Shown: positions 1 through 64,000 of the stretch, in pieces
Numbering within the stretch: the first letter of the stretch is position 1
How the letters are laid out: each line of letters starts with the position of its first letter
Assembly (NCBI GenBank): GCA_036172245.1
Contig: JAYWIR010000091.1
Location: forward strand, 62,001 to 126,000
Length of the DNA: 64,000 nucleotides
Reading direction: 5' to 3'
From: Raillietiella orientalis
Taxonomy: Eukaryota
Made by a program: the position numbers and the translations under genes
Notes under the pieces: model-generated
Database searches by the model: none
Told to the model about the DNA's origin: nothing
The model's input: the letters and a program-made list of their open reading frames with translations, nothing else

Positions 1-874
1 CGGACGCCAAGGTGGCAAGTCTCCTGCTGCATCGAGGGACGCGAAAAGTTGATCAGCGGCTGGACAACAATAGAACTGGCAGACGCCACGACCCCGAGCG
101 TCCAGCCGCGAGGACTAAGAAGATGGGGCGAGCTGCTGGCCATCCCTATGGATGTGCTGAAGTGGCCCCCGCTTCTTCAGGAATCCAGGATCCTGCCTCT
201 TAAGTGGAAAGAGTCGGCGTTGCTGTTGTTGCATTGGGGTTTACCCTGCAACGCACGCCGCTCTCACTGGACAAGAGGAGTTGTGGATCCTGCGTGTGTC
301 AGGTGCGGAGAGCGGGAATCGCTCTCCCACCTTATTATGGACTGTGCTGCCCTTCGTCCCCTTTGGAAACGGTTTGGGACGATCCTCGGTCTCCCAACGG
401 GCAGTTCCCCTAGAGACGTTCTTCGGCCCCTCTTCGTGAAAGACGCCCTGCAGCCAGCCGCAGCCCTTGCAGCCTTGTGCTGCGTCCGAGGCATCGTGGC
501 GGCATGGAGCGACACCAACAAGGAAGGAGTGGTTCAACACGCGAGGGATGTCATCCCATATTCCCAATGCTTCTTGCGAAGAGCTGCCGGATGGCCCCAA
601 CTGGGGAATATGAGGACTCACCTCGAGGGCTTCGTTCGACGGATGGGCCCTCTCCACAGCGAACAGTGATCCCTTCCCTGCCCTCCAACTTCTTTTTGTT
701 TGTTTCTTTTTATTTTACTTTTTGTCTTATCCCCATCCCCCTTCGCTGTCGGGGAGTGCCACGCCGGGCTGCGTCCCGGTGTCCCGACAGGTCCTGTGTT
801 TACGGCCGTGGTGGGGCCTAGTACCACGCATGTAAAGTTGATTAATAAACGCCCCGGGCGTACCCGGGTGATAA
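1..874 (+). mobile_element. 3' part of an L1/Tx1-like LINE (probably family D): ORF2 C-terminus, T-rich 3' UTR and hairpin terminus
   Basis: ORF 49..669 has the zinc-finger pattern CVRCGERESLSHLIMDC. It ends AATAAA(844-849)CGCCCCGGGCGTACCCGGGTGATAA, the same end as 33630-33660. Confidence 0.85.
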
Positions 875-1297
875 CGCCGAATTCAAGGGGCAGGCGATCC
901 AGGGGCAACTGCTCACAGAACTCGCGGACGGATTCCTTAAAAAGATCTCAGTCCTGGAGATTCCGGAGCGTGACGCCTTTCAGGTATTCGCGAAGGTGTT
1001 CCTTCGCACCTGAGAGTCGCGTCCAGTCCCCCGGCAGACGCCAATCCCTGGATGGCGGTAATTAGTCGCGAGGCCGCTTCTCGAAAATTAGCCGGGAATA
1101 GTCCAACAACGTCGACACAACCCTCCCCCGTTTGCCGACGCGTGAACACAGGTCAGCGTCCAGGAAGACGTGGTCGATGCTGCGGACCATTCCTCTCTCA
1201 CCCGCGAACAAGTTGCGCGCACGCATCGTGGCGCACAACCCGTTCATCGCGTTCACATGTGTTTCCGGCTCACCTGTTAGCAGGCGGACATTGAAAT
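875..1297 (-). pseudogene. Family D ORF2 endonuclease C-terminal half, continuing the host split at 7205
   Basis: Reads FNVRLLTGEPETHVNAMN...SIDHVFLD...LPLDRLPLEFG. Colinear with the uninterrupted paralog at 44950-45375. Confidence 0.85.
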
Positions 1298-1610
1298 TTA
1301 TCACCCGGTCACGCCGGGGCGTTTATGAATAATAATAAACTGGTCAGGGACAATGTCCTTAACCAACAGAACGACAGAGAACATAGAAAAATTACCGGCA
1401 CGCAGGCCTGGTAAACAAACCGCTCGCAGCGCGGGAGGAATGAGGGGAAACAAACAAAAATCAAAAACTGGAGGGAAGGGTAACGGGTTTTTGGTTAGGC
1501 TCCGTACTCACGGGGATTTATACGATGAGCACCTAACATGTTCCGGAGCCAATGGGGATGCGGGTGTAAAAAGAAAATACAAATTTAGTTTATGGAGGGT
1601 AGGGCAATGA

Positions 1611-4600
1611 TCACCGGGTTGTCCGCTGATGAGGGTGTGTCAACCGGTGGTGTATTGCGGCGAGATTCCTCTTTGTCTCCTCTGTCAAATGAGGCCATCT
1701 AGCGGATGCTCCCATGTAGAAGGATGCTTTGCTGATTACCTCTTGGTGCTGTCCGTTGATTACCAACGCCTGGCGGACGGAAACTATCGCGCGTATGCAA
1801 CCGATGGTTGCAATCCTTGCGCTTAGTGAAAGCCCGCTCGGCGTGAAGAATCGTCGCAGAAAGTCTCTTGCGGTGTCCACGGGATGCAATAGTGCTGTTG
1901 CCAGCCTACGCCACAGTCCTTGTAGGACACCGCAGTCCAGAAGTAGGTGCGGAATCGACTCCGTCGATCCGCACCGAACGCAGTTCTCAGACGCAAGTCC
2001 CCCGGAGTCACGATGCCAACGCTCGTTGCACTGAAAACCCCAGTGAACGAAAACCAGCACGGCTTGTTTCCAAGCAAGGGGGAGCAGCGAACTGTCCATA
2101 CACTGTGGAGGGACTACAAGTTCTTCGGGGGTGACAGCAAGTTCTTCTGTCCACCGGAGGAGTCCCTTTGCAGTAACACGAGGAGTGGCGGCGTCCGCCA
2201 ACTCACTCGTCTTCCAGGCGCCAAGGATTTTGGTTTTCCCGCTATCGTGCAGGAAACCTCCCACCTCGCCAGTTGGTAACTGTCGTTTTTTGCCCTGAGG
2301 GCAGACAGCGCTGCGGCAAGAGGCGTGGCAGCAAGGGTAGAAAACTTCACCTCGTCCTGCAGTACTTCTCCCAAGGATCGTGGAAAAAATTGGCGCAGGG
2401 GGCGAAGATCTTCAGGGCGTATTCCTTGGAACGCCGCCCAGGATTCAACAGACTCCTGCCGCCAAGCTTCAAAGTTCATTGGGCGGCAGGAGATCCAAGG
2501 GTGTGCTTCCAGAAGTGCGGTCAACTGCCGCAATGGAAACCCGAAACCCCGCTTCCTGTATTGAGTACCCGGCAAAAGCGAGAGAAATCCTCCGCTGCCG
2601 GCGCATCTCCGCAGGAGAATGCGAACTTGCACACACAGGGGGGATGTCCATTGCTGGGCACACAGTGCCAGCAGTCGGAACTGCACCTGCAGTCCGATTC
2701 GCTCCATTGTCAAGATACCCAAACCACCATCCAGACGCGGAGCTAAGAAATCTATAAGGCGGATCCTAGGTCTCGCCGGACCCCAGAGAGCGTTCCTGAG
2801 CAGGCGCTTAGCCCGCTGTTTTGCCGCATAGGGGGGGTCCAAAACAAAAAACAGGGGAGGGAGGAGGGAGGCCACAAAGGTGTTCCAAATAGTCGCCCGT
2901 TCCTGCAAGGTAAACTTGCCGTTAAAGAACGGGCTGATGGCCAACTCTGCTTTCTGAAGACAGTCCGCCCACGCTTCGGCTGCGCCGAAAGCGCCCAACG
3001 GAACGCCAAGGTACTTAAAGTACCCGCCCGTGGGGATATCCAGGCGGATCCAGTCGGACTGCCCCTCCCACGACGTACCCACAGGAACGACCACGCTCTT
3101 CTCTCTGTTCACGCTCACGCCCGCTCCCCGACGAATCAGGTCGAAGAAATCCTCGACACTGGACGCCGGGGTGGACATGGGGAGCAGAAGAAGCAGTTCA
3201 TCAGCGTAGGCGGCCACGGCAGGCGTTCCCGGGCAGGAGCTTGGCAAGTAAGACAGCGTCAGCCTGTATGCTCTTAGCACCAACTCAAAGAAGATGCTGA
3301 AGAGCAACGGGATTAAGCTGTCGCCCTGTCGGATGCCCCTACGAACGGGAATACCATACACGCGGCAGCCGCTAAAAGTGATGCAGGTTAGCGCGTGGCG
3401 CCAGCACGCGCGCAAATACAGCAGGAGTTGCGCCGGGAACCCAAGGCGTTCCATAAGCTCCAAAAGCAGCTTCTGGTTTACGCAGTCGAACGCCTTGCGG
3501 AGATCGACGGCGACCGCCAAAGCACCTATCGTTCCCTTCTTCCGTCGGCGCCTGTTTTTCTTGCCTGCGGCAGTGACTTTAGCGGCAGCCTGGCTTTGCT
3601 GCGCCACAACTTCCTGCAGCTGCATCCATGTACGCGCGAAAAGGATGTTCGCCTCCATGGACTGTCCCGGAACCGCGTAGGTTTGTTCCGGGCTCACCAC
3701 AGATTCCGCGATTCTTCCTAACCGCGCGACCCACAGCTTGGAAAACAACTTGACGTCCGAGTTCACCAAGGTGATTGGACGCCAGTTGTTAAGTTGGCGC
3801 AAGTCTCCGCCTTTCGGCAGGAGACGCACCTTCGCTGAGCGGAAGGAATCAGGGACATTCCCGGATTCACTCATCAGCGTCGCCAGTTTCAGCATCAAGG
3901 GAATCAGCTCCACTGCAAAGCACTGATAAAACTCTGCAGGGAGCCCATTCTCGCCTGGCGCCTTTCGTCTCTTCAACTTAGCGATGGCGGACGAAAATTC
4001 ATCCGCCGTGAAGGGCTCGTCGAGACGTTCGCGCTCCTCCTCGCCGACAACACGAGCATCCTGAGACAGGAATATCTCAGAAAGAATATCCTCCGTCGGG
4101 GATTCCGCGTAGAGCGAGGAGTAGTAGCGTGTCACAATGGGGCGTACTTCGGCTGGGGCCGAGCATTCCTGGCCCTTGTCGTCCAACAGGCATGCTGCTC
4201 CGGACTGCCAGACCTGGCGCTCGGCCGTCGCCTTGTACTCTGCAAGACGCCCGACATCCGCGCGTCTCGAAAACGTGCGGGCCTGCAGAAAGTCTTTACT
4301 GTTGGCCACGCCCTCTCCGAAACCGCGTGGAAGCCGGTGCAAGGAGAATTGGCAACAGTACTCGCGGACAGATCTTTTGAGATCGTCCCAGTCCGCAAGT
4401 TCTTGAATGGCAAAGCCCCGGAGGTATTCACGTAGATGCTTCGCAGCCTCCGGTTGGCTAAGCCAATCCGCCTGCATCCTCCAGCTTTGCAACGGAGGCC
4501 CCCTGCCTGGCGGAAGGATCTCAAACTCCAACCTGTGGTGGTCAGAAAGCCTAGTCAACAATCTTCCTCTCCTACCCACACGCGAATGCAGGTTTTCCTC

Positions 4601-5203
4601 GAGGAAAACGTGATCGAGCGATCTTTCCATTCCAGGTTCGCTGACCATCAAGTTGGCGGCGTGCACGGACGCGCACATCTCGTTGGGCAGCGCGCGCTTC
4701 CTCGCGCGGCTCCAATCGTCGGAGAGCAGGCGGACGTTGAAGTCCCCAGCGACGAGGTGCGCCACTTGGAAGCCGGAGTTGTTGAGCCACTGGCTCTGCA
4801 CCTCACCAAAGAAAGCTACTCTTTCTTCGAGGTAGCGAGAGCCACTCGGCGCGTAGACGTTCGTAACGACGAGATCGATGGACTCGGACCACTTGATGAC
4901 AAGCTGGCCTATCCGTCCGTTGTCATCGAAACGAACACTACGCACCGCTACCGCCATTTTTCCTCTTACGAGGAACGCGACGCCGCACGTGTGTGCGCCG
5001 CCGCACCGCCAATGTAGCGTTCCCCCTGCGCGCATCTCCATTTCGGCTGCCTGCTCGTCGGAGATTACGTGAATCTCCTGCAGCAGCGCGAGGTCGAAGG
5101 GGCGCAGGGCGTTGGCTACTAATCGCCTCTTCTCGTCGTTCTGCAGTCCGTTCACGTTCCAACACGTTACGGACAGACGACGAGAAGACGCGATTCCCCG
5201 CAT
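1611..5203 (-). pseudogene. ORF2p (APE endonuclease, RT, zinc finger), family A, disabled
   Basis: Motifs WNVNGL, LQEIH, NVYAP, GDFN, LDH, SDH, KAPGENG, NWRPITL, DLRKAFD, GIRQGD, KYLG. YADE replaces YADD, and a frameshift near 2220-2260 leads into ORF 1611..2264. Confidence 0.92.
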
Positions 5204-7125
5204 TACTGCTGGGAAGGTGGCAGCTTTTTGCTCGCTTTATCCGGCGAGCAGACGGCGAGCAGCACGATTGGCTGGAGGGGACGGTCGCCACCGTCCTCTG
5301 TCGTGCTGCATGCATGTAATGCCTCCACGCCAGGCTTAACCCCGTCGGGTTTCGTGGAGACTTCGCGTTGCTTCGCGGCGAGCGTTGCCTGGCTGCCTAC
5401 TTTTGATCGGCGCGCACACGCTTTCGAACGAGTTGTCCTCGTCTCGGTGATCGGAACGGCATCCATTTCGGAGTCCGACCGGCGCATGTTCGATCGGGTT
5501 TCGGCCTTCCGCGAAGCAGTGACAGGTTCTGCTGGATTGACAGCTGTTCTGTTTTCGTTTTCCGTCACCAGAGCATCGCTTTTGGTGACGGCTGCTTTCC
5601 CGGCGCGCGCGTTTTCAGCGTGCTCACGCGCAGTTGCACGAGGGACCTTTGCTGAAGTCTTCTTTACTTCATTACGGTTCCTCACTTCGCGTGGCGCCGT
5701 AAATGGAGATCGTGCTCCATGGCCATCTTTGAAGCCATCCGCGTCTTTGGACGGGAGCACTTTCGATGGCTCCGACACGCTCGTCATGGACGCTGCCTTC
5801 GGAAGGGCTTTTAATCCCTTCGTTGGCATGGCATCCGCGCCAGTCGAGAGCTTGCTCTCCGACTGCAACGGCGTGAGATTTTTCTCCGCTTTCGCGGTGT
5901 TGGATCGCGACGCGGATTTTTTTTTGCCGACTTTCGAAGTCGACACGGCACAACCCTTCTTACCCGATTTGGGCTTCTCAGCCACTGCAGGAGGTGAAGG
6001 AATGGATCTGACGGTACTGGAAGTGTTCTTACCGCCGTTGTCCATTGACGTCTTCGCCGGTTGTTCGAACTCCGAAAGAGCCGGGCGTGCTTGGGAAGGA
6101 CAGCTAATGCGCCTAGGGGGACTTACCATTGCCCCGGATTCCCCGCACCCTTTCTTTTGCGGCTTCCCTGCCGCGCGAGGGGGTGCGCAGGGCTTCGCTT
6201 GCGAGGTTTCCTGCTGCTTTGGGGCGACATTCCGCCTCGCGTTTTTACCGAATTTCTGCCGTGGGGTCACCAGGTTTTTCGCAGATGTTTTTTTTTTATC
6301 GGCGCTTTGTTTTCTAGGATGGAGCTTCGCGGCTGCCTTTTTTCGCAAAAGATCCGGGCAATTTTTCAATTGGTGCCCGGATAGTTTGCAATAACGGCAT
6401 TTTCCAGAGGGGCATTTATTTAAACAATGCCCTGCCTTCCCGCATTGCTCGCAGGTTTTTACTTTGCCCACGAACCACAGGTGAACGACCGTGTCTTTCA
6501 CCTGTAGTTTGGTGGGCAGCAGACGGCGGTCGGGCATTGTAAGCCGGACTCCAGCGACTCCGCTGTGTATGGACGGGAAGTCCTTGAGGTTGCTACGCAC
6601 CCTCCACAGCGCATGGACCTTGGCGAATTTCGCTAACGCGTTCCGAATATCAGTATCGGAGATTTCCGACTCGATGTCGAAAATCTCCACCACAAATGAG
6701 TCGTCCATGGCGGCCGGGAAGACCTTCTGGCCACGGATCGACAACGGGGTGCGCAGCAAGCGTTGCACAAGTGCAGCGTCTTTGCAACGCACCTTGAAAT
6801 AGCCCATGTCTTTTACGGGCATAATGGCGAGAAGGTCCTCCTCCCGCACGCCAACACGGGTCAGTTCATCGTTGAACTGATTCCCGTAGCGCGCAGAAAG
6901 AAAACCACTCACCTTATATCGGAGAGCAGGTCTATAGCCTTGGGCTACGTATGCCCGCAACTCCGACTCGTCGAGTGGTTTCCCTTCGACGGCTGCTGTG
7001 GCAGCAACGTCAGCAAAACTCCTCTCCATTGGCGAGAAAGACAAAGTGGAGGCGGCCGTAGGTTCCGCGATTGCAGATCCGGATGCTGTTCCTCCAACTT
7101 CAGTAGCTTCAAGTTGGGTCGACAT
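5203..7125 (-). CDS. ORF1p, gag-like nucleic-acid-binding protein with two CCHC knuckles (family A)
   Basis: Open frame with likely ATG at 7125 (MSTQLE). Motifs CEQCGKAGHCLNKC and CRYCKLSGHQLKNC, followed by a K/A/S-rich tail. Confidence 0.85.
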   Translation of the reverse strand: MSTQLEATEVGGTASGSAIAEPTAASTLSFSPMERSFADVAATAAVEGKPLDESELRAYVAQGYRPALRYKVSGFLSARYGNQFNDELTRVGVREEDLLAIMPVKDMGYFKVRCKDAALVQRLLRTPLSIRGQKVFPAAMDDSFVVEIFDIESEISDTDIRNALAKFAKVHALWRVRSNLKDFPSIHSGVAGVRLTMPDRRLLPTKLQVKDTVVHLWFVGKVKTCEQCGKAGHCLNKCPSGKCRYCKLSGHQLKNCPDLLRKKAAAKLHPRKQSADKKKTSAKNLVTPRQKFGKNARRNVAPKQQETSQAKPCAPPRAAGKPQKKGCGESGAMVSPPRRISCPSQARPALSEFEQPAKTSMDNGGKNTSSTVRSIPSPPAVAEKPKSGKKGCAVSTSKVGKKKSASRSNTAKAEKNLTPLQSESKLSTGADAMPTKGLKALPKAASMTSVSEPSKVLPSKDADGFKDGHGARSPFTAPREVRNRNEVKKTSAKVPRATAREHAENARAGKAAVTKSDALVTENENRTAVNPAEPVTASRKAETRSNMRRSDSEMDAVPITETRTTRSKACARRSKVGSQATLAAKQREVSTKPDGVKPGVEALHACSTTEDGGDRPLQPIVLLAVCSPDKASKKLPPSQQ

Positions 7126-7204
7126 CGTCGTCAAAATGTACGACGCCAAGATGAAGCGGATGAAAGCACGGAGACGAGAGCGAAGAAACACACGTCCGCA
7201 CTCG

Positions 7205-9638
7205 ATTGAAATCTCCCGGTATCAGGTGAGCCTTTCGCACATTGGTATCCGCCAGCCAGTCGCGCTTCAGGGTTTCCAACAGCCTGGTGCGGTCGCGGTA
7301 ACCCTGTTTGCGGCTGGGGCCATATACGTTTGTGACGATTAGGTCGATCGAGTCGCACCAGCTGAGAAACAGCTGACGGATCCGACTATCGTCATCAAAC
7401 CACACGCCTTTTACGGCAGCGTCGATGACCGGCTTCACGAAGAACGCGACCCCGGTGGTGTTGCGGATGCCGCATTGCCAGTACAGCGGACCCCCCGCTA
7501 TCGTCTCGATCTCCTGGACGTCTGCCGCGGTGATCACGTGCATCTCCTGCAACAGGGCCAGATCCAACTCCCGCAGGGTGTCTTCTGTATCTCGCCAGTT
7601 ACCGCCGTGGCGCAGCCCGTTGACGTTCCAACAGGCCGCGCGAATCCGAAGGCGACAGGCGAGTCCAGGTGTTAGTCCTGGGAAAACGGCGATGCGGCGT
7701 CTGCCACCTGCTGGGGCGGGACGATAGGTGGAGGGGGAGGGGGGACAGGTACTGAAGGCACCTGTTCCTCGTCCTCCATCGATGGCGGCGCGTCGGCCGG
7801 ATCACCCGCAGGTGGAGTCGCGCCTACCTGTTCGCCTTCCTCCATGGGTTCGAACTGCTCAGGTTTCGCGACGGCAGGGAGGACTTCACCCCCCTGCTCT
7901 CCCTCCTCCATGGGGGTGGGCGACTCGACGGCTTCCGGGCGTGGGTACTCCCCCTCCGGGATTCCCACGCTGCCGCTTCCTTCCGGTTTCTCCTCCCCGC
8001 TGGTGGAGGGGAGGCGCCTCCTGGGTTTCTGGGACTTGCGTCCCGACTTCCTGGGGAGGGCCTCCGAGGAGGAGGATCCGCTTGCGGCCCCCAGGTCGCA
8101 CTCACCTGCGGGGGCCTTGGTCGTCGGAGCCGACTTGCGTACGCCCTTGCGCGACGGGGTTTTGCGCTTGGCGAGCGTTGCTGCGAGCTCCTCCGCCGCT
8201 TTCTCGACGGCCGCGTCTTCGCCAGCGGCAACCGTTGCCGCGGGCTGCTCCGCGAGCTTATCGAGCGCGGAGTCATCGCTGACGGCGAACGTTGTCGCGG
8301 GCTCCTCCGCGACTTTATCGAGCGCGGCGTCCTGGCTGTCGGCGCGCGAGTCTCGCGTCTCACCCTCTAAACGTAGAATGGGCTCGTCCACCCGAGTACT
8401 TATCGCGTCCGGAGCAGCTGTTCCGCGAACATTGCCGAGGGCGGACTCGGCAGGAACGGCTAAGCGTTCCAGTGCCACCGAGCATTCGCGGAGTTTTTTT
8501 TTTGAAAGCGGCGCGGCTTTTTTCTTGTTGCCGGCAGTTTTCTTCTCCGAATTTTCTTCTATCATCACTTTCTTTTTTTTCTCTTTTCTGGCCTGAACCA
8601 GCTGCCAACCCTCCTCCATTCCCGCGTCCACGGGAGCTCTTTCCTCTGACGTCTGTACGGGAGGAAGGGAGGCTGGCAGTTGGGAACGGCCATTTTCGCT
8701 AGCTGGTCTTTCTACCAGCTTTCCACGTTTTCCCTGCGCCTTTTTGGCGGCAGTGGGCACCGGGGTGGGGCGCTTCAAGCTCACGCGCCGAACGTGACCC
8801 TTTTCGCCGCATTTGGCACACAATGTTCGGGCACCTTTCTCGTAGATGCCCTACTGCATTGCAGTAGCCACAAAATTGGCGTTTCCCCACGTACCAGAGG
8901 TCCACCGCTTCTTGGCAGACCTCCAGCTTGTGGGGAAGCGCACCACCCTCTTTTACTGTGATACGGGCCGCAGCTTGACCTCCGAAAAGGCTATTGTAGC
9001 CTTGGAAAATCGTGGACTTCGGCCACAACGCGTGCACTTCTCCGTGCTTTTGTAGCTGTTCTCGAACCGCTGACCTCGTCATGCGACTGGAGATCCCAGT
9101 GAGATGGACCACCACCGAGCGGTCCATCGTTATCGGCAAGATCTTCCGACCATCAACGATCAGCGGGTCGGTGATCAGGTGTCGGGCCAAGGTGATATCC
9201 TTGCATACCACGTCGACCCGCTGCCCGCCGCTGAGGACGCAGAGGCCGTCCAGATCTTTTTCGAAAATATTGGCGTTTTGCAGCGCCTTCGTAAAGGCGC
9301 GTGCAGTTCGTTCATCGAAAAGGTTGCCTACCTTGTAGACTAGCGAGGGTTTATACCCCGCTTTCTTGTAGGCTTCCATCTCGGCCATGGCTTCCACGCT
9401 AGGCGCGGCAACCATGGCTCTCCATGACCTCGGCGTCGCCGGGGACGATTCCGGGGCGGATGCCCTTAATCCAGTAGGCTGTGGGGACGAACAAGCCTCC
9501 ATCACGCCTACTTCCATCGCGGTGTCCTTTGGCAACGCTGCCATCGGACACCGACGATGTGCACGCACAAATCACTCAAGAAGAAAAAACGCTCGCTTTG
9601 TCACGCAGGCGGAGCGCAGGAAAAGCACGTCCGCTCTC
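7205..9638 (-). mobile_element. 5' part of a family D LINE: frameshifted ORF1 (about 9544-7672) and EN N-terminal half
   Basis: 5' motif GAGAGCGGACGTG at 9638-9626. Knuckles CGYCNAVGHLRERC and CAKCGEKGH. EN motifs CWNVNGL, LQEMH, NVYGP, GDFN. Confidence 0.87.
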
Positions 9639-10482
9639 CACAGCGGAGATTTGGCGAGGGAGTCAGGAACGAGCGGGCATATCTTTAGTCCCGCGGTCAT
9701 TCCAGGCGTCCCAAAGTCCGACGCCTGTCAGAATTTAAGGCTGTGGCGGAGAGGCAGGCCTGGCAGTCAGGCTCGGCTGGCTTGCTGGTCCATCAGGGCC
9801 AAGACCGCTCGATCCCAGGTCACGTAATCCGCATCGTGCGGGAGTTCTATTCCTCCTTTTACGCGCCACTAACACCGGAGCCTCATTTCGCGCAGCGCCT
9901 GCTGACGCATGGCCTCCCTGTTCTCAAGTAGGAGAATCGTTTCAGGTTGGCAGAACCGTTCACGATGCTAGTGGTCGTCTCTGTCATCAGCAGGCTGGAG
10001 AATAGGTAGGCACCAGGAGAGGACAGACTGCCCGAGGAGCTTTACAAACACTTCGCGCCAGAGCTGGCCTTCCTGGTGCTTACATTAAGTACGCTGATCC
10101 GCGAACACAAGGAAGTTCTCGCCTTGTTCCGGTCAGCAAAAGTACGTCTCCTGCCGAAGTCAGGACACTTACGCAACATTGGCAACTGACGTCCCATCAC
10201 GGTGATGAATGCGGACGCAAGGCTGCATGCCATGTTGTGGACTGAGCGTTTGGGGCGGGTGGTTGCTTCCGTGATCAGTCCGAAGCAGACCTACGCTGTT
10301 CCGCGACGAAGCATGGAGTCAAATCTGCTCCTCGCCAGCACATAGTAGCAGTTGCGACAAGGCAATGCCTAGGAAAGTTAAGGGAGTCTTGCGCTCCTCT
10401 CTGACCAGAAACATCGGATGGAGGGTAGAAGGGACCTTGCGGAAGCCCTTGCAGTCGCGGTCGACTCTCACAAAGCATTCGA
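9639..10482 (+). pseudogene. Decayed ORF2 fragment (linker to RT KAFD) of an E-like LINE
   Basis: Reads FGEGVRNERAYL, AERQAWQSG, FRSAKVRLLPK, VAVDSHKAFD, with many stops. Confidence 0.8.
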
Positions 10483-13400
10483 TTTTCACCCGGATTTCGC
10501 CGAGGCGTTTATTGTAAAATACACATTTACAAAGACATGCAGTGGCTTGACCATTCCTTCAGCCACGCACGAAGAAACACAGAGCGTGCTGGTTCACCGC
10601 TTTGCAGACCGGCACGCACCACTACGGCAGCAGTGGGAAGGGGGAAAAACAAAAAACAAAACAAAAAGAAAAGAATATACTGGGAGGGTACAGGAAGGTA
10701 TCACTGTAGCTGGTGGGGCCGTTGCATCCTTTGCAGGATGCCGGCAAGCTCTTGCTGCATGCTTAAATCCAGGTGGATCCATCGCGACGCTCTCCTCAGG
10801 AAATGGGAGGCTGGCTGGATGGAACCCTAGTCTCGTTGTCCTCCCGTAGCCTTGATCCAAGCGGTGACGATCCAGCGTAGACAGCATAAATCTGCTAACG
10901 AGGCCGCTACCCGAAGGTCGTCGGCAACGAAGAGGGCTTTCAGAGCGTCCCTGAGGTTGCTGCAGGGGATTCCGATGGCCGCGGCAAAGCGAAACCAAAG
11001 GTGCCTAAGGGCAACACAATCCACTAGCAGATGGGGGAGGGACTCCGTTTCCCACACCTGACGCAATTCGGGTCCACCGCTACCCAGGTCCAGTGGTGTC
11101 GGCGGGCGTTGCATGGGAGTCCCCAGTGATGCAACAGGAGAGGCGACTCTTGCCATTTTAAGAAGGGGGTGGAAGAGTTCATGAGAGCTGAGGGCCACAT
11201 CAGATGTTCAATGGGAACATCGAGAAGCGTGCTGCAGCGCAGAAGTCCATTGGAAGGCGTACTCGGGGACGCAGCGTCTGTTAACTGGCCCGTCTTACAC
11301 TCTCCTATCTTCTTCTTTTTCCCGGAGATTGTTACTGAAACCTCCCACTTCGCCGCAACATCGCTGTAGAGATCTTCCATCAGGGAGGGCAACGCAACAG
11401 CGAGGGGGTTCTTCCTGCCCACGCTCTCTTCTTTGGATCCTTCAGGATCTCGCGGAGCGTGCAACATCTGTAATCCCGAAACAGGAAGCTTCGTTCCTCT
11501 TGAGAGCGTTGCCTACCGAACAGTCCCCACGTTCGAACGGCTTCCTGCAACCAGGCACTACCGTTTGCGTGGAGACAGGTGATCCATCCTTGATTTTTGC
11601 TTGCCAGCGCAGCCACCCTCCGTAGCTCAAGCCCAATTCGGTTGATGCGGCTTCGATGGAGTGCCAGAAACAACGTAAGTCCCGTATTGCCGGTGGCTTG
11701 CTGAAGGTGGAGACGTGCAGGGACGCACCAACAGGTGCACCACAACTCCGGCACAAGTGTTAAAATCCGGAACTGGAGCTACAGCCTTAGCCGCTCCAAT
11801 GTCAGGAGGCCGAGACCACCGTTCCGACGCGGAGCGCACAAGTCCTTCAATCGGACTCGGGCCCTCCCGTTGCCCGAAGGCGCGATACGGAGAAGGTCCT
11901 TCGTCCGCTTTTTGTTCCTCTCTGTTGGGGGGCAAACAACAAGCAGGGAACGGAGGAGAGGAGCCGCGGACGTGTTCCAAACCGCGGTCCGTTCAGGCAA
12001 GACAAACCTGTCGCCTTGAAATGGGCCGATCGCCGTCTCTACTTTTGGAGGCAGCCGAACCACGCATCCGCAGGGGAGTAGTCCTCCAACGGCACACCAA
12101 GGTACTTGTAGTACCTCACCGTGGGGATCCCAATGCGGACTCAGTCCTGCTGCCCTACCCACGCCGCACCAACTGGCATCACGGACGACTTCTCACTGTT
12201 CAGCTGAAGACCGGTTCCCCGATTTAGCAGATCGAAGGACCCCTCCATCGCCAAAGACGGGGTGGACATACGGAGTAGCAGCAGAAGGTTGTCCGCGTAC
12301 GCTGAAACCGCCGGCGTACCGGCTCAGTCGTGCGGCAGGTGCGCCAGAGTTTCCCGGTAAGTTCTCAGTACCACCACGAAGTAGGTGCTGAAGAGCAAGG
12401 GACTCAGGCTGTCTCCCTGTCGAATCCCACGCCGCACCGCCACGCCGTGCACGGTCTGCCCGCTGAAAGAACCTTTGATGAGCGCGTCGCGTCAGCAGTA
12501 GCGCAGATAGGCCACTAATGAGGCCAAGAAGTTCAAGCGTTCCAGAAGCTCCAAAAGGAGATTCTTGTTGACGCAATCGAATGCTTTCCGGAAGTCCATT
12601 GCGATCGCAAGCGCTCCTGCCCCCGCCCGACGATCCCACCCCTTGCCGGTACACGCACCGGAATTCCGGCTGCGCACCAAGCTCCTTTCATGTTGCAGCT
12701 CTAGCCAGGTGCATGCGTGGAACAGTTTCGACTTTCCTCGCGACGCAGGTGGTCGACTGTTTCGCCTTCGACCACCAGTTTGTGGGGAAGAGGGCAGCCC
12801 TCCCGAACGGCCACGCGCGAAGCAGTGAAGCCGTGTTGCAGCCTTGTGTAGTCCTCGAAAGGACAAACTTTCGTCCACTGCGCGTGGACCGTTCCGTATT
12901 CCTCCAACGCGGCGCGAACCTGTTCCTTGCGACTCCGCGCGGTAACACCTAACAGGTGGACCACTATGCTGCGGTCCGCCGTAATAAAGAGGAGCCTGCT
13001 TGTCTTCATCACCATGGGGTTTTGAAGCAGTCGTTGTGCCAGCTCTGCTTGTTTGCAGATGACCTAAACGTACTGACACCCGCTGCGGATGGTCATAGCG
13101 CTGAGCTTCTCCTCTTTCACATCGAGAGCGCGCATGCCCTTCTAGAAGGCGCGCGCAATCTCTAAAGAATATAGATTGCCTACCTTGTAGAACAATGAGG
13201 GGATGTACCCCTCCTCTACATTGGCCGACAATCCCGCCGCGGCTGCAGGCGATGGCTCCGACACAACGGTGCTTTACGCCCGCGCTGCAGCGGGGACCGA
13301 TTCTGAGGGGGCGGATGCCCCCACCTCCATCTCCTATGGGGGCGAGGTTGCCGCCGCTCCTTGGCTCTCCATCGCCTCTGGGGGCGGCGTTGCCGCTGCA

Positions 13401-13510
13401 CCCTGGCCATCTCTGGTGGTCGCGTCATGCATCCCTGCCTGATGTACCGTCGAACCACGCAACGCTCGCACTAGATGAGACTTTCTGGCAGTAGGAGCAC
13501 CGAGAAAGGG
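10483..13510 (-). mobile_element. Family E LINE with a large internal deletion (ORF1 fused to RT near 12740)
   Basis: Flanked by CTCACAAAGCATTCGA at 10467-10482 and 13511-13526. 3' end AATAAACGCCTCGGCGAAATCCGGGTGAAAA. ORF1 is homologous to 26733..28148. RT motifs MDFRKAFD and RQGDSLSP. Confidence 0.85.
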
Positions 13511-13526
13511 CTCACAAAGCATTCGA

Positions 13527-15258
13527 TTTTCACCCGGATTTCTCCGGGTCGTTTACTAAAAAATAAACTTTATAAAGAAATCATTTATGGCTGTGGCAAT
13601 GCTCCAGCCAGAAGCGAAGAACCAAGGAGCCTGCCAATTCACCTGTTTCTAGACCGGTACGGTCCATCATGGCAGCCAGGGAAAGGGGAAAAACAAAAAA
13701 CTGAACAAAAAGAAACAAAGGGTGGGAGGGAACGGAAAGGGATCACTGATGCTGCTGGGGCCGCATCATTTCTCTCAGGATGCTGGCAAGCTCTAGTTTG
13801 TTGTGAATATCCAGGTGTGGCCATCGCGACGCCCTTCTCAGGAATTGGGAGGCGCACTGGATAACATCCTGATCGCTAGGTCCTCTCGTCGCCGTGCTCC
13901 ATGCGACGATGATCCCACGAAGGCAGCACAAGGCTGCTTTCGAGGACGCTGGCCGCAGGGCGTCGGCAACAAAGAAGGCAAAAGCCTTCTTTGTTGTGCG
14001 TCCCTGGGGTTGCTGCAAGGGACACCGATGGCCGCGGCAAAGCGGAACCAAAGGGGCCGAAGGGCAACACAATCTACAAGGAGGTGGGGGAGGGACTCCC
14101 GTTCCCCGCACCTCACACAATTGGGATCCACCGCTCCCCGGTTCCAGTGGTGTCGACGGGCATTGCAGGAGAGTCCCCTGTGCTGCAACAGGAATGCCGA
14201 CTTTTGCCATTTTAGGGGGAGGATGGAAATGTTTATAAGAATCGGGGGCCACTTCAGATGTTCAATCGGAACATCCAGCAGCGCTCTTCAGCGCAGAAGT
14301 TTATTAGGAGGCGTATTCGAGGTCGCAGCATCAGTTAGCTGGCCCGGCTTCTACTCTCTTTGCTTCTTCTCCTTCCCGGAGATTTTTATTGTAACCTCCC
14401 ACTTCGCCGCAACATCGCTGTCCTGATGTTCTACTTGGGAGTCCAGCGCAGCAGCGAGGGTGGTTCTTCCTGACCAGGCTCTCTTCTTAGGATCCTCCAG
14501 GATCTCACGGAGCGTGCAACTTCTGTAACACCGAAACAGGAACCTTCATTCCTGTTGGGAGGGTTCCATGCCGAACTGTCCCCCCGTGCGAACGGTTTCC
14601 GGCAACCAGGCACTACCGTTCGCAGGGTGACAGTTGATCCATCCTTGATTTTTTCTTGCCAGCGCAGCCACCCTCCGTAGCTGAAGCCCACATCGATTGA
14701 TGCGGCCTCGATGGAGTGCAAGAAACAACGTAAGTCCCGTCATGCCGGTGGCTTGCTGAAGGATTAGACGTGCAGGGACGCACCAACAGTTGCACCACAA
14801 CACCGGCACAAGTGTCAAAATCCGGAACTGGAGCTTCACCCCAGCAGCACCAATGTCATGATGTCATGACCACAGTATTGACGCGGAGCGCACAAGTCCT
14901 TTAAGCAGACTCGGGACATTCCGTTGCCCCAAAGGGCGATACGGAGGATGTCCTTCATCCTCTTTTTGATCCTCTCTGTATGGGGGCAAACAAGAAGCAG
15001 GTAACAGAGAAGAGTATCCGCGAACATGTTGCAAACCGCTGCCCGTTCAGGCAGAAAAAACCTGCCGCCTCGGAACGGGATGATAGCCGTCTCTACTTTT
15101 TGAAAGCAGCCGGACCACGCTTCCGCAGAGGAGTAGTCCCCCAACGGCACACCAAGGTACTTGAAGAACCTCACCATAAGGATCCCCAAACAAATCCAGT
15201 TCTGCTGCCCAACCCACGCTGCACGTGCTGGCATCACGGACGACTTCGCCCTGTTCCA
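13527..15258 (-). mobile_element. 3' part of a second, tandem family E copy
   Basis: Hairpin terminus ACCCGGAGAAATCCGGGTGAAAA. Colinear with 10483-12200. Confidence 0.85.
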
Positions 15259-18200
15259 TTCGCCTGGTCGGCCTAGCAGCGCAGTCATCAGGCCTTCCGA
15301 GTTGTTCAACAACAACGCGTAGGCCCTATGCGCCGAATACGGCCAGTCATTCCAGTGAGTGGCAATGTCCAGAAGGTGTCGCGTATCCATGATTTCTATG
15401 TAGTGTGCAAGCGACTTCATCCCGGAACTGCCTTCATCCCTGGGACGACACAGGGGTTTAACTCGGACTCTTGGGCGATAGTCGCCCCACAGTGTTTTCC
15501 TCTGAAGCTTGTCGCACTTCCTCGTTTTGTCCTTGTTCATCCTCGCGAAGGCTGCCAAAAGAGCACTTTTGAAAGGATTACTCCGTTCCATATGTTGGAC
15601 TTTCGCTTCATTCCAAGGTCCGTTCGTGTGTACTTGGCTGCTTCTTTTGCCGTGTTCCCTAGGGTCTCGGTCCACAATAGCTTCGACGCGGTGACGTCGC
15701 CAATGAAGACACCCAGGTACTTGGCCTTGTCCACCGTTCGAAATCCTCTCCCTGCTAGAGTGGAGAGATCGAGGATTCCAACGGGCAAGAGCTGGCTTTT
15801 CTACGCGTTGATCTTTAGATCCAGGCCTTGATCCATCAGGTCTACCACATGCAGAAGCGCTCGTTGATTTCTCTCTCCCTTGAGAAAGAAGAGTAGATCA
15901 TCAGCGTATGCCAGATGGGTAAAATGCCGCCCATCGATTGTTATGCCTTGCATTCGTCCGCTTTTCTCAATAAAGGACGACAACGCCTCCATGGAGATGG
16001 CGAACAGCATCGAACATAGCAAATCGCCCTGCCGGACTCCCCGTTCTATCCGGATTGGTGCCGTCTCCTGGCCGTTGATTTTGATTCGGCAGTACTGGTT
16101 CGAGAGTAACACCCTCACGAAGTGGTTGAAGTGTTCCAAAAGGCCTAGCTTCCCCGGAACCTTCAGCAGCATCCTATGGTCGATGGAGTCGAAAGCCTAA
16201 TCCATGTCAGTGAACTCCAGCGCCAGGTTCTCACCGACATATCGGCTGAGCCATACTATGACCTGGGCGAACTTGACATTCTCCGACATGTGGCGACCTT
16301 AGACAGCGCATGTGAGGACCGGAGAGATCAGCTTCGTCATGACCCTGCCTAAGCGGTTGGACCAGATATTCGCCAACCACTTCGCATCCGAGTTCAGGAT
16401 CGAGATTGGCCTCCATTGAGCGACATACGTGAGGTCTCCTCCTTTTGGCAACAATCTCATCTGAGTCTCGTAGAAGGACTGTGAAAGTCTTCCTTCTTCG
16501 CGGATGCAGAGGGTCAACTGGTGGAACAAACGCAGGTAGGCATGCAGGTACCGCTTATAGTGAGTGATGGGTACGCTGTCAGGGCACGCTGCCACGTCCT
16601 TGCTTAGTTGACCAAACGCAGTCTTCACCTCATCTTCGAAGAACTCCTCCTCCAGTCTGTTCCGCTGGTGATCGTCGGTCCTCTTCTCGAGGTAGCTCAG
16701 AAAGACTTCTTGACTTGAGCGACATAGATGTTGTCGCCTGAAGTGTTTCGTGTAATGCCTGTGAAAGGCATCCACGATGTCCTCAGACGACTGTCGCTTT
16801 TGACCGTCCTACTGGATGCAGAAGATATCTGTTGCCAGATTTTCCTGCTCCAGCACGCCGACTTCCAATTTTCTGTTCTGAAATTCGTACCGACTCTCGT
16901 ACTCATCGAAGTACTTTGAGAGTGAGCGATCTTGGATGTTCAGCTGCCGGTACGCCTCCTGCCTCAAGCGCCTTTCCCCAAACTGCATGCTTGCAAACAG
17001 GTGTAACCTGTGTTTCAGGCTGTCCCAGTCGGCGACTCTTAGGATTGTTGTTGCCTTCAGAATCGTCTACAGGACAGCCTGATATCCGGGATGGGTTTCG
17101 AACCAGGCGTGCATGCTCATGAGCGCCGCCCTGGTGCCTTGCCTCCGCCGAGGATTCTTCGTTCTTAAGGAAAACCGCACCAGGGGGAGATCGGACACCG
17201 TGGTCATAAAGTTTTGATAACCCTGGATGCGATTTTCAAGTTCGGTGCTGTGCAGGACGTGATAGATCGCCTTGTGACTTGCAGTTCGAAACACCAGTCC
17301 GAACTCTTCAATAGCCGCCGATACGCCGTCCTTCTTCTGGCGTCTTCGGAGTGAGTGATCTCATCCAATATGTTAAGATCGTCAGAAACAATCACGACGT
17401 CCTTGGGGGCAACCTTTTCACGGAGTGCTGCATGCAGCGCCTCCGCACAACGATGTTTCAGCCTGTGCGGCCCGTACACGTTCACCAGCATGAGGTGTAA
17501 AGTAGCGGACCAGCCCAGTCGCGCGCCGATGATTCGTTCGGGTGGGGGACAGAACACTTCCAGAATAGTGGGGGCCAATTTTTTCTTCATTAGGACCGCC
17601 ACTCCCTGCGTGTTTTGTTCTCCCTCGCTGACGAACATCTGACGGTTGAATCGCCGTTCCATTGGCGGCCTAATATCGAGACCCATCTTTTGGGTCTCCT
17701 GCATGCTGACTATGTCTTGTGCGATGGTCCGCACAATCCTTTTTCTTTTTCTTCGGTCGACCACAACGTTTACATTCCAGGAGGCGATGTTCAGCCTGCT
17801 CGTGTTTGATAGGGAAGAGGCCATAAAAAAGGAAGACGTATTTCTTGGCCTTCCTGAGCTTCTTCTGTCTGAGAGAGCGTGCGCTTCCAGACAATGAAGA
17901 AGCAGCGGGCTTCTCGCTGTCGGAGTCACTCTCTTTTCCGGTGAGGTCGGTTACTTCCACCTCCTACGTAGAATGTTCGGCTTGCGCAATGAATTTGGCA
18001 GATAGCGTTTCTATCTCGACCTTGGCGCAGAAGCTCGCCTTTATGTCGAAAAGCTGTTCCTCTAGCTTCTCGCGTTCGGTGTCCTCCACAAGCTGGTTGA
18101 CCTTTTCCAGTGCATTGCGAATCTTCTGCTAGATTTTTTCTTGCTGGGGACCGCTCGGCACATCTAGGACTTTATTAGCCAGTGATGCCAGCTCCTCGGT

Positions 18201-19766
18201 AGATTGCACGGCCTCCTGCGACACCGGTGAGGCTTCGGCTTTTTTTTCTTCCGTGCCTTTCCGCGCTACCTACATCTTCTCGCCTTCTTGCTTTTCTTTT
18301 TCTAAGTTAACAGGTATTTCTTGCTCCTTGATGAGCATCCTCCTCTTTCCTTCCTTCCCTAACTGTATAAAGCCTTCTTTCGATACCATGACGGCTTCCT
18401 TCACCTTGTTCATCCTTCCTGCCTTTTAAGGCTGTTTTGCCTCCTTGGTGTTTCTCTCTCTCACGGGAGAGAGACTTCGAATCCTTCTGCAGTTTGCAAA
18501 CTCCGGACAGCTCCATTTGGCATATCCGTGTTTCTTGCAGAAGGAGCACACCTCCGGCTGCGGGCAGTTTCCCACTTGAAGTCCTACTTTGCAGCAGCGA
18601 AAACAACGACAAGTTGGGCAAGCGCCGGACCTGTGGCCGAACTGCTTGCACCCGGTGCAGAATATCGGTTGTTGCCGGTAACGCACGTTCACTCCCTGGG
18701 ATTGTTCGTCAATGAACGCCAACCCAGGTATAACAGCTCCCTCCTTCATCTTCATCTTGCCGAGCATGTCGCCAGAAAATATCTTTTCGGAGATGTTCTG
18801 GAAGTTAAGGTCCAGAAATTCCCCATACTGCTCCAGGAAGTTCCACACCGTTAGTTGCGGTGTGAGGATGGAGATGCCCTTCAGAAAGGCGGTTGTGTAT
18901 GGCATTCCGTTAATACCACAAACCATCCTTTCTTGTATATTGATCCCCTTCTGGATCAATCGCTCTCTAATATTTTCACAGTCTGTGAAGACTGTTAACC
19001 CGTTATTTGCCGGTATGATCGCCTGTATGCGATCAAAATTGATATCCGTTTAATCGAGTGACAGATACACCTCCCTGGCATTAGGAAATTTACTCAGCCC
19101 AGTCTTGAAAATGATGGGATTCAGATTCGTCTCTAAATCCACGATTGGCCGATCCACCGTTTGGGTTTTGCCGCATAGCGGCTTCCCGAATCTTCTTGGT
19201 GGTTGGACACTCGCTTGTCCAGCCGCCACCGACGCATAGGAAAAGGGTTGCGCCGCCGCAGCCGAACAAGATGCCGTCTCGCCCTGCACCGCGTGGACGC
19301 CCGCGAGTCCTGCTTGGGACGCCGCCGCCGCAAGCGCAACCTTCGACGTCGCCACCGTTGCCGCCGCGGGCGGCACCTTCGGCATCGCCGCCGCAGGAGC
19401 GACCTTCCCCGCCGCGGGCACGACCTCCGGCGTCGTCGCCGCGGGCAAGACCCTTGGCATCGCCGCCGCCGGCGCAGCAAAGCCCGCCGAGGGCGCGATC
19501 CTCCGCATGACTGCCACCGCCTCGCCGTTGCCGCACGTTACCTCCATGGCTTCCATTGGGGACGACGGTCTCTCCACTCCTCCTCTAGTTGCCTGCATCC
19601 TGACAGCTGGTCTTGCTGCACGGGACCACTGCTGGTCTTTTGCCGCGATCTCCTAGCCGCTTCTTTTGTAGTTTCGTCTGGGAAACTTCCTTTCTCCGGG
19701 CACACACGAGCACAAGTAACTGATTAAGTTGTCGAGCGCACAATAATTCGAGCCGCGAAGCGAGTT
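15259..19766 (-). mobile_element. Family F LINE (divergent lineage, three-knuckle ORF1), 3' end deleted
   Basis: ORF1 starts MQATRGGVERP. EN NIASWNVN; RT GVRQGD, LAYADD, KYLG. 5' end AACTCGCTTCGCGG. Confidence 0.88.
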
Positions 19767-19780
19767 CGCTGTCTCGGCAG

Positions 19781-21649
19781 TTTTTCCCAAGTCCCACGAG
19801 GGATGATGTAAGTTTATTTTTCTAAAATTTTTCTATAAAAACATTCACACTACAATCTCATCCATACCATTAGCACTTTTTTTTACCACTATGAAGTCCT
19901 TGGGTTCTCACAAGTTCTGCACTCATGGTGAGTTTCCTGCTGTTTGGTCCCGGGCGTCGTCTTCTATCCTCTTCAGGATGAATCGGTACGTCCAGGCTTG
20001 GATTTTCCAACAGTTTCTAATGCCGATTTCCCTCTTCAGGAGCCCTTGTAGGATCTCCATCGGTGGTGCGGCTCTTCTGGCTTTCCTCATTTTCCACCAC
20101 CGCACAAGTATGGCGGTGATGAAGAGGGCGATGGTCGTCCTCACCATGGGATTGTAACAAGGAACATTACCATCCCCTTGAAACATCCCGGCGAGGATCT
20201 CCATTAAGGACCTGCTAGTGAGTCCGATGACCATTTTCAGGATCAGCCAGCCATGCAGCAATGTGGGACACGTCAAGACGTGAAGTCTCGTGTCGATGTC
20301 TCCACATGCTGTGCAGTCTCGATCTTCCCTTCTTCCGGTGTAGTGCTGCAATCGGGACCCACTCTGGATTCCTCCATGATAAAACATCAGGAGGTCATCC
20401 TGGGTGCCCGGCGGAAGGTCACTCCTCAATAGCGTCGTGCCAATCGCTAACAGGTTGATCCGGTCACTCCCGTAGCGATCGGCGGCTTCCTGGAGGGCAT
20501 TAATATCACTGTGTTCTTCTTGAATTAGTCATCGGAGGTTTGTTTTGGTTACCCTGGACCACGCAAAGTCCTTGTGATTGAACCACACTTCGCGAGTCAT
20601 GTGGGTAAACCTTCTTAACATCATCTCTATATACCTGAGTATACGAGTGTGATGTAGGTACCCTGTTCGTTTTCACTCCTGGATTCGTTGAAGGGTAACT
20701 CTGGACCGCTGGTGGATCCAGCTTCTCGTGTCCGGCTGGACAGGAAGCATCGAAGGGATCACCAGGATGAACTCGTCATGCCAGAGTTCAATACTTCTCG
20801 GCACGATCTTTATTTTGTGGTTTCGCACCAGCCGTTGGTTCCTCGTCCAGGTTGGGTCGATTTTTTCCTGTGTTTCAGGCAATCAGTTGACGACTCTTCG
20901 GATTGTTGTTGCCTTCAGAATAGTCTCCAGGACAGCCTGATGTCCGGGATGGGTTTCGCACCAGGCGTGCATGCTGATGAGCTCCGCCCTGGTGCCTTGC
21001 CTCTGCCAAGGATTCTCCGTTCTTAGGGAAAACCGCACCAGGGGTGATCGCACACCGTGGTCATAATGTTTTGAAAACGCTGGATGCGATTCCCAAGTTC
21101 GGTGCTGTGCAGGACGTGATCGATCGGCTTGTGACTTGCAGTTCTCCACACCATTCCGAATTCGTCGGATAACCGCCGATACGCCGTTCTTCCTCTGGCG
21201 TCTTCGGAGTGAGTGATCTCATCCAATGTGTTGAGATCGCCAGCAACAATCAGGACGTCCTTGGAAGCAACGTTTTCACGAAGTGCTGGATGCAGCCCCT
21301 CCGCACAACGATGTTTTAGCCTGTGCGGCCCGTACACGTTCACCAGGATGAGGTGAACAGTAGCGGACCAGGCCAGTGGCACGCCGATATTTCGTCCGGG
21401 TTGTGGACAGAACACTTCTAGAAGAGTGGAGGCGAAGTTGTTCTTTATTAGGACCGCCACTTCCTGCGTGTTCCGTTCTTCCTCGCTGACGAAAAACTGC
21501 CCGTTAAATCTCCGTTCCATTTGCTGACTAATCTCGAGACCCATGTTGTGGGTCTCCTGCAGGGACACTATTAACTGATTAAGTTATCGAGCGCACAATT
21601 AACTGATTAAGTTATCGAGCGCACAATACTTTGAGCCGCGAAGCAAGTT
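19781..21649 (-). mobile_element. Family F copy with both termini but two large internal deletions (ORF1 and RT lost)
   Basis: F 3' end at 19781 and 5' end at 21649. Deletion junctions near 20868 and 21570. Confidence 0.85.
21571..21626. repeat. 28-bp tandem duplication TTAACTGATTAAGTTATCGAGCGCACAA x2
   Basis: Read directly. Single copy in the other F 5' UTRs (about 19717 and 62151). Confidence 0.9.
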
Positions 21650-24600
21650 CACCGACTCAGCAGGAGAGGAGCGATCTCCCGTCTGTCAAGAAGGTGACTC
21701 CGTTGACGCCTTTTAAAGGTGTATCGAATGCAACGCCCCCAGAGAACGCAGCGAAAATCACGGAGGTTTCCGCAACTACTGTCGCGGAAGCCCTTGAAAA
21801 TCGCGAAGGCGAATGGAAGGTTGTGGAGAGGAGGAAAGAAAAATCTCCAAAAAAAGCTCCGCAACCTCCATCCCTGAGCTCTTCCAAAGGAAAAAGCAGT
21901 CGCAGGAATACGAAAACACGCGCGGCTTGTGCCTCTTCCAAGGAAAAAGCCAGCTCCTTCAACGCGTGCAAGTCCCCTTCTGTGACCGCCAAGAAGACCA
22001 TTCCGGTGCAATCGGACGGATGCAAGCGTATGTCGATCGTGCGAGCATCAGACTCCGCAATGGAGTCCGATTGCGCCGCTGAACGACGCGTTAATAGCGT
22101 GGGAGCGAGCGCCCGCAGGGCTGAAGCCCTGAGGCGTGACACACTCGCTGCGGAACGGCGAGTGCTCACCCCGGATCCCACAGTTTCTGCACCCGGAGAG
22201 AAGCACCCGATTACGTGCCGCACAGTTTAGGCCGGTGGCGACCGCGCCATTCAGCCAGTCGTGCTGCTTACTGCCCGCCCGCCGGGTGAGGCGAGCACCA
22301 CGGCCTTGCTTTCCCAGCCGTTATGAGGGCAATCGCGTCTTCTCGCCGTGTTGCCTTAACGTCTTGGAACTTCAACGGGTTCCAACACGAGGAGAAGAGT
22401 CGACTAGTGGCTGACGCTCTGCGCGCCTTCGACTTGACGCTCCTGCAGGAGATACACAGCATCTCCGAAAAGCAAGCTGCCGAAATCGAACGGCGCGCGG
22501 GCAGAACGCTACTTTATAGGTGCGGCGTTGCACCAACGTGCGGAGTCGCTTTCCTCGTGCGAGGAAGTTTGGCGGGAGCGGTGCGTAGCGTTTGTTTCGA
22601 CGCGGAAGGCCCAGTAAGACAGCTTGTACTCAAGTGGTCGGACTCGATCGACCTTGTCGTAACCAACGTGTACGCGCCGAGTAATGCTGGACGATGGGCC
22701 AAAAGAATTGAGTTCTTCGGTACCCTTCAAACCCAGTGGCTCACCCGATCTCACCCTACTGTGGCCCATCTCATTGCGGGGGACTTCAACGTCCACCTGC
22801 TTTCCGAGAATAAATCCCACAAAAGGGAAAAGTTGCTAGCGGTGGAGATGTGCGCGTCCGTGCACGCGTGGAACTTCTTCGCTAGCGACCCTGTTATGGC
22901 AGCAACGCCGGACCACGTATACCTTGATGAACACTTGCTCTCTCGAGTGGGTCGGAGAGGTCCCGTGCCGTCCGTGCTTTCCGACCACAACAGGCTCGAG
23001 TTCGAGTTGCTTCCGCCAGGCAAGGAGCCTCCAAACTGTTTTTGGAGAATGCGGCAGACTGGCTAAGCCACCCTCAGGCGGCTAAGCATCTTCTGCAGTA
23101 CCTCCTCGGCTTTTCCATAGTGAGCTCGAGGACTGGGACGATCTGAAAAGATCGGTCCGCGGGTTCTGCTGCCGGTTTCCCTTGCTCCAGCTTCCGCGCG
23201 GCTTCGGAGAGGGCGTAGCCAACAGAGGAGATTTTCTGCAGGCCCGCTTTTCTTCCAGGCGCGCGGACGTTGGTCGATAATCCGACTACAAGGCCAAGGC
23301 CGAGCGCCAGGTCTGGCAGTCAGGGGCGACAGTTCTGCTCGACGACCAGGACCGGGAATGCTGGACTCCAGCCGACAAGCGACGGATAGTCAGGCGCTAT
23401 TACCCTTTTCTGTATGCAGAGGCACCGACGGAACGCAGCCTTTCGTGGCTGTTTCTGCCGAGTGATGCAACTGTTGTAGACGAGGAGGAACGCGCGCGTC
23501 TTGTCAAGCCCTTCACGGCAGAGTAAATTTCCTCGGCCATCTCGGTGCTCGAGAGACGAAAAGCGACAGGCGAAGATGGGCTCCCCGTGGAATTCTTACA
23601 GTGTTTAGCGGCGGAGCTCATCACGCAGGTGCTCCAACTTTTGTCGCTGATGCGAGACTCGGGCGATGTCCCTGCCTCGTTTCGCTCAGCGAAGGTGCGT
23701 GTACTGCCGAAAGGCGGAGATTTGCGCCAACTGAACAACTGGCGTCCGATCACATTAGTGAATTCGGACATCAAGTTGTTCTCGAAAGTTTGGGTTGCGC
23801 GGATAGGAAGGATCGCGGAATCCTTGTTAATTCCGGAGCCGACGTACGCTGTTCCTGGGCGGTCCAAGATAGCGAATGTCTTGTTCATCCGCACATGGCT
23901 GCAATTGCAGCATTCTGTGGCGGTAGAACGTAGTGCGGAAGCGACACCTGCGATCTCTCACCGACGGAGGCGCAAGATGCAAAGGGAGATACCGTGAGCC
24001 TTGGCGGCCGCAGTCGATCTGCACCAAGCTTTCGATTGCGTGAACCAAAAGCTTCATCTTGAGCTTTTGGAACGTCTGTGTCTTCTGGCATATCTGTTGG
24101 CGTACTTGCGCTCCTGCTGGCGCCCCGCGATTACATCCATTGTTTTCAGTGCCTGTTGCGTGTACGGCGTGCCGGTACGATGAGGAATTAGGCAGGGTGA
24201 CAGCTTAAGCCCGCTGCTCTTCAGCATCTATTTTGAATTGGTGCTGGAGGCTTACAGGCTGACGCTAGCCAACCTGCCGAGCTCCCGCCCAGGTACGTTG
24301 GCCGTGCCAGCCTATACCGACGACCTGCTTCTCCAGTTGCCCATGTCCACCCCGGCGACATCGCTTGAAGACTTCTTTAAGTTGATTTCTTGCGGTGCGG
24401 GCGTGAGCGTTAACAGGAGTAAGTGTATGGTTGTTCCGGTGGGTGCGACGTGGGAGGGGCAGTCCGACTGGATCGGCCTGGGGATCCCCACGGGCAGGTA
24501 CCTCAGGTACCTGAGCGTGCCGTTGGGCGACTTCTGCATCTCAGAAGCGTGGTCGGACTGCCTTCGGAAGGCAGTGCCTGCACTTGGGCCGTTTTCAGGA

Positions 24601-26243
24601 GGCGAGTTCTTCTTGCCGCAACGGGCCTGTATCTGGAACATCTTCGTTGCCCCCCTTCGCCGCCCCCTGTTTTTGTTTGTCCCCCCTTAGGAAGTATAAG
24701 TCTGGGCGCAGCGCTTTCTACGCAAAAGGTTGTAAGGCGATGCAAGATCCCGTGTTAGACTTAAAGATTTGGTGGCGCCGCGTCAGGATGCAGGCATGGG
24801 TATCCTCGACTTAAACAGAATCGAACTGCAGGTGCAGTTCCGTAAGCTGCGGCTCTGTGCCAAGCTGTGTTTTACGCCGTGGTGCTTACCCGCACGTTTC
24901 ATACTGAGACGCTGCACGGGAAGCGTGGGACTGCTTTCGTTGCTACCCCACTTTCGGCACACCAGAATAGGGTTTGGCCTCCCGCTCAGGCAGCTGTCCT
25001 CACGGCTGGAATCCCAAAGCTGGATCTCCTGCCGCTTCATCAACATTAATGCATTGCGGCAGGAATCTTTTTCATCGTGGGCAGCTTCCGAAGGAACGCG
25101 TCCGGAAGATCTTCGACGTTTGCGACTTCTCCTCAGTCATCAAATGAACGAAGTCATGCATGACAAGAAGTTGTCGGATCGTTTGACCGTCACACCACTT
25201 GCCGCAGCGCTGTCGGCACTCAGGGCAAGAAACGACGGTTGCCTACCAGCGGAATGGGAGTTCTCCTGCAAAATAGCGGAAGTCAGTAAGCTTCTTGGCA
25301 TCTGGACGACAAAGGAGCTGGTGCAAGCCCTCATACCTCGGAATCGGGCAAAGGGCCTGCTTCGGTGGAGCGAACATTTAAGTGTGCCCTCCGGAGAGAT
25401 AGTGGTTCCGTTCGTTTGTTTGGACCGCTCCATGTTCCCCCTTAAGTAGAAACAAGATGTGCTGCTCTTTTTACATTGTGCATTACACTGTAGTAGACAG
25501 CGAAGCATCATTTTCGGGGGAGCTGCTTTGCCAAACTGTTTAAGGTGCGGAGAGAACGAGGCTTTTCCGCAACTTTTGCTGGACTGCGGTGACCTCCGGG
25601 AACTGTGGCGAAGGCTCACTTCGGCCATCATGCCACAAGGAGGCACTGCTATTGATGTGCTGCGGCGCTTCTTCAGCAGAAATGGACTTTCGGTTGGCGC
25701 GATTGTCGCAACCATGTGTTGCGTTCGCGCCATGGTGAAGGCCCCCTACACCCTAAAGTTGTCAGCGCAGCGAAGGGAGGCTCACCTCCTTGCAGCTCAA
25801 TTCATGGAGAAGGCTTCAAGGTGAAGTCATCTTTGTGAAAAGGTGAATGGGGACATCACCGGCATACATCGCCGGTTTACACAGCTTTGAGAACGGCGTA
25901 ATCCGGTGACTTCTGCGACCTTTCGCATACCCATACCCTGTCCCCGTGCGCTTGGTAAAATTTCCGGTGCTCATGCTTTTATCACCGTGTCTTCCAGAGC
26001 GATCCCAAAGACCGTTATCCCGTCCTCCTTATTCATTGTTTTTATTTTATTTTGGTTTCTTTGTGTTTTCCGCCCCCCCACACCGTTCGCAAAACTGTTA
26101 TTCTGGCCTGGGTGCCAGCAATATTTTCTTCATTCTTTTTGAGTCGTCGGTTGGGAATTTGGTTGCCAACTGGTTTATTTTGTATAATTGCTTTTTTTGG
26201 TTATGTTATATGGAATAAACTCCCCGGCGTAACTGGGTGAGAA
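21650..26243 (+). mobile_element. Family C LINE from the ORF1 tail to the 3' end, decayed
   Basis: Colinear with 50580-55179. Multiple stops and frameshifts. Ends AATAAACTCCCCGGCGTAACTGGGTGAGAA. Confidence 0.9.
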
Positions 26244-28213
26244 ATCTCCTGCGCTTGTTCTGCAGAGATCACATGGATCTCCTGCAGCAGCGCGAGGTCG
26301 AACGATTCTAGAATGGCGGCCCTGTCTCGTCTCTTGCCGGCGTCTGTGACGCCGTTAACGTTCCGAACGGCGATGCGCAGACGACGGTGGAAGGAGATTG
26401 CCGGCAATACTGCTGGAAAGATTAAGGTATGGAAGAGCCCGCCTCTTGCGAGGCGGGTGGGATGTCCATGGGGGTTTCGGCCTTCTAAGGCACCTGAGGC
26501 ACCTGTTCGGCCTCCACCCCCTCCATCCACTCCGTGTCCGTGCGTAGGGGTCTCTCGGGCGACGGGTCCCGAGAGTTCCCCACGCTCATGTCACCCTCGC
26601 TTGCGGAAGCCATCTCCACGCCTTCGGTCTGGAGAGGGGCTTTCCGGGGTTTGCTGGACTTCCTTCCTGCCTCCCGGTGGGGTCCCGCGGACATAGAAAC
26701 TTGGATTCCGGCCTGCGCTTCGGGGTCGGAAGTTACCGACTCCTCGGTGGAGGCCGGACGCCTAACTGCTTTTTGCAGTCCTTAGAGGGGTCTGGCTGCA
26801 ACGATGCAGCCAGCTGCTCCGCCGCACGCACGATAACGGCGTCGTCGATCACGGTCTCGATGACGGACGCTTCCGCCGGTTCGCTCCCCACGCTGTTGAC
26901 ATTTTCAACAGTGGGTTGCTCGTAGGTAGCAGCGATTTCTACCTTGCAGTGTTCGGCGGGAATTAGTTCCACGACGAAGCTACATTCTTTGAAATTCTCG
27001 CTAACCTGCTGTTTTTTATTTTGGTAGGCGAACTTTTTTTCAATTCGTCGTTCTTTCTTCGACTTGTTTTTCTTTTTCGCTGTGGCTTCTTGCCATTTCG
27101 ACACCTGACCGCTTTTGTCGATCTTTTCGGCATTCGTTGCCGGGGTGTCGGCTGCGTTCTGGACCACGGGTGTGGGTGGCACTGCTGGAGCGGAAGCCTT
27201 CGCCGCCACTTTTTTCTGTAGCATTCGCGCGCGTTTTTTTAGGTTCCTCGCGGAAACCACGCGTACAGCGGATTGTGCACACACTTCCTTCGTGTGGCCT
27301 ATTGTCCCGCATACCAGGCACTGTACGTTAAGGTACCTCCTTTTGAGGTGTCCCGACGTGTTGTAGAAGCCACAGTATTTCGGCTTCCTCAAGTACCAGA
27401 GGTCGACGCTTTCTCCGCCGACCACCAGTTTGTGGGGAAGGGTAGAGCTTTCCCGAGCGCTTACACGGGCAGCCGTGAGGCCGCACTGAACTGTGGTATA
27501 GTCCTCGAAAGGACTAGGCTTGGTCCATACTACATGGACCGTGCCTTCTTTTCCCAACGCGGCTCGTAACTGTTCTTTCCGCATCCGCGCGGTAACTCTT
27601 AAAAGGTGGACCACCATACTGTGGTTCGCCGTAACGGGAAGGTGCCTGCGTGTCCCCATTACCACGGGGGTTTTAAGCAGACGTTGAGCCAGATTTGCAT
27701 GTTTGCAGATCACCTCTACGTACTTCCTTCTGCTACCTATGGTCATAGCGCAGAGCTCCTCCTCTTTAACATCGAGAGCGCGCATCCCCTTCGAAAAGGC
27801 GCGCGCACTCTCAGAAGAATACAAATTTCCTACCTTGTAGAATAGTGATAAGTTATACCCCTCTTGCACATAGGCAGATAATTCCGCCGCGGCTGCAGGC
27901 GATGGCGCCGACACGACGGCGCTCCAGGCCCGCGCTGCAGCCGGGAACGGTTTTTTGGGGGCGAATGCCCCCACCTCCTTCGCCACCGGAGGCGCCGTTG
28001 CCGCCGATCCCTGCCACTCCAACTTTAATAGAGGCGACGTTGTGGTCGCCACCTGGCACTCCGTTTCTTCAGGAGGCGACGTTATCACGGCTTCCTGACA
28101 CGCACTGGTGGTCGTGTCAGGCATTGCTGCCTGATCGAGCACCACCACACACGAAGCCTACACCTAGGGACGGTTGCCGGCACGAGGAGCACCCAGGAAA
28201 CACGTCCGCTGTA
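26244..28213 (-). mobile_element. 5' part of a family E LINE (ORF1 and EN start)
   Basis: 5' motif ACAGCGGACGTG at about 28212-28201. ORF 26733..28148 with knuckles. EN reads FDLALLQEIHVISAEQAQEI up to the C junction. Confidence 0.87.
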
Positions 28214-30333
28214 ACCGACGTAAAGCTTTCGACTGCGTCGTCCACGAACTGCTTTTGAAGCTTCTGGAACGCTTGGGATTGCCGGCCGTCTTCTTGTCCT
28301 ATATGCGCTCCTGCTGGCTCTTCGCATTTATAAATATCAATTTCAGCGGCAGCCACGTGTTTGGCGTTCCGATTCGTCGCTGCATCAGGCAGGTTGAAAG
28401 CCGCACCCCCTGCTCTTCAGCATCTATTTTGAGTTCTTGCTGATGGCATACAGGGAGTCTTTGGCAACCTCGCCGAGCTCGTGGCCCGGCACGCCTGCCG
28501 TGTCGGCTTATGCCGAGGACCTTCTGCTCCTGCTTCCCTGGTCCAGCCCGGCATCGGCGCTCGAGGATTTCTTCGAGTTGCTGCACCGCGGACAGGCCTC
28601 CAGGAAAACAGGACGAAGTCGTTGTTACTATTAACGGACTCGACGCGGGCTGGATGGTCGGACTGGATTCGCTTGGGGATCTCCACGGGCGGGTATATCA
28701 AGTACCTTGGCGTTCCGTTGGGGGACTTCTGCGCAGCAGAAACCTGGTCCGACCGTCTCCAAAAGGCAGCGTTGGCGATCGGTTCGTTCCAAGAATGCAG
28801 CTTCTACTTGCAGGAACGGGCCGGGATGTGGAACGCGTTTGCGTTTCTTCTCCTCCGCCTTCTACTTTTTGTTTGCTCCGCCCCTTGTTTCATTCGTAAA
28901 CGAGCAGCGGGCCTCCTGAGGACAGTCCTTTGTGCCAAAGGGAGGTCCCGTTAGGGGCTCAAAGACTTGTGCGCTCCACGTAAGGACGGTGGACTTGGCG
29001 TTCTTACGCTGGAGCGCATGGAAGTGCAACAACAGTTTAGGACTCTCGCCTTCGCGGAAGAAATGTGGGACACGCCCTGGTGCATCCCAGCACGCCTCCT
29101 GGCCCAACGAGCCTTTGGATCCGGCGGACTTTTGTCGTTTCTGTCTGCGCGCGTCTGCAGAAGAGCACACTGTGGCTCTATGCTGCAACGTATCTTCGTT
29201 GCGGTTCGGATGAACGCCTGGATTTCCTGTTTCCCAGGGAACTACTCTGCCTGGTTTCACGAGTCACTTTCCACCTGGGATAAGATCCACGTTCCGGCCG
29301 CACTACGAACACTTGTATGAATAGGCACGCTTGCTGGACGCTGCAGGAGATCGTGCAGTCCCACGACAAGCTTCTGTGGGCCTTGATTACCCCCCTCGCC
29401 CCAGTGCTGCCCTTCCTTGTGAATGCCAGGGACAGTAGCGAGCAGGCGAAATGGACCGTGTCCTGCACTATAGGCGGCAGGACACAATCGATAAAGGCGT
29501 GGACATCTCGGCAGCTAGCTGATGCTGCGACGCCAAGTGTCCCGCTTAACGGAATTCGACGCTGGGGCGAGCTACTCGGACTATCTCCGGAGGGGATGAA
29601 GTGGCCCATATCGTCCTGGAACAGTGCATCCCTCCCCCTGAAGTGGCAGGATGTGGCGTTGCTTGTGGTACTCTGGGAATAACCATTTAAAGCACGCCTG
29701 CACCACACCACCCGGGGGGCTGTGGATCCTAATTGTGACCGGTGTGGGAAGAAAGAAACATTCCCTTACTTTCTCCTTGAGTGCAGAGCCGTCCGCCCTT
29801 TGTGGGATCGTCTCGCGGCGATCCTGGACTTGCACGGATGCGGTCCAAAGGACGTTTTAAGGCGCCTCTTCTGGAGTGACGCCTTGTCCTCGCCCGCTAG
29901 TGTAGCAGTCCTCTGCTGCATCAGAGGAATAGTGGCGGCTTGGAACGCCACCAGAAGAAGGCGTCAGCCAACCGGCAACGCCTTACACTGGACTCGCCTT
30001 TTCGCGCGCAGTGTCTGCAAGTGGCGCCACTTGGGCGCTGAAATGACTCAGCTTGTGCGGATCCTGAATAGGATCTAGAGGACCTCTCCACGCGCACCGT
30101 GATACCTTCCTTGCCCTCCCACATCTAGAGCATTTGTTCCCCTCCACATATGAACTTTTTGTTTCTCTTTGGTTCTCTTTATTTCCCATCCCCGCGCATC
30201 GGAAGGACCTCTTCGGCATGGAGCCGTTAACCAGCAAGCTGTTTTAGAGTCTTGAACCTTCGGGTTCGCCACGCGACATTTCGATGTAATTTTATTTCAA
30301 TGAAATAAATGATCCGGCACACCCGGGTGTGAA
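28214..30333 (+). mobile_element. Family H LINE from RT KAFD to the 3' end, decayed
   Basis: Reads RKAFDCV, AYAEDLLL, KYLGVPLG, CDRCGKKE. Ends AATAAATGATCCGGCACACCCGGGTGTGAA. Confidence 0.82.
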
Positions 30334-32030
30334 TCGCCACGGCGCGCGTCACCTAGGACGACCGAAGGCTGCTGCCTTCGCAGATCGTCCTCGGTGACGA
30401 CGTCGTTTATATACGGTTTGCCGGACAATTTCCGGCTTGCGGCAACTGCATCAAGGAGGGCTACCGACCGCAGAAGTGCCCCACGCGCAGCTGCCGCTAC
30501 TGCAAACTGCTGGGCCACTCGATTAACGAGTGCCTCGAGTTGAAACGAAGGAAGCGGATAATAAACGTGTCCGCAACATCGCGTCCGATCCGTTTCCATC
30601 CTCACCGTCGTCGGGCACGAAATCCTGCGGGAACGAGGATCCTCGGCAGCGACTCAAGAAAACCGATAGCGCTGGCGTGCCTGAGAGCAATGCTCCACAA
30701 AAGTCCGCGCAAAAGGACAAAAAGCTTCAGCAAGCTGCTGCAAGCAAGCCCCGAGCAAACCAGCCTGCCGAAAACATCGGGCAGGCTGCAAAACCGCTTT
30801 TGTCCGCTCTTGCTTCGCAGCGAAAAAGTGGTGGCACGCTCAGAAAGTCCACCGATGCGCCCAAAAAGTGGTCGCGCGCCCCTTTACCCGCGCAAAGCAA
30901 GCCGGCCACGGCAAGCCCGTCTGTGGAAAAGGCTGCAAAGCCTTTCGCGACCACCAAGAACCCCGCCACTCTGGCAGCACCTTCCGGTAAGGAGGTGCAA
31001 AAGGCAGACGTGGCGAAGGATACACTGGCCACAATCGCCGCATAGAAGGCCTTGGAAAGGATGCGGAGGACCCTGGAAGACCTCGCGCCCAACCCAGGCA
31101 AACCGGAAGGCGGCGAGTATGGCTGGACCTGCGTTGGGGGAAGGAGGAAGGAGCGCAAACCGCGCGATTCTTCTCATTTTCCTATAAAAAGGGTAGGCGG
31201 AGCTAAGAAGCAGCTTCGCGCGCCTAGCAAGGCGCAAGAAAAAGCCTCCGCTGCCGCAGCGCCCGCCGTCGCAAACACCCGCTGCGACAGGATGGCTGCC
31301 GACGCCGTGACCCCGAAAGGGGGTTTGGCGCCAAAGGCACCCTCGAAGATTGCTGGCCCAGCTAAGAGCTTCCAGCAGAGAAATCGGCAGGCGAAACTCC
31401 TGCCGCGCGAGCGGAATTCGGACTGCGAGGAGGAGTCCGAGGGCAGCGCAAAGGCTCGCAAATCTCCGGCCAAGGTGAGGACTGCGCGTAAGCCGAAAGT
31501 TGCCAGGCAAGAGCGTTATGCCGGGAACGGTTTCCGATGCTCTTCGGAGGCCGAGGCAATGGTCCTCGACTCCAACCAGTCAGCCGCCAGCGCCGCGGCG
31601 GAGACTGGGAGCGCTTGCGCTCCCCCATCCGCCGTGCTCCCGGCTGATGCCTCGCCGGACGGGGCGAGGAACGCACCTCCATGTCCGTAGCAGCAATGCG
31701 CTGTCTCGCTTCTTCCCGTCGCGTGAGTAGCCTGTTGGAACGTCAACGGGCTGCAGGAAAACGAGAAGAGGCGATTGGTTGCTAACGTCTTGCGCGACAC
31801 CGATCTGGCCCTGCTGCATGAGATTCACGCACTCTCCGAAGAGCAAGCGGTCGTTCTGGCAGTTCGCGCAAGCATGACGCTCCATTGGAGGTCAGGCTCC
31901 CAGAATACATGCGGACTGGCATTCCTTGTCCGTAGCAGGGTGGCGGGGGCGGTTTGGAGCGTTTGTTTCGACCAGGAAGGTCGTGTGGGCCAGCTTGTTG
32001 TGAAGTGGTCCGAATCGATCGACCTGGATC
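30334..32030 (+). pseudogene. ORF1 C-terminal part and EN start of another A/C-like family (J)
   Basis: Reads ATARVT*DDRRLLPSQI..., CRYCKLLGHSINEC, then CWNVNGLQENEKRR...KWSESIDL. Confidence 0.75.
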
Positions 32031-33660
32031 CCCGCGGCCAGGTACCTGAAGTACCTGGGTGTCCCGTTGGGGCACTTCTGCCTCGCAGAAGCCTGGTCAG
32101 GTCGTCTCCAAAAGGTAGAGTTGGCAATCGGCCCGTTCCTGGAAGGCAAGTTGCTTCTGCCGGAACGGGCCGCGGTGTGGAACGCCTTCGCGGCTCCCAT
32201 CGTCCGCCCCCTGCTTTTTATTTTCCCCGTCCCCCGTCACATAAAAAAGAGAACCAAGGACCTACTCCGCATCGCCCTCTGGGGCAGCGGGAGGCCACGT
32301 GTGCCTCTAGAGGACTTATGCGCTCCGTGTCGGGACGGCGGTCTCGGCCTTCTGACGCTCGAGCGCCTGGACATACAGCTGCAATGGCGCACTCTCACCA
32401 TCCCAGCAAAGTCATGGAGCACCCCTTGGTGCGTTGCGCCCCGCAACCTCGCCACCCGTGTATCCAGGACGCAAGGACTCGCTTCATACCTTCTCTGCCC
32501 TCACAGAAAGGTCAGAAGATGCGGCCTTATCCTCAGCGCATGGAAGCCCTGGTGAGAGACAGCACTTGTACGGTATGCAGCTCCGCCAACTCCTTCGCTT
32601 GGTTGGTGGAATCCGTTGCCACGTGGGCCAAGCTGAACCTCCAGACTTCACTTGAATGGAACCGCCTGCGATTCGGACCAAAGGCCTGCTGCACACTGCG
32701 GACTACTCTGGAGTGTCCCACCAGGAGCACGTGGGTAGAGACTACCCCTTTAGCCTCGACCCTACCCTTCCTACGAAGGGCTTTAAACAGCGGCCGAACG
32801 CCAAAGTGGCAAGTCTCCTGCCGAATCGCAGGAAAGGAAAAGACCATGAGCGGTTACACCATGAGAGAACTGGCAGATGCCACGACCCCGAGTGCCCTCC
32901 CGCGTGGACTTCGTAGATGGGACGAGCTGCTCGGAATCCCGACGGATGACCTGAAGTGGCCCCCAGTATTAATTGGATCCAGGATTCTCTTACTGAAGTG
33001 GCAAAAGTCGGCGCTGCTGCTGTTGCACTGGGGTCTACCCTGCAACGCGCTGCTTCCACTAGACGCGAGGAAGTGTAAGGCCTGAGTGTGCCAGGTGTGG
33101 GGAGCGCGAATCGCTCCCCCAACTACTTGTTGACTGTGCTACCCTCCAATCCCTGTAGGAACGGTTCGGGACGACCCTCGGGCTCCCAATGGGCAGCGCG
33201 CCCAGAGACGTTCTTCGGCCCCTCTTCGTGGGAGACGCCCTGCAGCCCGCCGCAGTCCTCGCAGACCTGTGCTGCATCAGGGGCATCGTGGCGGTTTGGA
33301 GCGACATTCGCGACGAAGGAGTGGATGCCAACGCGAGGGATGTCATCCCGTATGCGGTCTACTTCATTCAAAGAGCTGCGAGATGGCCCCATCTGGGAAG
33401 CTAGAAGATGAACCTAGAGGGCATCCTGCGAAGGATGGGCCCTCCTCCCAGTGGATTATGATCTCTTCCCCTGCCTCCAAACTCTTTTTTTGTTTTCCTG
33501 ATCTTTATTTTTCTTTTTGTTTTGATCCCTATCCCCCTCCACTGCCGAGGAGCGTCCCGACGTCCCGGCAGGTCCGGTGATGTGTGGCCGTTAGTGAGGC
33601 CTCGTACCACGTTTATGTAGAGTTCTTTCAATAAACGCCCCGGGCGTACCCGGGTGACAA
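32031..33660 (+). mobile_element. 3' part of a LINE of the same family as 1-874 (probably D)
   Basis: Reads KYLGVPLG... 32790-33660 is colinear with 1-874 and has the same hairpin terminus. Confidence 0.85.
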
Positions 33661-34165
33661 CCCCAAATCCCGCAGGTAGGCGATGCAAAGGGAACCGGTC
33701 GCAAAACTCCTGGACCGACCGCTTTAAGCGGTCCCAGTCCTAAAGCGTCCGCATTCTGAAGTTCCGTATGAACGCGCGAAGATGTTCCGCCGCGTCCGGA
33801 AACTTCAGCCAGTCCCCTGGCAGACGCCACGCTGACGAGGGAGGGCCGTTGTCGCGCGGATGCACTTCGAACACGATTCAGCCATGGTCCGAGAGCTCGG
33901 ACGGTAACTTGCCACGCCTGCCCACGCGAGAGCATAGGTGCTGGTCAAGGTACACGTGATCGATGCTCCGTTATATGTCCGTATCTCCGGCCAGCAAGTT
34001 GCACGTGTGCATTTGTGCGCACAACTCGCTGACGCGGTCGTTCAGTGTATCCGGCGCACATGAAAGGAGGCGCAGGTTCAAATCAGCTACGATCAGGTGC
34101 GCTTTGCCAACACCTGCTTTGATCAGCCAATCACGTCCGAGGGCAAGGTAGAATTCTCTTCTTGC
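33661..34165 (-). pseudogene. EN/linker fragment of an E-like LINE
   Basis: Reads AHLIVADLNLRLL, SIDHVYLD, LSDHG, LHRLPAGFG. Confidence 0.78.
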
Positions 34166-35025
34166 CTTGGGAAGAACCCCCCTCGCTGCTGCGGTGCCCT
34201 CCCTGATGAAGGATCTGGACAGCAATGTTGCGGCGAAGTGGGAGGTTTCAGCTACAATCTTCGGAAAGGAGAAGAAGATAGCAAAGTTGAAGACGGGCCA
34301 GTTAGCAGACGCTGCATCCCCGAGTACGCCTCCTAATGGGCTTCTGCGATGTGGCGCGCGGCTCGATGTTCCCATTGAACATCTGAAGTGGCCCCCGGTG
34401 CTCATGAACACTTCCACCCTCCGCTTAAAATGGCAGGAGTCGGCTCTCCTGTTGCAGCACTGGGGACTCCCCTGCACCGCCCGCCGACAACACTGCACCT
34501 GGGGAGTTGTGGACCCCAAATGCGTCAGGTGTAGGGAACGGGAGTCCCTCCCCCACCTGCTAGTGGATTGTGTCGCCCTTTGGCCCCTTTGTTTTCGCTT
34601 TGACGCGGCCATCGGAATTCCCTGCGGCAACCCCAGGGACGCACTGAAAGCCCTCTTCGTTGTCGACGCCCTTCGGCCAGCGGATTCGCTAGATGATTTG
34701 TGCTATCTACGCGGGATCGTCAGCGCTTCGTTCAAGGATACGGGAGGACAACGCGACGAGGGAGCCATCCATCCAGTCTCCCAGTTCCTGAGGAGAGCGT
34801 CGCGCTAGCCCCACCTGGATCCAAGCATGCAGCAACAGGTTGCCGGCATCCTGCAAACGATGCCACGGCCTTACCAGCAAGTGTGATACCTTCCCATACC
34901 CTATCAGTTTTTTCTTTTCTTTTTGTTTTTTTTTCTTGTTTTTCCTTCTTCTTCCTGCTATGTGGTGGACCGTGCCGTTCTGTGAACCGGTGATCCGGCA
35001 GCCTCTCTGTTTCTTCGTGCGTGGA
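34166..35025 (+). pseudogene. Family E ORF2 C-terminal fragment and partial 3' UTR
   Basis: ORF 34167..34808 is homologous to the reverse complement of 10570-11420. The terminus is missing. Confidence 0.82.
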
Positions 35026-38000
35026 TCGTCCGGGAACCGCGTAGTTTTGTTACGGGATCACCACAGATTCTGCAATACTTCCTTATCGCGCGAGCCACAG
35101 CTTTGAAAACAACTTGACGTCCGAGTTCACCAAGGTGATCGGACGCCAGCTGTTAAGTTGGCGCAAGTCTCCGCCTTTCGGCAGGAGACGCACCTTCGCT
35201 GAGCGGAAGAAATCCGAAATGTTCCCGCATTCCCTCATCAGCGACGCGAGTCTCAGCATCAAGGGGATGAGCTCCACTGCATACCATTGATAAAATTCTG
35301 CAGGAAGTCCATCCTCGCCTGGCGCCTTTCGTCTCTTCAGCCCAGCAATGGCGGACGAGAACTCCTCCGCCGTGAAGGGCTGGTTGAGACTTTCGCGTTC
35401 CTGCTCGCCGACGACAGAAGCATCCTGAGACAGGTGTATCTCAGAAAGAATATCCTCCGTCGGGGATTTTGCGTACAGCGAGGAGTAGTAGCGTCTCACA
35501 ATGGGGCGTACTTCGGCTGGGACCGAGAATTCCTGGCCCTTTTCGTCCAACAGGCATGCTGCTCCGGACTGCCAGACCTGGCGTTCGGCCCTCGTCTTGT
35601 ACTCCGCGAGACGCCTGACATCCGCGCGTCTGGAAAACGTGCGGGCCTGCAGAAAGTGTGTGCTGTTGGCCACGCCTTCTCCGAGACCGCGTGGAAGCCG
35701 GTGCAAAGGGAATTCGCAGCAGAACTCGCGGACAGATCTTTTAAGATTGCCCAGTCCGCGAGTTCTTGAATGGCGAATCCTGCAAAGTGCTCACGGAGAT
35801 AGTCCGCAGCCTCCGGATGGCTAAGATAATCCTCCTGCATTCTCCAGTTTTGCAACGGAGGCCCTTTTCCTGGCGGAAGGAGCTCAAACTCCAACCTGTG
35901 ATGGTCAGAAAGCCCAGTCAACAATCTTCCTCTCCTACCTACACGTGAATGTAGGTTTTCATCGAAGAAAACATGATCGAGCGGTCTTCTAATTCGAGGT
36001 TTGCTTACCATCAATTTGGCGGCGTGCACCGACGTGCACATCTCGATGGGCAACGCGCGCTCCCTGGGGCGGCTCCAATCGTCGGAGAGCAGGCGGACGT
36101 TAAAGTCCCTCACGACGAGGTGCGCCACTTGGGGGCCGGAGTTGTTCAGCCATTGTCTCTGCACCTTACCAAGGAAAAGTAGGAAGAGTAGGAAAGCTAC
36201 TCTTTCTTCGAGGTAGCGAAAGCCACTCGGCGCGAAGACGTTCGTAACGACGAGATCGATGGACTCGGACCACTTGATGACAAGTTGGCCTTCCCGTCCT
36301 TCGTCGTCGAAACGAACACCACGCACCGCTTCCGCCATTTTTCCTCTTAAGAGGAACGCGACGCCGCACGTGTGTGCGCCGCCGCATCGCCAATGTAGCG
36401 CTCCGCCTGCGCGCTTCTGGATTTCGGCTGCCTGCTCGTCGGAGATTAAGTGAATCTCCTGCAGGAGCGCGAGGTCGAAGGGGCGCCAGGCGTTTGCTAC
36501 TCAGCGCCTCTTCTCGTCGTGCTGCAGTCCGTTCACGTTCCAACACGAAACGCACAGACGACGAGAAGACGCGTTTCCCCACATCAATGATGAGAAGTTG
36601 GCGGCATTTTGCCCGCTTTCCCCGGCGAGCGGTCGGTGAGCAGCACTGCTGAATGGAGATTACGGTCGCCACCGTCGTCCGTCGAGCTGCACGAAATCGA
36701 GTGCTGATTTCTGCGTAACGTCGTTTGACGCTCCGGGATGAGCTCTTGCTCCTTCGCGGCAAGCGCTGCTTGCCTCAGGGCTTTAACCCGTCGCGTTGCG
36801 GCTTCCGCGCGTGTGATCCGACGTGCGTCGGTGACCTGAGACTCCGTTTGGGAGTCTGATTGAAGCGCAGGCGCTTCGGGACTCACCTGCTCTGTCGTTT
36901 TGGAGGTAATCACGAATGTAACCGTGGACACTTCCTTTTTCGCGATCACCGCAACATCGTCCCTAGCGATCGCAACTTTCGCGCAATTCGCGACCGCAGC
37001 GGTAGCCTTTCCAGAGGCAGAAAGAACATTCGCGCGACTCTTTTGCATCTCGCAACAGTTCTTTCCCTTAAGAGGCTCTTGGAACTAGGCTGCGGAGAAT
37101 TTTAGGGAGATTTTAATTTTCTACCTTCCACCGCAACCTTCCACCCACCGTCCGGTTGTTCGTAGCGCTTCGCAATTTTCTTGAGGGACGCCTACGAACG
37201 TTCCTCCCCAACCGCCTAGGGCGCAGCTTTCGCAGCACCGTTAGAAGGCGGCGAAAGCGCGACCCCGCGGCAGTCATGAGATTGCTCCTCTCCGTCCTAG
37301 TTGAAGAACTTGCTTCGCGGCTCGAAGTATTGTGCGCACAACAACTTAATCAGATATTTGTGCTCGTGTGTGCCCGGAAAGGGGAAATTTCCTGACGAAA
37401 CTACGAAAGAAGCGCCGAGGATATCGCGGCAGAAGATTTGCAGTGGTACCGTGCAGCAAGACCAGCTGCCAGGATGCAGGCACCTAGAGGAGGAGTGGAG
37501 AGACCGTCGTCCCCCATGGAACCATGGAGGTAACGTGCGGCAACGGCGAGGCGATGGCAGGCATGCCGAGGTTCGGGCCCGAGGCGGGCTTTGCTGCGCC
37601 GGCGACGGCGCAGCCTTTTCCTATGCGTCGGTGGCGGCTGGACAAGCGGGTGTCCAACCACCAAGAAAATTCGGGTAGCCGCTCTGCAGCACAATCCAAA
37701 AGGTGGATCGGCCAATAGTGGATTTAGAGCCGAATGTAAAGACCATCATTTTGAAGACTGAGCTGATCAAATTTAATAATATCAGGGAGGTCTGTCTGTC
37801 ACTCGATAGAACGGATATCAATTTTGAACACATAAAGGCGATCATACCGGTAAATAACGGGTTCACAGTCTTCACCGACTGTGAAAATATTAGAGATCGA
37901 TTGATCCAGGAAAAGATCAATATAAAAGGGAGGACGGTTTGTGGTATTAACGAAATGCCATACACAACCGTCTTTCTGAACGGCATCTCCATCCTCACAC

Positions 38001-41000
38001 CGCAAATAACGGTGTGGAACTTTTTGGAAAAGTATGGGGAAGTTTTGGACATGAAATTCCAGAACTTCTCCAAAAATATATTTTCTGGCGACATGTTCGC
38101 CAAGATGAAGATGAAGGAGGGAGCTGTTATACCTAAGTTGGCGTTCATTGACGAACAATCCCAGGGAGTGAACGTGCGTTACCGGCAACAACCGATATTC
38201 TGCACCGGGTGCAAGCAGTTTGTCCACAGGGCCGGCGCTTGCCCAACGTGTCGTTGTTTTCGCTGCTGTAAAGTGGGACATCAAGTCCCAAACTGCCCGC
38301 AGCCGGAAGTGTGCTCCTTCTGCAAGAAACACGGACATGCCAAATGGAGCTGTCCGAAGTTTGCAAACTGCAGAAGGATTCGAGGTCTCTCTCCCGTGAG
38401 AGAGAGAAACACCAAGGAGGCGGAACAGCCTCAGAAGGCACGAAGGATGAACAAGGTGGAGGAAGCCGTCATGGTATTCAAAGACGGCTTCATACAGGTA
38501 GGGAAGAAAGGAAAGAGGAGGATGCTCATCAAGGAGCAAGAAATACCTCTTAACTTAGAAAAAGAAAAGCAAGAAGGCGAGAAGATGAAGGTAGCGCAGA
38601 AAGGCACGGAAGAGAAAATAGCCGAAGCCTCACCGGTGTCGCAGGAGGCCGTGCAATCTATTGAGAAGCTGGCATCACTGGCTAATAAACTCCTAGATGT
38701 GCCGAGCGGTCCCAAGCAAGAAAAAATCCTGCAGAAGTTTTGCAATGCACAGGAAAAGGTCAACCAGCTTGTGGAGGTCACCCAACGCGAGAAGCTAGAG
38801 GAACAGCTTCTCGACGTGAAGGGGAACTTCTGCGCCAAGGTCGAGATAGAAGCGCTATCTGGAAAAATTCATTGCGCAAGCCGAACACTCTACGGAGGAG
38901 GTGGAATTAACCGACCTCACCGGAAAAGAGAGTGACTCCGACAGCGAGAAGCCCGCTGCTTCTTCATTGTCTGGAAGAGCACGCTCTCTCAGACAGAAGA
39001 AGCTCAGGAAGGCCAAGAAATAGGTCTTCCCCTTTTATTGCCTCTTCCCTATCAAACGCCAGGAGGCTGAACATCGCCTCCTGGAATGTAAACGTTGTGG
39101 TCGACCGGGGAAAAAGAAAAAGGATTGTACGGACCATCGCACAAGACAAAGTGAGCTTGCAGGAGACCCACAAGATGGGTCTCGAGATTAGGCCGCAAAT
39201 GGAACGGCGATTCAACGGTCAGATGTTCGTCAGCGAGGGAGAACAAAAAACGCAGGAAGTGGCGGTCCTAATCAAGAAGAACCTGGCCACCACTATTCTA
39301 GAATTGTTCTGTCCCCAACCCGGACGAATAATCGGCGTGCGACTGGGCTGGTCCGCTACAGTTCACCTCATCTTGGTGAACGTGCACGGGCCGCACAGGC
39401 TGAAACATCGTTGTGCGGAGGCGCTGCATGCAGCACTATGTGAAAAGGTTGCCCGAAGGACGTCGTGACTGCTGCTGGCGATTTAAAAATATTGGATGAG
39501 ATCACTCACTTTCAAGACGCCAGAGGAAGGACGGCGTATCAGCGGCAATCCTAAATGGTCGGACTGGTGTGGCGAACTGCAAGTAACAAGCCGATCGATG
39601 ACGTCCTGCACAGCACCGAACTTGGGAATCGCATCCAGGGTTTACAAGACATTATGACCACGGTATCCGATCACCTCCTGGTGCGGTTTTCCCTGAGAAC
39701 GAAGAATCCTCGGAGGAGGCAAGGCAATAGGGCGGTGCTCATCAGCATGCCCGCCTGGTACGAAACCCTCCCCAGACATCAGCCTGTCCTGCAGACGACT
39801 GTGGAAGAAACAACAATCCGAAGAGTCGCCGACTGGGACAGCCTGGAACACAGGATACACCGGTTTGCAAGCATGCAGTTCGGAAAAAGGCGCTTGAGGC
39901 AGGAGGCGTACCGGCAGCTGAACATCCAAGATCGCTCACTCTCAAAGTACTCCGATGAGTACGAGAGTCGGTACGAATTTCAGAACAGAAAATTGGAAGT
40001 CGGCGTGCTGGAGCAGGGAAATCTGGCAACAGATATCTTCTGCATCCAGTAGGACGGTCAAAAGCGACAGTCGTCTGAGGACATCGTGGATGCCTTTCAC
40101 AGGCATTACACGAAACACTTCAGGCGACAACATCTATGTCGCTCTAGTCAAGAAGTCTTTCTGAGCTACCTCGAGAAGAGGACCGACGATCACCAGCGGA
40201 ACAGACTGGAGGAGGAGTTCTTCGAAGATGAGGTGAAGACTGCGTTTGGTCAACTAAGCAAGGACGTGGCAGCGTGCCCTGACAGCGTACCCATCACTCA
40301 CTATAAGCGGTACCTGCATGCCTACCTGCGTTTGTTCCACCAGTTGACCCACTGCATCCGCGAAGAAGGAAGACTTCGACAGTCCTTCTACGAGACTCGA
40401 ATGTGATTGTTGCCAAAAGGAGGAGACCTCACGCATGTCGCTCAATGGAGGCCAATTTCGATCCCGAACTCGGATGCGAAGTGGTTGGCGAATATCTGGT
40501 CCAGCCGCTTAGGCAGGGTCATGACGAAGCTGATCTCTCCGGTCCTCACATGCGCTGTCTTAGGTCGCCACATGTCGGAGAATGTCAAGTTCGCCCAGGT
40601 CATAGTAGGCCTCAGCCGATATGTCGGTGAGAACCTGTCGCTGGAAATCTCTGACATGGAGAAGGCTTTCGACACCATCGACCATGGGATTCTGCAGAAC
40701 GTTCTGGAGAAGCTAGGCCTTCCGAAACACTTCAGCAACTTCGTGAGGGTGGTACTCCAGAACCAGCACTGCCGAATCAAAATCAACGGTTAGGAGACTA
40801 CACCAATCCGGATGGAACGGGAGTCTGGCAGGGCGATTCGCTAAGTCCGATGCTGTTCGCCATCTCCATGAAGGCGTTCTCGTCCTTTATCGAGAAAAGC
40901 GGACGACTGCAAGGCATAACAATCGATGGGCGGCATTTTATCCATCTGGCATACGCTGATGATCTACTCTTCTTTATCAAGGGAGAGAGAAATCAACGAG

Positions 41001-44000
41001 CGTTTCTGGATGTGGTAGACCTAATTGATCAAGGCCTGGAAAGAGAGATCAACGCCTAGAAAAGCGAGCCCTTGCCCGTTGGAATCCTCGATCTCTCCGC
41101 TCTAACAGGGAGAGGATTACGAACGGTGGACAAGGCCAAGTACCTAGGTGTCTTCATTGGCGGCGTCACCGCGTCGAAGCTATTGTGGTATGAGATACTA
41201 GGGAAAACGGCAAATGAAGCAGTCAAGTACACCCGAACGGACCTTGGAATGAAGCGAAAGGCCAAAATATGGAACGGAGTACTCCTTCCAAAAGTGCTCT
41301 CCTTGGCAGCCTTCGCGAGGATGAACAAGGACAAAAGGAAGGAGTCCGACAAGCTGCAGAGGAAAACACTGTGGGGCGACTATCGCCCAAGAGTCCGACT
41401 AAAACCCCTGTGTCGTCCCAGGGATGAAGGCAGTTCCGGGATGAAGTCGCTTGCACACTACATAGAAATCATGGATACGCGACACCTTCTGGACATTGCC
41501 ACTCACTGGGATGACAGGCCGTATTCGGCGCACAGGGCCTTCGCGTTGTTGTTGAACAACTCGGAAGGCCTGATGACTGCTCTGCTAGGCCAAGCAGGCG
41601 AATGGAAAAAAATCGTCCCAACCTAGACGAGGAAGCAACAGCTGGTGTGTAAGCGTAAACTCAAGATCGTGCCCAAAAGTAGTGAACTCTGGCAGGACGA
41701 GTCGATCCTGGTTATCCCTTGGATGCTTGTTGTAACGCTGGACACGAGAAGCTGGATCCACCAGCGGTCCAGAGTTACTTTGCAACGGATCCAGTAATGG
41801 CGCCGAGGAAGATACCTACATCACTCTCGTGTACTTCGGTACATAGAGATGATGTAAGGGAGGTTCACCCATCACACCCGTGAGATGTGGATTAACCACA
41901 ACGACTTTGCGTGGTAGAGGGTAACCAAAATGAACCTCCGTAGGATGATCAAGTATGAAGATAAAGACACCAGCGCCCTCCAAGAAGCCGCCGACCGCTA
42001 CGGGAGCGATCGCGTCAACCTGCTAGCGATCGGCACGACGCTCTGGAGGAGTGACCTTCCCCCGAGGACCCAGGACGACCTCCTGATGTTTTATCATGGA
42101 TGAATCCAGAGTGGATCCCGATTGCAGCACTACACCGGAAGAAGGGAAGATCGAGACTGCACAGCATGTGGAGACATCCACACGAGACTTCACGTCTTGA
42201 CCTGTCAAAGATTGCTTCATGACTGGCTGATCCTGAAAAGGATCTTCGGACTTACCACCAGGTCCGCAATGGAGCTCCTCGCCGGGTTGTTTCAGGGGGA
42301 TGGTAATGTTCCCTGTTACAATCCCATGGTGAAGACGACCATCGCCCTCTTCATCACCGCCATACTCGTGCGGTGGTGGAGTATGAGGAAAGCCAGGATA
42401 GTCGCACCACCGATGGAGATCCTACAAGGACTCCTGAGAAGGGAAATCGGCATTAGGAATTGCGGAAATATCCAAGCCTGGACGTACCGATTCATCCTGA
42501 AGAGGATAGAGGACGGCGCCCGGGACCAAACATCAGGAAACTGACCATTAGTGCAGAACTTGTGAGAACCAAAGGACTTCATTGTGATAAAAGAAAAGTG
42601 CTAATGGTATGGATGAGATTGTAGTGTGAATGTTTTTATAGAAAAATGTTAGAAAAATAAATTTACCCCACCCTTCGTTTGACTTGGGAAAACTGTCTTG
42701 TTGGGAAGGATGCAGCTGGTTGCTGCATGTTTTGAGGCAACGCAACGCTGCTTTCGTTGGCATATTTCGACGAACCTGCAGACGCCTTCGTGAGGTTTCC
42801 GACTGAAGCCTACGAAATGGACAGAGCGCTCATGGAGACGGTTACCACGCAATTTTCTTTCGCGTGTCCTCCTTTCGCCTTTTCGCACGGAGCGACTGGT
42901 TTTACAGATCCCATTTCGCTAGTAGCGTTTCCGCGATCAGCTACTGCGACAGTAACGGTACGCGCGGAGCCCTTTCGTTTTTTTATAAATGGCTTCCCTG
43001 CCGCGCGATTGCCGTTTCAGGGCTTTGATGCTGAGCAAGCAAACTTTGAGACCGCGTTCGGGCCCTTTTTATCTTCGGCCTTTCGCGTTCCCCCCTGTTT
43101 TTTTTTTTTGAGGATGCTGTTTTCTCCTCTGCGCACTCTTTGGCACGCCGGAGTTTAGCATTCTCCTTTTTTTCTTTATGTCGGGGCACTTTCTAATTTC
43201 GTTCCCGGACTCCTTACAGTAGCGACACTTCGGGGAAGAGCATTCTTTACCCCGATGCCCTACTTTGCCGCATTGCTCGCACGCGCGAGTTTTGCCAAGG
43301 AACCACAGGTGAACGACCGTGCCGCTGACCTGTTGCGCGGCAGACAGTGTGCGGTTGTTAAAAACGGTTACCCAAACCGCAGCAAATCCTGTGTGGACGG
43401 AAGGGAATTTCCTGTACGAACTCTCCTTCCTCCACATCGCATGAACGGTGGCGACTTTCCCCAACGCGTCCTGTCGTTGATCTCCGGCTCTACTTCCGAG
43501 AGAACAGCGACAAAAGACTTGTCCATCGCGGAAGGAAAAACTTTTTTTCCGCGGATGGACTAAGGAGTGCGGAGGAGACTCTGCACAAGTGCAGCCTGCT
43601 TGCATCGTTACTTCACATATCCTAATGCTGGAACAGGCATGAGTGCTATGAGGTCCTCCTCTCGCACTCCCACACCGTAGAATTCGTCGGCGAACTCCTC
43701 CCCAGACTTAGCTAGTCCACTTACGTTGTAGCGAAGAGCAGGCTTGTTGCCCTGGGCTTCATAGGCTTGCATCTCCGCCTGGACGGGGAGGCATCCTTGT
43801 ACGGCTGCAGAAGCAACCACGTCCGCAAAGCTCCTGGTCAGTGGAGCGGGGCTCGAACACGTTGTCGCCATCCCTCCAGCTGCGAGAAGTTCCTCAACTA
43901 CAATTCGAGGTCTTCTATGCTGCGTTGTTCACTGCTCATCCTTAGGGATGTGCAGTGAAATGCGTAAACACAACCAAACAGCGGAACCACGGAGGGACAC

Positions 44001-44022
44001 GAAATCTCGTCCGACTCGTATG
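35026..44022 (-). mobile_element. Second family A-like copy, 3'-deleted, with ORF1 split by the F insertion at 37307-42692
   Basis: ORF2 35026-36584 is closely similar to 3665-5203. ORF1 pieces at 43871-42693 and 37306-36584. 5' end CGAGTCGGACG near 44018. Confidence 0.82.
37307..42692 (+). mobile_element. Full-length family F LINE, disabled
   Basis: 5' end AACTTGCTTCGCGG. ORF1 has three knuckles (CTGC, CFRC, CSFC). ORF2 has EN and RT (AYADD). 3' end AATAAA...GACTTGGGAAAA. Confidence 0.9.
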
Positions 44023-44345
44023 AAGGCGAACATTAAAATCGCTTGCAACCAGATGGGCATTCCGCACGCCTGCCTCAGTCAGCCAGTCGCGCCGGAGGGC
44101 AAAGAAAAATTCTTTGCTTGCCCTCCTGTTCGTCAGGTCTGCGCTGCTCGGGGCGTACACGGTCGTGACGATCAGGTCAATGTAGTCGGACCACCTGAGG
44201 ATCAGCTGGACGACACGACCGTGATTGTCGAAACGCACGCCGCGCGCCGTGGCCTCGTCGCCCACCTGCTAGGCTGGCCAAAGCAGGTGGGCGACACCGC
44301 AACTTCTCGGTGTCCCACACCGATACCACAGCCTCCCTGCGGAGG
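44023..44345 (-). pseudogene. Family E-type EN fragment, host of the A-like insertion
   Basis: Reads RLWYRC...VYAPS...AHLVASDFNVR. Paralog of 48900-49205. Confidence 0.8.
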
Positions 44346-46201
44346 TAGGCGCGACCACACCCTCGGACGTCCCGTTTTACGCGCTGACACCAATGGAGGC
44401 GGGGGATCAGTTGCTCGACGCACCGACCCGTCCCCTTCCTAGGGTCCCGCCCCTACAGGTGGCTTACGCCGCAATGCCACTTTCTCAGGATTAAAACCTG
44501 GGCTATTCTATAGCCGTCGGATCCGCGCGGCCATTTGGAATGTCAACGGTGTGCGCGATGAAGGCAGCAGACGAGATACGGCCGACATTCTGCGTGAGCT
44601 CGACTTGGCCCTGCTGCCGGAGATCCACGTGATCTCCACAGCGGACGTCCAGGAGATCCTATCGATCGCGGAGGGTCGGTTGTACTGGCAATGCAGCGCC
44701 CGCAACACCCGTGATGTCGCGTTTTTTGTGAAGTCAGCTTGCGACGCTGCCGTCAAGGGCGTGTTGTTTGATGACGACGGTCGGGTCGGTCAGCTGATTC
44801 TTAGCTGGTCCGACTCGATCGACCTCATTGTCAGGAGTGTGTAGGCCCCCAGCAGAAAAAAAGGGTACGGGGACCGCACCAGTTTCCTGGAATTTCTGAA
44901 TCGCGAATGGATGGCGGACACGAACGTGCAAATGGATCACCTAATAGCATGAGATTTCAATCTCTGCCGGCTAAGAGGTGAGCCGGAAACACAGGAGAAC
45001 GCGATGAACCAGTTGTGCTGCGCCATGCGTGCGCGCCACTTGTTCGAGGGAGAGGACTGAATATCCCACAGCATCGATCGCGTCTTCGTCGACGCTGACC
45101 TGTGTTCACATGTCGAAAACGGGGCAAGATTGCGTCGGCGCTGTCGGACCATTCCCGGTTAATGTTCGAGATGCGGCCGCGCGACAACGGACTGACATCG
45201 AGGGCGTGGCGTCTGCCGGCCGACTGGACGCGACTCTCAGGTGCGAAGGAACATCTTCGCAAATTCCTGAAAGCAGTCACGCTCGAGAGCTTCGAGCACT
45301 GGGACCTTCTCAAGAAATCAGTGCGGGAGTTCTGCGAGCAGTTTTGCCTGAACCGCTTTCCCCAGGGATTTGGCGAAGGGCCTGGCAACTATCAGGCCTT
45401 TTTACAGGCACGTCGGTACAAGTAAACCCCTATTGTCCGTCGCCTGGCCGAGTACCGCGCTGGGGCCGAATGTTAAGCCCGGCAATCCGAGTCGGCCAGC
45501 TTGCTGGACCAGGGCCGGGAACGTTTTCTTCGGCGGCGGTACGGTATCTTATGAGGGGATCTTATACCTCCCTTTATTCCAGGGCGCCCCCGGAGCGAGA
45601 CGCCTCTCGGCGCTTGCTCCCAGAAATTGCCCCGGCATTAAGGGAGGAAGAGAAGGAAAGCCTCGACGAGCCTTTTAGCATCGGCGAAATTCACGCCGGT
45701 ATCAAAAGGCTTAAGAGGGGTAAAGCTCCAGGGGAGGACAGGTTGCCCGCGGAGTTCTTTCAGATTTTCGCAAAAGAACTCGCCTTCCTGCTGCTCAAGT
45801 TGACGAGGCTAATCCAAGATGAAGCTGATCTACTTGCTTAGTTTCGGTCAGCCAGAGTGAGGCCCCTCGCGAAAAAGGAAGACCTGAGAAAACTCAACAA
45901 TTGGCGTCCGATCACAATTGTAAATGCGGACGCCAAGCTGATTGCCGGGCTGCGGGATTCGCGATTGTCACAGGTAGCCAATACCATAATTAGCCTCGGA
46001 GCAGACTTACGCTGTTACCGGGCGAAGTATGGAGGTCAACCTGTTCTTTGCTGCCACATGGTTGCATGTGCAGAGGTGCGATAATGAACGACATGGGAGA
46101 ATCGCCAACTCCACTTTGGGGCAGCCAGTCGGGCATGAAAGCGAGATTCGGGCGAGGAAAGGAGCCTTAGCGATTGCGATCGATCTGTCTGAAGCGTTCG
46201 A
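44346..46201 (+). pseudogene. Family D ORF1 end and ORF2 up to RT KAFD
   Basis: Reads RIRAAIWNVNGV, SIDRVF, LSDH, GFGEG, KAPGED, NWRPITI, IDLSEAFD. Confidence 0.83.
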
Positions 46202-49200
46202 TTTTCATTCGGATTTCGCTGGGGCGCTTATTAATTAATAAACTTTTATAAAGACCTGCAGTGGCTGGACCATTGCTCCAGCTACGCAGGAAGAAACATA
46301 GAAGCTTCCAAGTCACCGATTCGCAGACCGTAAGGTCTACCACGGCAGCAGGGGAAAATGGGAAAAAGAACTAAAAACAAAAGAAAAAAAAAGGAAAAGT
46401 GGGAGGGTACGGGAAGGGATCACAGTTGCTGCTGAGGCGGTTGCATCCTTCTCAGGATGCCGGCAAGCTCTTTCCGTATGCTTGGATCTAGGTGGGGCCA
46501 TTGCGACGCTCGTTTCGAAATTGCGAGGCTGGCTGGATGGCACTCTGGTCTCGTGATCCTTCCGTAGCCTTGCTCTAGGCGGCGACGATGCCGCTTAGGC
46601 AGCAGAGGGCTGCTAACAAGGCTGCAGGCGGAAGGGCGTCGGACACGAACAGGGCTTTTAATGCGCCCCTGGAGTTGCCGGAGGGGATTGCGATAGCCGC
46701 AGCAAAGCGGAACCAAAGTGGCCGAAGGACAACACAATTCACAAGCACGTGGGGAAGGGACTCCCGTTGCCCACACCTGACACATTTAGGGTCCACCGCT
46801 CCCCAGGTCCAGTAGTGTCCACGGTAGTTGCAAAGGAGTCCCCAGTGCTGCAACAGTTCCGCCGTTTCTTGCCATTTTGAGAGGAGGGTAGAGGTTTTTA
46901 GAAGTACAGAGGTCCACTTCAGACGTTAAATGGGAACATCAAGCAGCGCGCCCCTTCGCAGAAGTCCATGAGGAGGCGAACTCGGAGAGGCAGCGTCAGT
47001 CATCTGATTCGTCTTACACTCTCCCACCTTTTTCCTATTGCCCGAGATTGTTACAGTAACCTCCCACTTCGCCGCAACATCGCTGTCCAGATCTTCCATC
47101 AGGGAGGGCAGTGCAGCAGCGAGGGCGTTTTTCCTGCTCACGCTCTGTTCTTTGGATTCTCCAGGAGGACACGGAGCGTTGAGCTCCTGTAGCCCCCAAA
47201 AATGAACCTTCGTTCCAGTTGGGAGCATTGCATTCCGACCTGTCCCAACGTGCAAACGGTTTCCTGCAGCCAGGCACTATTGTTCGCATGGCGACAGGTG
47301 ATCAATCCGTGGTTTCTCCGTGTCAGGGCAGCGACCCTCCAAAGTTGAAGTCCGCATCTGTTCACCTGGCAACGGAGTACGAAAAAAGACCTGAGTCCAG
47401 GTTTGCCGGTGGCTTCCTGGAGAAGGAGACGTGCAGGGACGCACCAACAGGTGCATCACAACTCTGGTACGAGTACCATCTTTCGGAACTGGAGCTGAGG
47501 CCCAGACGCTCCAATGTCAGTAGGCCGAGACCACCGTCCCGACGCGGAACGCACAAGTACATTAGGCGAAATCGCGTCCTCCCGTTGCCCCAAAGAACGA
47601 TAAGGAAGAGGTCCTTCGTCCGCTTTTCAATCCACTCTGTGGGGAAGCAAACAAAATGCGGGGAATGGAGGAGAGAAGCCGCAAACGTCTTCCAAACCAC
47701 GGCCCGTTCAGGAGGGAGAAACCTGCCGCCTTGGAACGGGCCAATCGCAGTCTTTACTTTCTGAAGGCAGTTGGACCAAGCTTCCGCAGGGGAGTAGTTC
47801 CCCAACGGCACATCAGGGTACTTGAAGTACCTCAGCGTACGGATCCCCAAACGGATCCAGTACTGTGGCCCGGCCCACGCCCCACCAACTGGCTTCACGG
47901 ACTACTTCGACCTGTTCACCATGAGTCCGGTTCCCCGATGCAGCAGGTCGAAGAACTCCTCGACCGCCGCAGCCGGGGTGGACATAGGGAGCAGCAACAG
48001 AAGATCGTCCGAATACGCTGAAGCCGCCGGCGTACCGCGGTAGTCGTGCGGAAGGTGCGCCAGAGTTTCCCTGTACGCTGTCAGTACCAGCTCATAGTAG
48101 GTACTGAAGAGCAAGGGACTCAGGCTGTCACCCTGTTGTATACCACGGCTTTTGTATTTCACGATGGCCGAGATGATCTCACCCATCGTGAAAGGCTCGT
48201 CAAGAGACTTTTTCCCCTCTTCCCCGATCGCAGGAGCGCCTTCCGGAAGCAGGAGTCGTGAGAAGTCCCGCTCGGTAGGCGTTCTTGCGTACAGAAAGGA
48301 GTAAAAACGCCGCAGCAGACCGCGGATCTAAACGGATTCCGAATGCTCCTGGCCCTGAACGTCCAGCAAGCTGGCCGATCCAGACTGCCAGGCTTGCCTC
48401 TCGGCTCCCGCTTTGTATTCCGCCAGCCTGCGGATGTCGAAGGTCCTGACGTAAAGGCGAGCCTGCAGATAGGCTCGTTCGTTTCGTACCTCGTCCCCAA
48501 ATCCCACAGCTAGGCGGTGCAGAGGGAACTGGTCGCAGAACACCTGGACCAACCGCTTGAAGCGGTCCCAATCCTAGAGTGTCTGCATCCTGAAGCTCCG
48601 TATAAACGTGCGGAGATCTTCCGTGGAGTCCGAGAGCTTCAGCCAGTCCCCTTGCAAACGCCACGCTGACGAGGAGGGGGCCCTGTCACGCGGAAGGATT
48701 TCAATCACGATTGGTCGATTGTCGGACAACTGGCTCGGTAACATGCAGCGCCTGCCCACACGAGCGCACAGCTGCTCGTCAAGGAACACGAGATGGATGT
48801 TGTCCTCCATCCCTGGTACACTGGCCAACAAAATACAAGTGTGAACCGCCGCGCACACCTCGTTGACCAGGTCCCGCTCGTGATTCGGCCCATCCGGTTT
48901 CAGACGAACGTTAAAATCGCCGGCAACCAGATGGGCATTCCGCACGCCTGCCTCGGTCAACCTGTCGCGATGGAGGGCAAGGAAAAATTCTTTCCTGGCC
49001 CTCCTGTTCGTCAGGACCGCTCCACTCGGGGCGTAAATGTTTGTGACGATCAGGTCGATCGAGTCAGTCCAACTAAGAGTCAGCTGGCCGACACGACCGT
49101 GATCGTCGGACCGCACTCCACGGACGGCGGCCTCGCTGGCGAGCCGAAGCTGGTAGGTGACACCACAACTTCTCGAAGTTCAACACCGATACCACAGCCG

Positions 49201-49234
49201 CCCTCCAAAGATGCGTTCGATCTCCTGCGCTCGT
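46202..49234 (-). mobile_element. Family E LINE from EN to the 3' end, with an RT deletion near 48150
   Basis: Degenerate hairpin terminus at 46202-46234. Motifs GDFNVR and QQGDSLSP...AYSDD. Confidence 0.85.
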
Positions 49235-49348
49235 ACAGTGCAGACGTGTTTCCGCGTCTATCCGCGCCAACGATCGGGCAACTTTGTGCCTGCGTTTTTG
49301 CTCGCACTTGTGTGTTCCTGTGCAATCTGCCAAGTAGCATAGTGCAAC

Positions 49349-51253
49349 ATGGCCAGTACACAGGATAGTGTGGAGGAGCAAGCCACTGGATGCACTTCAG
49401 CTGCACTTGAAGTGGCCGCATCCTCCGTAATGGTTTCATCGCCCCCGGTGCGGAGTTACGCCGCCGTTACCTCCCGAAGACCAGGACCCTGCGATGCGGA
49501 GTTCCAGGCATATGTGTCATCAGGATACATGCCTGCACTCCGTTATAAGGTCAGTGGGCCACTTAACGGGAGACTCGGTCGTGAGCTCAATGATGAGCTC
49601 GTCCGGATAGGCGTTCGCGAGGAGGAACTCCTTGCCATAATGCCTGCTGGCAGGATGGAATATACAAAGATTCGGTGCAAGAACGCAGCACTTGTGCAGC
49701 GCCTTCTCCGTACGCCGTTGACCATCAATGGCAAGGAAGTCCTACCTACCGCGATGGACGACTCTTTTGTCGTTCAATTGTGCGACATCGAACCGGAAAT
49801 CTCCGACCGCGATGTCGTAAATGTGCTGGCGAAGTTCGCCACCGTGCACGCTCTGTGGAGGAGGCCAAATCCTCTAAAGGATTTCCCCTCTGTCCACATT
49901 GGACAAGCCTCCGCGAGGATCACCGTCGCGAACAGGCGTGTTGTGCCTGAGCAGCTGCAGGTGAACGGCACGGTCGTTCACCTGTGGTTCATAGGCCAGA
50001 CTCGCGCGTGAGAGCAGTGCGGCAAGGATGGGCACCGAATTAAAGAGTGCCCCTCTCCAAGATGCCGCTATTGCAAAGATTCCGGGCACGAAATCAAGAA
50101 GTGCCCGGTACTTGCAAGAAAAAGAGCCGCAGCGGAAATTCGTCGGGTTCAAGAGACCACTGCACGAAAAGCCGCAGCGGCAAATAAAAAACGTCGTCCG
50201 CAAAAACTCGAAAAAAACCACGAGCGATCCGCGGATAACAAGAAAGCATCCCCGCCCGCAACGCCCCGAAAGGGGAAAGTCACGGCGGGGAAGCCAATTA
50301 AAAAGGGGCGCGAGGGTTTGACGCGTGCCGTGCCTTCCCTCTCTGCCGAACTCGCAGGCACCTTTCCGAACCTGGAACCAGGAAATCTCCGTAACACCCG
50401 GGAGGGAAAGGTAGGAAAACAGGAAGATCGCAACAGTGCGAAGACTTCTTGCCCCATTCCGTTGTCCCTTCCGAGTTCCGGACAGCCCCACTGCAGCGCA
50501 GGCCCCACTGCAAAGGCTACGAAAGCCGTAAAAAGCAGCGTCGCAACAAGCAAAAGCACGCTGCATGCAGTCGCCCCATCGCCGACTCGGCAGGAGAGGA
50601 GCAATCTCCCGACTGTCAAGAAGGTGACTCCGTTGCCGCCTTTTAAAGGCGTAGCGAAAGCAACGCCCCCAGAGAACGCAGCGAAAATCCCGGAGGTTTC
50701 CGCAACTACTGTCGCGGAAGCTTCCGAAAATCGCGAAGGCGAATGGAAGGTTGTGGAGAGGAGGAAAGGAAAATCTCCAAAGAAAGCTCCGCAACCTCCA
50801 TCCCTGAGCTCTTCCAAAGGAAAAAGCAGTCGCGCGAATACGAAAACACGCGCGGCTTGTGACTCTTCCAAGGAAAAAGCCAACGCCTTCAACGCGTGCA
50901 AGTCCGCTTCTGTGACCGCCGAGAAGACCATTCCGGTGCAATCGGACGGATGCAAGCGCACGTCGATCGTGCGAGCATCAGACTTCGCAAAGGAGTCCGA
51001 TAACGCAGCTGAACGACGCGTAACTCGCGCGGGAGCGAGCGCCCGCAGGGCTGAAGCCCTGAGGCGTGACACACTCGCCGCGGAACGGCGAGTGCTCACC
51101 CCGGAACCCACAGGTTCTGCACCCGGGGAGGAGCACCCGATTACGTGCAGCACAGTTGAGGCCGGTGGCGACCGCGCCCTCCAGCCCGTCGTGCTGCTTA
51201 CTGCCCGCTCGCCGGGTGAGGCGAGCACCACGGCCTCGCTTTCCCAGCCGTGA
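49349..51253 (+). pseudogene. Family C ORF1p with one premature stop (50009-50011, Cys TGC to TGA)
   Basis: ORFs 49349..50011 and 50318..51253 are in the same frame. Two CCHC knuckles. The paralog has TGC at about 55968. Confidence 0.88.
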
Positions 51254-54200
51254 TGAGGGCAATCGCGTCTTCGTGTCGTGTTGCCGTAACGTCTTGGAAC
51301 GTCAACGGGCTCCAACACGAGGAGAAGAGGCGACTAGTGGCTGACGCTCTGCGCGCCTTCGACTTGACGCTCCTGCAGGAGATTCACAGCATCTCCAGAG
51401 AGCAGGCTGCCGAAATCGAACGGCGCGCGGGCGGAACGCTACTTTATAGGTGCGGCGTTGCACGTACGTGCGGCGTCGCTTTCCTCGTGAGAGGAACTTT
51501 GGCGGGAGCGGTGCGCAGCGTTCGTTTCGACACGGAAGGCCGAGTGGGACAGCTTGTACTCAAGTGGTCCGACTCGATCGACCTTGTCGTAACCAACGTG
51601 TACGCGCCGAGCGGTGCTGGACGATGGGCCGAAAGGATTGAGTTCTTCGGTACCCTTCAAGGCCAGTGGCTCACTCGATCTCACCCTACTGTGGCCCATC
51701 TCATTGAGGGGGACTTTAACGTCCACCTGCTTTCCGAGAATAGATCCCACAAAAGGGAAAAGTTGCTAGCGGAAGAGATGTGCGCGTCCGTGCACGCGTG
51801 CAACTTGTTCGCTAGCGACCCTGTTATGGCAGCAACGCCGGACCACGTATACCTTGATGAACACTTGCTCTGTCGAGTGGGTCGGAGAGGTCCCGTGCCG
51901 TCCGTGCTTTCAGACCACAACAGGCTCGAGTTCGAGTTGATCCCGCCAGGCAAGGGGCCTCCAAACTGTTTTTGGAGGATGCCGGCAGACTGGCTAAGCC
52001 ACCCGGAGGCGGCTGAGCATCTTCGCCAGTACCTCCTCGGCTTTGCCATAAGTGAGCTTGAGGACTGGGACGATGTGAAAAGATCGGTCCGCGAGTTCTG
52101 CTGCCGGTTTCCCTTGCACCAGCTTCCGCGCGGCTTCGGAGAGGGCGTAGCCAACAGCAGAGATTTTCTGCAGGCCCGCTCCTTTTCCAGGCGCGCGGAC
52201 GTTGGTCGATTATCCGAGTACAAGGCCAAGGCCGAGCGCCAGGTCTGGCAGTCAGGGGCAACAGTTCTGCTCGACGACCAGGACCGGGAATGCTCGGCTC
52301 CAGCCGACGTGCGACGGATAGTCAGGCGCTATTACTCTTCTCTGTATGCAGAGGCACCGACGGAACGCAGCCTCTCCCGGCTGCTTCTGCCGATTGATGC
52401 ACCTGTTGTAGACGAGGAGGAACGCGCGCGTCTTGATGAGCCCTTCACGGCAGAGGACATTTCCTCGGCCATCTCGGGGCTCAAGAGACGAAAAGCGCCA
52501 GGCGAAGATGGGCTCCCCGCGGAATTCTTTCAGTGTTTTGCGGCGGAGCTCATCCCTCTGGTGCTCCAGCTCTCGTCGCTGATGCGAGACTCTCGCGATG
52601 TCCCCGCCTCGTTTCGCTCAGCGAAGGTGCGTCTACTGCCGAAAGGCGGAGATTTGCGCCAACTGAACAACTGGCGTCCGATCACATTAGTGAATTCGGA
52701 CGTCAAGTTGTTCTCGAAACTTTAGGTGGCGCGGATGGGTAGGATCGCGGAATCCTTGGTAAGTCCGGAGCAGACGTACGCTGTTCCTGGGCGGTCCATG
52801 GACGCGAATCTCTTGTTCATCCGCACATGGCTGCAATTGCAGCATCGTGTGGCGGTGGATCGTCGTGCGGAAGCGACGCCTTCGATCTCTCACCGACGGA
52901 GGCGCGGGACGCAAAGGGAGACACCGGGAGCCTTGGCGGTTGCAGTCGATCTGCACAAAGCTTTCGATTGCGTGAACCAAAAGCTTCTTCTTGAGCTTTT
53001 GGAACGTCTGGGTCTTCCGGCATCCCTGTTGGCGTACTTGCGCTCCTGCTAACGCCACGCGATTACATCCATTGTTTTCAGTGGCTGTCGCGTGTACGGC
53101 GTGCCGGTACGACGAGGAATTAGGCAGGGTGACAGCTTAAGCCCGCTGCTCTTCAGCATCTATTTTGAATTTGTGCTGGAGGCTTACAGGCTGACGCTAG
53201 CCAACCTGCCGAGCTCCTGTCCAGGTACGCCCGCCGTGGCAGCCTATGCCGACGACCTGCTTCTCCTGTTGCCCATGTCCACCCCGACAGCGTCGCTTGA
53301 AGATTTCTTTGAGTTGATCCGTCGGGGTGCGGGCGTGAGCGTTAACAGGAGTAAGTGTATGGTTGTTCCGGTTGGTGCGACGTGGGAGGGGCAGTCCGAC
53401 TGGATCGACCTGGGGATCCCCACGGGCAGGTACCTCAGGTACCTTGGCGTGCCGTTGGGCGACTTCTGCGTCTCAGAAGCGTGGTCGGACTGCCTTCGGA
53501 AGGCAGAGCGTGCACTTAGCCCGTTTTCAGGAGGCGAGTTCGTCTTGCCGGAACGGGCCTGCATCTGGAACACCTTCGTTGCCCCCCTCCTCCGCCCCCT
53601 GTTTTTTGTTTGTCCACCCCCCAGGAAGTCAAAGTCTGGGCGCAGCGCCTTCTACGCAAAGCGTTGTGGGGCGCTGCAAGATCCCGTGTTAGACTTAAAG
53701 ACTTGGTGGCGCCGCGTCAGGATGCAGGCTTGGGCATCCTCGACTTAAACAGCATCGAACTGCAGGTGCAGTTTCGCATGCTGCGGCTCTGTGCCAAGAT
53801 GTGGTGTACGCCGTGGTGCTTACCCGCACGCCTTATACTGAGGCGCTGCACGGGAAGCGAGGGACTGCTTTCGTTGCTACCCCACTTTCGGCACACCAGA
53901 ATAGGGTTTGGCTTCCCGCTGAGGCAGCTGTCCTCACTGCTGGAAGCCCGAAGCTGGATCTCCTGCCGCCCCATGAACATTAATGCATGGCGGCAGGAAT
54001 CTTTTTCATCGTGGGCAGCTTCCGAAGGAACGCGCCCGGAAGATCTTCGACGCCCTCGACTTCTCCTCAGTCATCAAATGGACGAAGTCATGCAGGACAA
54101 GAAGTTGTCGGATCGTCTGGCCGCCACACCACTCGCCGTAGCGCTGTCTGCCCTCAGGGCAAGCAACGACGGTTGCCTACCGGCGGAATGGGAGTTCTCC

Positions 54201-54824
54201 TGCAAAATAGCGGGAGTCAGTAAGCTCCTCGGCAGCTGGACGACAAAGGAGCTGGTGCAAGCCGCCACACCTCGGAATCGGGCGAAGGGACTGCTTCGGT
54301 GGAGCGAACATTTAAGTGTGCCCCCCGGAGAGATAGTGGTTCCCCCCGTTTGTTTGGACAGCTCCGTGTTCCCCCTTAAGTGGAAACAAGATGTGCTCCT
54401 CTTTTTACATTGTGCATTTCACTGTAATAGGCAGCGAAGCATCGTTTCCGGGGGAGCTGCTTTGCCAAACTGTTTAAGGTGCGGAGAGATCGAGTCTTTT
54501 CCGCACCTTGTGTTGGACTGCGGTGACCTCCGGGAACTGTGGCGAAGGCTCACTTCGGCCATCATGCCACAAGGAGGCACTGCCATTGATGTGCTGCGGC
54601 GCTTCTTCAGCAGAAATGGACTTTCGGGTGGCGCGATTGTCGCAACCATGTGTTGCGTTCGCGCCATCGTGAAGGCCCGCTACGCCCTGGAGTTGTCATC
54701 GCAGCGAAGGGAGGCTCACCTGCTTGCAGCTCAATTCATGGAGAAGGCTTCAAGGTGGTCTCATCTTCGTGACAAGGTGAATGAGGACATCACCGGCATA
54801 CATCGCCGGTTTACACACCTTTGA
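51253..54824 (+). pseudogene. Family C ORF2p (EN, RT, zinc finger) with stops at 52723 and 53050 and a frameshift near 53620
   Basis: Motifs WNVNGL, GDFN, SDH, DLHKAFD, GIRQGDSLSP, YADD, RYLG, CLRCGEIESFPHLVLDC. Confidence 0.92.
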
Positions 54825-56552
54825 GAACGGCGTAATCCGGTGACCCCTGCGACCTCTCGCCCACCCATACCCCGTCCCTGTTCGCTCGGTAAAATTTCCG
54901 GTGCCCATGCTTTTATCCCCGTGTCTTCCAGAGCGATCCCAAAGACCCTTATCCCGTCCCCCTTATTCATTGTTTTTATTTTTTTTTGGTTTCTTTGTGT
55001 TTCCCGCCCCCCCACACCGTTCACAAAACTGTTACTCTGGCCTGCGTGCCAGCAATATTCTCTTCATTCTTGTTCAGTCGTCGGTTGGGAGTTTGGTTCC
55101 CAACTGGTTTATTTTGTATAATTGCTTTTTTTTTGGTTATGTTATATGGAATAAACGCCCCGGCGTGACCGGGTGAGAAATCTCCTGCGCTCGTACAGTG
55201 CAGACGTGTTTCCGCGTTTATCCGCGCCAACGATCGGGCAACTTCGTGCCTGGGTTTTCGCTCTCACTTGTGTGTTCCTCTGCAATCTGCCAAGTGACAT
55301 AGTGCAACATGGCCAGTACACAGGATAGTGTGGAGGAGCAAGCCACTGGATGCACTTCAGCTGCACTTGAAGCGGCCGTATCCTCCGTAATGTTTTCCTT
55401 TCCCCAGTGACGAGTTGCGCCGCCGTTACCTTTTAAAGACCAGGACCCTGCGATTCGGAGTTCCAGGCATATGTGTCATCAGGATACATGCCTGCACTCC
55501 GTTATAAGTTCAGTGGGCTTCTTAACGGGAGAATCGGTCGTGAGCTCAAGGAGGAGCTCGTCCGGATCGGAGTTCGCGAGGAGGAACTCCTTGCCATAAT
55601 GGCTGCTGGCAGGATGGAATATACGAACATTAGGTGCAGGAAAGCAGCACATGTGCAGGGCGTTCTCCGTACGCCGTTGACCATCAATGGCAAGGAAGTC
55701 CTACGAACCGAGATGAACGACTCTTTCGTCGTACAATTGTGCGACATCGAACCGGAAATCTCCGAGCGCGATTTCGTAAGTGTGCTGGCGAAGTTCGCCA
55801 CCGTGCAAGTTGGGTGGAGGAGGCCAAATCCTCTGAAGGATTTCCCCTCTGTCCACATTCGAAAATCCTTCGTGCGGATCATCGTCGCGAACAGGCGTGT
55901 TGTGACTGAGCAGCTGCAGGCGAGCGCCACGCTCGTTCACCTGTGGTTCTTAGGCCAGAATCGCGCGTGCGAGCAGTGCGGCAAGGAGGGGCATCGAATT
56001 AAAGAATGCCCCTCTCCAAGATGCCGCTATTGCAAGGATTCGGGGCACGAAATCAAAAAGTGATCGGTACTTGCAAGAAAACGAGCCGCAGCGGAAATTC
56101 GTCGGGTTCAAGAGACCACTGCACGAAATGCCGCAGCGGCAAATAACAAACGTCGTCCGCAAAAACTCGCAAAAAACCACGAGCGATCCGCGGATGAACA
56201 GAAAGCATCCCCGCTTGCAACGTCCCGAAAGGGGAAAGTCACGGCGGGGAAGCCAATTAAAAAGGGGCGCGAGGGTTTGATGCGTGCCGTGCCTTTCCTC
56301 TCTGCCGAACTCGCAGGCATCTCTCCGAGCCAGGAACCAGGAAATCTCCGTAACACCCTGGAGGGAAAGGTAAAAAAACAGGAAGATGGCAACAGTGCGA
56401 ATACTTCTTGCCCCGTTCCCTTGTCCCTTCCGAGTTCAGGACATCCCCACTGCAGCGCAGGCCCCTCTGCAAAAGCTATGAAAGCCGTAAAAAGCAGCGA
56501 AGCGACGAGCGAAAGCACGCTGCATGCAGTCGCCCCACCACCGACTCGGCAG

Positions 56553-59500
56553 TTTTCCGCAAGTCCCACGAGAGGTGGGGTCAATTTATTTTTCTAAAAT
56601 TTTTCTATAAAAACATTCACACTACAATCTCATCCATACCATTGGCACTTTTTTTACCATTATGAAGTCCTTGGGTTCTCACAAGTTCAGCACTCATGGT
56701 GCGTTTCCTGTTGTTTGGTCCCGGGCGTCGTCTTCTATCCCCTTCAGGATGAATCGCTACGTCCAGGCTTGGATTTTCCCACAGTTTCTGATGCCGATTT
56801 CCCTCTTCAGGAGCCCTTGTAGGATCTCCATCGGTGGTGCGGCTCTTCTGTCTTTCCTCATATTCCACCACCGCACAAGTATGGCGGTGATGAAGAGGGC
56901 GATGGTCGTCCTCACCATGGGATTGTAACACGGAACATTACCATCCCCCTGAAACATCCCGGCGAGGATCTCCATTACGGACCTGGTGGTGAGTCCGATT
57001 ATCCTTTTCAGGATCAGCCAGTCATGCAGCAATGTGGGACACGTCAAGACGTGAAGTCTCGTGGCGATGTCTCCACATGCTGTGCAATCTCGTTCTTCCG
57101 TTCTTCCGTTGTAGTGCTGCAATCGGGACGCACTCTGGATTCCTCCATGATAAAACATCAGGAGTTCATCCTGGGTGCCCGGCGGAAGGTCACTCCTCCA
57201 TAACGTCGTGCCAATTGCTAACAGGTTGATCCGGTCACTCCCGTAGCGATCGGTGGCTTCCTGGAGGGCACTAATATCACTGTGTTCTTCTTGAATTAGT
57301 CTTCGGAGGTTTGTTTTGGTTACCCTGGAGCACGCAAAGTCCTTGTGATTGAACCACACTTCGCGAGTCATGTGGGTAAACCTTCCTAACATCATCTCTA
57401 TATACCTAAGTATACGAGTGTGATGTAGGTACCCTCCTCGTTTCCACTCCTGGATTCGTTGAAGGGTAACTCTGGACCGCTGGTGGATCCAGCTTCTCGT
57501 GTCCGGCGGGACAGGAAGCATCCAAGGGATCACCAGGATGGAATCGTCCTGCCAGAGTTCCCTACTTCTCGGCACGATCTTGATTTTGTGCTTTCGCACC
57601 AGCCGTTGCTTCCTCGTCCCGGATGGGTCGTTTTTTTTCCATTCGCCTGCTCGGCCTAGCAGCACAGTCATCAGGCCTTTGGAGTTGTTCAACAACAACG
57701 CGTAGGCCCTGTGCGCCGCATACGGCCAGTCATCCCAGTAATAGGCAATGTCCAGGATGTGTCGCGTATCCATGATTTATATGGAGTGTGCAAGCGACTT
57801 CATCCAGGAACCGCCTTCTTCCCTGGGGCGACACAGGGGTTTTAGTCGGACTCTTGGGCGATAGTGGCCCCACAGTGTTTTTCTCTGCAGCTTGTCGAAC
57901 TCCCTCGTGGTTTCCTTGTTGATCCTCACGAAGGCCGCCCGAAGACCACTTTTGGAAGGAGTACTCCGTTCCATATGTTGGCCGTTCGCTTCATTCCAAG
58001 GTCCGTTCGGGTGTACTTGGCTGCTTCCTTGGCCGTTTTTCCTAGAATCTCGGTCCACAATAGCTTTGACGCGAAGACGACGCCAATGTAGACACCCAGG
58101 TACTTGGCCTTGTCCAACGTTCGGAATCCTCTCCCCGCTAGAGTGGAGAGATCGAAGATTCCAACGGGCAAGAGCTGGCTTTTCTGAACGTTGATCTTTA
58201 GACCCAGGCCTTGATCCATCAGGTCTACCACATCCAGAAACGCTCGTAGATTTCTCTCTTACTTGATAAAGAAGAGTAGATCGTCAGCGTATGCCAGATG
58301 GGTAAGACGCTGGCCATCGATTATTATGCCTTGCAGTCGTCCGCTCTTCTCGATAAAGGACGACAACGCTTCCATGTAGATGACGAACAGCATCGGACTT
58401 AGCGAATCGCCCTGCCCCCGGATCCATCCGGATTGCTGCCGTCTCATGGCCGTTGATTTTGATTCGGCAGTACTGGTTCTGGTGTACCACCCTCACGAAG
58501 CTGCTGAAGTGTTCCGAAAGGCCTAGCTTCTCCAGAACCATCAGCAGCATCCCATGGTCGATGGAGTGGAAAGCCTTCTCCATGTCAGTGGACACCAGCG
58601 CCAGGTTCTCTCCGACGTATCGCCTGAGTCTCACGGTGGCCTGGGCACACTTAACATTGTCCGACATGTGACGTCCAGAGACTGCACACGTTTGGACCGG
58701 AGAGATGAACCTCCACATGAACTTGCCTCAGCGGTTGGACCAGATCTTCGCCAACCACTTGCCATCGGAGTTCAGGATCGAGATTGGCCTCCATTGAGCG
58801 ACCTGCGTGAGGTCGCCTCTTTTTGGCAACAATCTCATCGGACTCTCGTAGAAGGACTATGGAAGTCTTCCTTCTTCGCGGATGCAGAGAGTCAACTGGT
58901 GGAACAAACGCAGGTAGGCATGAAAGTACTGCTGATAGTGAGTGATGGGTACGCTTTCAGGGCCCGCTACCACGTCCTTGCGTAGTTGACCAAACGTAGT
59001 CTTCACCTCGTCTTCAAAGAATTCGTCCTCCATTCTGTTTCGCTGGAGATCGTCGGTCCTCTTCTCAAGGTAGCTCAGATAGGCCTGTTGACTAGAGCGA
59101 GAGAGGTGTTGTCGCTTAAAGTGTTTTATGTAATGCCTTTGAAAGGCATCCACGATGTCCTCAGACGACTGTCGCTTTTGACCGTCGAACTGGATGCCGA
59201 AGATATCTGTTGCCAGATTTCTCTTCTTCAGCACGCCGACTTTCCCTTTTATGTTCTTGAAGACGTACCGACTCTCGTACTGATCGAAGTACTTTGAGAG
59301 TGAGCGATCTTGGATGTTCAGCTGCCTGTACGCCTCCTGCCTCAAGCGCCTATCTCCCAACTGCATGTTTGCAAACAGGTATATCCTGTGTTTCAGGCTG
59401 TGCCAGTGGACGACTTTTAGGATTGGTTTTGCCTTCAGAATCGTCTCCAGGACAGCCTGATTTCCGGGATGGGTTTCGAACCAGGCGGGCATGCTGATGA

Positions 59501-62200
59501 GCGCCGCCCTGGTGCCTTCCCTCCGCCAAGGATTTTCCGTTCTTAGGGAAAACCTCACCAGGGGGTGATCGGACACCGTAGTCATAGTGTCGGGAAACCC
59601 CTGGATGCGGTTCCCAAGTTCGGTGTTGTGCAGGACGTGATCGATCGGCTTGTGACTTGCAGTTCGCCACACCAGTACGAACTCGTCGGATAACCACCGA
59701 TACGCCGTCCTTCATCTGGCGTCTTCGGAGTGAGTGATCTCATCCAATATTTTTAAATCGCCAGCAACTGTCACGACGTCCTTCGGGCAACCTTCTCACG
59801 GAGTGATGCATGCAGCGCCTCCGCACAACGATGTTTCAGCCTGTGCGGCCCGTGCACGTTCACCAAGATGAGGTGAACAGTAGCGGACCAGCCCAGTCGC
59901 ACGCCGATTATTCGTCCGGTTTGGGGACAGAACACTTCCAGAATAGTGGTGGCCAAGTTCTTCTTGATTAGGACCGCCACTCCATGCGTGTTTGGTTCTT
60001 CCTCGCTGACGAACATCTGACCGTTGAATCGCCATTCCCTTTGCTGATTAATCTCGAGATTCATCTTGTGGGTCTCCTGGAAGCTCACTATGTCTTGTTG
60101 TGCCATGGTCCGCACAATCCTTTTTCTTTTTCCCCGGTCGACCACAACGTTTACATTCCAGGAGGCGATGTTCAGCCTCTTGGCGTTTGATGGGGAAGAG
60201 GCCATAAAAGGGGAAGACCTATTTCTTGGCCTTCCTGAGCTTATTCTGTCTGAGAGAGCGTGCTCTTCCAGATAATGAAGAAGCAGCGGGCTTCTCGCTG
60301 CCGGCGTCACTCTTTGTTCCGGTGAGGTCGGTTACTTCCGCCTCCTCCGTCGAGTGTTCGGCCCGCGCGATCAGTTTTCGAGATAGCGTCTCTATCTGTC
60401 CTTGGCGCAGAAGTTCGTCTTTACGTCGAGAAGCTGTTTCTCTAGCTTTACGCGCTCGGTGACCTTCACAAACTGGTTGACCTTCTCCTATGCATTGCAG
60501 ATCTTCTGCAAGATTTTCTCTGGATGGGGACCGCTCTGCACATCTAGGACTTCATTACCCAGTGATGCCAACTCCTCGGTAGATTGCAGGGCCTCCTGCG
60601 ACACCGGAGTGGCTTCGGCTATTTGTTCTTCCGCGCCTTCCTGCGCTACCTCCATCTTCTTGTTTTCTTGCTTTATACCTTCCAGGATAAGAGGGGTTTC
60701 TTGCTTCTTGACGAGCTTTTTCTTCTTTTCTTTCTTCCCTACCTGTATGAAGCCGTCTTCCGATACCGGAACGGCTTCTTCCACCTTCTTCGGCCTTCCT
60801 GCCTTCTGAGGCTGTTCCGCCTCCTTGGTGTTTCTCTCTTTCACGGGAGAAAGACTTTGAATCCTTCTGCAGTTTGCAAACTCCGGACAGCTCCATTTGG
60901 CATGTCTGTGTATCTTGCAGAAGGAGCACACCTCCGGCTGCGGGCAGTTTCGCACTTGATGTCCTACTTTGCCGCAGCGGAAACAACGACACGTTGGGCA
61001 AGCGCCGGCCCTGTGGACGACTTGCTTGCACTCGGTGCAGAATATCGGTTGTTGCCGGTAACGCACGTTCACTCCCTGGAATTGTTCGTCAAGAACGGCT
61101 AATCCAGGTATCACAGCTCCCTCTTTCAACTTCATTTTGGCGATCATGTCGCCTGAAAACATATTTCCAGAGAAGTTCTAGAATTCAAGGTCCAGAACTT
61201 CCCCATACAGCTCCAAAAAGTTCCAAACCGTTAGTTGCGGTGTGAGGATGGAGATGCCGTTCAGAAACACGGTTGTGTATGGCATCTCGCCAACACCACA
61301 AACCATCCTCCCTTGTATATTGATCCCCTCCTGGATCAATCGCTCTCTAATCTCTTCACAGTCTGTAAAGAATTTGAACCCGTTGTTTGCTGGTATGATC
61401 GCCTGTATGCGATCAAAATTGATATCCGTTTTATCGAAAGACACATACACCTCCCTGATATTATTGAACTTGATCAGCCCAGTCTTGAAAATGATGGCCT
61501 TCACATTCGGCCCTAACTGCACGATCGGCCGATCCACCTTTTAGACTTTACCGCATAGCGGCTTCCCGAATTTTCTTGGTGGGTGGACACTCGCTCGTCC
61601 AGCCGCCACCGACGCATAGGAAAAGGGCTGCGCCGCCGCAGCCGAACAAGATGGCGTCTCGCCTTGAACCGCGTGGACGCCCGCGGATCCTGCTTGGGAC
61701 GACGCCGCCCCGAGCGCAACCCTCGACGTCGCCACCGTTGCCACCGCGGGCGGCACCCTCGGCATCGCCGCTACAGGCGCGACCTTCCCCCCCGTGGGCA
61801 CGATCCTCGGCGTCGACGCCGCGGGCACGACCTCCGCCTTCGTCGCCGCGGGCACGACCTCCGCCTTCGTCGCCGCGGGCACGACCCTTGGCATCGCCGC
61901 CGCCGGAGGAGCAAAGCCCGTCGCGGGCGCGATCCTCGGTATGCCTGCCACCGCCTCTCCGTTGCCGCACGTTCCCTCCATGGCTTCCATTGGGGACGAC
62001 GGTCTCTCCACTCCTCCTCTAGGTGCCTGCATCCTGACAGCTGGTCTTGCTGCACGGGACCACTGCTGGTCTTTTGCCGCGATCTCCTAGCCACTTCTTT
62101 TGTAGTTTCGTCTGGAAAACTTCTCCTCGCCGGGCACACACGAGCACAAGTAACTGATTAAGTTGTCGAGCGCACAATACTTTGAGCCGCGAAGCAAGTT
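56553..62200 (-). mobile_element. Full-length family F LINE (about 5.65 kb) with a 14-bp TSD, disabled
   Basis: CACCGACTCGGCAG at 56539-56552 and CACTGACTCGGCAG at 62201-62214. ORF1 and ORF2 motifs as in the other F copies. Confidence 0.92.
61735..61930. repeat. 27-bp in-frame coding minisatellite (VVPAATKAE-like units) in the F ORF1 N-terminus
   Basis: CGCCGCGGGCACGACCTCCGCCTTCGT is repeated. Fewer units at about 19350-19480, and the tract is deleted at about 37600. Confidence 0.75.
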
Positions 62201-64000
62201 CACTGACTCGGCAGGAGAGGAGCAATCTCCCGCCTGTCAAGAATGTGACTCCGTTGCCGCCTTTTGAAAGCGTAGCGAAACCAACGCCCTCAGAGAACGC
62301 AGCAAAAATCCCGGAGGTTTCCGCAACCTCTGTCGCGGAAGCATCCGAAAATGTCGAAGGCGAATGAAAGGTTGTGCAGAGGAGGTAAGAAAAACCTCTA
62401 GAAAAAGCTCCGCAACATCCATCCCTGAGTTCTTTTGAAGGAAAAATTAGTCGCGGGAATACGAAAACACGCGAGGCTTGTGCCTCTTCCAAGGAAGAAG
62501 CCAGCGCCTTCAACGCGTGCAAGTCCCCTTCTGTGACCGCGAAGAAGACCATTCCGGTGCAATCGGACGGATGCAAGCGTATGTCGATCGTGCGAGCATC
62601 AGACACCTCAAAGGAGTCCGATAGCGGCGCTGAACGAAGCGTTAATAGCGTGGGAGCGAGCGCCCGCAGGGCTGAAGCCCTGAGGCGTGACACACTCGCT
62701 GCGGAACGGCGAGTGCTCACCCCGGATCCCACAGTTTCTGCACCCGGTGAGGAGCACCCGATTACGTGCCGCACAGTTTAGGCCGGTGGCGACCGCGCCA
62801 TCCAGACAGTCGTGCTGTTTACTGCCCGCTCGCCGGGTGAGGCGAGCATTACGGCCTTGCTTTCCCAGCCGTGATGAGGGCAATCGCGTCTTCTCGCCGT
62901 GTTGCCGTAACGTCTTGGAACGTCAACGGGCTCCAACACGAGGAAAAGAGGCGACTAGTGGCTGACGCTCTGCACGCCTCCGACTTGACGCTCTTGCAGG
63001 AGATACACAGCATCTCTGAAGAGCAGGCTGCCGAAATCGAACGGCGCGCGGGCGGAACGCAACTTTATAGGTGCGGCGTTGCACCTACGTGCGGAGTCGC
63101 TTTTCCCGTGCGAGGAACTTTTGCAAGAGTGGTGCGAAGCGTTTGCTTCGACGCGGAAGGCACAGTGGGACAGCTTGTACTCAAGTGGTCCAACTCGATC
63201 GACCTTGTCGTAACGAACGTGTACGAGCCGAGTAATGCTCGACGATGGGCCAAAATAATTGAGTTCTTCGGTAGCCTTCAAAGCCAGTGGCTCACCCGAT
63301 CTCACCCTACTGTTGCTTATCTCATTGCGGGGGACTTTAACGTCCACCTGCTTTCCGAGAATAGGTCCCACAAAAGGGAAAAGTTGCTAGCGGTGGAGAT
63401 GTGCGCGTCCGTGCACGGGTGCCACTTCTTCGCTAGCGACCCTGTTATGGCAGCAACGCCGGACCACGTATACCTTGATGAACACTTGCTCTCTCGAGTG
63501 GGTCGGAGAGGTCCCGTGCCGTCCGTGCTTTCCGACCACAACAGGCTCGAGTTCGAGTTGCTTCCGCCAGGCAAGGAGCCTCCAAACTGTTTTTGGAGAA
63601 TGCGGCAGACTGGCTAAGCCACCCTCAGGCGGCTAAGCATCTTCTGCAGTACCTCCTCGGCTTTTCCATAGTGAGCTCGAGGACTGGGACGATCTGAAAA
63701 GATCGGTCCGCGGGTTCTGCTGCCGGTTTCCCTTGCTCCAGCTTCCGCGCGGCTTCGGAGAGGGCGTAGCCAACAGAGGAGATTTTCTGCAGGCCCGCTT
63801 TTCTTCCAGGCGCGCGGACGTTGGTCGATAATCCGACTACAAGGCCAAGGCCGAGCGCCAGGTCTGGCAGTCAGGGGCGACAGTTCTGCTCGACGACCAG
63901 GACCGGGAATGCTGGACTCCAGCCGACAAGCGACGGATAGTCAGGCGCTATTACCCTTTTCTGTATGCAGAGGCACCGATGGAAGGCAGTCTCTCCTGGC

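Follow-up and report, generated by a model that had tools for sequence, protein, structure and literature searches.

What mechanism could stack LINEs inside LINEs over tens of kilobases, and is the position of each insertion set by the sequence of the element that receives it? The question is raised by the stretch of DNA analyzed here in full (64 kb, referred to as the window), for which an initial annotation had claimed that no DNA other than transposable elements is present. Direct LINE homology covers 93.5% of the window, all 13 gaps of at least 80 bp devoid of direct homology are internal to an element, and an Rfam search of the window gave no match; the claim is upheld. The window contains only LINE sequence and constitutes a gene-free nest of stacked LINEs in which nesting depth reaches four (for example H2 hosting G, which hosts PQ'', which hosts R_d). 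At least five LINE lineages are present. A total of 23 termini (12 3' ends and 11 5' ends) from 17 elements were counted, and the evidence presented below is based on 15-17 insertion events in this single 64-kb window.

The elements are L1-like, i.e. APE-type non-LTR retrotransposons of the L1 superclade. In ORF2 of element A, Pfam matches to Exo_endo_phos (aa 26-233, E 2.5e-11) and RVT_1 (aa 474-745, E 8.3e-18) were found, and among solved structures human L1 ORF2p comes nearest (E 4.9e-45), R2 proteins scoring at ~1e-14. Protein database searches returned no named close relative; the nearest database proteins are 21-38% identical, except for three unnamed fragments (P0057, P0150 and P0152) that are 56-69% identical. 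P0058 was rejected as a relative, being an unrelated tandem RT protein. The ORF1 of PQ1 gave a Pfam zf-CCHC match below the cut-off (17 bits vs 20.8, E 0.0064); the ORF1 of A gave no Pfam zf-CCHC match, and two CX2CX4HX4C strings were spotted by eye in its translation. A is the sole copy in which both ORFs are open (ORF1 of ~640 aa, ORF2 of 1040 aa stop to stop), and it has YADE instead of YADD in the RT box. In an RT tree obtained by a quick search only, from rows assembled out of tblastn alignments to A, the KAFD class forms one clade (SH-aLRT 100), the PQ class forms one clade (SH-aLRT 100) that is sister to A (98), and the non-R window rows together with two external fragments form one clade (SH-aLRT 100) to which R is sister (99). 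All lineages of the window fall into a single clade in this tree. The insertion classes defined below follow phylogeny. Between A and PQ, the endonuclease domain is 67% identical and the RT 78%.

The window begins with the 3' part of an LPxGFG-class element, C (1-874, + strand), whose AATAAAC-plus-hairpin 3' end abuts host B at CGCCGAATTC. B is present on the - strand in two pieces: a downstream piece (875-1296, about ORF2 aa 165-307), host to C at its LPxGFG site and to A at its GDFN site, and an upstream piece (7205-9639; ORF2 aa 3-167, ORF1 and 5' UTR) with a 5' end (9639) situated within the LPxGFG site of H1. Between the two pieces is A (1297-7204, - strand), a full-length GDFN-class element of ~5.9 kb inserted in sense orientation within B with the TSD TTTCAAT. 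The host fragment H1 (9640-10482, + strand, ORF2 aa ~304-584) is bounded at its two ends by LPxGFG and KAFD sites and is abutted by the 3' end, at 10483, of the KAFD-class element K1g (10483-13510, - strand), in which an internal deletion near 12746 joins ORF1 aa 248 to ORF2 aa 523. A 16-bp TSD copy (13511-13526, host-sense CTCACAAAGCATTCGA), the same as the last 16 bases of H1 (10467-10482), separates K1g from its tandem partner K2 (13527-15255, - strand), a KAFD-class 3' part extending from ORF2 aa 710 to the 3' end, the upstream side of which is cut by a locus-specific deletion at ~15254. A second tandem is formed by R_c (15256-19766, - strand), the 5' 4.5 kb of an R-family element, and the R-family element R_d (19781-21649, - strand), from which two internal segments are deleted, leaving joins at 20866 and 21561-21593; a 14-bp TSD copy (19767-19780) lies between them. 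The QAQEI-class (PQ) element Q'' (21650-26243, + strand) extends from the R-site of ORF1 to its 3' end, which abuts host G. G is itself the 5' part of a KAFD-class element (26244-28213, - strand; 5' UTR, ORF1 and ORF2 aa 8-66); its QAQEI site holds Q'', and its own 5' end sits in the KAFD site of the host fragment H2 (28214-30334, + strand), which extends from ORF2 aa 575 to the 3' end and has a C-like 3' UTR.

The H2 3' end is adjoined by the ORF1 of E30a (30335-32025, + strand), an A/PQ-like piece from ORF1 ~aa 222 to ORF2 aa 122. It is followed by E30b (32026-33660, + strand), an LPxGFG-class 3' part (ORF2 aa 706 to the 3' end) whose 3' end abuts host q at CCCCAAATCC, by q itself (33661-34168, - strand), a K/y-like host fragment (ORF2 aa ~140-307), and by K4 (34170-35022, + strand), an internal K-family fragment without the last 80 bp, both joins of which are non-canonical. 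The partial copies K2, K4 and E30b may be truncated or deleted. A2 occupies a downstream piece (35023-37306, - strand; the last part of ORF1 plus ORF2 aa 1-528, with 79% aa identity to A) and an upstream piece (42692-44029, - strand; ORF1 and 5' UTR), its 5' end at ~44023-44029 coming after the GDFN codons of host v. Inserted antisense in the A2 ORF1 is R_a (37307-42691, + strand), a full-length R-family element with broken frames. The K/y-like host fragment v (44030-44342, - strand, ORF2 aa ~70-170) precedes w (44343-46201, + strand), a B-like, 5'-truncated element from the end of ORF1 to ORF2 aa 584, whose KAFD site is taken by the 3' end of K3. K3 and y are one KAFD-class element (46202-49233, - strand) with an internal deletion near 48147 and with PQ1 and PQ2 in its QAQEI site. 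PQ1 (49234-55180, + strand), a full-length QAQEI-class element of ~5.95 kb with broken frames, has a 16-bp TSD at 49218-49233, and an identical 16-bp copy (55181-55196, TCTCCTGCGCTCGTAC) lies between it and the tandem PQ2. The 5' piece of PQ2 (55197-56552, + strand) reaches as far as the R-site of ORF1, where the full-length R-family element R_b (56553-62200, - strand) is inserted antisense with a 14-bp TSD (56539-56552 and 62201-62214); PQ2 then continues (62201-64000, + strand) and runs off the window end. For the fragments that carry no terminus (w, q, v and H1), class membership is based on 45-65% aa identity. Two simpler assemblies were rejected. Fragment q has an intact GDFN region of its own and so is not a continuation of v. 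A single deletion, which would make H1 and H2 two halves of the same element and K2 the 3' portion of G, is at odds with the TSD copies at the KAFD site, in which 5-6 of 16 bases differ.

All 19 junctions previously listed for the window are an element terminus beside LINE sequence when read in the orientation of the insert. At three of them (13511, 19767 and 55180), the terminus is genuine but it does not directly abut a host ORF: these are head-to-tail tandem joins with one TSD copy between. The broader statement that every terminus lies at a family-specific site holds for 22 of the 23 termini, which fall at five sites in LINE coding sequence; the one that departs from it is the 3' end of H2 (~30334), found at a sixth site, in the ORF1 of E30a and in sense orientation, and absent from the earlier list. 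In addition, about nine joins fit no class and are not termini (12746, 15254, 20866, 21561-93, 32025, 34168, 35022, 44343 and 48147). They are unexplained rearrangements and, along with the H2 terminus, fall outside the simple scheme.

At each of the five sites, 3' junctions of the same class agree to within 1-2 bases. At the KAFD site, K 3' ends abut TCGAATGC or TCGAACGC at 10483, 13527 and 46202 and the G 5' end abuts TCGAAAGC at 28214; in host sense, the first nick comes after ..AAAGCATTCGA, in RT motif A. The exact QAQEI core GCGCAGGAGAT occurs three times in the window (26254, 49230 and 55190), each time abutting a PQ-family terminus, so that a site scan of the window finds this 11-bp core occupied 3/3; the first nick comes after ..GCGCAGGAGA. 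The truncated 5' end of w lies only 25-30 bp from a QAQEI site, though w is B-like. LPxGFG-class 3' ends are found at 875 and 33661 and the B 5' end at 9639, the first nick coming after ..TTTGGCG or TTTGGGG. R ends lie in the ORF1 site at 37306/42691, 56552/62200, 19767-80 and 21650, with a first nick at the end of the 14-bp TSD CACYGACTCGGCAG, +/- 3 bases. These four classes give antisense inserts. GDFN-class inserts, in contrast, are sense, with the nick in the opposite strand and ahead of TTTCAAT; this orientation difference had not been remarked. Host B reads GGAGATTTCAAT before the A 5' end (7205) and TTTCAAT again after the A 3' end (1297), and the A2 5' end at 44023 comes after GATTTTAATGTTCGCCTT. 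Four pairs of inserts in different hosts (K1/K3, C/E30b, Q''/PQ1 and R_a/R_b) share both the 3' junction base and the orientation. By our own arithmetic, which assumes uniform insertion in a 6-kb body on two strands, the odds of each coincidence are ~1 in 12,000, and chance is excluded as the cause of the shared junctions.

TSD length is also fixed per class, at 7-8, 14 or 16 bp. Three head-to-tail tandems were found, each with exactly one TSD copy as a spacer, and for K and PQ alike the spacer matches the host TSD at 16/16 positions. Classical site-specific LINEs, too, show tandem copies at a single site. Unoccupied sites were identified as well: an empty R site in PQ1 (50580-50593), an empty GDFN site, the target of A, in w (44950-44961), and empty LPxGFG-class sites in w (45366) and y (48504). 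Good KAFD cores remain unoccupied in K1 itself (0 mismatches) and in PQ1, Q'' and A (1-2 mismatches). As good target cores stand empty, occupancy is therefore partial. An empty site was also seen in public data. When public sequencing runs were searched with words of element A, no RNA run was listed; the public DNA run X1 contains 52% of the sampled words, and one of its contigs joins 1288 to 7204, omitting 5915 bp that correspond to A plus one TSD. Alignment of X1 contigs to window positions 1-20000 (277 aligned, mostly 90-95% alike, with 144 loose ends, six of them listed) gave this one empty-site joint, and R copies extending past 15254.

The elements have no poly(A) tail and have a 3' hairpin motif in common. 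AATAAA is found ~25 nt before each element end and is followed by the conserved hairpin. A motif scan of the window recovered five hairpin 3' ends, and six of eight matches to the 5' motif were at element 5' ends. Compensatory changes in the hairpin were found in 0/5 pairs; the hairpin is conserved as a putative structure. Matches to the 3'-hairpin pattern in metagenomes (53 loci) were rejected as relatives: none is homologous to the window outside the pattern, and they are chance matches.

Combined, these observations favor, with a probability of roughly 0.8, a reading in which at least five L1-like lineages each integrate by TPRT at their own short sequence inside the ORFs of other LINEs. 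Hallmarks of TPRT are present in the window, namely the TSDs of 7-8, 14 and 16 bp and the 5' truncation of w where it abuts v. All copies of a class have the first nick at the same position, give or take 1-2 bases, and a second nick 7-8, 14 or 16 bp away gives the class its fixed TSD length. The TSD restores the target beside the insert, so that a second copy can enter there, and head-to-tail tandems with one TSD copy between them result. In the proposed mechanism, the endonuclease of each lineage would set specificity, and reverse transcription would start at the shared AATAAAC-plus-hairpin 3' end, which may be why poly(A) tails are lacking. The lineages could represent one radiation that switched targets, and the LINE-only domain would be self-feeding, since each new insert would bring fresh target sites, and would be kept free of other DNA.

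The same arrangement could arise if a few ancestral nested insertions had been multiplied through segmental duplication, unequal crossing-over or gene conversion, the sites being inherited rather than targeted. Duplicated blocks do exist (21649-26255 and 50579-55191 at 92.6%; 21593-23449 and 62144-64000 at 94.3%), and R_b and R_d share 86% identity in their 5' host flanks. However, in all eight pairs of same-class 3' junctions the insert side is 73-93% identical whereas the host side is 53-65% identical, at or near the baseline for unrelated 200-mers (mean 56%, maximum 73%). The hosts differ in lineage (H1 vs w, 45% aa; B vs q, 50% aa), and tandem copies diverge, R_c sharing 92% identity with R_a and 88% with R_b. 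The initial annotation had argued that recurrence in different hosts goes beyond what duplication can explain, and the flanks bear this out: a single ancestral insertion per family, subsequently duplicated, fails in every class. Duplication is contradicted in the window for all classes and survives only for the R_b/R_d pair, a possible exception; as a general account it is exceedingly improbable. Sequence-specific insertion, a trait of the Tx1 clade, is found both in the junction reads and in this flank comparison. Reciprocity also stands at the level of classes, K3+y lying inside the B-like w and the C-like E30b inside the K-like q, and the view that co-resident families hold separate target niches is supported within the window, the sites recurring in unrelated hosts.

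Integration guided by a chromatin domain, for instance a centromeric one as proposed for Zepp-like clusters, would combine a loose endonuclease preference with local hot spots that appear as shared sites. It would account for a window that contains LINEs alone and for the many good target cores left unfilled, and nested Zepp/ZeppL clusters are known at putative centromeres (PMC8226300, PMC3446292). A loose preference would nevertheless scatter junctions across many positions, whereas those observed in unrelated hosts agree to within 1-2 bases at the 3' end, TSD length does not vary within a class and the exact QAQEI core is filled wherever it occurs; we regard this explanation as very unlikely. 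Guidance to a domain could nevertheless operate in addition to sequence specificity. Specificity could instead be set by base pairing rather than by the endonuclease, the tail of a read-through transcript annealing to the same sequence at the new site. Read-through sequence at the 3' end has been proposed to act in this way in some rDNA-specific LINEs. As a copy of the target (the TSD) follows every insert, read-through RNA would carry the target, and tandem arrays would favor read-through. Against this, the position of AATAAA and the conserved hairpin point to a defined RNA 3' end, the last 3'-end bases of each element have no pairing partner in the primer strand at the nick (a by-eye reading for microhomology), and a nick at a fixed base still requires a specific nuclease, which leaves base pairing an unlikely source of specificity.

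A wider extension of the favored reading is put forward tentatively, at a little short of an even chance: one ancestral L1-like LINE would have radiated in this genome into a guild, each lineage retargeted to a different conserved coding motif, with the LINE population serving as its own multicopy safe haven. Each insertion would supply targets to the other classes, so that such a guild would build and maintain TE-only domains, possibly centromeres, while sparing host genes, and would amount to niche partitioning and mutual dependence beyond nesting. The targets are one site in ORF1, two in linkers, one in an APE motif and one in RT motif A. Site-specific LINEs are models of how retrotransposons choose a harmless home and provide leads for targeted DNA insertion. 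If the proposal is true, the window offers several closely related endonucleases with different, sharp targets of 10-16 bp and known orientations, and the A/PQ-type endonucleases would be a natural series in which to map what encodes APE specificity and how one target is exchanged for another. It would also provide a sequence-level mechanism for the start and growth of LINE-only islands such as Zepp-type clusters, which are candidate centromeres of some algae (PMC8226300, PMC3446292), and a clear example of transposons sharing out a niche made of one another.

Several known systems share part of these properties. Zepp of Coccomyxa subellipsoidea C-169 and ZeppL of Chlamydomonas and relatives are, like the elements of the window, L1-type and form nested, partly tandem, nearly pure self-clusters; the nearly complete LINE coverage and the four-deep nesting of the window reproduce this trait, and the likeness is one of cluster architecture. 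Zepp-type elements are further marked by a green-algal host and a single cluster on each chromosome, at the putative centromere. In the published accounts considered here, these clusters consist of a single family, or at most two, in each species and are described without a base-level target site, whereas in the window at least five lineages each insert in one orientation at a defined target of 10-16 bp. Tx1 of Xenopus laevis inserts in Tx1D, and the Tx1-mobilised SINEU-3 in Mariner-N4_AMi (PMC4494074, PMC6719617). As in the window, an APE-type endonuclease of the L1/Tx1 group directs insertion to a specific site inside another transposon. According to these accounts, Tx1 targets non-autonomous DNA transposons in a one-way relation of one family to one target; in the window the targets are conserved LINE coding motifs, the relation is reciprocal and several sites are shared out among related lineages. 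The classical site-specific LINEs, such as R1/R2 in 28S rDNA, Keno/Utopia in U2 snRNA genes and Kibi/Koshi in microsatellites (PMC4640811, PMC4494074), likewise combine a precise target, a fixed orientation and a multicopy target used as a safe haven. As described there, their targets are host genes or simple repeats, whereas in the window the multicopy gene is the LINE population itself. Plant LTR retrotransposon families also favor particular regions of other elements when nesting (PMC6911290), as the LINEs of the window have preferred places within other retroelements; in that description, however, they use integrases and the preference is regional and statistical, whereas the sites of the window are fixed to a base or two. 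Our literature searches returned no account in which several LINE lineages divide among themselves the sites that they offer each other. Both site-specific LINEs and nesting of the Zepp kind are known, and the new part would be the division of LINE targets among several lineages.

The 64-kb window has a G+C content of 52-59% and contains zero N. In its ORF2-like frames an endonuclease/exonuclease/phosphatase domain is followed by RVT_1, and the nearest solved structure to ORF2 of the reference LINE copy, A, is human LINE-1 ORF2p (E 4.9e-45), R2 proteins giving E ~1e-14 in the same comparison. A tblastn search with ORF1 and ORF2 of A tiled nearly the entire window on both strands. LINE protein homology and internal repeats combined cover 93.5% of the window; the remainder includes 13 gaps of 80 bp or more, 4,168 bp altogether, every one of them internal to an element (in UTRs or the linker regions of ORF1), and an Rfam search of the window returned zero matches. 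Combined, these results indicate that the initial annotation was correct in describing the window as free of non-TE DNA.

To reconstruct the nest we used self-BLAST, a protein map and junction reads. At least one true terminus was found on each of 17 elements (12 3' ends and 11 5' ends). Four classes of copies (A, PQ, K and B/C) and the host fragment H2, which runs from ORF2 to its own 3' end, share a 3' end made of AATAAAC, a CCGG-type hairpin of 5-6 bp, GTGA and then 2-4 bases, mostly A, with no poly(A) tail; at the 5' end the same four classes have a GCGGACGTG-type start in common. Much more remote is the R family (16-30% amino acid identity with the other lineages in comparisons of at least 100 columns), which carries its own distinct ends. 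An AATAAA-like hexamer lies directly 5' of the conserved hairpin, ~25 nt from the element end (3' ends at 848-874, 1297-1324, 26217-26243, 33634-33660, 55153-55180, 10483-10510, 13527-13555 and 46202-46230). This position would put RNA cleavage at the element boundary and hints at AAUAAA-type polyadenylation signals being in use in the host.

The junctions fall into five insertion classes, each with its own target site inside the ORFs of other LINEs. Insertions of the KAFD class (K1g, K2, K3+y and G) are antisense with a 16 bp TSD, and their 3' end adjoins TCGAATGC or TCGAACGC, which on the opposite strand read as the codons for (K/E)AFD in RT motif A. Those of the QAQEI class (PQ1, PQ2 and Q'') are also antisense with a 16 bp TSD and adjoin TCTCCTGCGC at the 3' end; the exact 11-bp core of this target is present at three places in the window, all of them occupied, and is confined to K-type hosts, where it is found 11 codons downstream from the endonuclease motif LLQEI. 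The LPxGFG class (C, E30b and B) is antisense, the GDFN class (A and A2) is sense with the TSD TTTCAAT, and the R class (R_a to R_d) is antisense with a 14 bp TSD and occupies the ORF1 of hosts of the PQ and A2 types. Copies A and PQ1 use different sites in opposite orientations, their endonuclease domains being 67% and their RT domains 78% identical. All 19 junctions listed in the initial annotation proved to be termini at the motifs assigned to them, and its observation of class-specific LINE-in-LINE junctions is confirmed.

The pre-insertion state of the target sites is displayed by uninterrupted paralogs in the window: the R site in PQ1 (50580-50593), the site of A in the B-like copy w (44950-61) and the LPxGFG site in w (45366) and in y (48504). 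Furthermore, one contig of the public DNA sequencing run X1 joins 1288 to 7204, skipping 5,915 bp, and thus represents a B-like copy without A. Many good target cores are unoccupied, including K1's own KAFD core at 0 mismatches.

Recurrence of the same sites could result from chance or from duplication of a few ancestral insertions. Assuming uniform insertion into a 6-kb body with two strands, we calculate odds of ~1 in 12,000 for each same-site coincidence between different hosts, and at least four such coincidences are present. We compared 200 bp on either side of the 3' junction in eight pairs belonging to the same class: identity is 73-93% within the insert and 53-65% in the host flank, against a mean of 56% and a maximum of 73% for unrelated 200-mers taken from the window. 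The hosts belong to different lineages (45% amino acid identity between H1 and w, 50% between B and q), and the earlier claim that duplication alone cannot explain the pattern therefore holds. The sole similar flank pair is found 5' of R_b and R_d, which are 86% identical there and may thus derive from one event copied later. On our reading of the junctions, the element 3' ends are unable to base-pair with the primer strand where the nick falls, which argues against simple microhomology.

Since junctions are fixed within 1-2 bases and in orientation, TSD length is class-specific and tandems reuse the TSD, the sequences are best read as products of target-primed reverse transcription from a sequence-specific nick. 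The tandems are head-to-tail joins at 13511, 19767-80 and 55181-96, each with exactly one TSD copy as spacer, identical to the host TSD copy at 16/16 positions for K and 16/16 for PQ. From what is known of R1, Tx1 and 'stringent' LINEs, the endonuclease of each lineage would set target specificity and the 3' hairpin would act as the start signal for reverse transcription.

A quick IQ-TREE analysis of RT and the C-terminal region included 19 external proteins and 13 window rows assembled from tblastn alignments to A; it serves as a guide rather than a proof. Non-R rows all grouped with two external fragments in a single clade (SH-aLRT 100), to which R was sister (99). Within it, support was 100 for monophyly of the KAFD class and 100 for the PQ class, whose sister was A (98). 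Among 1.84 billion representative proteins, the close relatives of A ORF2 were three fragments with 56-69% identity (P0057, which looks K/y-like, P0150 and P0152), the next best reaching at most 38%; relatives of this LINE group are thus present in other public data.

A is the one window copy in which neither ORF is interrupted. At the catalytic box of the RT it has YADE (3190-3215, ORF2 aa ~675-680), where PQ1, K3 and the three R copies have YADD; despite its open frames, A may not be an autonomous master. Comparison of A2 (36596-37306 and 42692-43847) with A (5203-7221) gave 79% amino acid identity in ORF2 and weak similarity in ORF1 (31% over its end). A2 ORF1 matches PQ ORF1 at 76-79% at the DNA level, and the R target is present in A2 ORF1 and absent from A ORF1. 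The contrast between the two ORF1s points to an exchange of modules or to a very high rate of ORF1 evolution.

The initial annotation recognized five types of site, which accommodate its 19 junctions; the list is incomplete, as the recognisable hairpin end of H2 (~30334; 30285-30360) adjoins ORF1 of the next element (aa ~222) in sense orientation. This junction represents a sixth site or else an off-target insertion; the first five bases of its flank, CGCCA, are also those of one LPxGFG-class target. About nine joins lack a terminal motif (12746, 15254, 20866, 21561-93, 32025, 34168, 35022, 44343 and 48147) and look like deletions or rearrangements. X1 contigs continue as R sequence beyond 15254, making this join local to the locus. 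The 15254 and 20866 breakpoints fall at exactly the same R position (57637 in R_b, 41607 in R_a), where recombination may be favoured or the template may have been switched; the interval between them reads like a circularly permuted R. At 44343 the 5' truncation of w falls in the last part of its own ORF1, and w adjoins host fragment v ~25-30 bp downstream of the position expected for the QAQEI site of v, leaving the class of w, or the join itself, ambiguous. An 853-bp internal K-family fragment (34170-35022), without the final 80 bp of the 3' end, lies between host fragment q (aa ~140) and A2 (aa 528) with two non-canonical joins; it may have inserted at the KAFD site of A2 and lost its junctions to later deletion.

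Within the window, these results support the earlier interpretation that several families partition target sites in the LINE body. Published accounts of nested Zepp/ZeppL clusters likewise describe targeting of existing copies, by a single family or by one to two families in each species; the available portions of these accounts give no base-level target site (PMC8226300, PMC3446292, PMC9940879, PMC11005252, bioRxiv 2025.03.28.645958). The target of Tx1 is the DNA transposon Tx1D and that of SINEU-3 is Mariner-N4_AMi (PMC4494074, PMC6719617). In full-text literature searches and a centromere atlas preprint we found no case of several LINE lineages partitioning sites within one another; an earlier description is possible, Repbase and the original Zepp paper lying outside this scope. 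The mutual site-specific nesting of LINEs in the window is a novel variation on the site-specific and nested LINEs already known.

Follow-up and report, generated by a model that had tools for sequence, protein, structure and literature searches.

Target-specific LINEs of the Tx1 clade have been described that insert into other transposons: Tx1L in Tx1D, Tx1-Mar in the crocodilian Mariner-N4_AMi, and Tx1-8_Crp and Tx1-4_AMi in LTR elements; the targets given in the same account are DNA or LTR transposons, RNA genes and microsatellites, and its criterion for sequence-specific insertion in a repeat is more than 20% of the flanks (PMC4494074). The Zepp and ZeppL LINEs of green algae, which are of L1 type, are described as nesting by insertion in existing LINEs, with dense clusters and tandems (PMC8226300, PMC9940879). 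Nests also occur among group II introns: the twintrons of Methanosarcina acetivorans are reported to reflect repeated site-specific homing into related retroelements, with recombination thinning the nests (PMC4424553).

The window, which is the whole stretch of 64,000 nucleotides analysed here, is a nest of L1/Tx1-like LINEs (Table 1). By domain set and target-site duplication the D lineage is an L1/Tx1-type APE LINE lacking a poly(A) or simple-repeat tail. Cys/His knuckles were seen in the ORF1 translations, and the D1 ORF2 has 1134 aa. The zf-RVT match in the D1 3' part (E 4e-4) lies below the Pfam cutoff, and Exo_endo_phos and RVT_1 are above cutoff in the X ORF2. The X copy of the window carries APE and RVT_1 in 2117-5236 and is bounded by an 8-9 bp duplication (1290-1297 / 7205-7212). 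The best solved relative is human L1 ORF2p (PDB 8uw3, E 2e-49), with APE and RT in the same order; in that comparison the FG site is flanked by the end of the endonuclease (aa ~256) and the start of the RT-side match (aa 353). Across families the ORF2s are ~55-90% identical, and the D lineage forms one clade in the APE tree (88% bootstrap); in the W, V, YAP and Y' groups APE and RT are broken up by other inserts and were not recovered. Identity to the best database relatives is only 21-29%, and homologue searches, with top matches at ~25% identity, returned no close named relative and no named Tx1 reference or Zepp sequence.

Table 1. Features of the nested LINEs, positions 1..34,168 and beyond
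Feature	Position	Strand	Remark
D1 LINE 3' end (zf-RVT region, 3' UTR, terminus)	1..874	+	95.5% to full-length D1 over -100..873
D-lineage 3' terminus: AATAAA, short GC hairpin, poly(A) tail absent	844..874	+	hairpin predicted
Target heptamer CGCCGAA, antisense of GFG/E codons, 3' copy only	875..881	+	
Host D1, C-terminal APE and linker to FG site	875..1297	-	94.3% to D1 2861-2439
Family X LINE, full-length, 5.9 kb, sense, in GDFN codons of host D1	1298..7204	-	
Host D1 5' part: 5' UTR, ORF1, N-terminal APE; 5' end at 9649	7205..9649	-	94.3% to D1 2-2447
Target heptamer, 5' copy (CGCCAAA), for D1 element with 5' end at 9649	9650..9656	-	
Host family G, GEGVRNERAYL to KAFD motif	9650..10482	+	82% to G reference
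Family K LINE 3' part, antisense at KAFD codons of host G	10483..12734	-	
Sister subfamily E 3' part	32026..33660	+	74% to D1, ~90% to full-length E copies
Target heptamer CCCCAAA	33661..33667	+	
Host family Y, APE end and linker to FG site	33661..34168	-	88.4% to Y reference, 79% to K
Family Z LINE, full-length, antisense at APE 'AQEI' codons of K-type host, then tandem Z 5' end	49228..55179	+	

The original prediction started from two matching 3' termini, AATAAACGCCCCGGGCGTACCCGGGTGA(T/C)AA, at 844-874 and 33630-33660 on the + strand. Both are present, and both adjoin the antisense linker at the same base (...LDRLPLEFG from 875, ...LHRLPAGFG from 33661). Both had been given to D, which holds for the end at 874 (D1); the end at 33660 belongs instead to the sister subfamily E. 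Likewise, the host at 33661 is an antisense linker host, as proposed, but it is family Y rather than E-like. The D 5' end on the - strand does adjoin FGEGVRNERAYL on the + strand; its first base is 9649 and not 9638, and the seven bases that follow are the duplicated target heptamer. The terminal 27-mer occurs 50 times in the genome assembly and never when read backwards, so the termini are not a chance match. They end in 1-4 A after a fixed sequence, ~30 nt past AATAAA, and are poly(A)-less. Human L1 uses a short T-rich site and ends in a poly(A) tail. The 3' hairpin is conserved in 8 window termini, with compensatory change in none of 5 pairs; an Rfam search of a full-length D1 copy gave 4 weak miRNA-type matches, all far under gathering score, and no ribozyme.

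That D targets the linker in antisense was borne out at both ends of the element, with insertions at one ORF2 base. Among the 30 of 50 exact D-type 3' termini that were read, 14 are direct linker insertions and all 14 fall on one ORF2 nucleotide (aa ~312, antisense); 7 are tandem, at the duplicated site before the 5' end of a sister element, and 9 lie elsewhere, two of these at a recurrent APE site in sense. Of E-type 3' ends, 15 of the 20 read (40 listed) are at this nucleotide. Counting direct and tandem use, the site accounts for 21/30 D-type and 17/20 E-type ends, both above the 20%-flank criterion; the W subfamily is looser in its specificity, with only 4/19 ends at the linker and most of the others sharing just CGCC or CTCC. 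Of the 30 D1 5' ends read (of 40 listed), 29 fit the linker site: 15 are directly in the host linker and 14 follow the 3' end of a sister element in tandem, the remaining one being at a contig end. The site consensus on the element strand, T^C[G/C]CC[G/A]AA[T/A/G]CC[C/T], spans ~11-12 bp, and the extended 11-base motif occurs once per LINE reference, always at the linker (7/7). Around three full-length E copies (L110, L111, L115) the Y-type host is contiguous and the duplication is present on each side; at these and at C53a the duplication is 7 bp, or up to 10-11 with microhomology. Note that the empty H site reads CGCCGAA-ACC and D1 5' junctions in H read CGCCGAA-TCC, so the TCC is supplied by the element.

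Three full-length copies (C114, C96, C129; 5769-5780 bp) link the D 5' end and ORF1 to the 3' UTR of the 874 type, as the original prediction required. The outcome that was to count against it, another ORF1 with the same terminus, was found in part: in other full-length elements with this terminus the 5' end and ORF1 have only 72-76% identity to D1 (D2 and E types). Thus, several subfamilies share the site.

The 874/875 junction is indeed D into D, one D1 element in another. The inserted copy runs 100 bp upstream of the window and joins a diverged D3 copy there. A simple 5' truncation at -100 was discarded, since the DNA beyond that point belongs to D3, runs in the same orientation and is not a host remainder. 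The 38 kb examined upstream held no 5' duplication for the 874 element and no RT half or other continuation of the host D1. The matching duplication expected at the 5' end was therefore not found; the DNA upstream is instead a D3/D1 recombinant, flanked on its 5' side by another family (73%) and by a heptamer that differs, and the 5' end at window position -16586 is D3 and sits in another host. The junction is probably one of the rare self-insertions, later broken by recombination. Of three sets of public contigs compared, only X1 matched, with many differences, and none bridged the junction, so that the comparison speaks neither for nor against it. One X1 contig departs from the stretch exactly at 875 and goes on as an unfilled D site.

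The proposal that D inserts in its own family was not supported as a habit: among the loci read, none of the 15 direct 5' hosts and none of the 14 direct 3' hosts is 90% or more identical to D1. Genome-wide, the linker site is filled in 26/31 H copies, by four terminal types (7, 5, 5 and 9), and in 21/59 Y copies; 6 D/E-type filled junctions stand against 96 empty D1-type sites. Self-insertion is thus the exception for the D lineage. Besides the window case, D2-type elements abut D2-type hosts at two junctions, which have identical flanks and may go back to one event, and some D/E insertions are in hosts with 77-90% identity to D or E. The occupancy gap is not explained by age, since identity is 94.5-97% among H copies and 88-98% among D1-type copies.

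A candidate determinant is the wobble base at +11, a purine in D1, D2, E, X and Z and a pyrimidine in the used hosts. By hand count it is a pyrimidine in 33/36 used and 9/38 empty sites (2/40 rows set aside as false matches), and in both perfect-motif off-linker insertions (L089, L227). Fisher p-values overstate the case, because occupancy patterns are asymmetric between families, copies are not independent, and +11 is confounded with family identity and, in X and Z, with base +2. These patterns suggest that the rarity of self-insertion would arise at least partly at the cutting step; antisense self-insertions, being long inverted repeats, may also be purged later.

Other families have motifs of their own: X uses GDFN (of D), K uses KAFD (of several families), Z uses EI (of K/Y) and Y uses TLRN (of D/E). 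D/E and Y insert in each other. The host lists of X and Y come mostly from DNA surrounding D copies. For Y, 14 ends matched the 3' pattern, of which 2 were Y and 12 were set aside. X copies are 93-95% alike and their hosts 77-80%, so the X insertions are independent, and the GDFN codons of X itself differ synonymously from its target site in D. Co-transposition of D1 and X as one unit was unsupported (identity correlation 0.35, p 0.07). D/E-lineage copies are concentrated on small contigs and close to some contig ends, and are also scattered along large contigs.

We consider it probable that D1, D2, E and their close relatives are one APE-type LINE lineage that targets the linker in antisense and mostly fills other families. 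Starting from the observed junction positions, family links, duplications and occupancy counts, we propose that the lineage endonuclease recognises the ~11-12 bp linker site and presumably sets the specificity. This site is the antisense of the Gly-Phe-Gly-Glu codons, held by protein constraint in the ORF2 linkers of all related LINEs. Target-primed reverse transcription would begin at the tail-less 3' terminus and yield the 7-bp duplication, and the first element bases (TCCC or ACCT), by mimicking the continuation of the target, would rebuild a good site just upstream, so that head-to-tail tandems form. The lineage mainly fills H, G, J, Y and K, its own copies rarely, and other families acting likewise at their own motifs would build the nested LINE islands.

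It is unlikely, in our view, that the targeting is real but family-blind, with D-in-D insertions as frequent as others and then removed or misassembled through multi-kb inverted repeats of 90-97% identity. Close inverted repeats are unstable, the only D1-in-D1 case in the window is rearranged with its 5' side lost, and ectopic recombination is common, judging by the many full-length copies (C114 and L112 among them) whose left and right hosts do not match. X and Z, however, are only ~66% identical to D, so recombination with D is not expected, yet they have 1 filled and 13 empty sites in the DNA examined; they share the +11 purine with D, though also differing at +2, and the pyrimidine of the two off-linker insertions speaks the same way. 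Very improbable is an ordinary short cut preference (4-7 bp) in each family, with LINE islands tolerating insertions and no homing on LINEs evolved. Dispersed ends that share a short core fit it (15/19 of the W type; 9/30 K ends in non-LINE DNA), but each LINE has the 7-bp core 6-10 times and nearly all LINE-hosted D/E insertions use one copy, and TCGAA of K occurs 8-16 times per LINE while 18/21 LINE-hosted K ends are at the KAFD antisense.

We give almost no weight to D being Zepp-like and chiefly self-inserting. The self junctions described above would agree with it, as would the frequency of tandems (14/30 D1 5' ends); these tandems, however, form at the duplicated host target and not within D, often joining different subfamilies, and the occupancy counts essentially refute self-targeting unless self-insertions are purged. 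Hardly credible is the amplification of a few ancient insertions, as host plus insert, by segmental duplication, or an assembly artefact: some loci are duplicates (L003/L004, L102/L103, L178/L179, C119/C129) and public contigs leave the junction unbridged, but at least six host families are struck by the D lineage at the same base and four terminal types are found among near-identical H hosts, one of them the W ends (3' UTRs only ~74-79% to the nearest D/E reference).

Beyond the targeting of other families by the D lineage, we tentatively suggest, as a possibility rather than an expectation, that mutual parasitism links the LINE families of this genome in a network. Each endonuclease would have evolved to read codons that are hard for rival families to change, each family might escape its own enzyme by synonymous or linker changes at that same site (a self/non-self code in wobble bases), 5' ends would rebuild targets, and nesting could drive swaps of 5' and 3' modules between subfamilies. 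Five or more apparent APE targets within LINE coding sequence offer a natural panel for studying how these endonucleases encode their specificity, knowledge of use for site-directed retrotransposon insertion tools. Competition among transposons becomes testable, as to which family disables which and self-avoidance in synonymous sites, and there is a route to LINE-only islands that needs neither self-targeting nor centromeric chromatin. Searches of papers, covering few subscription journals and not Repbase Reports, found no account of LINE families that target one another at ORF2 motifs.

As occurs with Zepp in the published descriptions, this is an L1-type LINE system with nesting, dense clusters and tandem arrays (PMC8226300, PMC9940879). 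The resemblance that had been proposed fits the head-to-tail tandems only. Zepp is described as self-targeting, with mostly 5'-truncated 3' ends and one cluster per chromosome (PMC8226300, PMC9940879), whereas in this genome self-insertions are rare, full-length copies are numerous, and many families are involved, with copies also dispersed; Zepp also ends in poly(A) (PMC3747384), which the D lineage lacks. Group II introns are targeted by RNA base-pairing and can splice out (PMC4424553), whereas D-lineage LINEs presumably rely on a protein endonuclease and leave the host ORF destroyed. With the Tx1 clade the D lineage shares a two-ORF APE-RT-zinc-finger organisation and the choice of another transposon as safe target (PMC4494074); specificity is attributed to the endonuclease there, and we infer the same here. 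Unlike the Tx1 targets given in that account (PMC4494074), those used here are conserved ORF2 codons of sister LINE families, with a motif for each family and some pairs reciprocal. The usual description of a target-specific LINE is of a single element with a single safe target; here diverged, related APE endonucleases appear to act at five or more different targets of 7-17 bp, and the present analysis contributes the counts of filled and empty sites and the finding that self-insertion is rare.

The window (C91:62001-126000 of the 210-Mb assembly, G000) consists of APE-RT LINE pieces nested in one another, and its two-terminus feature is real. The original prediction described two matching 3' termini and a D 5' end in antisense contact with ORF2 linker codons, the 'GFG-EG' stretch between APE and RT. 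We confirmed the three positions to within 11 bases, and found that both termini and the 5' end meet the linker at the same base. Exact searches of the genome with a 27-mer of the terminus gave 50 matches, and 0 with the reversed control. The family labels D1 (the predicted D), D2, D3, E, G, H, J, K, W, X, Y and Z were coined in the present analysis.

Features of the window and of related copies (window coordinates unless a contig is named; negative values lie upstream)
Feature	Position	Remark
3' terminus, D1	844-874	
3' terminus, E-type	33630-33660	
Additional 3' terminus of the same type	30304-30334 (+)	
D 5' end	9649	
D1 host of the 874/875 junction	875-1297, 7205-9649	X insert between the halves
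Turn from D1 into D3	-100	100 bp overlap
D3 5' end	-16586	host 73% like D1
X copy within D3	-4470 to -4246 (G000:C91 ~57,500-57,750)	short inverted segment adjoining a K insertion at X's KAFD motif
Family P copies	15254-19780, 19773-21649, 37270-42695, 56553-62205	more distant, AT-richer APE LINE
Motif apparently struck by P	21649, 37270, 56553/62205	near the end of Z or X-like ORF1; apparent 10-bp duplication at 56553/62205
Tandem P	19780	
Short tandem duplication	21570-21630	~26 bp, 5' end of a P copy
Shared 5'-end motif	9627-9640, 7190-7203, 49235-49250	
L116	G000:C5:2375500-2383500	E-type body under a D1 5' end
D2 copy	C53:55034-60689	ORF2 side 92% shared with D1, 5' UTR and ORF1 only 76%

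Both orphan 3' ends had been assigned to D, which holds for one of them. Three uninterrupted copies on contigs C114, C96 and C129 (5769-5780 bp, 95.5-96.5% alike, one with an open ORF2 frame of 1134 aa) link the D 5' end to the 844-874-type terminus. The element that stops at 874 and the host it entered match D1 at 95.5% and 94.3% identity, respectively, so the junction is the D-into-D insertion that had been proposed. The 33660 end, however, is E-type (74% to D1) and lies in a family Y host (88%). Among its full-length E relatives the 5' end is of D2 or D5 type, except in L116, where it is D1; thus, 5' and 3' modules have been swapped between subfamilies. In an APE-region tree (16 sequences, midpoint root), D1, D2, D3, D5, D6 and E formed a single clade with 88% bootstrap.

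Antisense targeting of the linker, predicted for D, is well supported. Among the 30 D-type 3' termini read out of 50, 14 lay directly at a host linker, all at the same base, 7 were tandem (at the duplicated site before a sister element) and 9 lay elsewhere. For E-type ends (20 read of 40 among the matches listed) these numbers were 15, 2 and 3, while the D1 5' ends (30 read of 40 among the matches listed) were direct in 15 cases and tandem in 14, with the remaining one at a contig end. Three full-length E copies occupy contiguous Y-type hosts with matching duplications. The H site reads CGCCGAA-ACC when empty and CGCCGAA-TCC at D1 5' junctions; therefore, the firm duplication is 7 bp and the first bases of D1 mimic the continuation of the target, which accounts for the tandems. 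Each LINE has 6-10 occurrences of the 7-bp core and one of the 11-bp motif. The W subfamily, with linker ends in only 4 of 19 cases, counts against strict specificity. Two D-lineage ends, L005 and L009, represent a distinct subtype; they occupy the APE 'YAPS/YGPS' codons of K-like hosts in sense orientation, possibly a shifted target.

The Zepp-like self-targeting originally envisaged should be replaced with cross-family targeting in which self-hits are rare. At the loci read, every host entered directly, 15 at 5' ends and 14 at 3' ends, was less than 90% identical to D1. Genome-wide patterns gave filled linkers in 26/31 H and 21/59 Y sites, and 96 empty D1-type sites against 6 filled D/E-type junctions (two of them D2-type-in-D2-type with identical flanks); the contrast is large, yet its p-value should not be taken at face value because these patterns are asymmetric and the copies non-independent. 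The D-in-D junction at 874/875 is true but atypical. Base +11, a wobble position of the 11-12 bp target motif, is occupied by a pyrimidine in 33 of the 36 used sites versus 9 of 38 empty ones (two false rows left out), a bias that fits a self-avoidance rule acting at cutting and is confounded with family. The main rival to such a rule is that inverted self-insertions are purged after insertion. Divergence among H copies does not exceed that among D1-type copies.

The matching duplication expected upstream of the 874 element was not found: the upstream 5' end belongs to D3 (80% to D1), in another host and with a different heptamer, and the RT half of the D1 host is absent from the 38 kb upstream of the window. 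Given this switch, heptamer and missing half, 874/875 looks like a genuine insertion end that has lost its other side, most likely through recombination between nests. An assembly error is possible, and public contigs do not cross the junction. The X copy within D3 lacks most of the ORF2 5' half; together with its inverted segment, this loss points to rearrangement of the nest. Host recombination could also copy duplications, as a centromere atlas preprint describes for nested LTR clusters (10.64898/2026.09.17.752431); here this is unlikely because the inserters are more diverged than their hosts.

Other families strike other codons. For X, the target is GDFN of D-lineage elements, entered in sense orientation (10/13 3' ends and 9/10 5' ends, in a D-biased sample); X encodes its own GDFN with codons that differ from the site struck. 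X copies are 93-95% alike and their hosts 77-80%, so X insertions are independent events. D1 copies with X at GDFN are very common (C53a, C53b, C137, C29, C26, C167 and C91 regions); sequence comparison of 8 composites suggests repeated independent hits, not one mobile composite. Y lies antisense at TLRN codons of D/E (5/5 5' ends, 2/2 3' ends, duplication 16-17 bp) and E fills Y; thus, E/D and Y strike each other. Of 156 K ends, 30 were read: 18 at KAFD antisense (one in a K-like host), 3 elsewhere in LINEs and 9 in non-LINE DNA. Two K ends (L157, L168) lie in sense at VDLHKAFD codons, ~20 bases off the usual antisense site, both with a TCGA core. Five of eight Z-like ends lie in K or Y elements, at the EI codons of APE. 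Further families have recurrent sites (L182, L185, L191, L196-198; L130, L134, L140), one antisense at APE 'GGRL' and one antisense near ORF2 aa ~1087. P is probably another site-specific family. A G[A/T]G[C/T]G[G/A]ACGTG-T-rich motif, common to all families within ~12 bases of the 5' end and seen also in the K, Y and E references, may be an internal promoter element.

The positions and counts are observed; the enzymology, transcript ends and event order of the most likely mechanism are inferred. A family-specific APE nick would be followed by target-primed reverse transcription from a fixed 3' end without a tail, 5' joining would be aided by 3-4 bases of homology, and recombination among nests would then act on the products. 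The 3' hairpin is conserved; no covariation was seen in it, and an Rfam search gave nothing credible.

No report of a LINE network of this kind was found in the literature searched, which covered some of the journals. The D lineage differs from Zepp in failing its self-targeting test (PMC8226300, PMC9940879, PMC3747384), may be likened by analogy to archaeal group II twintrons (PMC4424553), and resembles the transposon-targeting Tx1 elements in how insertion works (PMC4494074, PMC4640811).

Follow-up and report, generated by a model that had tools for sequence, protein, structure and literature searches.

A LINE of the family that we term A lies in sense orientation in the GDFN codons, within the catalytic motif, of the endonuclease (EN) gene of another LINE, D1. 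Both elements belong to a 64-kb window (the whole stretch of DNA analysed) made up of nested LINE copies throughout and almost wholly LINE sequence. We propose, with a probability of roughly three in four, that A integrates at a specific sequence in the EN genes of D-type and G-type LINEs, a form of growth by LINE-into-LINE insertion. The insertion and an uninterrupted paralog of its host, D2, have the following parts.

875..1297, minus strand: downstream piece of host LINE D1, EN from FNVR... to about aa 307
1290..1297: target-site duplication (TSD) copy at the A 3' junction, ATTGAAAT on the plus strand and ATTTCAAT in host sense
1298..7204, minus strand: family A LINE, full length, 5,907 bp, both termini complete
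7205..7212: TSD copy at the A 5' junction, ATTGAAAT, identical to 1290-1297
7205..9643, minus strand: upstream piece of D1, ORF1 and the N-terminal part of EN up to GDFN
44343..46201, plus strand: D2, uninterrupted D-type paralog, 5'-truncated, with the unoccupied site GATTTCAATCTCTGCC from 44953

On its minus strand D1 reads ...AHLIPGDFN up to the junction and resumes with FNVRLLTGEPETH from 1297 downward, as a sequence-only reading had described, and A splits the Asp-Phe-Asn codons of D1 EN between the two copies of a perfect 8-bp TSD. The sense orientation claimed in that reading is seen directly in the junctions and in the rejoined host. In-silico excision (1..1297 joined to 7213..) produced the predicted colinearity, a single blastn alignment of rejoined positions 875-1914 to 45375-44343 (76.5% over 1,040 nt) that crosses the junction, where the multiple alignment is free of gaps. 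The claim of an empty site in the same window holds in that D2 is uninterrupted, but D2 is a paralog and not an allele (78.7% identical in the EN region), and has TGA where the Gly codon would be. D1 begins with CTGTGGAGAGCGGACGTG at 9643; at 875 it is truncated by the plus-strand element X, whose 3' end lies at 874. D2 is cut at 46201/46202 by element G3. Chance is not a credible source of this arrangement, because an exact 8-mer stands at both ends, the LINE termini are complete and excision restores colinearity with the paralog. One contig of set X1 joins 1288 to 7204, skipping 5,915 letters that equal A plus one TSD, a hint only, as its shorter side measures 30 letters at a minimum likeness of 80 and X1 may be the window's own sample. 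Other X1 contigs reach 19 and 29 letters past the two A junctions, under the 31-letter bridging rule, and contig sets X2 and X3 match the window in short low-complexity pieces alone.

Judged from its predicted proteins, A belongs to the L1 superfamily of LINEs. It is bicistronic (ORF1/ORF2) and encodes an EN of the APE type as well as a reverse transcriptase (RT), arranged as follows.

5206..7125, minus strand: A ORF1, 640 codons from ATG, no Pfam family
2117..5203, minus strand: A ORF2 main frame, 1,029 codons from ATG, Exo_endo_phos and RVT_1
1614..2411, minus strand: C-terminal part of A ORF2 in another frame, weak zf-RVT match

The element runs from CGAGTGCGGACGTG... to ...AAACGCCCCGGCGTGACCGGGTGATAA and ends without poly(A); both termini recur in other elements, among them a second A-lineage copy, A', and other families. 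ORF1 encodes two CCHC-like knuckles and a long basic tail, and its TAA stop overlaps the ORF2 ATG (TAATG at 5201-5205). Within the stop-to-stop ORF2 frame, Pfam profiles place an N-terminal Exo_endo_phos domain at aa 26-233 (2.5e-11, 44.2 bits against a cut-off of 24.5) and RVT_1 at aa 474-745 (8.3e-18). The zf-RVT match (E 0.0035, 18.4 bits) falls below its cut-off of 27.5 and lies in the shifted frame, beyond a frame change near 2235 in this copy; one X1 contig has one extra letter behind 2235. Among solved structures, human L1 ORF2p is the best relative of A ORF2 (4.9e-45 in the RT region), with R2 at 3.1e-14, and L1 EN chains match A EN at 1e-05. A protein database search with A returned 56 matches, the best 29% identical and none telling of taxon or clade, and Atlas protein clusters were generic RT/EN only. 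Rfam found no family at gathering score across the 64-kb window; a relaxed Rfam search of 6800-7400 gave three miRNA-model matches alone, all far below threshold, and thus no HDV-like ribozyme at the A 5' end; a tRNA search found none.

A' lies elsewhere in the window, in a host of another family, E.

44018..44342, minus strand: host E, G-type EN fragment, 81% identical to element H, ending ...ASDFNVRLH at the A' 5' junction
42693..44017, minus strand: 5' part of A' (5' UTR and ORF1 start)
37302..42692, plus strand: F2, an F-family LINE splitting A' ORF1 at a position homologous to the F3 site in element B
35017..37301, minus strand: remainder of A' (ORF1 end and ORF2 aa 1-528), 87.5% identical to A

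The A-like 5' end noted after ASDFNVR is real, with its boundary at 44018/44017 and not at 44022. The minus strand reads ...GCAAGCGATTTTAATGTTCGCCTTCATA/CGAGTCGGACGAG, for comparison with the A 5' end CGAGTGCGGACGTG; GTTCGCCT is clearly host and TCATA is ambiguous, and the earlier TSD estimate of about 16 bp forms the lower end of our range of 16-21 bp. A' starts 8-13 nt downstream of the A junction in homologous codons, again in sense orientation. E is 58.0% identical to D1 over 307 columns (62.4% in the 300 nt that precede the junction), and between A and A' the identity is 88.8% for the EN region and 87.5% over 1,671 nt. The junction of A' therefore looks independent of that in D1, as it lies in another host family. 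The 3' part of A' and its 3' junction are lost (cut at 35017-35022), and for this reason we infer, rather than read, a first-strand nick shared by A and A'.

Both readable A-lineage junction sets thus fall in GDFN codons, in two host families (n = 2, within the 64-kb window). Ten L1-type EN copies in the window cover the target region: ATTTYAATGTYCGCCT is read in two, both occupied, and in none of the remaining eight, none of which is occupied, a contrast of ten sites that have decayed since insertion. The variants include AATCTCTGCC in D2, AACGTTCGTC in H and GACTTCAAC in A and B. If A is site-specific, most A 3' ends genome-wide would be expected to be followed by ATTTYAATGTYCGCC; scans of metagenome, genome and viral contig collections for the conserved 3' end gave 0 matches.

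Four other families or family pairs (B, G, D/X and F) each recur, to the nucleotide, at a site of their own in other LINEs. B2 is flanked by a perfect 15-bp TSD (49220-34, 55180-94) and stands head-to-tail with B3; G1 has a perfect 16-bp TSD (10467-82, 13511-26) and is in tandem with G2, and G3 occupies the same RT ..KAFD site in D2 as G1 does in its host. A single nick at GFG/E is common to X, X' and the 5' end of D1. F3 has a perfect 9-bp TSD, and F2 occupies the homologous place in ORF1 of a host from another family. Inserts are again closer to each other than hosts are: 78.1% versus 66.6% for X/X', and 79.7% versus 63-66% for G1/G3. The presence of a 94% segmental duplication (19773-26266 and 56545-64000) means that the recurrent junctions B1/K, K/L and F4/B1 may be copies of a single event. 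Since at least five families have their own fixed sites in other LINEs, the region appears to grow by LINE-into-LINE insertion, and the window is best read as a sequence-specific LINE community whose members integrate into one another's coding sequence.

A competing account holds that A is drawn to the LINE cluster as a region, for example through chromatin, and lands at almost any point within it, the coincidence at GDFN being luck. Because the window is almost wholly LINE, every insertion would hit a LINE in any case; the A events number two, and some junctions in the window lie off the canonical sites (15254-15256, 34168/34170, 35017-35022 and E/D2 at 44342/44343). We nevertheless consider this account unlikely, as two same-orientation hits within 13 nt in elements of about 5.9 kb would be expected at 27/5900 x 1/2, by our own estimate roughly 0.2%, and each of the four other families also returns to one exact nucleotide position, with perfect TSDs and tandems.

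It is considerably less probable still that a single ancestral insertion was later copied by segmental duplication or gene conversion to give both A in D1 and A' in E. Such duplication does occur in the window, as the 94% pair attests, but identity is 58-62% between the hosts and 87-89% between the inserts (ORF2), and the 5' junctions are 8-13 nt apart, which together indicate two independent hits; the host families also differ, E being 81% identical to H and D1 78.7% to D2. Least probable of all, to the point of being nearly negligible, is that no insertion took place and that template switching or recombination between LINE copies produced D1-A-D1 as a chimera. Some junctions elsewhere in the window are rearranged, but here the 8-bp TSD is exact, the 5' and 3' termini of A are complete and of the same type as those of other full-length elements, and the rejoined host is gap-free at the junction.

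Under site-specific integration, A would insert in sense orientation by target-primed reverse transcription (TPRT) at the Asp-Phe-Asn-Val-Arg codons, G/ATTTYAAT GTYCGCCT, in the EN of D-type and G-type LINEs. The A EN, as the putative recogniser, would nick the bottom strand at 5'-...GGCGGACATTGAAAT^CTCCC-3', and probably at the same position for A'; the freed 3'-OH would prime cDNA synthesis on A RNA, whose tail would be the conserved AATAAA-hairpin-TGAnAA without poly(A), the hairpin having a presumed role. The top strand would then be cut further downstream, by 8 nt for A and by about 16-21 nt for A', to give the TSD. The insertion breaks the host EN inside its catalytic motif. As for RNA-guided targeting, no match between terminus and target flank common to both hosts was seen by eye. 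Poly(A) is present in none of the 12 3' ends in the window, all of which end in a hairpin followed by (T)GAnAA. In single folds, made with no covariation test, nine of the 12 have a hairpin of -7.6 kcal/mol or stronger; RNAalifold on the 12 gave no consensus structure (0 pairs), and the 3' motif alone at three mismatches is not above chance (14 matches versus 12.6 expected). A and B are about 72% identical in ORF2 and differ in target; in windows along the two, identity falls to its minimum (53-60%) at EN aa 136-240, a stretch that may fit, weakly, EN-based retargeting, and B2 carries a frameshift beyond about aa 800.

A wider proposition, to which we give even odds, is that the window is part of a chromosomal domain that builds itself through a community of at least five L1-type lineages, each nucleotide-precise for a different piece of the coding sequence of other lineages. 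Synonymous differences at an element's own site (GACTTCAAC in A and B versus GATTTYAAT in the targets) would then guard it against self-insertion. The sites would be the EN GDFN codons, a position 13 codons past the EN QE motif, the EN-RT linker GFG/E, RT ..KAFD and ORF1, and the LINEs would parasitise and inactivate one another and not host genes. Mutual targeting of this kind could explain the self-assembly of transposon-only regions. If true genome-wide, it would provide a simple sequence-level mechanism for the confinement and growth of LINE-only nests, which include the Zepp-type clusters proposed as algal centromeres; the A/B pair would help to find the determinants of EN specificity; and the elements would offer natural APE-type nickases with long recognition sites.

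The known targets of site-specific LINEs are rDNA, small RNA genes, microsatellites, telomeres and a few transposons; in the window, by contrast, other LINEs are hit in conserved coding motifs, and several families target one another. A literature search on LINE-into-LINE site specificity found nothing relevant. The nearest structural likeness is to Zepp (Chlorella/Coccomyxa) and ZeppL (Chlamydomonas), L1-type LINEs in nested clusters, the window likewise being a LINE-in-LINE nest with head-to-tail tandems. A passage of PMC3446292 describes one nested cluster per chromosome, and Table 3 of PMC3747384 has Zepp and L1-1_CR ending in poly(A), in contrast to the families of the window. The window further differs in that no fewer than five diverged families take part, each of them precise to the nucleotide in its site; the likeness to Zepp and ZeppL described here is one of nest structure. 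The sections consulted of the secondary literature on these two contain no nucleotide-precise site map.

Similar in integration are the Tx1- and R1-clade LINEs (Tx1L, R1, TRAS, SART and others), which encode an APE and integrate sequence-specifically into repeated targets, as here; the fixed nick, the TSD and the one-site tandem arrays of the window families match theirs. Tx1L has the Tx1D transposon as its target, and SART1 uses a UAAUG stop-start overlap. Human L1, whose ORF2p is the nearest solved structure to A ORF2, has a loose nicking preference for TTTT/AA and depends on poly(A), whereas A has a fixed site and no poly(A). Transposons are named among the targets of target-specific LINEs in the introduction of PMC4640811; the targets in the window, unlike those of Tx1/R1-clade LINEs, are protein-coding LINE sequences, including the codons of a catalytic motif, in families that target one another. 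Site-specific LINEs and Zepp-like nests are thus both known kinds, and family A is a variant of these.

A, an L1-type LINE, occupies 5,907 bp (1298-7204, minus strand) between two identical copies of ATTGAAAT at 1290-1297 and 7205-7212. On the minus strand, its host, the LINE copy D1, reads ...AHLIPGDFN into the upstream duplicate, and FNVRLLTGEPETH resumes from the downstream duplicate. The sequence-only reading, in which A had entered the GDFN codons of a D-type endonuclease (EN) in sense and left a perfect target-site duplication (TSD), is thus borne out by the junction reads, the identical duplicates and the orientation. Joining 1..1297 to 7213.. in silico yielded one blastn alignment against 45375-44343 (1,040 nt, 76.5%) that spanned the junction, and a multiple alignment placed no gap there, so the rejoined host is colinear with this interval. 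An empty site had also been proposed in the window; an uninterrupted copy does exist (D2, 44343-46201, plus strand, with TGA where a Gly codon is expected), although it is a paralog of D1, 78.7% identical in the EN region, and not an empty allele. The insertion of A into GDFN is real, and within the limits of the window its reading as sense targeting stands, the sample being two events with a complete junction pair in one.

The second event, A', belongs to the A lineage and lies in E (44018-44342), a G-type EN fragment that is 81.0% identical to the copy H and 58.0% to D1. Its pieces are as follows.

A' and the element that splits it
42693-44017, minus strand: A', piece with the 5' end
37302-42692: F-family element splitting A'
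35017-37301, minus strand: A', remaining piece; 3' part lost at 35017-35022

With the F-family insert taken out, A' is colinear with A and with the B-family copy B2. The minus strand at 44040-44005 reads GATTTTAATGTTCGCCTTCATA directly followed by CGAGTCGGACGAG, which, compared with the A 5' end (CGAGTGCGGACGTG), sets the start of this A-type 5' end at 44017, in sense, after ASDFNVRLH; the junction had earlier been put at about 44022. A and A' look like independent insertions because their hosts are of different type, because the hosts (62.4% identical over 300 nt upstream of the junctions) are less alike than the inserts (88.8% in the EN region; 87.5% over 1,671 nt), and because the 5' junctions differ by 8-13 nt. 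In the fast-evolving part of ORF1, A and A' are only 66% identical. After AAT at the A' junction, GTTCGCCT is host sequence (7/8 positions match H and D1 in an alignment judged by eye), and the adjoining TCATA could belong to host or insert. If the first nick was the same as for A, the A' TSD would be 16-21 bp; the earlier figure of about 16 bp falls within this range as its lower bound and depends on the same shared nick.

Ten L1-type EN copies in the window keep the A-site region (A, A', B1, B2, B4, D1, D2, D4, H and E). ATTTYAATGTYCGCCT is present only in D1 and E, the two occupied copies. No insert sits in the remaining eight, which read GACTTYAACGTCC (A, A' and the B copies), ...AATCTCTGCC (D2), ...AACGTTCGTC (H) and ATTTGAACCTGCGCC (D4). 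By a hand calculation, the occupied pair would coincide with the matching pair by chance 1 time in 45, in a small sample whose sites have decayed since insertion.

The whole window consists of nested LINE copies, and the families B, G, D/X and F follow the same rule as A.

Fixed sites of other LINE families and copies bounded by TSDs
B site: in G-type ENs, antisense, 13 codons past the QE motif (...SAEQAQEI)
49235-55179, plus strand: B2; perfect 15-bp TSD ATCTCCTGCGCTCGT (span 49220-55194); head-to-tail with B3 (from 55195)
G site: antisense, RT (reverse transcriptase) ..KAFD codons
10483-13510: G1; perfect 16-bp TSD; tandem with G2 (region 10467-15256)
D/X site: antisense, one nick at GFG/E, about aa 307 of ORF2, in three different hosts
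F site: antisense, ORF1
56553-62205: F3; perfect 9-bp TSD ACTCGGCAG in B3/B4 ORF1 (span 56544-62214)

ATCTCCTGCGCTTGT, the same flank as at B2, comes after the B1 3' end (26243). The G site also holds G3 (from 46202; region 46150-46260) in D2 and the 5' end of K (~28211) in L, itself a single case with a 3' end at 30333. At GFG/E lie the 3' ends of X (874; 860-890) and X' (33660; 33640-33680) and the D1 5' end (9643; 9620-9660), with a 13-nt repeat in D3. Rejoined, B3 and B4 are colinear with B2 (91.7% over 3,163 aligned positions); F2 (region 37293-42701) sits in A' ORF1 at a position homologous to the F3 site, and F4 and F1 stand in tandem across the same 8-9 nt (19773-19781). F elements are about 5.65 kb long, and the ENs of F and A share only 25-28% identity.

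Such recurrence could also arise by copying of whole composites. For X/X' and G1/G3, the inserts resemble each other more closely than the hosts do (78.1% against 66.6%, and 79.7% against 63-66%), which argues for repeated insertion. Copying has nevertheless occurred: 19773-26266 and 56545-64000 form a segmental duplication of an F + B composite at about 94% identity, one copy carrying internal deletions, so some recurrent junctions are not independent; those at B1/K, K/L and F4/B1 may duplicate others already counted. The junctions at 15254-15256 (G2 to F1), 34168/34170, 35017-35022 and 44342/44343 (E to D2) either interrupt both neighbouring elements or fall outside the usual sites; site-specific target-primed reverse transcription (TPRT) leaves them unexplained, and they probably reflect later deletions or recombination.

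All 12 readable 3' ends (874, 1298, 10483, 13527, 19781, 26243, 30333, 33660, 42692, 46202, 55179 and 56553) are without poly(A) and have AATAAA, a short GC hairpin and (T)GAnAA in common. Nine of them fold at -7.6 kcal/mol or stronger; RNAalifold returned no consensus structure for the 12. A search of the window against Rfam turned up neither a ribozyme nor any other family. Full-length 5' ends share an ...AG(T/C)GCGGACGTG-like start, and those at 7204, 44017, 49235, 55195, ~28211 and 9643 begin similarly across families (...AGTGCGGACGTG or ACAGTGCAGACGTG), a motif that may be an internal promoter or 5'-end signal.

Junctions, TSDs, orientation and recurrence are read directly from the DNA. 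In the mechanism we propose, the bottom strand would be nicked at ...ATTGAAAT^CTCC, ORF2p would recognise the 3' hairpin of the RNA on which priming occurs (the stringent type, as discussed in PMC3747384), and top-strand cleavage would vary in position. Site specificity would be seated in EN: A and B share about 72% identity in ORF2, their sites nonetheless differ, and their lowest identity (53-60%) falls in EN aa 136-240, a weak pointer to this segment as the specificity determinant.

A ORF2 matches Exo_endo_phos (2.5e-11) and RVT_1 (8.3e-18), and among solved structures it is closest to human L1 ORF2p (4.9e-45), with R2 far behind (3.1e-14). Its C-terminal part, weakly zf-RVT-like, sits in another frame, with the change at 2235; one contig of the coded sequencing run X1 has one extra letter behind that position. 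ORF1 comprises 640 codons from ATG and matched no Pfam family, and two CCHC-like knuckles weakly resemble retroviral nucleocapsids. In A the stop codon of ORF1 and the start codon of ORF2 overlap in TAATG (5201-5205), and in A', B2 and B4 they do so at the same place in TGATG (near 36590, 51255 and 62880), an overlap that suggests translational coupling; B1 reads TTATG there. The nearest proteins in a large collection reach no more than 29% identity, so close relatives of A are absent from the databases.

A scan of metagenome, genome and viral contig collections with the 3'-end pattern gave no match. In X1, which may be the source sample of the window, 44% of sampled words were present. One contig extends 19 and another 29 letters into two A flanks, against a bridging rule of 31, and one joins 1288 to 7204 (shorter side 30 letters, minimum likeness 80), skipping 5,915 letters, exactly A plus one TSD. 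These contigs give hints only. Two further contigs on A carry about 2.2-2.3% other letters.

Target-specific APE-type LINEs are described in the Tx1 and R1 clades, with transposons among the known targets (PMC4640811). The passages covered on target-specific LINEs and Zepp gave no nucleotide-level site map and no multi-family mutual targeting. Zepp and L1-1_CR end in poly(A) according to Table 3 of PMC3747384, whereas the elements of the window lack it. On their sequences, these elements are best filed as sequence-specific L1-type LINEs that take coding motifs of other LINEs as targets; site-specific LINEs are a kind already known, and what is new is the location of the targets in coding motifs of other LINEs.

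Follow-up and report, generated by a model that had tools for sequence, protein, structure and literature searches.

A LINE probably targeted to the motif-A codons of the reverse transcriptase genes of other LINE families

In this work, we provide evidence that one LINE family, here called E, lies in the antisense orientation within the K/E-A-F-D codons of the reverse transcriptase (RT) genes of other LINEs, and that the junction falls on the same base of these codons in every case. Taken together, the data make it likely that E is a sequence-specific, L1-superfamily LINE for which the RT genes of other LINE families serve as the site of integration. All counts for E given below come from one LINE-only stretch of 64 kb (the window), which holds three host sites and three to four E insertion events. 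The coordinates of the E copies, their hosts and the unoccupied sites are collected in Table 1.

Table 1. E copies, host elements and empty motif-A sites in the window.
Feature	Position	Strand	Description
Empty KAFD site of intact A1	3486..3496	-	
Host1	9638..10482	+	LINE ORF2 fragment, aa ~304-584 (A1 numbering), ending on the D of ..VAVDSHKAFD; from tblastn, translation and tree
E1, left copy of target-site duplication	10467..10482	+	16 bp including the K-A-F-D codons; exact 16-mer present twice
E1	10483..13510	-	Internally deleted; 5′UTR, N-part of ORF1 fused to ORF2 aa ~523-1006, 3′UTR ending ..CCGGGTGAAAA
Empty site, E1's own	12577-12587	-	
E1, right copy of target-site duplication	13511..13526	+	Also the target flank of E2; exact match to 10467-10482
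E2	13527..15254	-	Second E copy, represented by its 3′ part (ORF2 aa ~710-1003, 3′UTR)
Empty site in B1	24025-24035		QAFD
E4	26245..28212	-	5′ part: 5′ start motif, ORF1, ORF2 aa 8-66
Host H	28213..30333	+	LINE ORF2 aa ~575-1005 and its own 3′UTR
E5	34170..35024	+	E 3′ fragment without the last ~80 bases, hence no terminus to score
Empty site in C3	40662-40672		
Host3	44343..46201	+	Family D LINE: inter-ORF region and ORF2 aa 3-584, ending on the D of ..AIAIDLSEAFD
E3	46202..49220	-	ORF2 aa 62-424 and 633-1006, and 3′UTR
Empty site in B2	52957-52967		

All three complete E 3′ termini (10483, 13527 and 46202) were found at RT K/E-A-F-D codons on the opposite strand, directly adjoining ..TTCGA, the last bases of these codons, and at both E 5′ ends (13510 and 28212) the same codons come next. 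On the plus strand, the junction of host1 and E1 at 10482/10483 reads ..GTCGACTCTCACAAAGCATTCGA followed by TTTTCACCCGG, and that of host3 and E3 at 46201/46202 reads ..GATCTGTCTGAAGCGTTCGA followed by TTTTCATTCGG; in frame, the host reading runs up to the junction as ..ALAVAVDSHKAFD in the former and as ..ALAIAIDLSEAFD in the latter. The E 5′ end at 28212 bears the 5′ start motif that families B, D and A have as well. Beyond it, AACCGACGTAAAGCTTTCGA leads into CTGCGTC.., translated as ..NRRKAFDCVVHELL; this is host H (aa 575-1005), whose first 20 bases (28213-28232) encode N-R-R-K-A-F-D, with the KAFD codons at 28222-28233. A junction beyond those listed in the first-pass annotation lies at 13511-13526, with the 5′ end of E1 on its left and the 3′ end of E2 on its right. 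The wobble bases vary among the occupied sites (AAA/GAA; GCA/GCG/GCT), thus indicating that the flank is host sequence and not part of E. The position of the nick is ambiguous by up to ~4 bases, because the E tail AAAA gives T on the sense strand of the host, and at some sites a T also comes after ..TTCGA. Assuming random insertion into a 3.1-kb ORF2 on either strand, the odds of two more events matching the first to the base are ~(1/6200)^2 (our own arithmetic). The antisense placement of E in KAFD codons, as proposed in the first-pass annotation, was thus borne out by the same base at every terminus, and its estimate of a target-site duplication of about 16 bp agrees with the 16 bp of E1 and with up to 20 bp inferred for E4.

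The two copies of the E1 duplication (10467-10482 and 13511-13526) match at 16/16 positions. E2 begins directly after this duplication, showing that the same site was hit twice, and the identity of only ~80% between E1 and E2 indicates two separate insertions. The other ends of the E copies are less regular. E2 ends at 15254, where a rearranged family C block cuts into it. E3 has lost ORF2 aa ~425-632, its own KAFD included, through an internal deletion that keeps the frame, and is cut at aa 62-66 by B2, such that 49221-49234 (14 bases) are E3 sequence doubling as the B2 target duplication. A separate family "X" considered for 48028-49233 was ruled out, as this stretch continues E3 in frame. 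E4 is cut at the same ORF2 aa 62-66 by a family B 3′ end and retains an intact ORF1 of 474 aa (26736-28157). No intact E endonuclease was found in the window. Recent activity is plausible, given the perfect duplication of E1, the intact ORF1 of E4 and the intact ORF1 and ORF2 of A1, a full LINE in the window.

The fragment E5 runs antisense to A2 (35017-37084, minus strand), which it adjoins at aa 528, ~170 bases short of the A2 KAFD; it may represent a fourth event blurred by a ~250-bp deletion. At its 5′ edge (34168/34170) it meets aa 137 of an E-like ORF2, and KAFD-like bases are absent there. Both E5 junctions thus lie outside the pattern, and a later rearrangement is assumed for both.

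Family E belongs to the non-LTR, L1-superfamily type. The ORF2 of A1 carries an N-terminal APE-type endonuclease domain (Exo_endo_phos, E 2.5e-11) followed by an RT domain (RVT_1, E 8.3e-18), and its best relatives of solved structure are human L1 ORF2p (E 5e-45). When compared to A1 ORF2, E3 covers in a single frame aa 62-424 (APE and linker) and 633-850 (RT), and E1, E2 and E3 together span aa 523-1006. Further traits of non-LTR retrotransposons are the E 3′ ends stopping at ..GGGTGAAAA, the 16-bp duplication and the internal deletion or truncation of the copies. The motif VDLRKAFD aligns to residues 599-606 of L1 ORF2p (IDAEKAFD), so that its first D corresponds to D600; the statement of the first-pass annotation that the first Asp of DxxKAFD is catalytic therefore stands. 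Among 5.8 billion proteins, the best identity to A1 ORF2 was 29%, with fish and fungal proteins among the nearest, which suggests that the organism and its close relatives are absent from this protein set. Two short loci in metagenome contigs matched A1 ORF2 at 38-40% identity and were uninformative; the E 3′-terminus pattern had no match in metagenome contigs, nor had the 26-mer 3′ end common to A and B in genome contigs. The B2 ORF1 gave a weak zf-CCHC hit (E 0.0064, below the Pfam cut-off), and for E4 ORF1, clusters of the CCHC and ZCCHC3-like types are among the Atlas neighbours, a finding we take as a lead only; overall, the Atlas neighbours are of generic LINE ORF2 and CCHC-ORF1 types.

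We propose the following mechanism. The E machinery, most likely the APE endonuclease itself reading the sequence, would nick the host sense strand first, at or up to a few bases after ..RAAGCNTTCGA. This sequence encodes K/E-A-F-D, which lies six residues beyond the first catalytic Asp of RT motif A. The freed 3′ OH would prime reverse transcription of the E RNA from its short A tail, so that E would always lie antisense to its host. A second nick 16-20 bases upstream on the other strand would yield the 16-20-bp target-site duplication. The bases that matter appear to lie upstream, inside the duplication, such that the site would survive the insertion and could be hit again, giving tandem E copies split by the duplicated target. 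Since the target encodes a conserved motif, it is present in many LINE families, and every E insertion destroys the RT of its host.

E is not alone in having a fixed site. Families B, D/F and C each show their own site in LINE ORF1 or ORF2, and family A probably does too. B lies antisense at ORF2 aa 62-66 (EQAQE) of E copies with a 14-bp duplication, B2-B4 being in tandem; D/F lies antisense after the FG codons, ORF2 aa 306-307, in three hosts; for C, again antisense, the site follows the PTRQ codons of ORF1 and is seen in two host families as well as between C copies standing in tandem; and A1 lies within the GDFN codons of the endonuclease of a D copy. The 5′ and 3′ ends of these sister families are homologous to those of E. 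The 3′ terminus is fixed as ..GGGTGA(N)AA(A) in all nine cases, and an AATAAA-like signal precedes it by ~20 nt. In the common 3′ hairpin, compensatory changes were found in 0/5 pairs.

The choice of site could alternatively be guided mainly by RNA-DNA pairing. A read-through RNA tail (the complement of ..GCATTCGA) from an E copy already resident at KAFD would anneal to a nicked or breathing KAFD site and set the start of reverse transcription, in which case the endonuclease could be weakly specific. The flank just past the E 3′ end is indeed the exact complement of the 3′ end of the primer strand, E's own RT gene holds the 11-mer, and R2 and R1-type elements are reported to integrate more strongly at their specific targets when co-transcribed with them (PMC4494074). 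However, the AATAAA-like signal and the nine fixed termini suggest a defined RNA 3′ end, and the wobble differences mean that a tail from one site would mispair at another. Moreover, sisters whose 3′ ends are nearly identical use very different target sequences, which points to specificity encoded in the protein. Pairing as the main guide thus seems unlikely to us, and it is compatible with protein-guided insertion rather than exclusive of it.

The hosts were compared by means of a tblastn search with the intact A1 ORF2 (2117-5236, minus strand; KAFD is aa 581-584). Host1 (9644-10483) aligned to aa 304-584 and host3 (44467-46202) to aa 3-584, both stopping at the D of KAFD; on its left, host1 is bounded by the 5′ junction of D2, a further inserted LINE. 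Just as the first-pass annotation had proposed, host1 and host3 are of different families: their proteins are 45% identical over 261 aa, and in the tree host1, host3 and H each occupy their own long branch, with E1, E2 and E3 forming one clade (support 100/99). The description of host1 as E-like, in contrast, has to be given up: it shares 41% aa identity with the N-terminal part of E ORF2 vs. 50-53% with A and B. As to H, it is another copy with differing target bases (7/20 differ from host1 and 8/20 from host3, counted by eye), so the claim that it is distinct holds at the level of the copy; at the level of the family no comparison is possible, as H covers aa 575-1005 and the other two hosts end at aa 584. 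The idea that host3 and H once formed a single element, interrupted by one E (E3 and E4 joined across the B array), was rejected, since their target bases match at only 12/20 positions, and so was the same idea for host1 and H, with 13/20.

These comparisons also bear on the possibility that one or very few ancestral insertions occurred, the host-plus-E junction having then been multiplied by segmental duplication and diverged, which would say nothing about specificity. The window does hold large duplicated composites (15254-26266 vs. 49220-64000, 92-94% identity), and blastn first gave one HSP running through host and E (10010-12431 vs. 45725-48147). But the identity falls at the junction, from 0.79-0.80 for E1 vs. 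E3 to 0.65-0.67 for host1 vs. host3, against a shuffled baseline of 0.60 (in blastn, 79% over 1955 nt for the adjoining E copies and 65% over 343 nt for the hosts). Besides the low protein identity and the separate branches of the hosts, the three target sequences differ at many bases, whereas E1's own duplication matches at every one; the internal deletions differ among the E copies; and E1 and E2 stand in tandem at one site yet have diverged to the extent given above. We therefore regard such a multiplication as highly improbable. It is no easier to believe that E merely prefers a chromatin region or LINE island (e.g., a centromere-like nest), the exact junctions coming from recombination or microhomology at conserved stretches: the entire window is LINE sequence and several of its junctions are plain rearrangements with microhomology, but recombination between inverted KAFD sites would, from the geometry, join host RT to E RT at KAFD and not at the E 3′ terminus, E1 with both of its own ends and a perfect duplication bears the signature of target-primed insertion, and the junction base is the same in every case.

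With sequence-specific integration as the preferred reading, the occupancy of the targets can be considered. E occupies 3/8 recognisable RT motif-A sites in the window. The remaining five are empty, including that of E1 itself, and two of these have the same 11-mer as the occupied sites; occupancy is thus far from saturating. Multicopy LINE DNA as a landing place may matter more than the catalytic motif, because empty sites share the 11-mer and the sister targets (EQAQE and FG/E in ORF2; PTRQ/E in ORF1) are not known catalytic motifs. A selective rationale for the choice of KAFD may be, as suggested in the first-pass annotation, that the hosts are hardly able to mutate away from the target.

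Target-specific and self-nesting LINEs are already known (Tx1, Zepp, Cnl1), and E is a variant of that kind. According to Kojima's rule, as cited here, an element is target-specific when the same sequence is found at >20% of the flanks of its independent copies (PMC4494074); for E in the window, KAFD codons make up 3/3 3′ flanks and 2/2 5′ flanks, and no fewer than three different copies serve as hosts. Elements of the Tx1 clade are, like E, L1-superfamily LINEs of the APE type with a fixed target sequence in multicopy DNA, which may belong to another transposon: Tx1 is found in the piggyBac element Tx1D, Tx1-Mar in Mariner-N4_AMi, and Tx1-8_Crp and Tx1-4_AMi in LTR retrotransposons, while Keno targets U2 snRNA genes, and Kibi and Koshi target microsatellites (PMC4494074). 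In the part of that source drawn on here, the targets described are DNA transposons, LTR elements, small RNA genes and microsatellites, and not LINE coding sequence. The target of E, in contrast, is a codon block for a conserved protein motif common to LINE families, so that one element can parasitise several of them. The ORF1 of the Tx1 clade has RNA-binding domain(s) and CCHC knuckle(s), and the ORF1 of the families in the window may be of the CCHC type.

Zepp/ZeppL of green algae and Cnl1 of Cryptococcus are also L1-type elements that insert into LINE copies, forming LINE-only clusters and tandem arrays (PMC8226300, PMC3446292, PMC9942834). In the portions of these papers relied on here, they are described as entering their own copies in tandem orientation, and no codon-level target is given. 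E departs from the Zepp rule of same-family, tandem insertion, as it lies antisense in other families at one exact base, and the sister families split the LINE genes into different landing sites. The rDNA- and telomere-specific LINEs R1, R2, TRAS and SART resemble E in their exact-site, target-primed insertion into conserved multicopy sequence. They are known to re-insert in tandem and to leave 5′-truncated or deleted copies at one and the same site. Their targets, however, are genes or repeats needed by the host, whereas the target of E is the catalytic gene of another selfish element. Homing endonucleases, inteins and mobile introns also choose conserved coding positions that are hard to change, but this is an analogy only: their mechanism is unrelated, and the host gene stays functional because they splice out of it, whereas E destroys the host RT. 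In the open-access literature, we found no report of a LINE targeting the RT-motif codons of other LINEs.

A wider reading is that these families form a guild, i.e., related LINEs living almost wholly inside one another, each with its own exact landing site, as mutual hyperparasites that spare the genes of the host while together forming and renewing an island of LINEs only, perhaps a centromere-like domain. Our opinion on this is evenly divided; if true, it would provide a base-level mechanism for the self-nesting LINE clusters of Zepp-type elements.

Sequence-specific LINEs are rare and well studied, as they illustrate the ways in which a retrotransposon can spread and yet do no harm to its host, and as they serve as templates for site-directed gene insertion. 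A LINE that picks out the conserved catalytic-motif codons in other LINEs would clearly illustrate one selfish element parasitising and disabling several others, with a target renewed by every burst of any LINE family. The sister families appear to have diverged in site while keeping near-identical termini and, if this is confirmed, would offer a natural series for mapping how the specificity of an APE endonuclease or ORF2p changes. In the same way, such insertion would, if confirmed, give a concrete mechanism for the assembly of LINE-only islands, such as the centromeric clusters of the Zepp type.

The data clearly show that the termini of LINE family E in the window lie at the KAFD codons of motif A in reverse transcriptase (RT) genes, both at the 3′ ends (three of three) and at the 5′ ends (two of two). 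The E copies run backwards relative to the plus strand, and their 3′ ends (..CCGGGTGAAAA in the E sense) start at 10483, 13527 and 46202, each just preceded by ..TTCGA, with the in-frame flanks ..ALAVAVDSHKAFD and ..ALAIAIDLSEAFD. The ORF2 of element A1, a copy of LINE family A, served as a ruler: all host and insert positions are given in its amino acid numbering. In tblastn, the flanks of host1 (a LINE ORF2 fragment) and host3 (a family D LINE) were continuous from A1 aa 304 and aa 3, respectively, to aa 584, the alignments stopping on the D of KAFD. The E 5′ end at 13510 is followed by the 16 bases that also precede the copy E1, and the one at 28212 by a 20-base stretch that encodes N-R-R-K-A-F-D and continues into ..CVVHELL.., the sequence of a further LINE, host H (aa 575-1005). 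An E 3′-end profile run over the window found no further complete E terminus and one truncated copy, E5. The first-pass annotation had proposed antisense insertion of E into KAFD codons of three hosts; the 3′ ends and the junction with host H bear this out, and the reading is supported within the window, except that host1 had been described as E-like and is not. Within the window, E insertion is, in our estimate, likely site-specific.

The window (G+C 52-59%) is almost wholly non-LTR retrotransposon sequence on both strands, and all junction results refer to this one 64-kb stretch. The A1 ORF2 contains the Exo_endo_phos and RVT_1 domains, its best solved relatives being human LINE-1 ORF2p (E 5e-45); the closest proteins to A1 among 5.8 billion were only 29% identical. 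In its motif ..AVAVDLRKAFDCV.., K-A-F-D occupies aa 581-584, and in the alignment D600 of human L1 ORF2p (IDAEKAFD, chain residues 599-606) stands opposite the D at aa 578.

Coordinates of elements, termini and junctions in the window
Feature	Positions	Strand	Description
A1	1297-7203	minus	672-aa ORF1 and 1040-aa ORF2, both intact
E1	10483-13510		deletion derivative; ORF1 N-part fused to ORF2 aa ~523-1006
E2	13527-15254		3′ part of E copy
E3	46202-49220		ORF2 aa 62-424 fused in frame with aa 633-1006, and 3′UTR
E4	26245-28212		5′ start, intact 474-aa ORF1, ORF2 aa 8-66
Homologous LINE 3′ termini	835-874, 1297-1336, 10483-10522, 13527-13566, 26205-26244, 30294-30333, 33621-33660, 46202-46241, 55141-55180		nine termini
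Family B flanks	26244-26258, 49221-49235, 55180-55195		3′ end ..GGGTGAGAAA, flank TCTCCTGCGCTYGT each time
Family D/F sites	874/875, 33660/33661, 9637/9638		antisense, right after FG codons, ORF2 aa 306-307
Family C sites	56543-56552, 62205-62214, 19771-19780, 42693-42700, 50584-50593		flank GACTCGGCAG, ORF1 ..PTRQ|E of family B
Plain or probable rearrangement junctions	15254, 34168, 35017-35024, 44343		

The copies E1, E2 and E3 share 75-80% DNA identity and form one clade (support 100/99). The 5′ part of E1 is 62% identical to E4 in amino acids and 77% in nucleotides, and because E1 carries both parts, the 5′ part seen in E4 can be tied to the 3′ part. Both longer E copies (46202-49233 and 10483-13510) are deletion derivatives. 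The internal in-frame deletion in E3 (ORF2 aa ~425-632) takes out its own KAFD, and E3 continues for 14 bases to 49234, which double as the target duplication of the family B copy B2. E1 has a perfect duplication; hence it was either mobilised in trans or underwent its deletion once inserted.

At first, blastn gave one HSP across host and insert (10010-12431 vs 45725-48147), so that a single duplicated composite became possible. Several results speak against this explanation. Host1 and host3 are 65% identical over just 343 nt vs 79% over 1955 nt for E1 and E3, and the global identity over the 150-450 bases flanking the junction on either side was 0.65-0.67 for host sequence, against a shuffled baseline of 0.60, and 0.79-0.80 for E. 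Host1 and host3 show 45% amino acid identity over 261 residues and stand on separate long branches in the tree. Host H does not overlap either of them, and its difference was judged on the 20 target bases, where it has 7 differences from host1 and 8 from host3, while the E1 duplication matches at 16 of 16 positions; H is therefore a separate copy, and the same differences dismiss it as the missing half of host1 or host3. E1 and E2 occupy one host site, yet are just 80% identical: E2 must have inserted first, with E1 then entering the regenerated site. Taken together, E inserted at least four times, into three host copies. Host1 and host3 are distinct families and H is another copy; the host families number at least two and probably three. 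E5 is possibly a fifth event: it stands antisense to A2 (family A), which it meets at aa 528, and its final ~80 bases are missing, which fits a ~250-bp deletion across the original KAFD junction, with CCA microhomology. At its 5′ edge (34168-34170), E5 meets unrelated LINE sequence, namely aa 137 of an E-like ORF2.

The junction geometry fits target-primed reverse transcription. The host sense strand would end ..AAAGCATTCGA-3′ at the first nick and be extended with the complement of the E tail (TTTTCACCC..), and the second nick would fall on the other strand, 16-20 bases upstream. The first nick is placed to ~4 bases, since the E tail reads T on the sense strand of the host and T follows ..TTCGA at some sites. 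E1 entered its site with E2 already on the downstream side; therefore, the recognition bases probably lie upstream of the nick, inside the duplicated stretch, which would give rise to tandem arrays. RAAGCNTTCGA is common to the occupied sites, with varying wobble positions. Five RT motif-A sites in the window (in A1, E1 itself, B1, B2 and C3) are unoccupied, and in two of the five the 11-mer is identical to that of an occupied site, thus indicating partial occupancy; among the RT motif-A sites of the window, no sign of host escape through synonymous change was seen. We infer that the endonuclease itself reads the target sequence; pairing of read-through RNA with the target possibly contributes to E targeting as well.

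Nine LINE 3′ termini have a homologous 3′UTR end (AATAAAC.., a CCCGG/CCGGG hairpin, then GTGA(N)AA(A)), in which the 5-bp hairpin is conserved and no compensatory changes were found, and six LINE 5′ ends have a ACAGCGGACGTG-like start in common. A family-specific site was matched by 15 of 15 recognisable true termini in the window. Family B looks site-specific for E: its flank reads, in antisense, the codons of ORF2 aa 62-66 (..EQAQE) in E copies, the B1 3′ end at 26244 adjoins E4, the B2 5′ end at 49235 adjoins E3, and B2 and B4 stand in tandem with a 14-bp duplication in between. At the D/F sites (duplication ~19 bp), the host of F1 (3′ end 874) is a family D copy, that of F2 (3′ end 33660) an E-like copy and that of the D2 5′ end (9637) host1; F1 and F2 are 0.78 identical, their hosts just 0.65-0.69, and family D may include family F as its 3′ part. 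The distant LINE family C (25-29% amino acid identity to A1 ORF2) is found antisense in the ORF1 of a B copy, where it follows the PTRQ codons and is accompanied by a 10-bp duplication. The same 10-mer is found between tandem C copies, the 3′ flank of C3 corresponds to this codon position in an A-like ORF1, and the C target site in B2 is intact. A1 lies in the sense orientation in a family D copy, within the GDFN codons of its endonuclease domain, again a conserved catalytic motif, with a 7-8 bp duplication (TTTCAAT, 1290-1297 and 7204-7211); there is one event of this kind.

Duplicated composites of C and B (15254-26266 vs 49220-64000, also 37278-42695) are 92-94% identical, with extra internal deletions, and one C insertion is common to B1 and B4. 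The LINE island has grown through segmental duplication as well as insertion. At 30333/30334, host H meets, with its 3′ end (..CCCGGGTGTGAA), an A-like element in the same orientation; this element begins within ORF1 at aa ~222 and, further on, passes abruptly from ORF2 aa 122 into family F sequence at aa 706. The 5′-truncated edge of host3 (44343) adjoins an E-like ORF2 at aa ~70. The edges at 34168-34170 and 44343 match no family-specific site and are probably deletions or rearrangements.

The targets of the sister families are non-catalytic, which weakens the proposed rationale of a conserved site from which the host would be unable to escape. In the open-access literature, we found no report of a LINE that targets the conserved codons of RT motifs in other LINE families, or of sister LINE families that split LINE genes between them site by site. 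APE LINEs with specific targets are well known: for the Tx1 clade, PMC4494074 describes families inserting into DNA transposons and LTR elements, and for Zepp/ZeppL and Cnl1, self-copy insertion leading to nested tandem clusters is described (PMC8226300, PMC3446292, PMC9942834).

What the first reader, a model, noticed from the sequence alone, without database searches (positions are those of the whole stretch)
37278..62230. Divergent family F targets one ORF1 site kept as a conserved island in two host families
F sits in C ORF1 with TSD CAC(C/T)GACTCGGCAG followed by GAGAGGAGCAATCTC. It also sits in the A-like ORF1 at 37306/42693, where the same GGAGAGGAGCAATCTC (reverse complement at about 37278-37293) lies at identical spacing, although the surrounding low-complexity ORF1 tails are poorly alignable. 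The empty site is at about 50580-50610. Inference: this purine-rich block next to the TSD is the recognition sequence.
Basis: partly seen in the sequence, partly recalled or inferred. Interest (0 to 1): 0.7.

Follow-up and report, generated by a model that had tools for sequence, protein, structure and literature searches.

The report
LINE carrying a target-copy RNA leader
A jumping gene lands backwards at one exact base inside the first gene of related jumping genes, brings along about 30 bases copied from its previous landing site, and a version with the same enzyme but a different front end lands at a different site, which suggests that the carried copy, not only the enzyme, helps choose where it goes.

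Summary
Site-specific insertion confirmed. F is an L1-type LINE (APE + RT) lying antisense at one base of host LINE ORF1. Of 91 full-length 5' ends, 66 abut the motif and 25 a tandem F. Host C is filled in 74 of 100 listed copies, host B in 0 of 100.

The interpretation changes. In host A the exact GAGAGG start is not native: 0 of 6 empty A sites have it. Only an 18-bp core is shared with C. Full-length copies carry a leader of at least 29 nt that overwrites the flank: 20 of 20 pairs differ at the same 'TSD' base. A truncated copy keeps a true 14-bp TSD.

A third host, D, lacks the motif yet is filled in 22 of 42 copies. Those copies show no D-specific endonuclease residue but have another 5'UTR (D-left: 17 J-type vs 6 F-type; C-left: 2 vs 45). 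So the motif is more likely an annealing pad than the sole recognition sequence. Leaders are known for Drosophila R1A and R2; this scan noted the leader idea before on other DNA of this genome. Retargeting by 5'-end swap is the new, unproven part.

The parts
56553..62200 (-). F copy 1, full length, decayed: ORF1 with CCHC knuckle, ORF2 with APE and RT; fixed 3' end without poly(A); antisense in host C ORF1
   Evidence: 87% to the near-intact copy L168, domains
56539..56552 (+). Host-side 14-mer at the F 3' junction; first-strand nick after 56552
62201..62214 (+). 14-mer at the F 5' junction: looks like a TSD, genome-wide it is leader-derived in full-length copies
   Evidence: 20 of 20 pairs elsewhere differ at position 2
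62215..62236 (+). Motif GAGAGGAGCAATCTC plus rest of the 18-bp core shared by C and A; first 15 or more bases fall within the carried leader
50580..50615 (+). Empty C target site (nick position between 50593 and 50594), encoding PTRQ|ERSNLPT in the ORF1 tail
37307..42692 (+). F copy 2, antisense in host A ORF1
42693..42706 (-). Native A-type 14-mer at the F 3' junction
37293..37306 (-). 14-mer at the F 5' junction in A: mosaic of C-type and A-type bases, 7 of 14 different from the left copy
37278..37292 (-). Motif in host A; its GAGA start is C-type (delivered by F), the GGAGCAATCTC part is native to A
15254..19766 (-). F copy with broken 3' end, upstream member of a tandem pair
19767..19780 (+). 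14-mer spacer between tandem F copies
19781..21649 (-). Internally deleted F copy, outer member of the tandem pair
21650..21685 (+). 5'-junction 14-mer and motif variant (G at +10) in host C
5841..5876 (-). Homologous but unused site in the ORF1 of host family B (negative control)

Best explanation
F is an L1-type APE/RT retrotransposon that uses the ORF1 tail of related LINEs as a landing site, antisense. Steps: (1) shown by junctions: the first nick is on the host sense strand after CAG (C, A) or TAA (D), and the second is 14 bp away, giving true 14-bp TSDs in 5'-truncated copies. (2) Inferred from sequence: the F transcript starts at least 29 nt upstream of the element inside its old host, so the cDNA ends in a copy of the donor's 14-mer plus motif. 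(3) Inferred: this cDNA end anneals to the new target just beyond the nick and replaces it. In host A the switch back to A sequence falls inside the 18-bp block identical between C and A, so that block works as an annealing pad. (4) Inferred, least secure: the endonuclease supplies only a short, degenerate preference (G-N-Y-A-R^N-N-G-N-G fits C, A and D and not B), and the donor flanks on the RNA decide which candidate site yields a finished insertion. A recombinant with the F body but a J-type 5'UTR settled in host D, picked up D flanks and has stayed with D.
For: Leader: in 20 of 20 paired C-host copies the 14-mer has G at position 2 on the 3' side and A on the 5' side. Genome-wide that base is A in 59 of 66 outer 5' junctions vs 4 of 100 host-left flanks. 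Recurrent variants at +4, +10, +15 (4, 9, 6 of 20) and none above background further out; +10 G in 23 of 66 junctions vs 1 of 26 empty sites (p 0.0015), with no linked host variant in the flanks. In A: 10 of 13 full-length or near full-length junctions with A-type right flank carry C-type GA at +1,+2, all 13 carry C-type bases in the 14-mer, and they are mostly A-type from +23. F-proper 3' junctions in A stay closer to A. The truncated copy L131 has a perfect A-type TSD and native motif. Retargeting: 25 of 25 junctions of the derived J 5'UTR are followed by the D 14-mer, while 31 ancestral J ends are dispersed. Left host vs 5'UTR, paired by coordinates: D 17 J / 6 F-type, C 2 J / 45 F-type (p 2e-9). 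Endonuclease of 7 J/D copies has no residue fixed against 15 C-inserted copies. The two near-diagnostic ORF2 C-terminal sites are shared with 18 of 18 older C-inserted copies. D copies are interspersed among C copies on the 3' tree, 10 changes, at least 6 forced. APE endonucleases tested so far read about 8-10 bp (PMC1919474, passages).
Against: No RNA evidence: start site and leader are inferred from DNA. Copies are not independent (some loci are near duplicates), so p-values overstate. Nine loci are left/right chimeras (6 D-left with A- or C-right, 3 C- or A-left with D-right), showing that recombination or mis-assembly between copies occurs. D shares 15 of the 29 positions common to C and A (p 0.006) and B misses 6 of those 15, so a longer degenerate protein-read site also fits all four hosts. 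The middle of ORF2 was seen for one J/D copy only (L159, itself chimeric), and ORF1 differs in its first ten or so residues. L154, a full-length J-type element in A, shows no C- or D-type overwrite of the motif. The window's own A junction is a mosaic, not a clean C-type tract. EN swapping changes the target in SART1/TRAS1 (PMC7265360, passages).
Confidence: 0.58

Rival explanations
1. Protein-only recognition (closest to the first reader): the endonuclease, or ORF2p as a whole, reads a long degenerate site spanning the 14-mer and the motif. The leader is real but only a passenger. C, A and D satisfy the site and B does not.
For: 15 positions are common to C, A and D, more than chance; B fails six of them and is unused. 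Tandem re-insertion (25 of 91) needs only the 14-mer and the right flank. Accepted model for TRAS1/SART1, R1Bm and Tx1L.
Against: With the same endonuclease, J-headed copies should fill C as often as F-headed ones; they do in 2 of 47 paired C loci vs 17 of 23 D loci. Known APE domains read only about 8-10 bp.
Confidence: 0.22
2. Timing or tethering: the J-headed recombinant was active when or where D copies were accessible (different promoter, different ORF1 N-terminus, chromatin), so the 5'UTR-host link is historical and not due to base pairing.
For: J and F 5'UTRs are unrelated and could drive different expression. J/D copies have somewhat longer terminal branches than the youngest C-inserted copies. 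ORF1 starts differ.
Against: C and D copies share contigs and nests. C sites were being filled by older and by younger F sublineages, and 26 of 100 listed C sites are still empty. J/D 5' junctions show their own uniform flank variant (18 of 25 vs 2 of 20 empty D sites, p 5e-5).
Confidence: 0.1
3. Post-insertion recombination or gene conversion between copies in the nests produced the mismatched flanks and erased protein differences; no RNA leader is needed.
For: Nine chimeric loci of both reciprocal kinds; mosaic 14-mer in the window's A copy; one C site with an F-type flank and no F (C119). An earlier scan note (e1-7513920) read a similar case this way.
Against: The overwrite is one-sided (5' junction only), short, stops within +5..+22 in A, crosses 8 diagnostic mismatches in 18 bp, spares a truncated copy, and affects 20 of 20 C pairs at the same base.
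Confidence: 0.1

Closest known systems
R1A of the Drosophila melanogaster group (Stage and Eickbush 2009, PMC2718515; passages and the whole R1 mechanism section read)
   Same: APE LINE, fixed first nick, second nick at +14, tandem arrays spaced by the 14-mer, full-length RNA inferred to carry upstream target sequence that anneals to the target, truncated copies with true TSDs, uniform 3' junctions attributed to flank read-through.
   Different: R1 targets 28S rDNA, and its leader ends at -9 and gives a 9-bp deletion. F's leader includes the 14-mer and restores an apparent TSD, the targets are ORF1 of three other LINE families, and a second 5' end goes with a second target.
Tx1L in Tx1D, Tx1-Mar in Mariner-N4, Tx1-8_Crp and Tx1-4_AMi in LTR elements (Kojima 2015, PMC4494074; passages and one section read)
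   Same: L1-related APE LINEs that use another transposon as a safe target; tandem insertions around a TSD.
   Different: The targets named in what I read are DNA transposons, LTR elements, RNA genes and microsatellites, not LINE ORF1; no target switch by 5'-end exchange in the passages read.
R2 elements with ribozyme cleavage up to 36 nt upstream in 28S (Eickbush et al. 2013, PMC3774820; passages read)
   Same: Leader of similar length, annealing to the target, junction variants propagated through the RNA.
   Different: R2 has a restriction-like endonuclease, is co-transcribed in sense with rRNA and uses an HDV-like ribozyme. F is antisense to its host and no ribozyme was found.
Engineered retargeting by RNA homology arms (STITCHR, as described in the review PMC13708176; passages read; primary paper not read)
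   Same: Target-matched RNA flanks redirect TPRT to a new site.
   Different: Artificial, R2-based and, in cells, helped by a Cas9 nickase. Here the same logic would have arisen naturally in an APE element.
Zepp / ZeppL LINE clusters of green algae (search listing only; lead from earlier scan notes)
   Same: LINE-only nested clusters.
   Different: F does not insert inside its own body but at fixed bases of other families; centromere link not tested.

Membership tests
L1-type APE non-LTR retrotransposon | ORF2 with N-terminal APE endonuclease and RT | tested here: met
   Pfam PF03372 E 6e-18 and PF00078 E 4e-31 in a 1162-aa open frame of L168; best solved relative human L1 ORF2p, E 1.6e-50
L1-type APE non-LTR retrotransposon | Separate ORF1 with CCHC zinc knuckle | tested here: met
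   PF00098 E 5e-5 above cut-off
L1-type APE non-LTR retrotransposon | 5' truncations with target-site duplication | tested here: met
   L131 perfect 14-bp TSD; dispersed sister copies 12-20 bp
L1-type APE non-LTR retrotransposon | Variable poly(A) tail (typical, recalled) | tested here: not met
   3' end is fixed, ending GGGGAAAA or GGGGAAAC
Tx1 clade | RT phylogeny groups with named Tx1 elements | not tested
   No named Tx1 reference was obtained; database relatives are only 22-28% identical and mostly unnamed
Tx1 clade | Sequence-specific insertion into a repeat or transposon (>20% of flanks, criterion in PMC4494074) | tested here: met
   78 of 84 F-proper 3' junctions at C/tandem (51), D (22) or A (5) sites in a search tilted toward non-C flanks
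R1 clade (works like R1A) | 28S rDNA or telomeric target | tested here: not met
   Targets are LINE ORF1 tails
R1 clade (works like R1A) | 14-bp stagger and tandem arrays spaced by it | tested here: met
R1 clade (works like R1A) | Upstream target sequence on full-length RNA | tested here: inconclusive
   DNA signature strong; RNA itself not seen
R1 clade (works like R1A) | RT or EN placed in the R1 clade | tested here: inconclusive
   Only L1 endonuclease structures were matched at E<=0.1; no tree with R1 references
R2 elements | Single ORF with restriction-like endonuclease | tested here: not met
   Two ORFs, APE
R2 elements | 5' self-cleaving ribozyme | tested here: inconclusive
   Rfam scan of 61900-62300 gave no ribozyme family; fold z -0.67; cleavage not testable

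The most novel reading that the evidence does not exclude
A natural APE-type LINE whose target is set by RNA-borne memory of its last landing site: the same endonuclease inserts at two dissimilar sites (C/A or D) depending on which 5' end and flanks the RNA carries. An element can therefore be retargeted in one step by a 5'-end swap, then stay locked to the new host family and rewrite near-cognate sites toward the donor sequence. This would explain how many fixed-site LINE-in-LINE pairs arise in these nests from a lineage whose sisters are dispersed.
Probability: 0.45. Interest if true: 0.82.

Novelty: new variant of a known kind. Interest (0 to 1): 0.66.

Why it matters
The accepted view is that the endonuclease domain sets the target of APE LINEs, yet those domains read only about 8-10 bp, too little for single-site accuracy in a 210-Mb genome. 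This family gives a natural swap experiment: one protein set, two 5' ends, two targets, an unused near-match host as control, and dispersed sister lineages. It makes the RNA-flank contribution directly testable with four short oligo targets. If right, it offers a simple route by which target specificity originates and switches, and a natural precedent for homology-guided LINE insertion. It also warns that 'TSDs' and 'conserved target motifs' read from full-length 5' junctions can be written by the element itself.

Tried and rejected
Hammerhead ribozyme built from host plus F 5'UTR (GUC, CUGCCGA, GAAA words present): Rfam gave no ribozyme hit, the core deviates from the recalled consensus, and family G shows no compensating stem. 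Rejected.

Long helix between leader and F 5'UTR (seen in the fold): whole-fold z -0.67, and two other places in F pair as well with the motif. Rejected as a guide element.

Palindrome GCCGA-C-TCGGC in the C 14-mer as signal: absent in A, which is also filled.

'All elements with this 3' end are site-specific': false. Searches listed 129 non-C flanks. Of the 60 fetched, most were dispersed sister lineages at or below about 86% identity, and one (L194) was an off-target F proper. The other 69 were not fetched; one search classified F-proper ends by a 3'UTR anchor instead.

Long 5' transduction as the cause of D-left/A-right loci: unresolved, because the far ends of those flanks were not read.

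Expression: no RNA holder listed, which is no evidence either way.

Homolog search gave only distant, mostly unnamed proteins, so no clade name. Sequence look-up in earlier notes found nothing.

Literature: eight searches listed no natural APE LINE retargeted by a 5'-end exchange; the library lacks most subscription papers, I read only passages or sections of six papers, and no supplements were opened.

In the tree, row L108 was mislabelled C (it is A-type) and L097 is a long-branch row with an interrupted 3' end; 34 of 137 ends were left out for lacking 1 kb of alignable sequence.
Full report
What is in the window. The window is a nest of LINEs. F spans 56553-62200 (minus) inside host C and 37307-42692 (plus) inside host A, both antisense to the host ORF1. 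A tandem pair lies at 15254-21649, and an empty C site at 50580-50615. A near-intact copy elsewhere (L168) has an ORF1 with a CCHC knuckle and a 1162-aa frame with APE and RT; human L1 ORF2p is the best solved relative. Hosts C and B also encode APE and RT, and host A's APE domain was matched. The F 3' end is fixed, without a poly(A) tail.

Site specificity. The 30 best-scoring 3' ends (30 fetched of 40 scored, 322 candidates) lie in C (24), in tandem F (4) or in A-like hosts (2). A pattern for the full-length 5' end gave 151 matches. Of the 100 listed, 91 are real junctions and 9 chance; 66 abut the motif and 25 another F (counted by eye). C is filled in 74 of 100 listed copies of 130. A search tilted toward non-C flanks listed 84 F-proper 3' ends: 51 C or tandem, 22 D, 5 A, 6 other. 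Sister lineages share the 3' terminus but are dispersed. On a tree of 103 3' ends, 22 of 23 dispersed rows fall in one supported group apart from F proper, together with two A-inserted sister elements.

The island in A. Nineteen A loci gave 6 empty, 12 filled (by F or sister families) and 1 cut by a contig end. No empty A site starts with GAGA. Natively, A and C share GGAGCAATCTCCCGACTG (exact in 3 of 6) and the peptide PTRQ-x-RSNLPT. Local identity is 65-69%, and the run is modestly significant (codon shuffle p 0.03-0.05 in three copies, not significant in three). Protein constraint in the hosts may be enough to explain it.

The 5' flank is written by F. In 20 paired C-host copies, picked by position and not by base, position 2 of the 14-mer is G at the 3' junction and A at the 5' junction in all 20. 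Variants recur at +4, +10 and +15 and not beyond; +10 G occurs in 23 of 66 outer junctions and 1 of 26 empty sites, with no linked host variant. With an A-type right flank, 13 full-length or near full-length junctions show C-type bases in the 14-mer, 10 of them also at +1 and +2, and mostly A-type bases from +23. Two of these are probably duplicates, four belong to sister family G, three have a D-type left flank and one has an unread left flank. L154 (J-type 5' end) is an exception with an A-type motif, and the window's copy is a mosaic. 3' junctions of F proper in A stay closer to A; for the sister elements and L159 the 14-mer is about equally far from both. Truncated L131 has a perfect A-type TSD and native motif. 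A lineage lacking the first 39 nt carries the modern C 14-mer into an A-type flank. The simplest reading is a target-derived RNA leader of at least 29 nt, with resolution inside the 18-bp identical block. This is the model published for melanogaster-group R1A (PMC2718515, section read) and for R2 with upstream cleavage (PMC3774820, passages). I noted the idea, before opening earlier scan notes; those notes hold it, unproven, for other DNA of this genome.

A third host without the motif. Host D (another LINE ORF1 tail) is filled in 22 and empty in 20 of the 84 rows; the rest are chance or distant matches. Its right flank resembles the C block at about half the positions. D-inserted copies are 93-98% identical to L168 at the 3' end in 13 of 15 cases and interspersed with C-inserted ones. 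Three of six D loci probed have an unrelated 5'UTR (J) followed by D sequence; one more has a D right flank, one an F'-type end with a C right flank, and one is interrupted. Genome-wide, 25 of 25 derived J ends abut the D 14-mer, while 31 ancestral J ends are dispersed (63 rows). Paired by coordinates: D-left 17 J and 6 F-type, C-left 2 J and 45 F-type (p 2e-9); 4 D and 27 listed C loci had no partner or were truncated. Seven J/D endonuclease domains have no residue fixed against 15 C-inserted ones. The near-diagnostic C-terminal sites are shared with 18 of 18 older C-inserted copies. J/D junctions have their own uniform flank variant (18 of 25 vs 2 of 20 empty). At D 3' junctions the base before the element is G in 7 of 22 vs 0 of 20 empty sites, which fits 3' read-through or a preference for AG.

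A negative control. Host B has 151 copies, keeps CAG and 14 of 18 core bases and matches 21 of the 29 positions common to C and A, yet 0 of 100 listed copies are filled. D matches only 15 of 29. This argues against the motif as the sole recognition sequence. It does not exclude a degenerate protein-read site, since B misses six of the 15 positions common to the used hosts.

Mechanism, graded. Shown: fixed nick, 14-bp stagger, antisense orientation, tandem re-insertion, one-sided donor-type flank. Inferred (about 0.85): RNA leader and annealing. Inferred (about 0.45): RNA flanks decide the host family. Tested APE domains read about 8-10 bp (PMC1919474, passages); the +-5 consensus fitting C, A and D would occur roughly once per kilobase, so something else must add specificity. 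Against this stand the EN-swap result in SART1/TRAS1 (PMC7265360, passages), nine chimeric loci, non-independent copies, an unread ORF2 middle in most J/D copies, and no RNA data.

Verdict. Real and well supported as a site-specific LINE-in-LINE system, working like R1A and Tx1L; clade membership beyond L1-type is not shown. The target switch with an apparently unchanged enzyme is the part worth an experiment. I found no such natural case in eight searches of a partial library; engineered retargeting of R2 by RNA homology arms is described in a review (PMC13708176, passages).

Noticed in passing
G000 C53:319961 and C53:339514: An F 5' junction whose motif runs straight into the reverse complement of another 14-mer, as if two F 5' ends were joined head to head through the motif's short inverted repeat; would put the leader end at +16 or beyond.
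   Followed up: no
G000 C119:85275: A C site with an F-type flank variant and a 2-nt insertion but no F: possible loss of F between the direct repeats or an aborted insertion.
   Followed up: no
L006, L012: Exact 15-mer motif in unrelated DNA with no F; L012 also has CAG before it.
   Followed up: partly
L007, L011, L132, L136, L138, L139, L147, L154, L159, L218: At least five different 5'UTR types (F, F', G, J, K) sit on bodies of this lineage, pointing to frequent 5'-end exchange.
   Followed up: partly
G000 C19:1163905 and C28:2883963: J-like 5'UTR followed by the G-type 14-mer and the motif; hosts not read.
   Followed up: no
L218 and G000 C87, C141, C71, C114, C280: Elements of this lineage inserted repeatedly a few bases inside the J or K 5'UTR of relatives, after CGA: further fixed sites.
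   Followed up: no
L180-L239: Dispersed sister lineages with the same 3' terminus, TSDs of 12-20 bp and a bias for CGA or CTC before the junction.
   Followed up: partly
window 5841-5876 and 150 other B copies: The unused B site keeps the same third-codon bases as C and A in the core although overall tail identity is about 42%, hinting at a constraint on the hosts unrelated to F.
   Followed up: partly
window 15254, 20866, 41607, 57637: Two F copies in the window break at the same T-rich position of the element.
   Followed up: no
L116, L124, L107, L026: Another family appears inserted in host A about 560 bp downstream of the F site in several loci.
   Followed up: no
window 2114-7221: Host B copy with long open ORF1 (672 aa stop to stop) and ORF2 (1040 aa) frames.
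   Followed up: no
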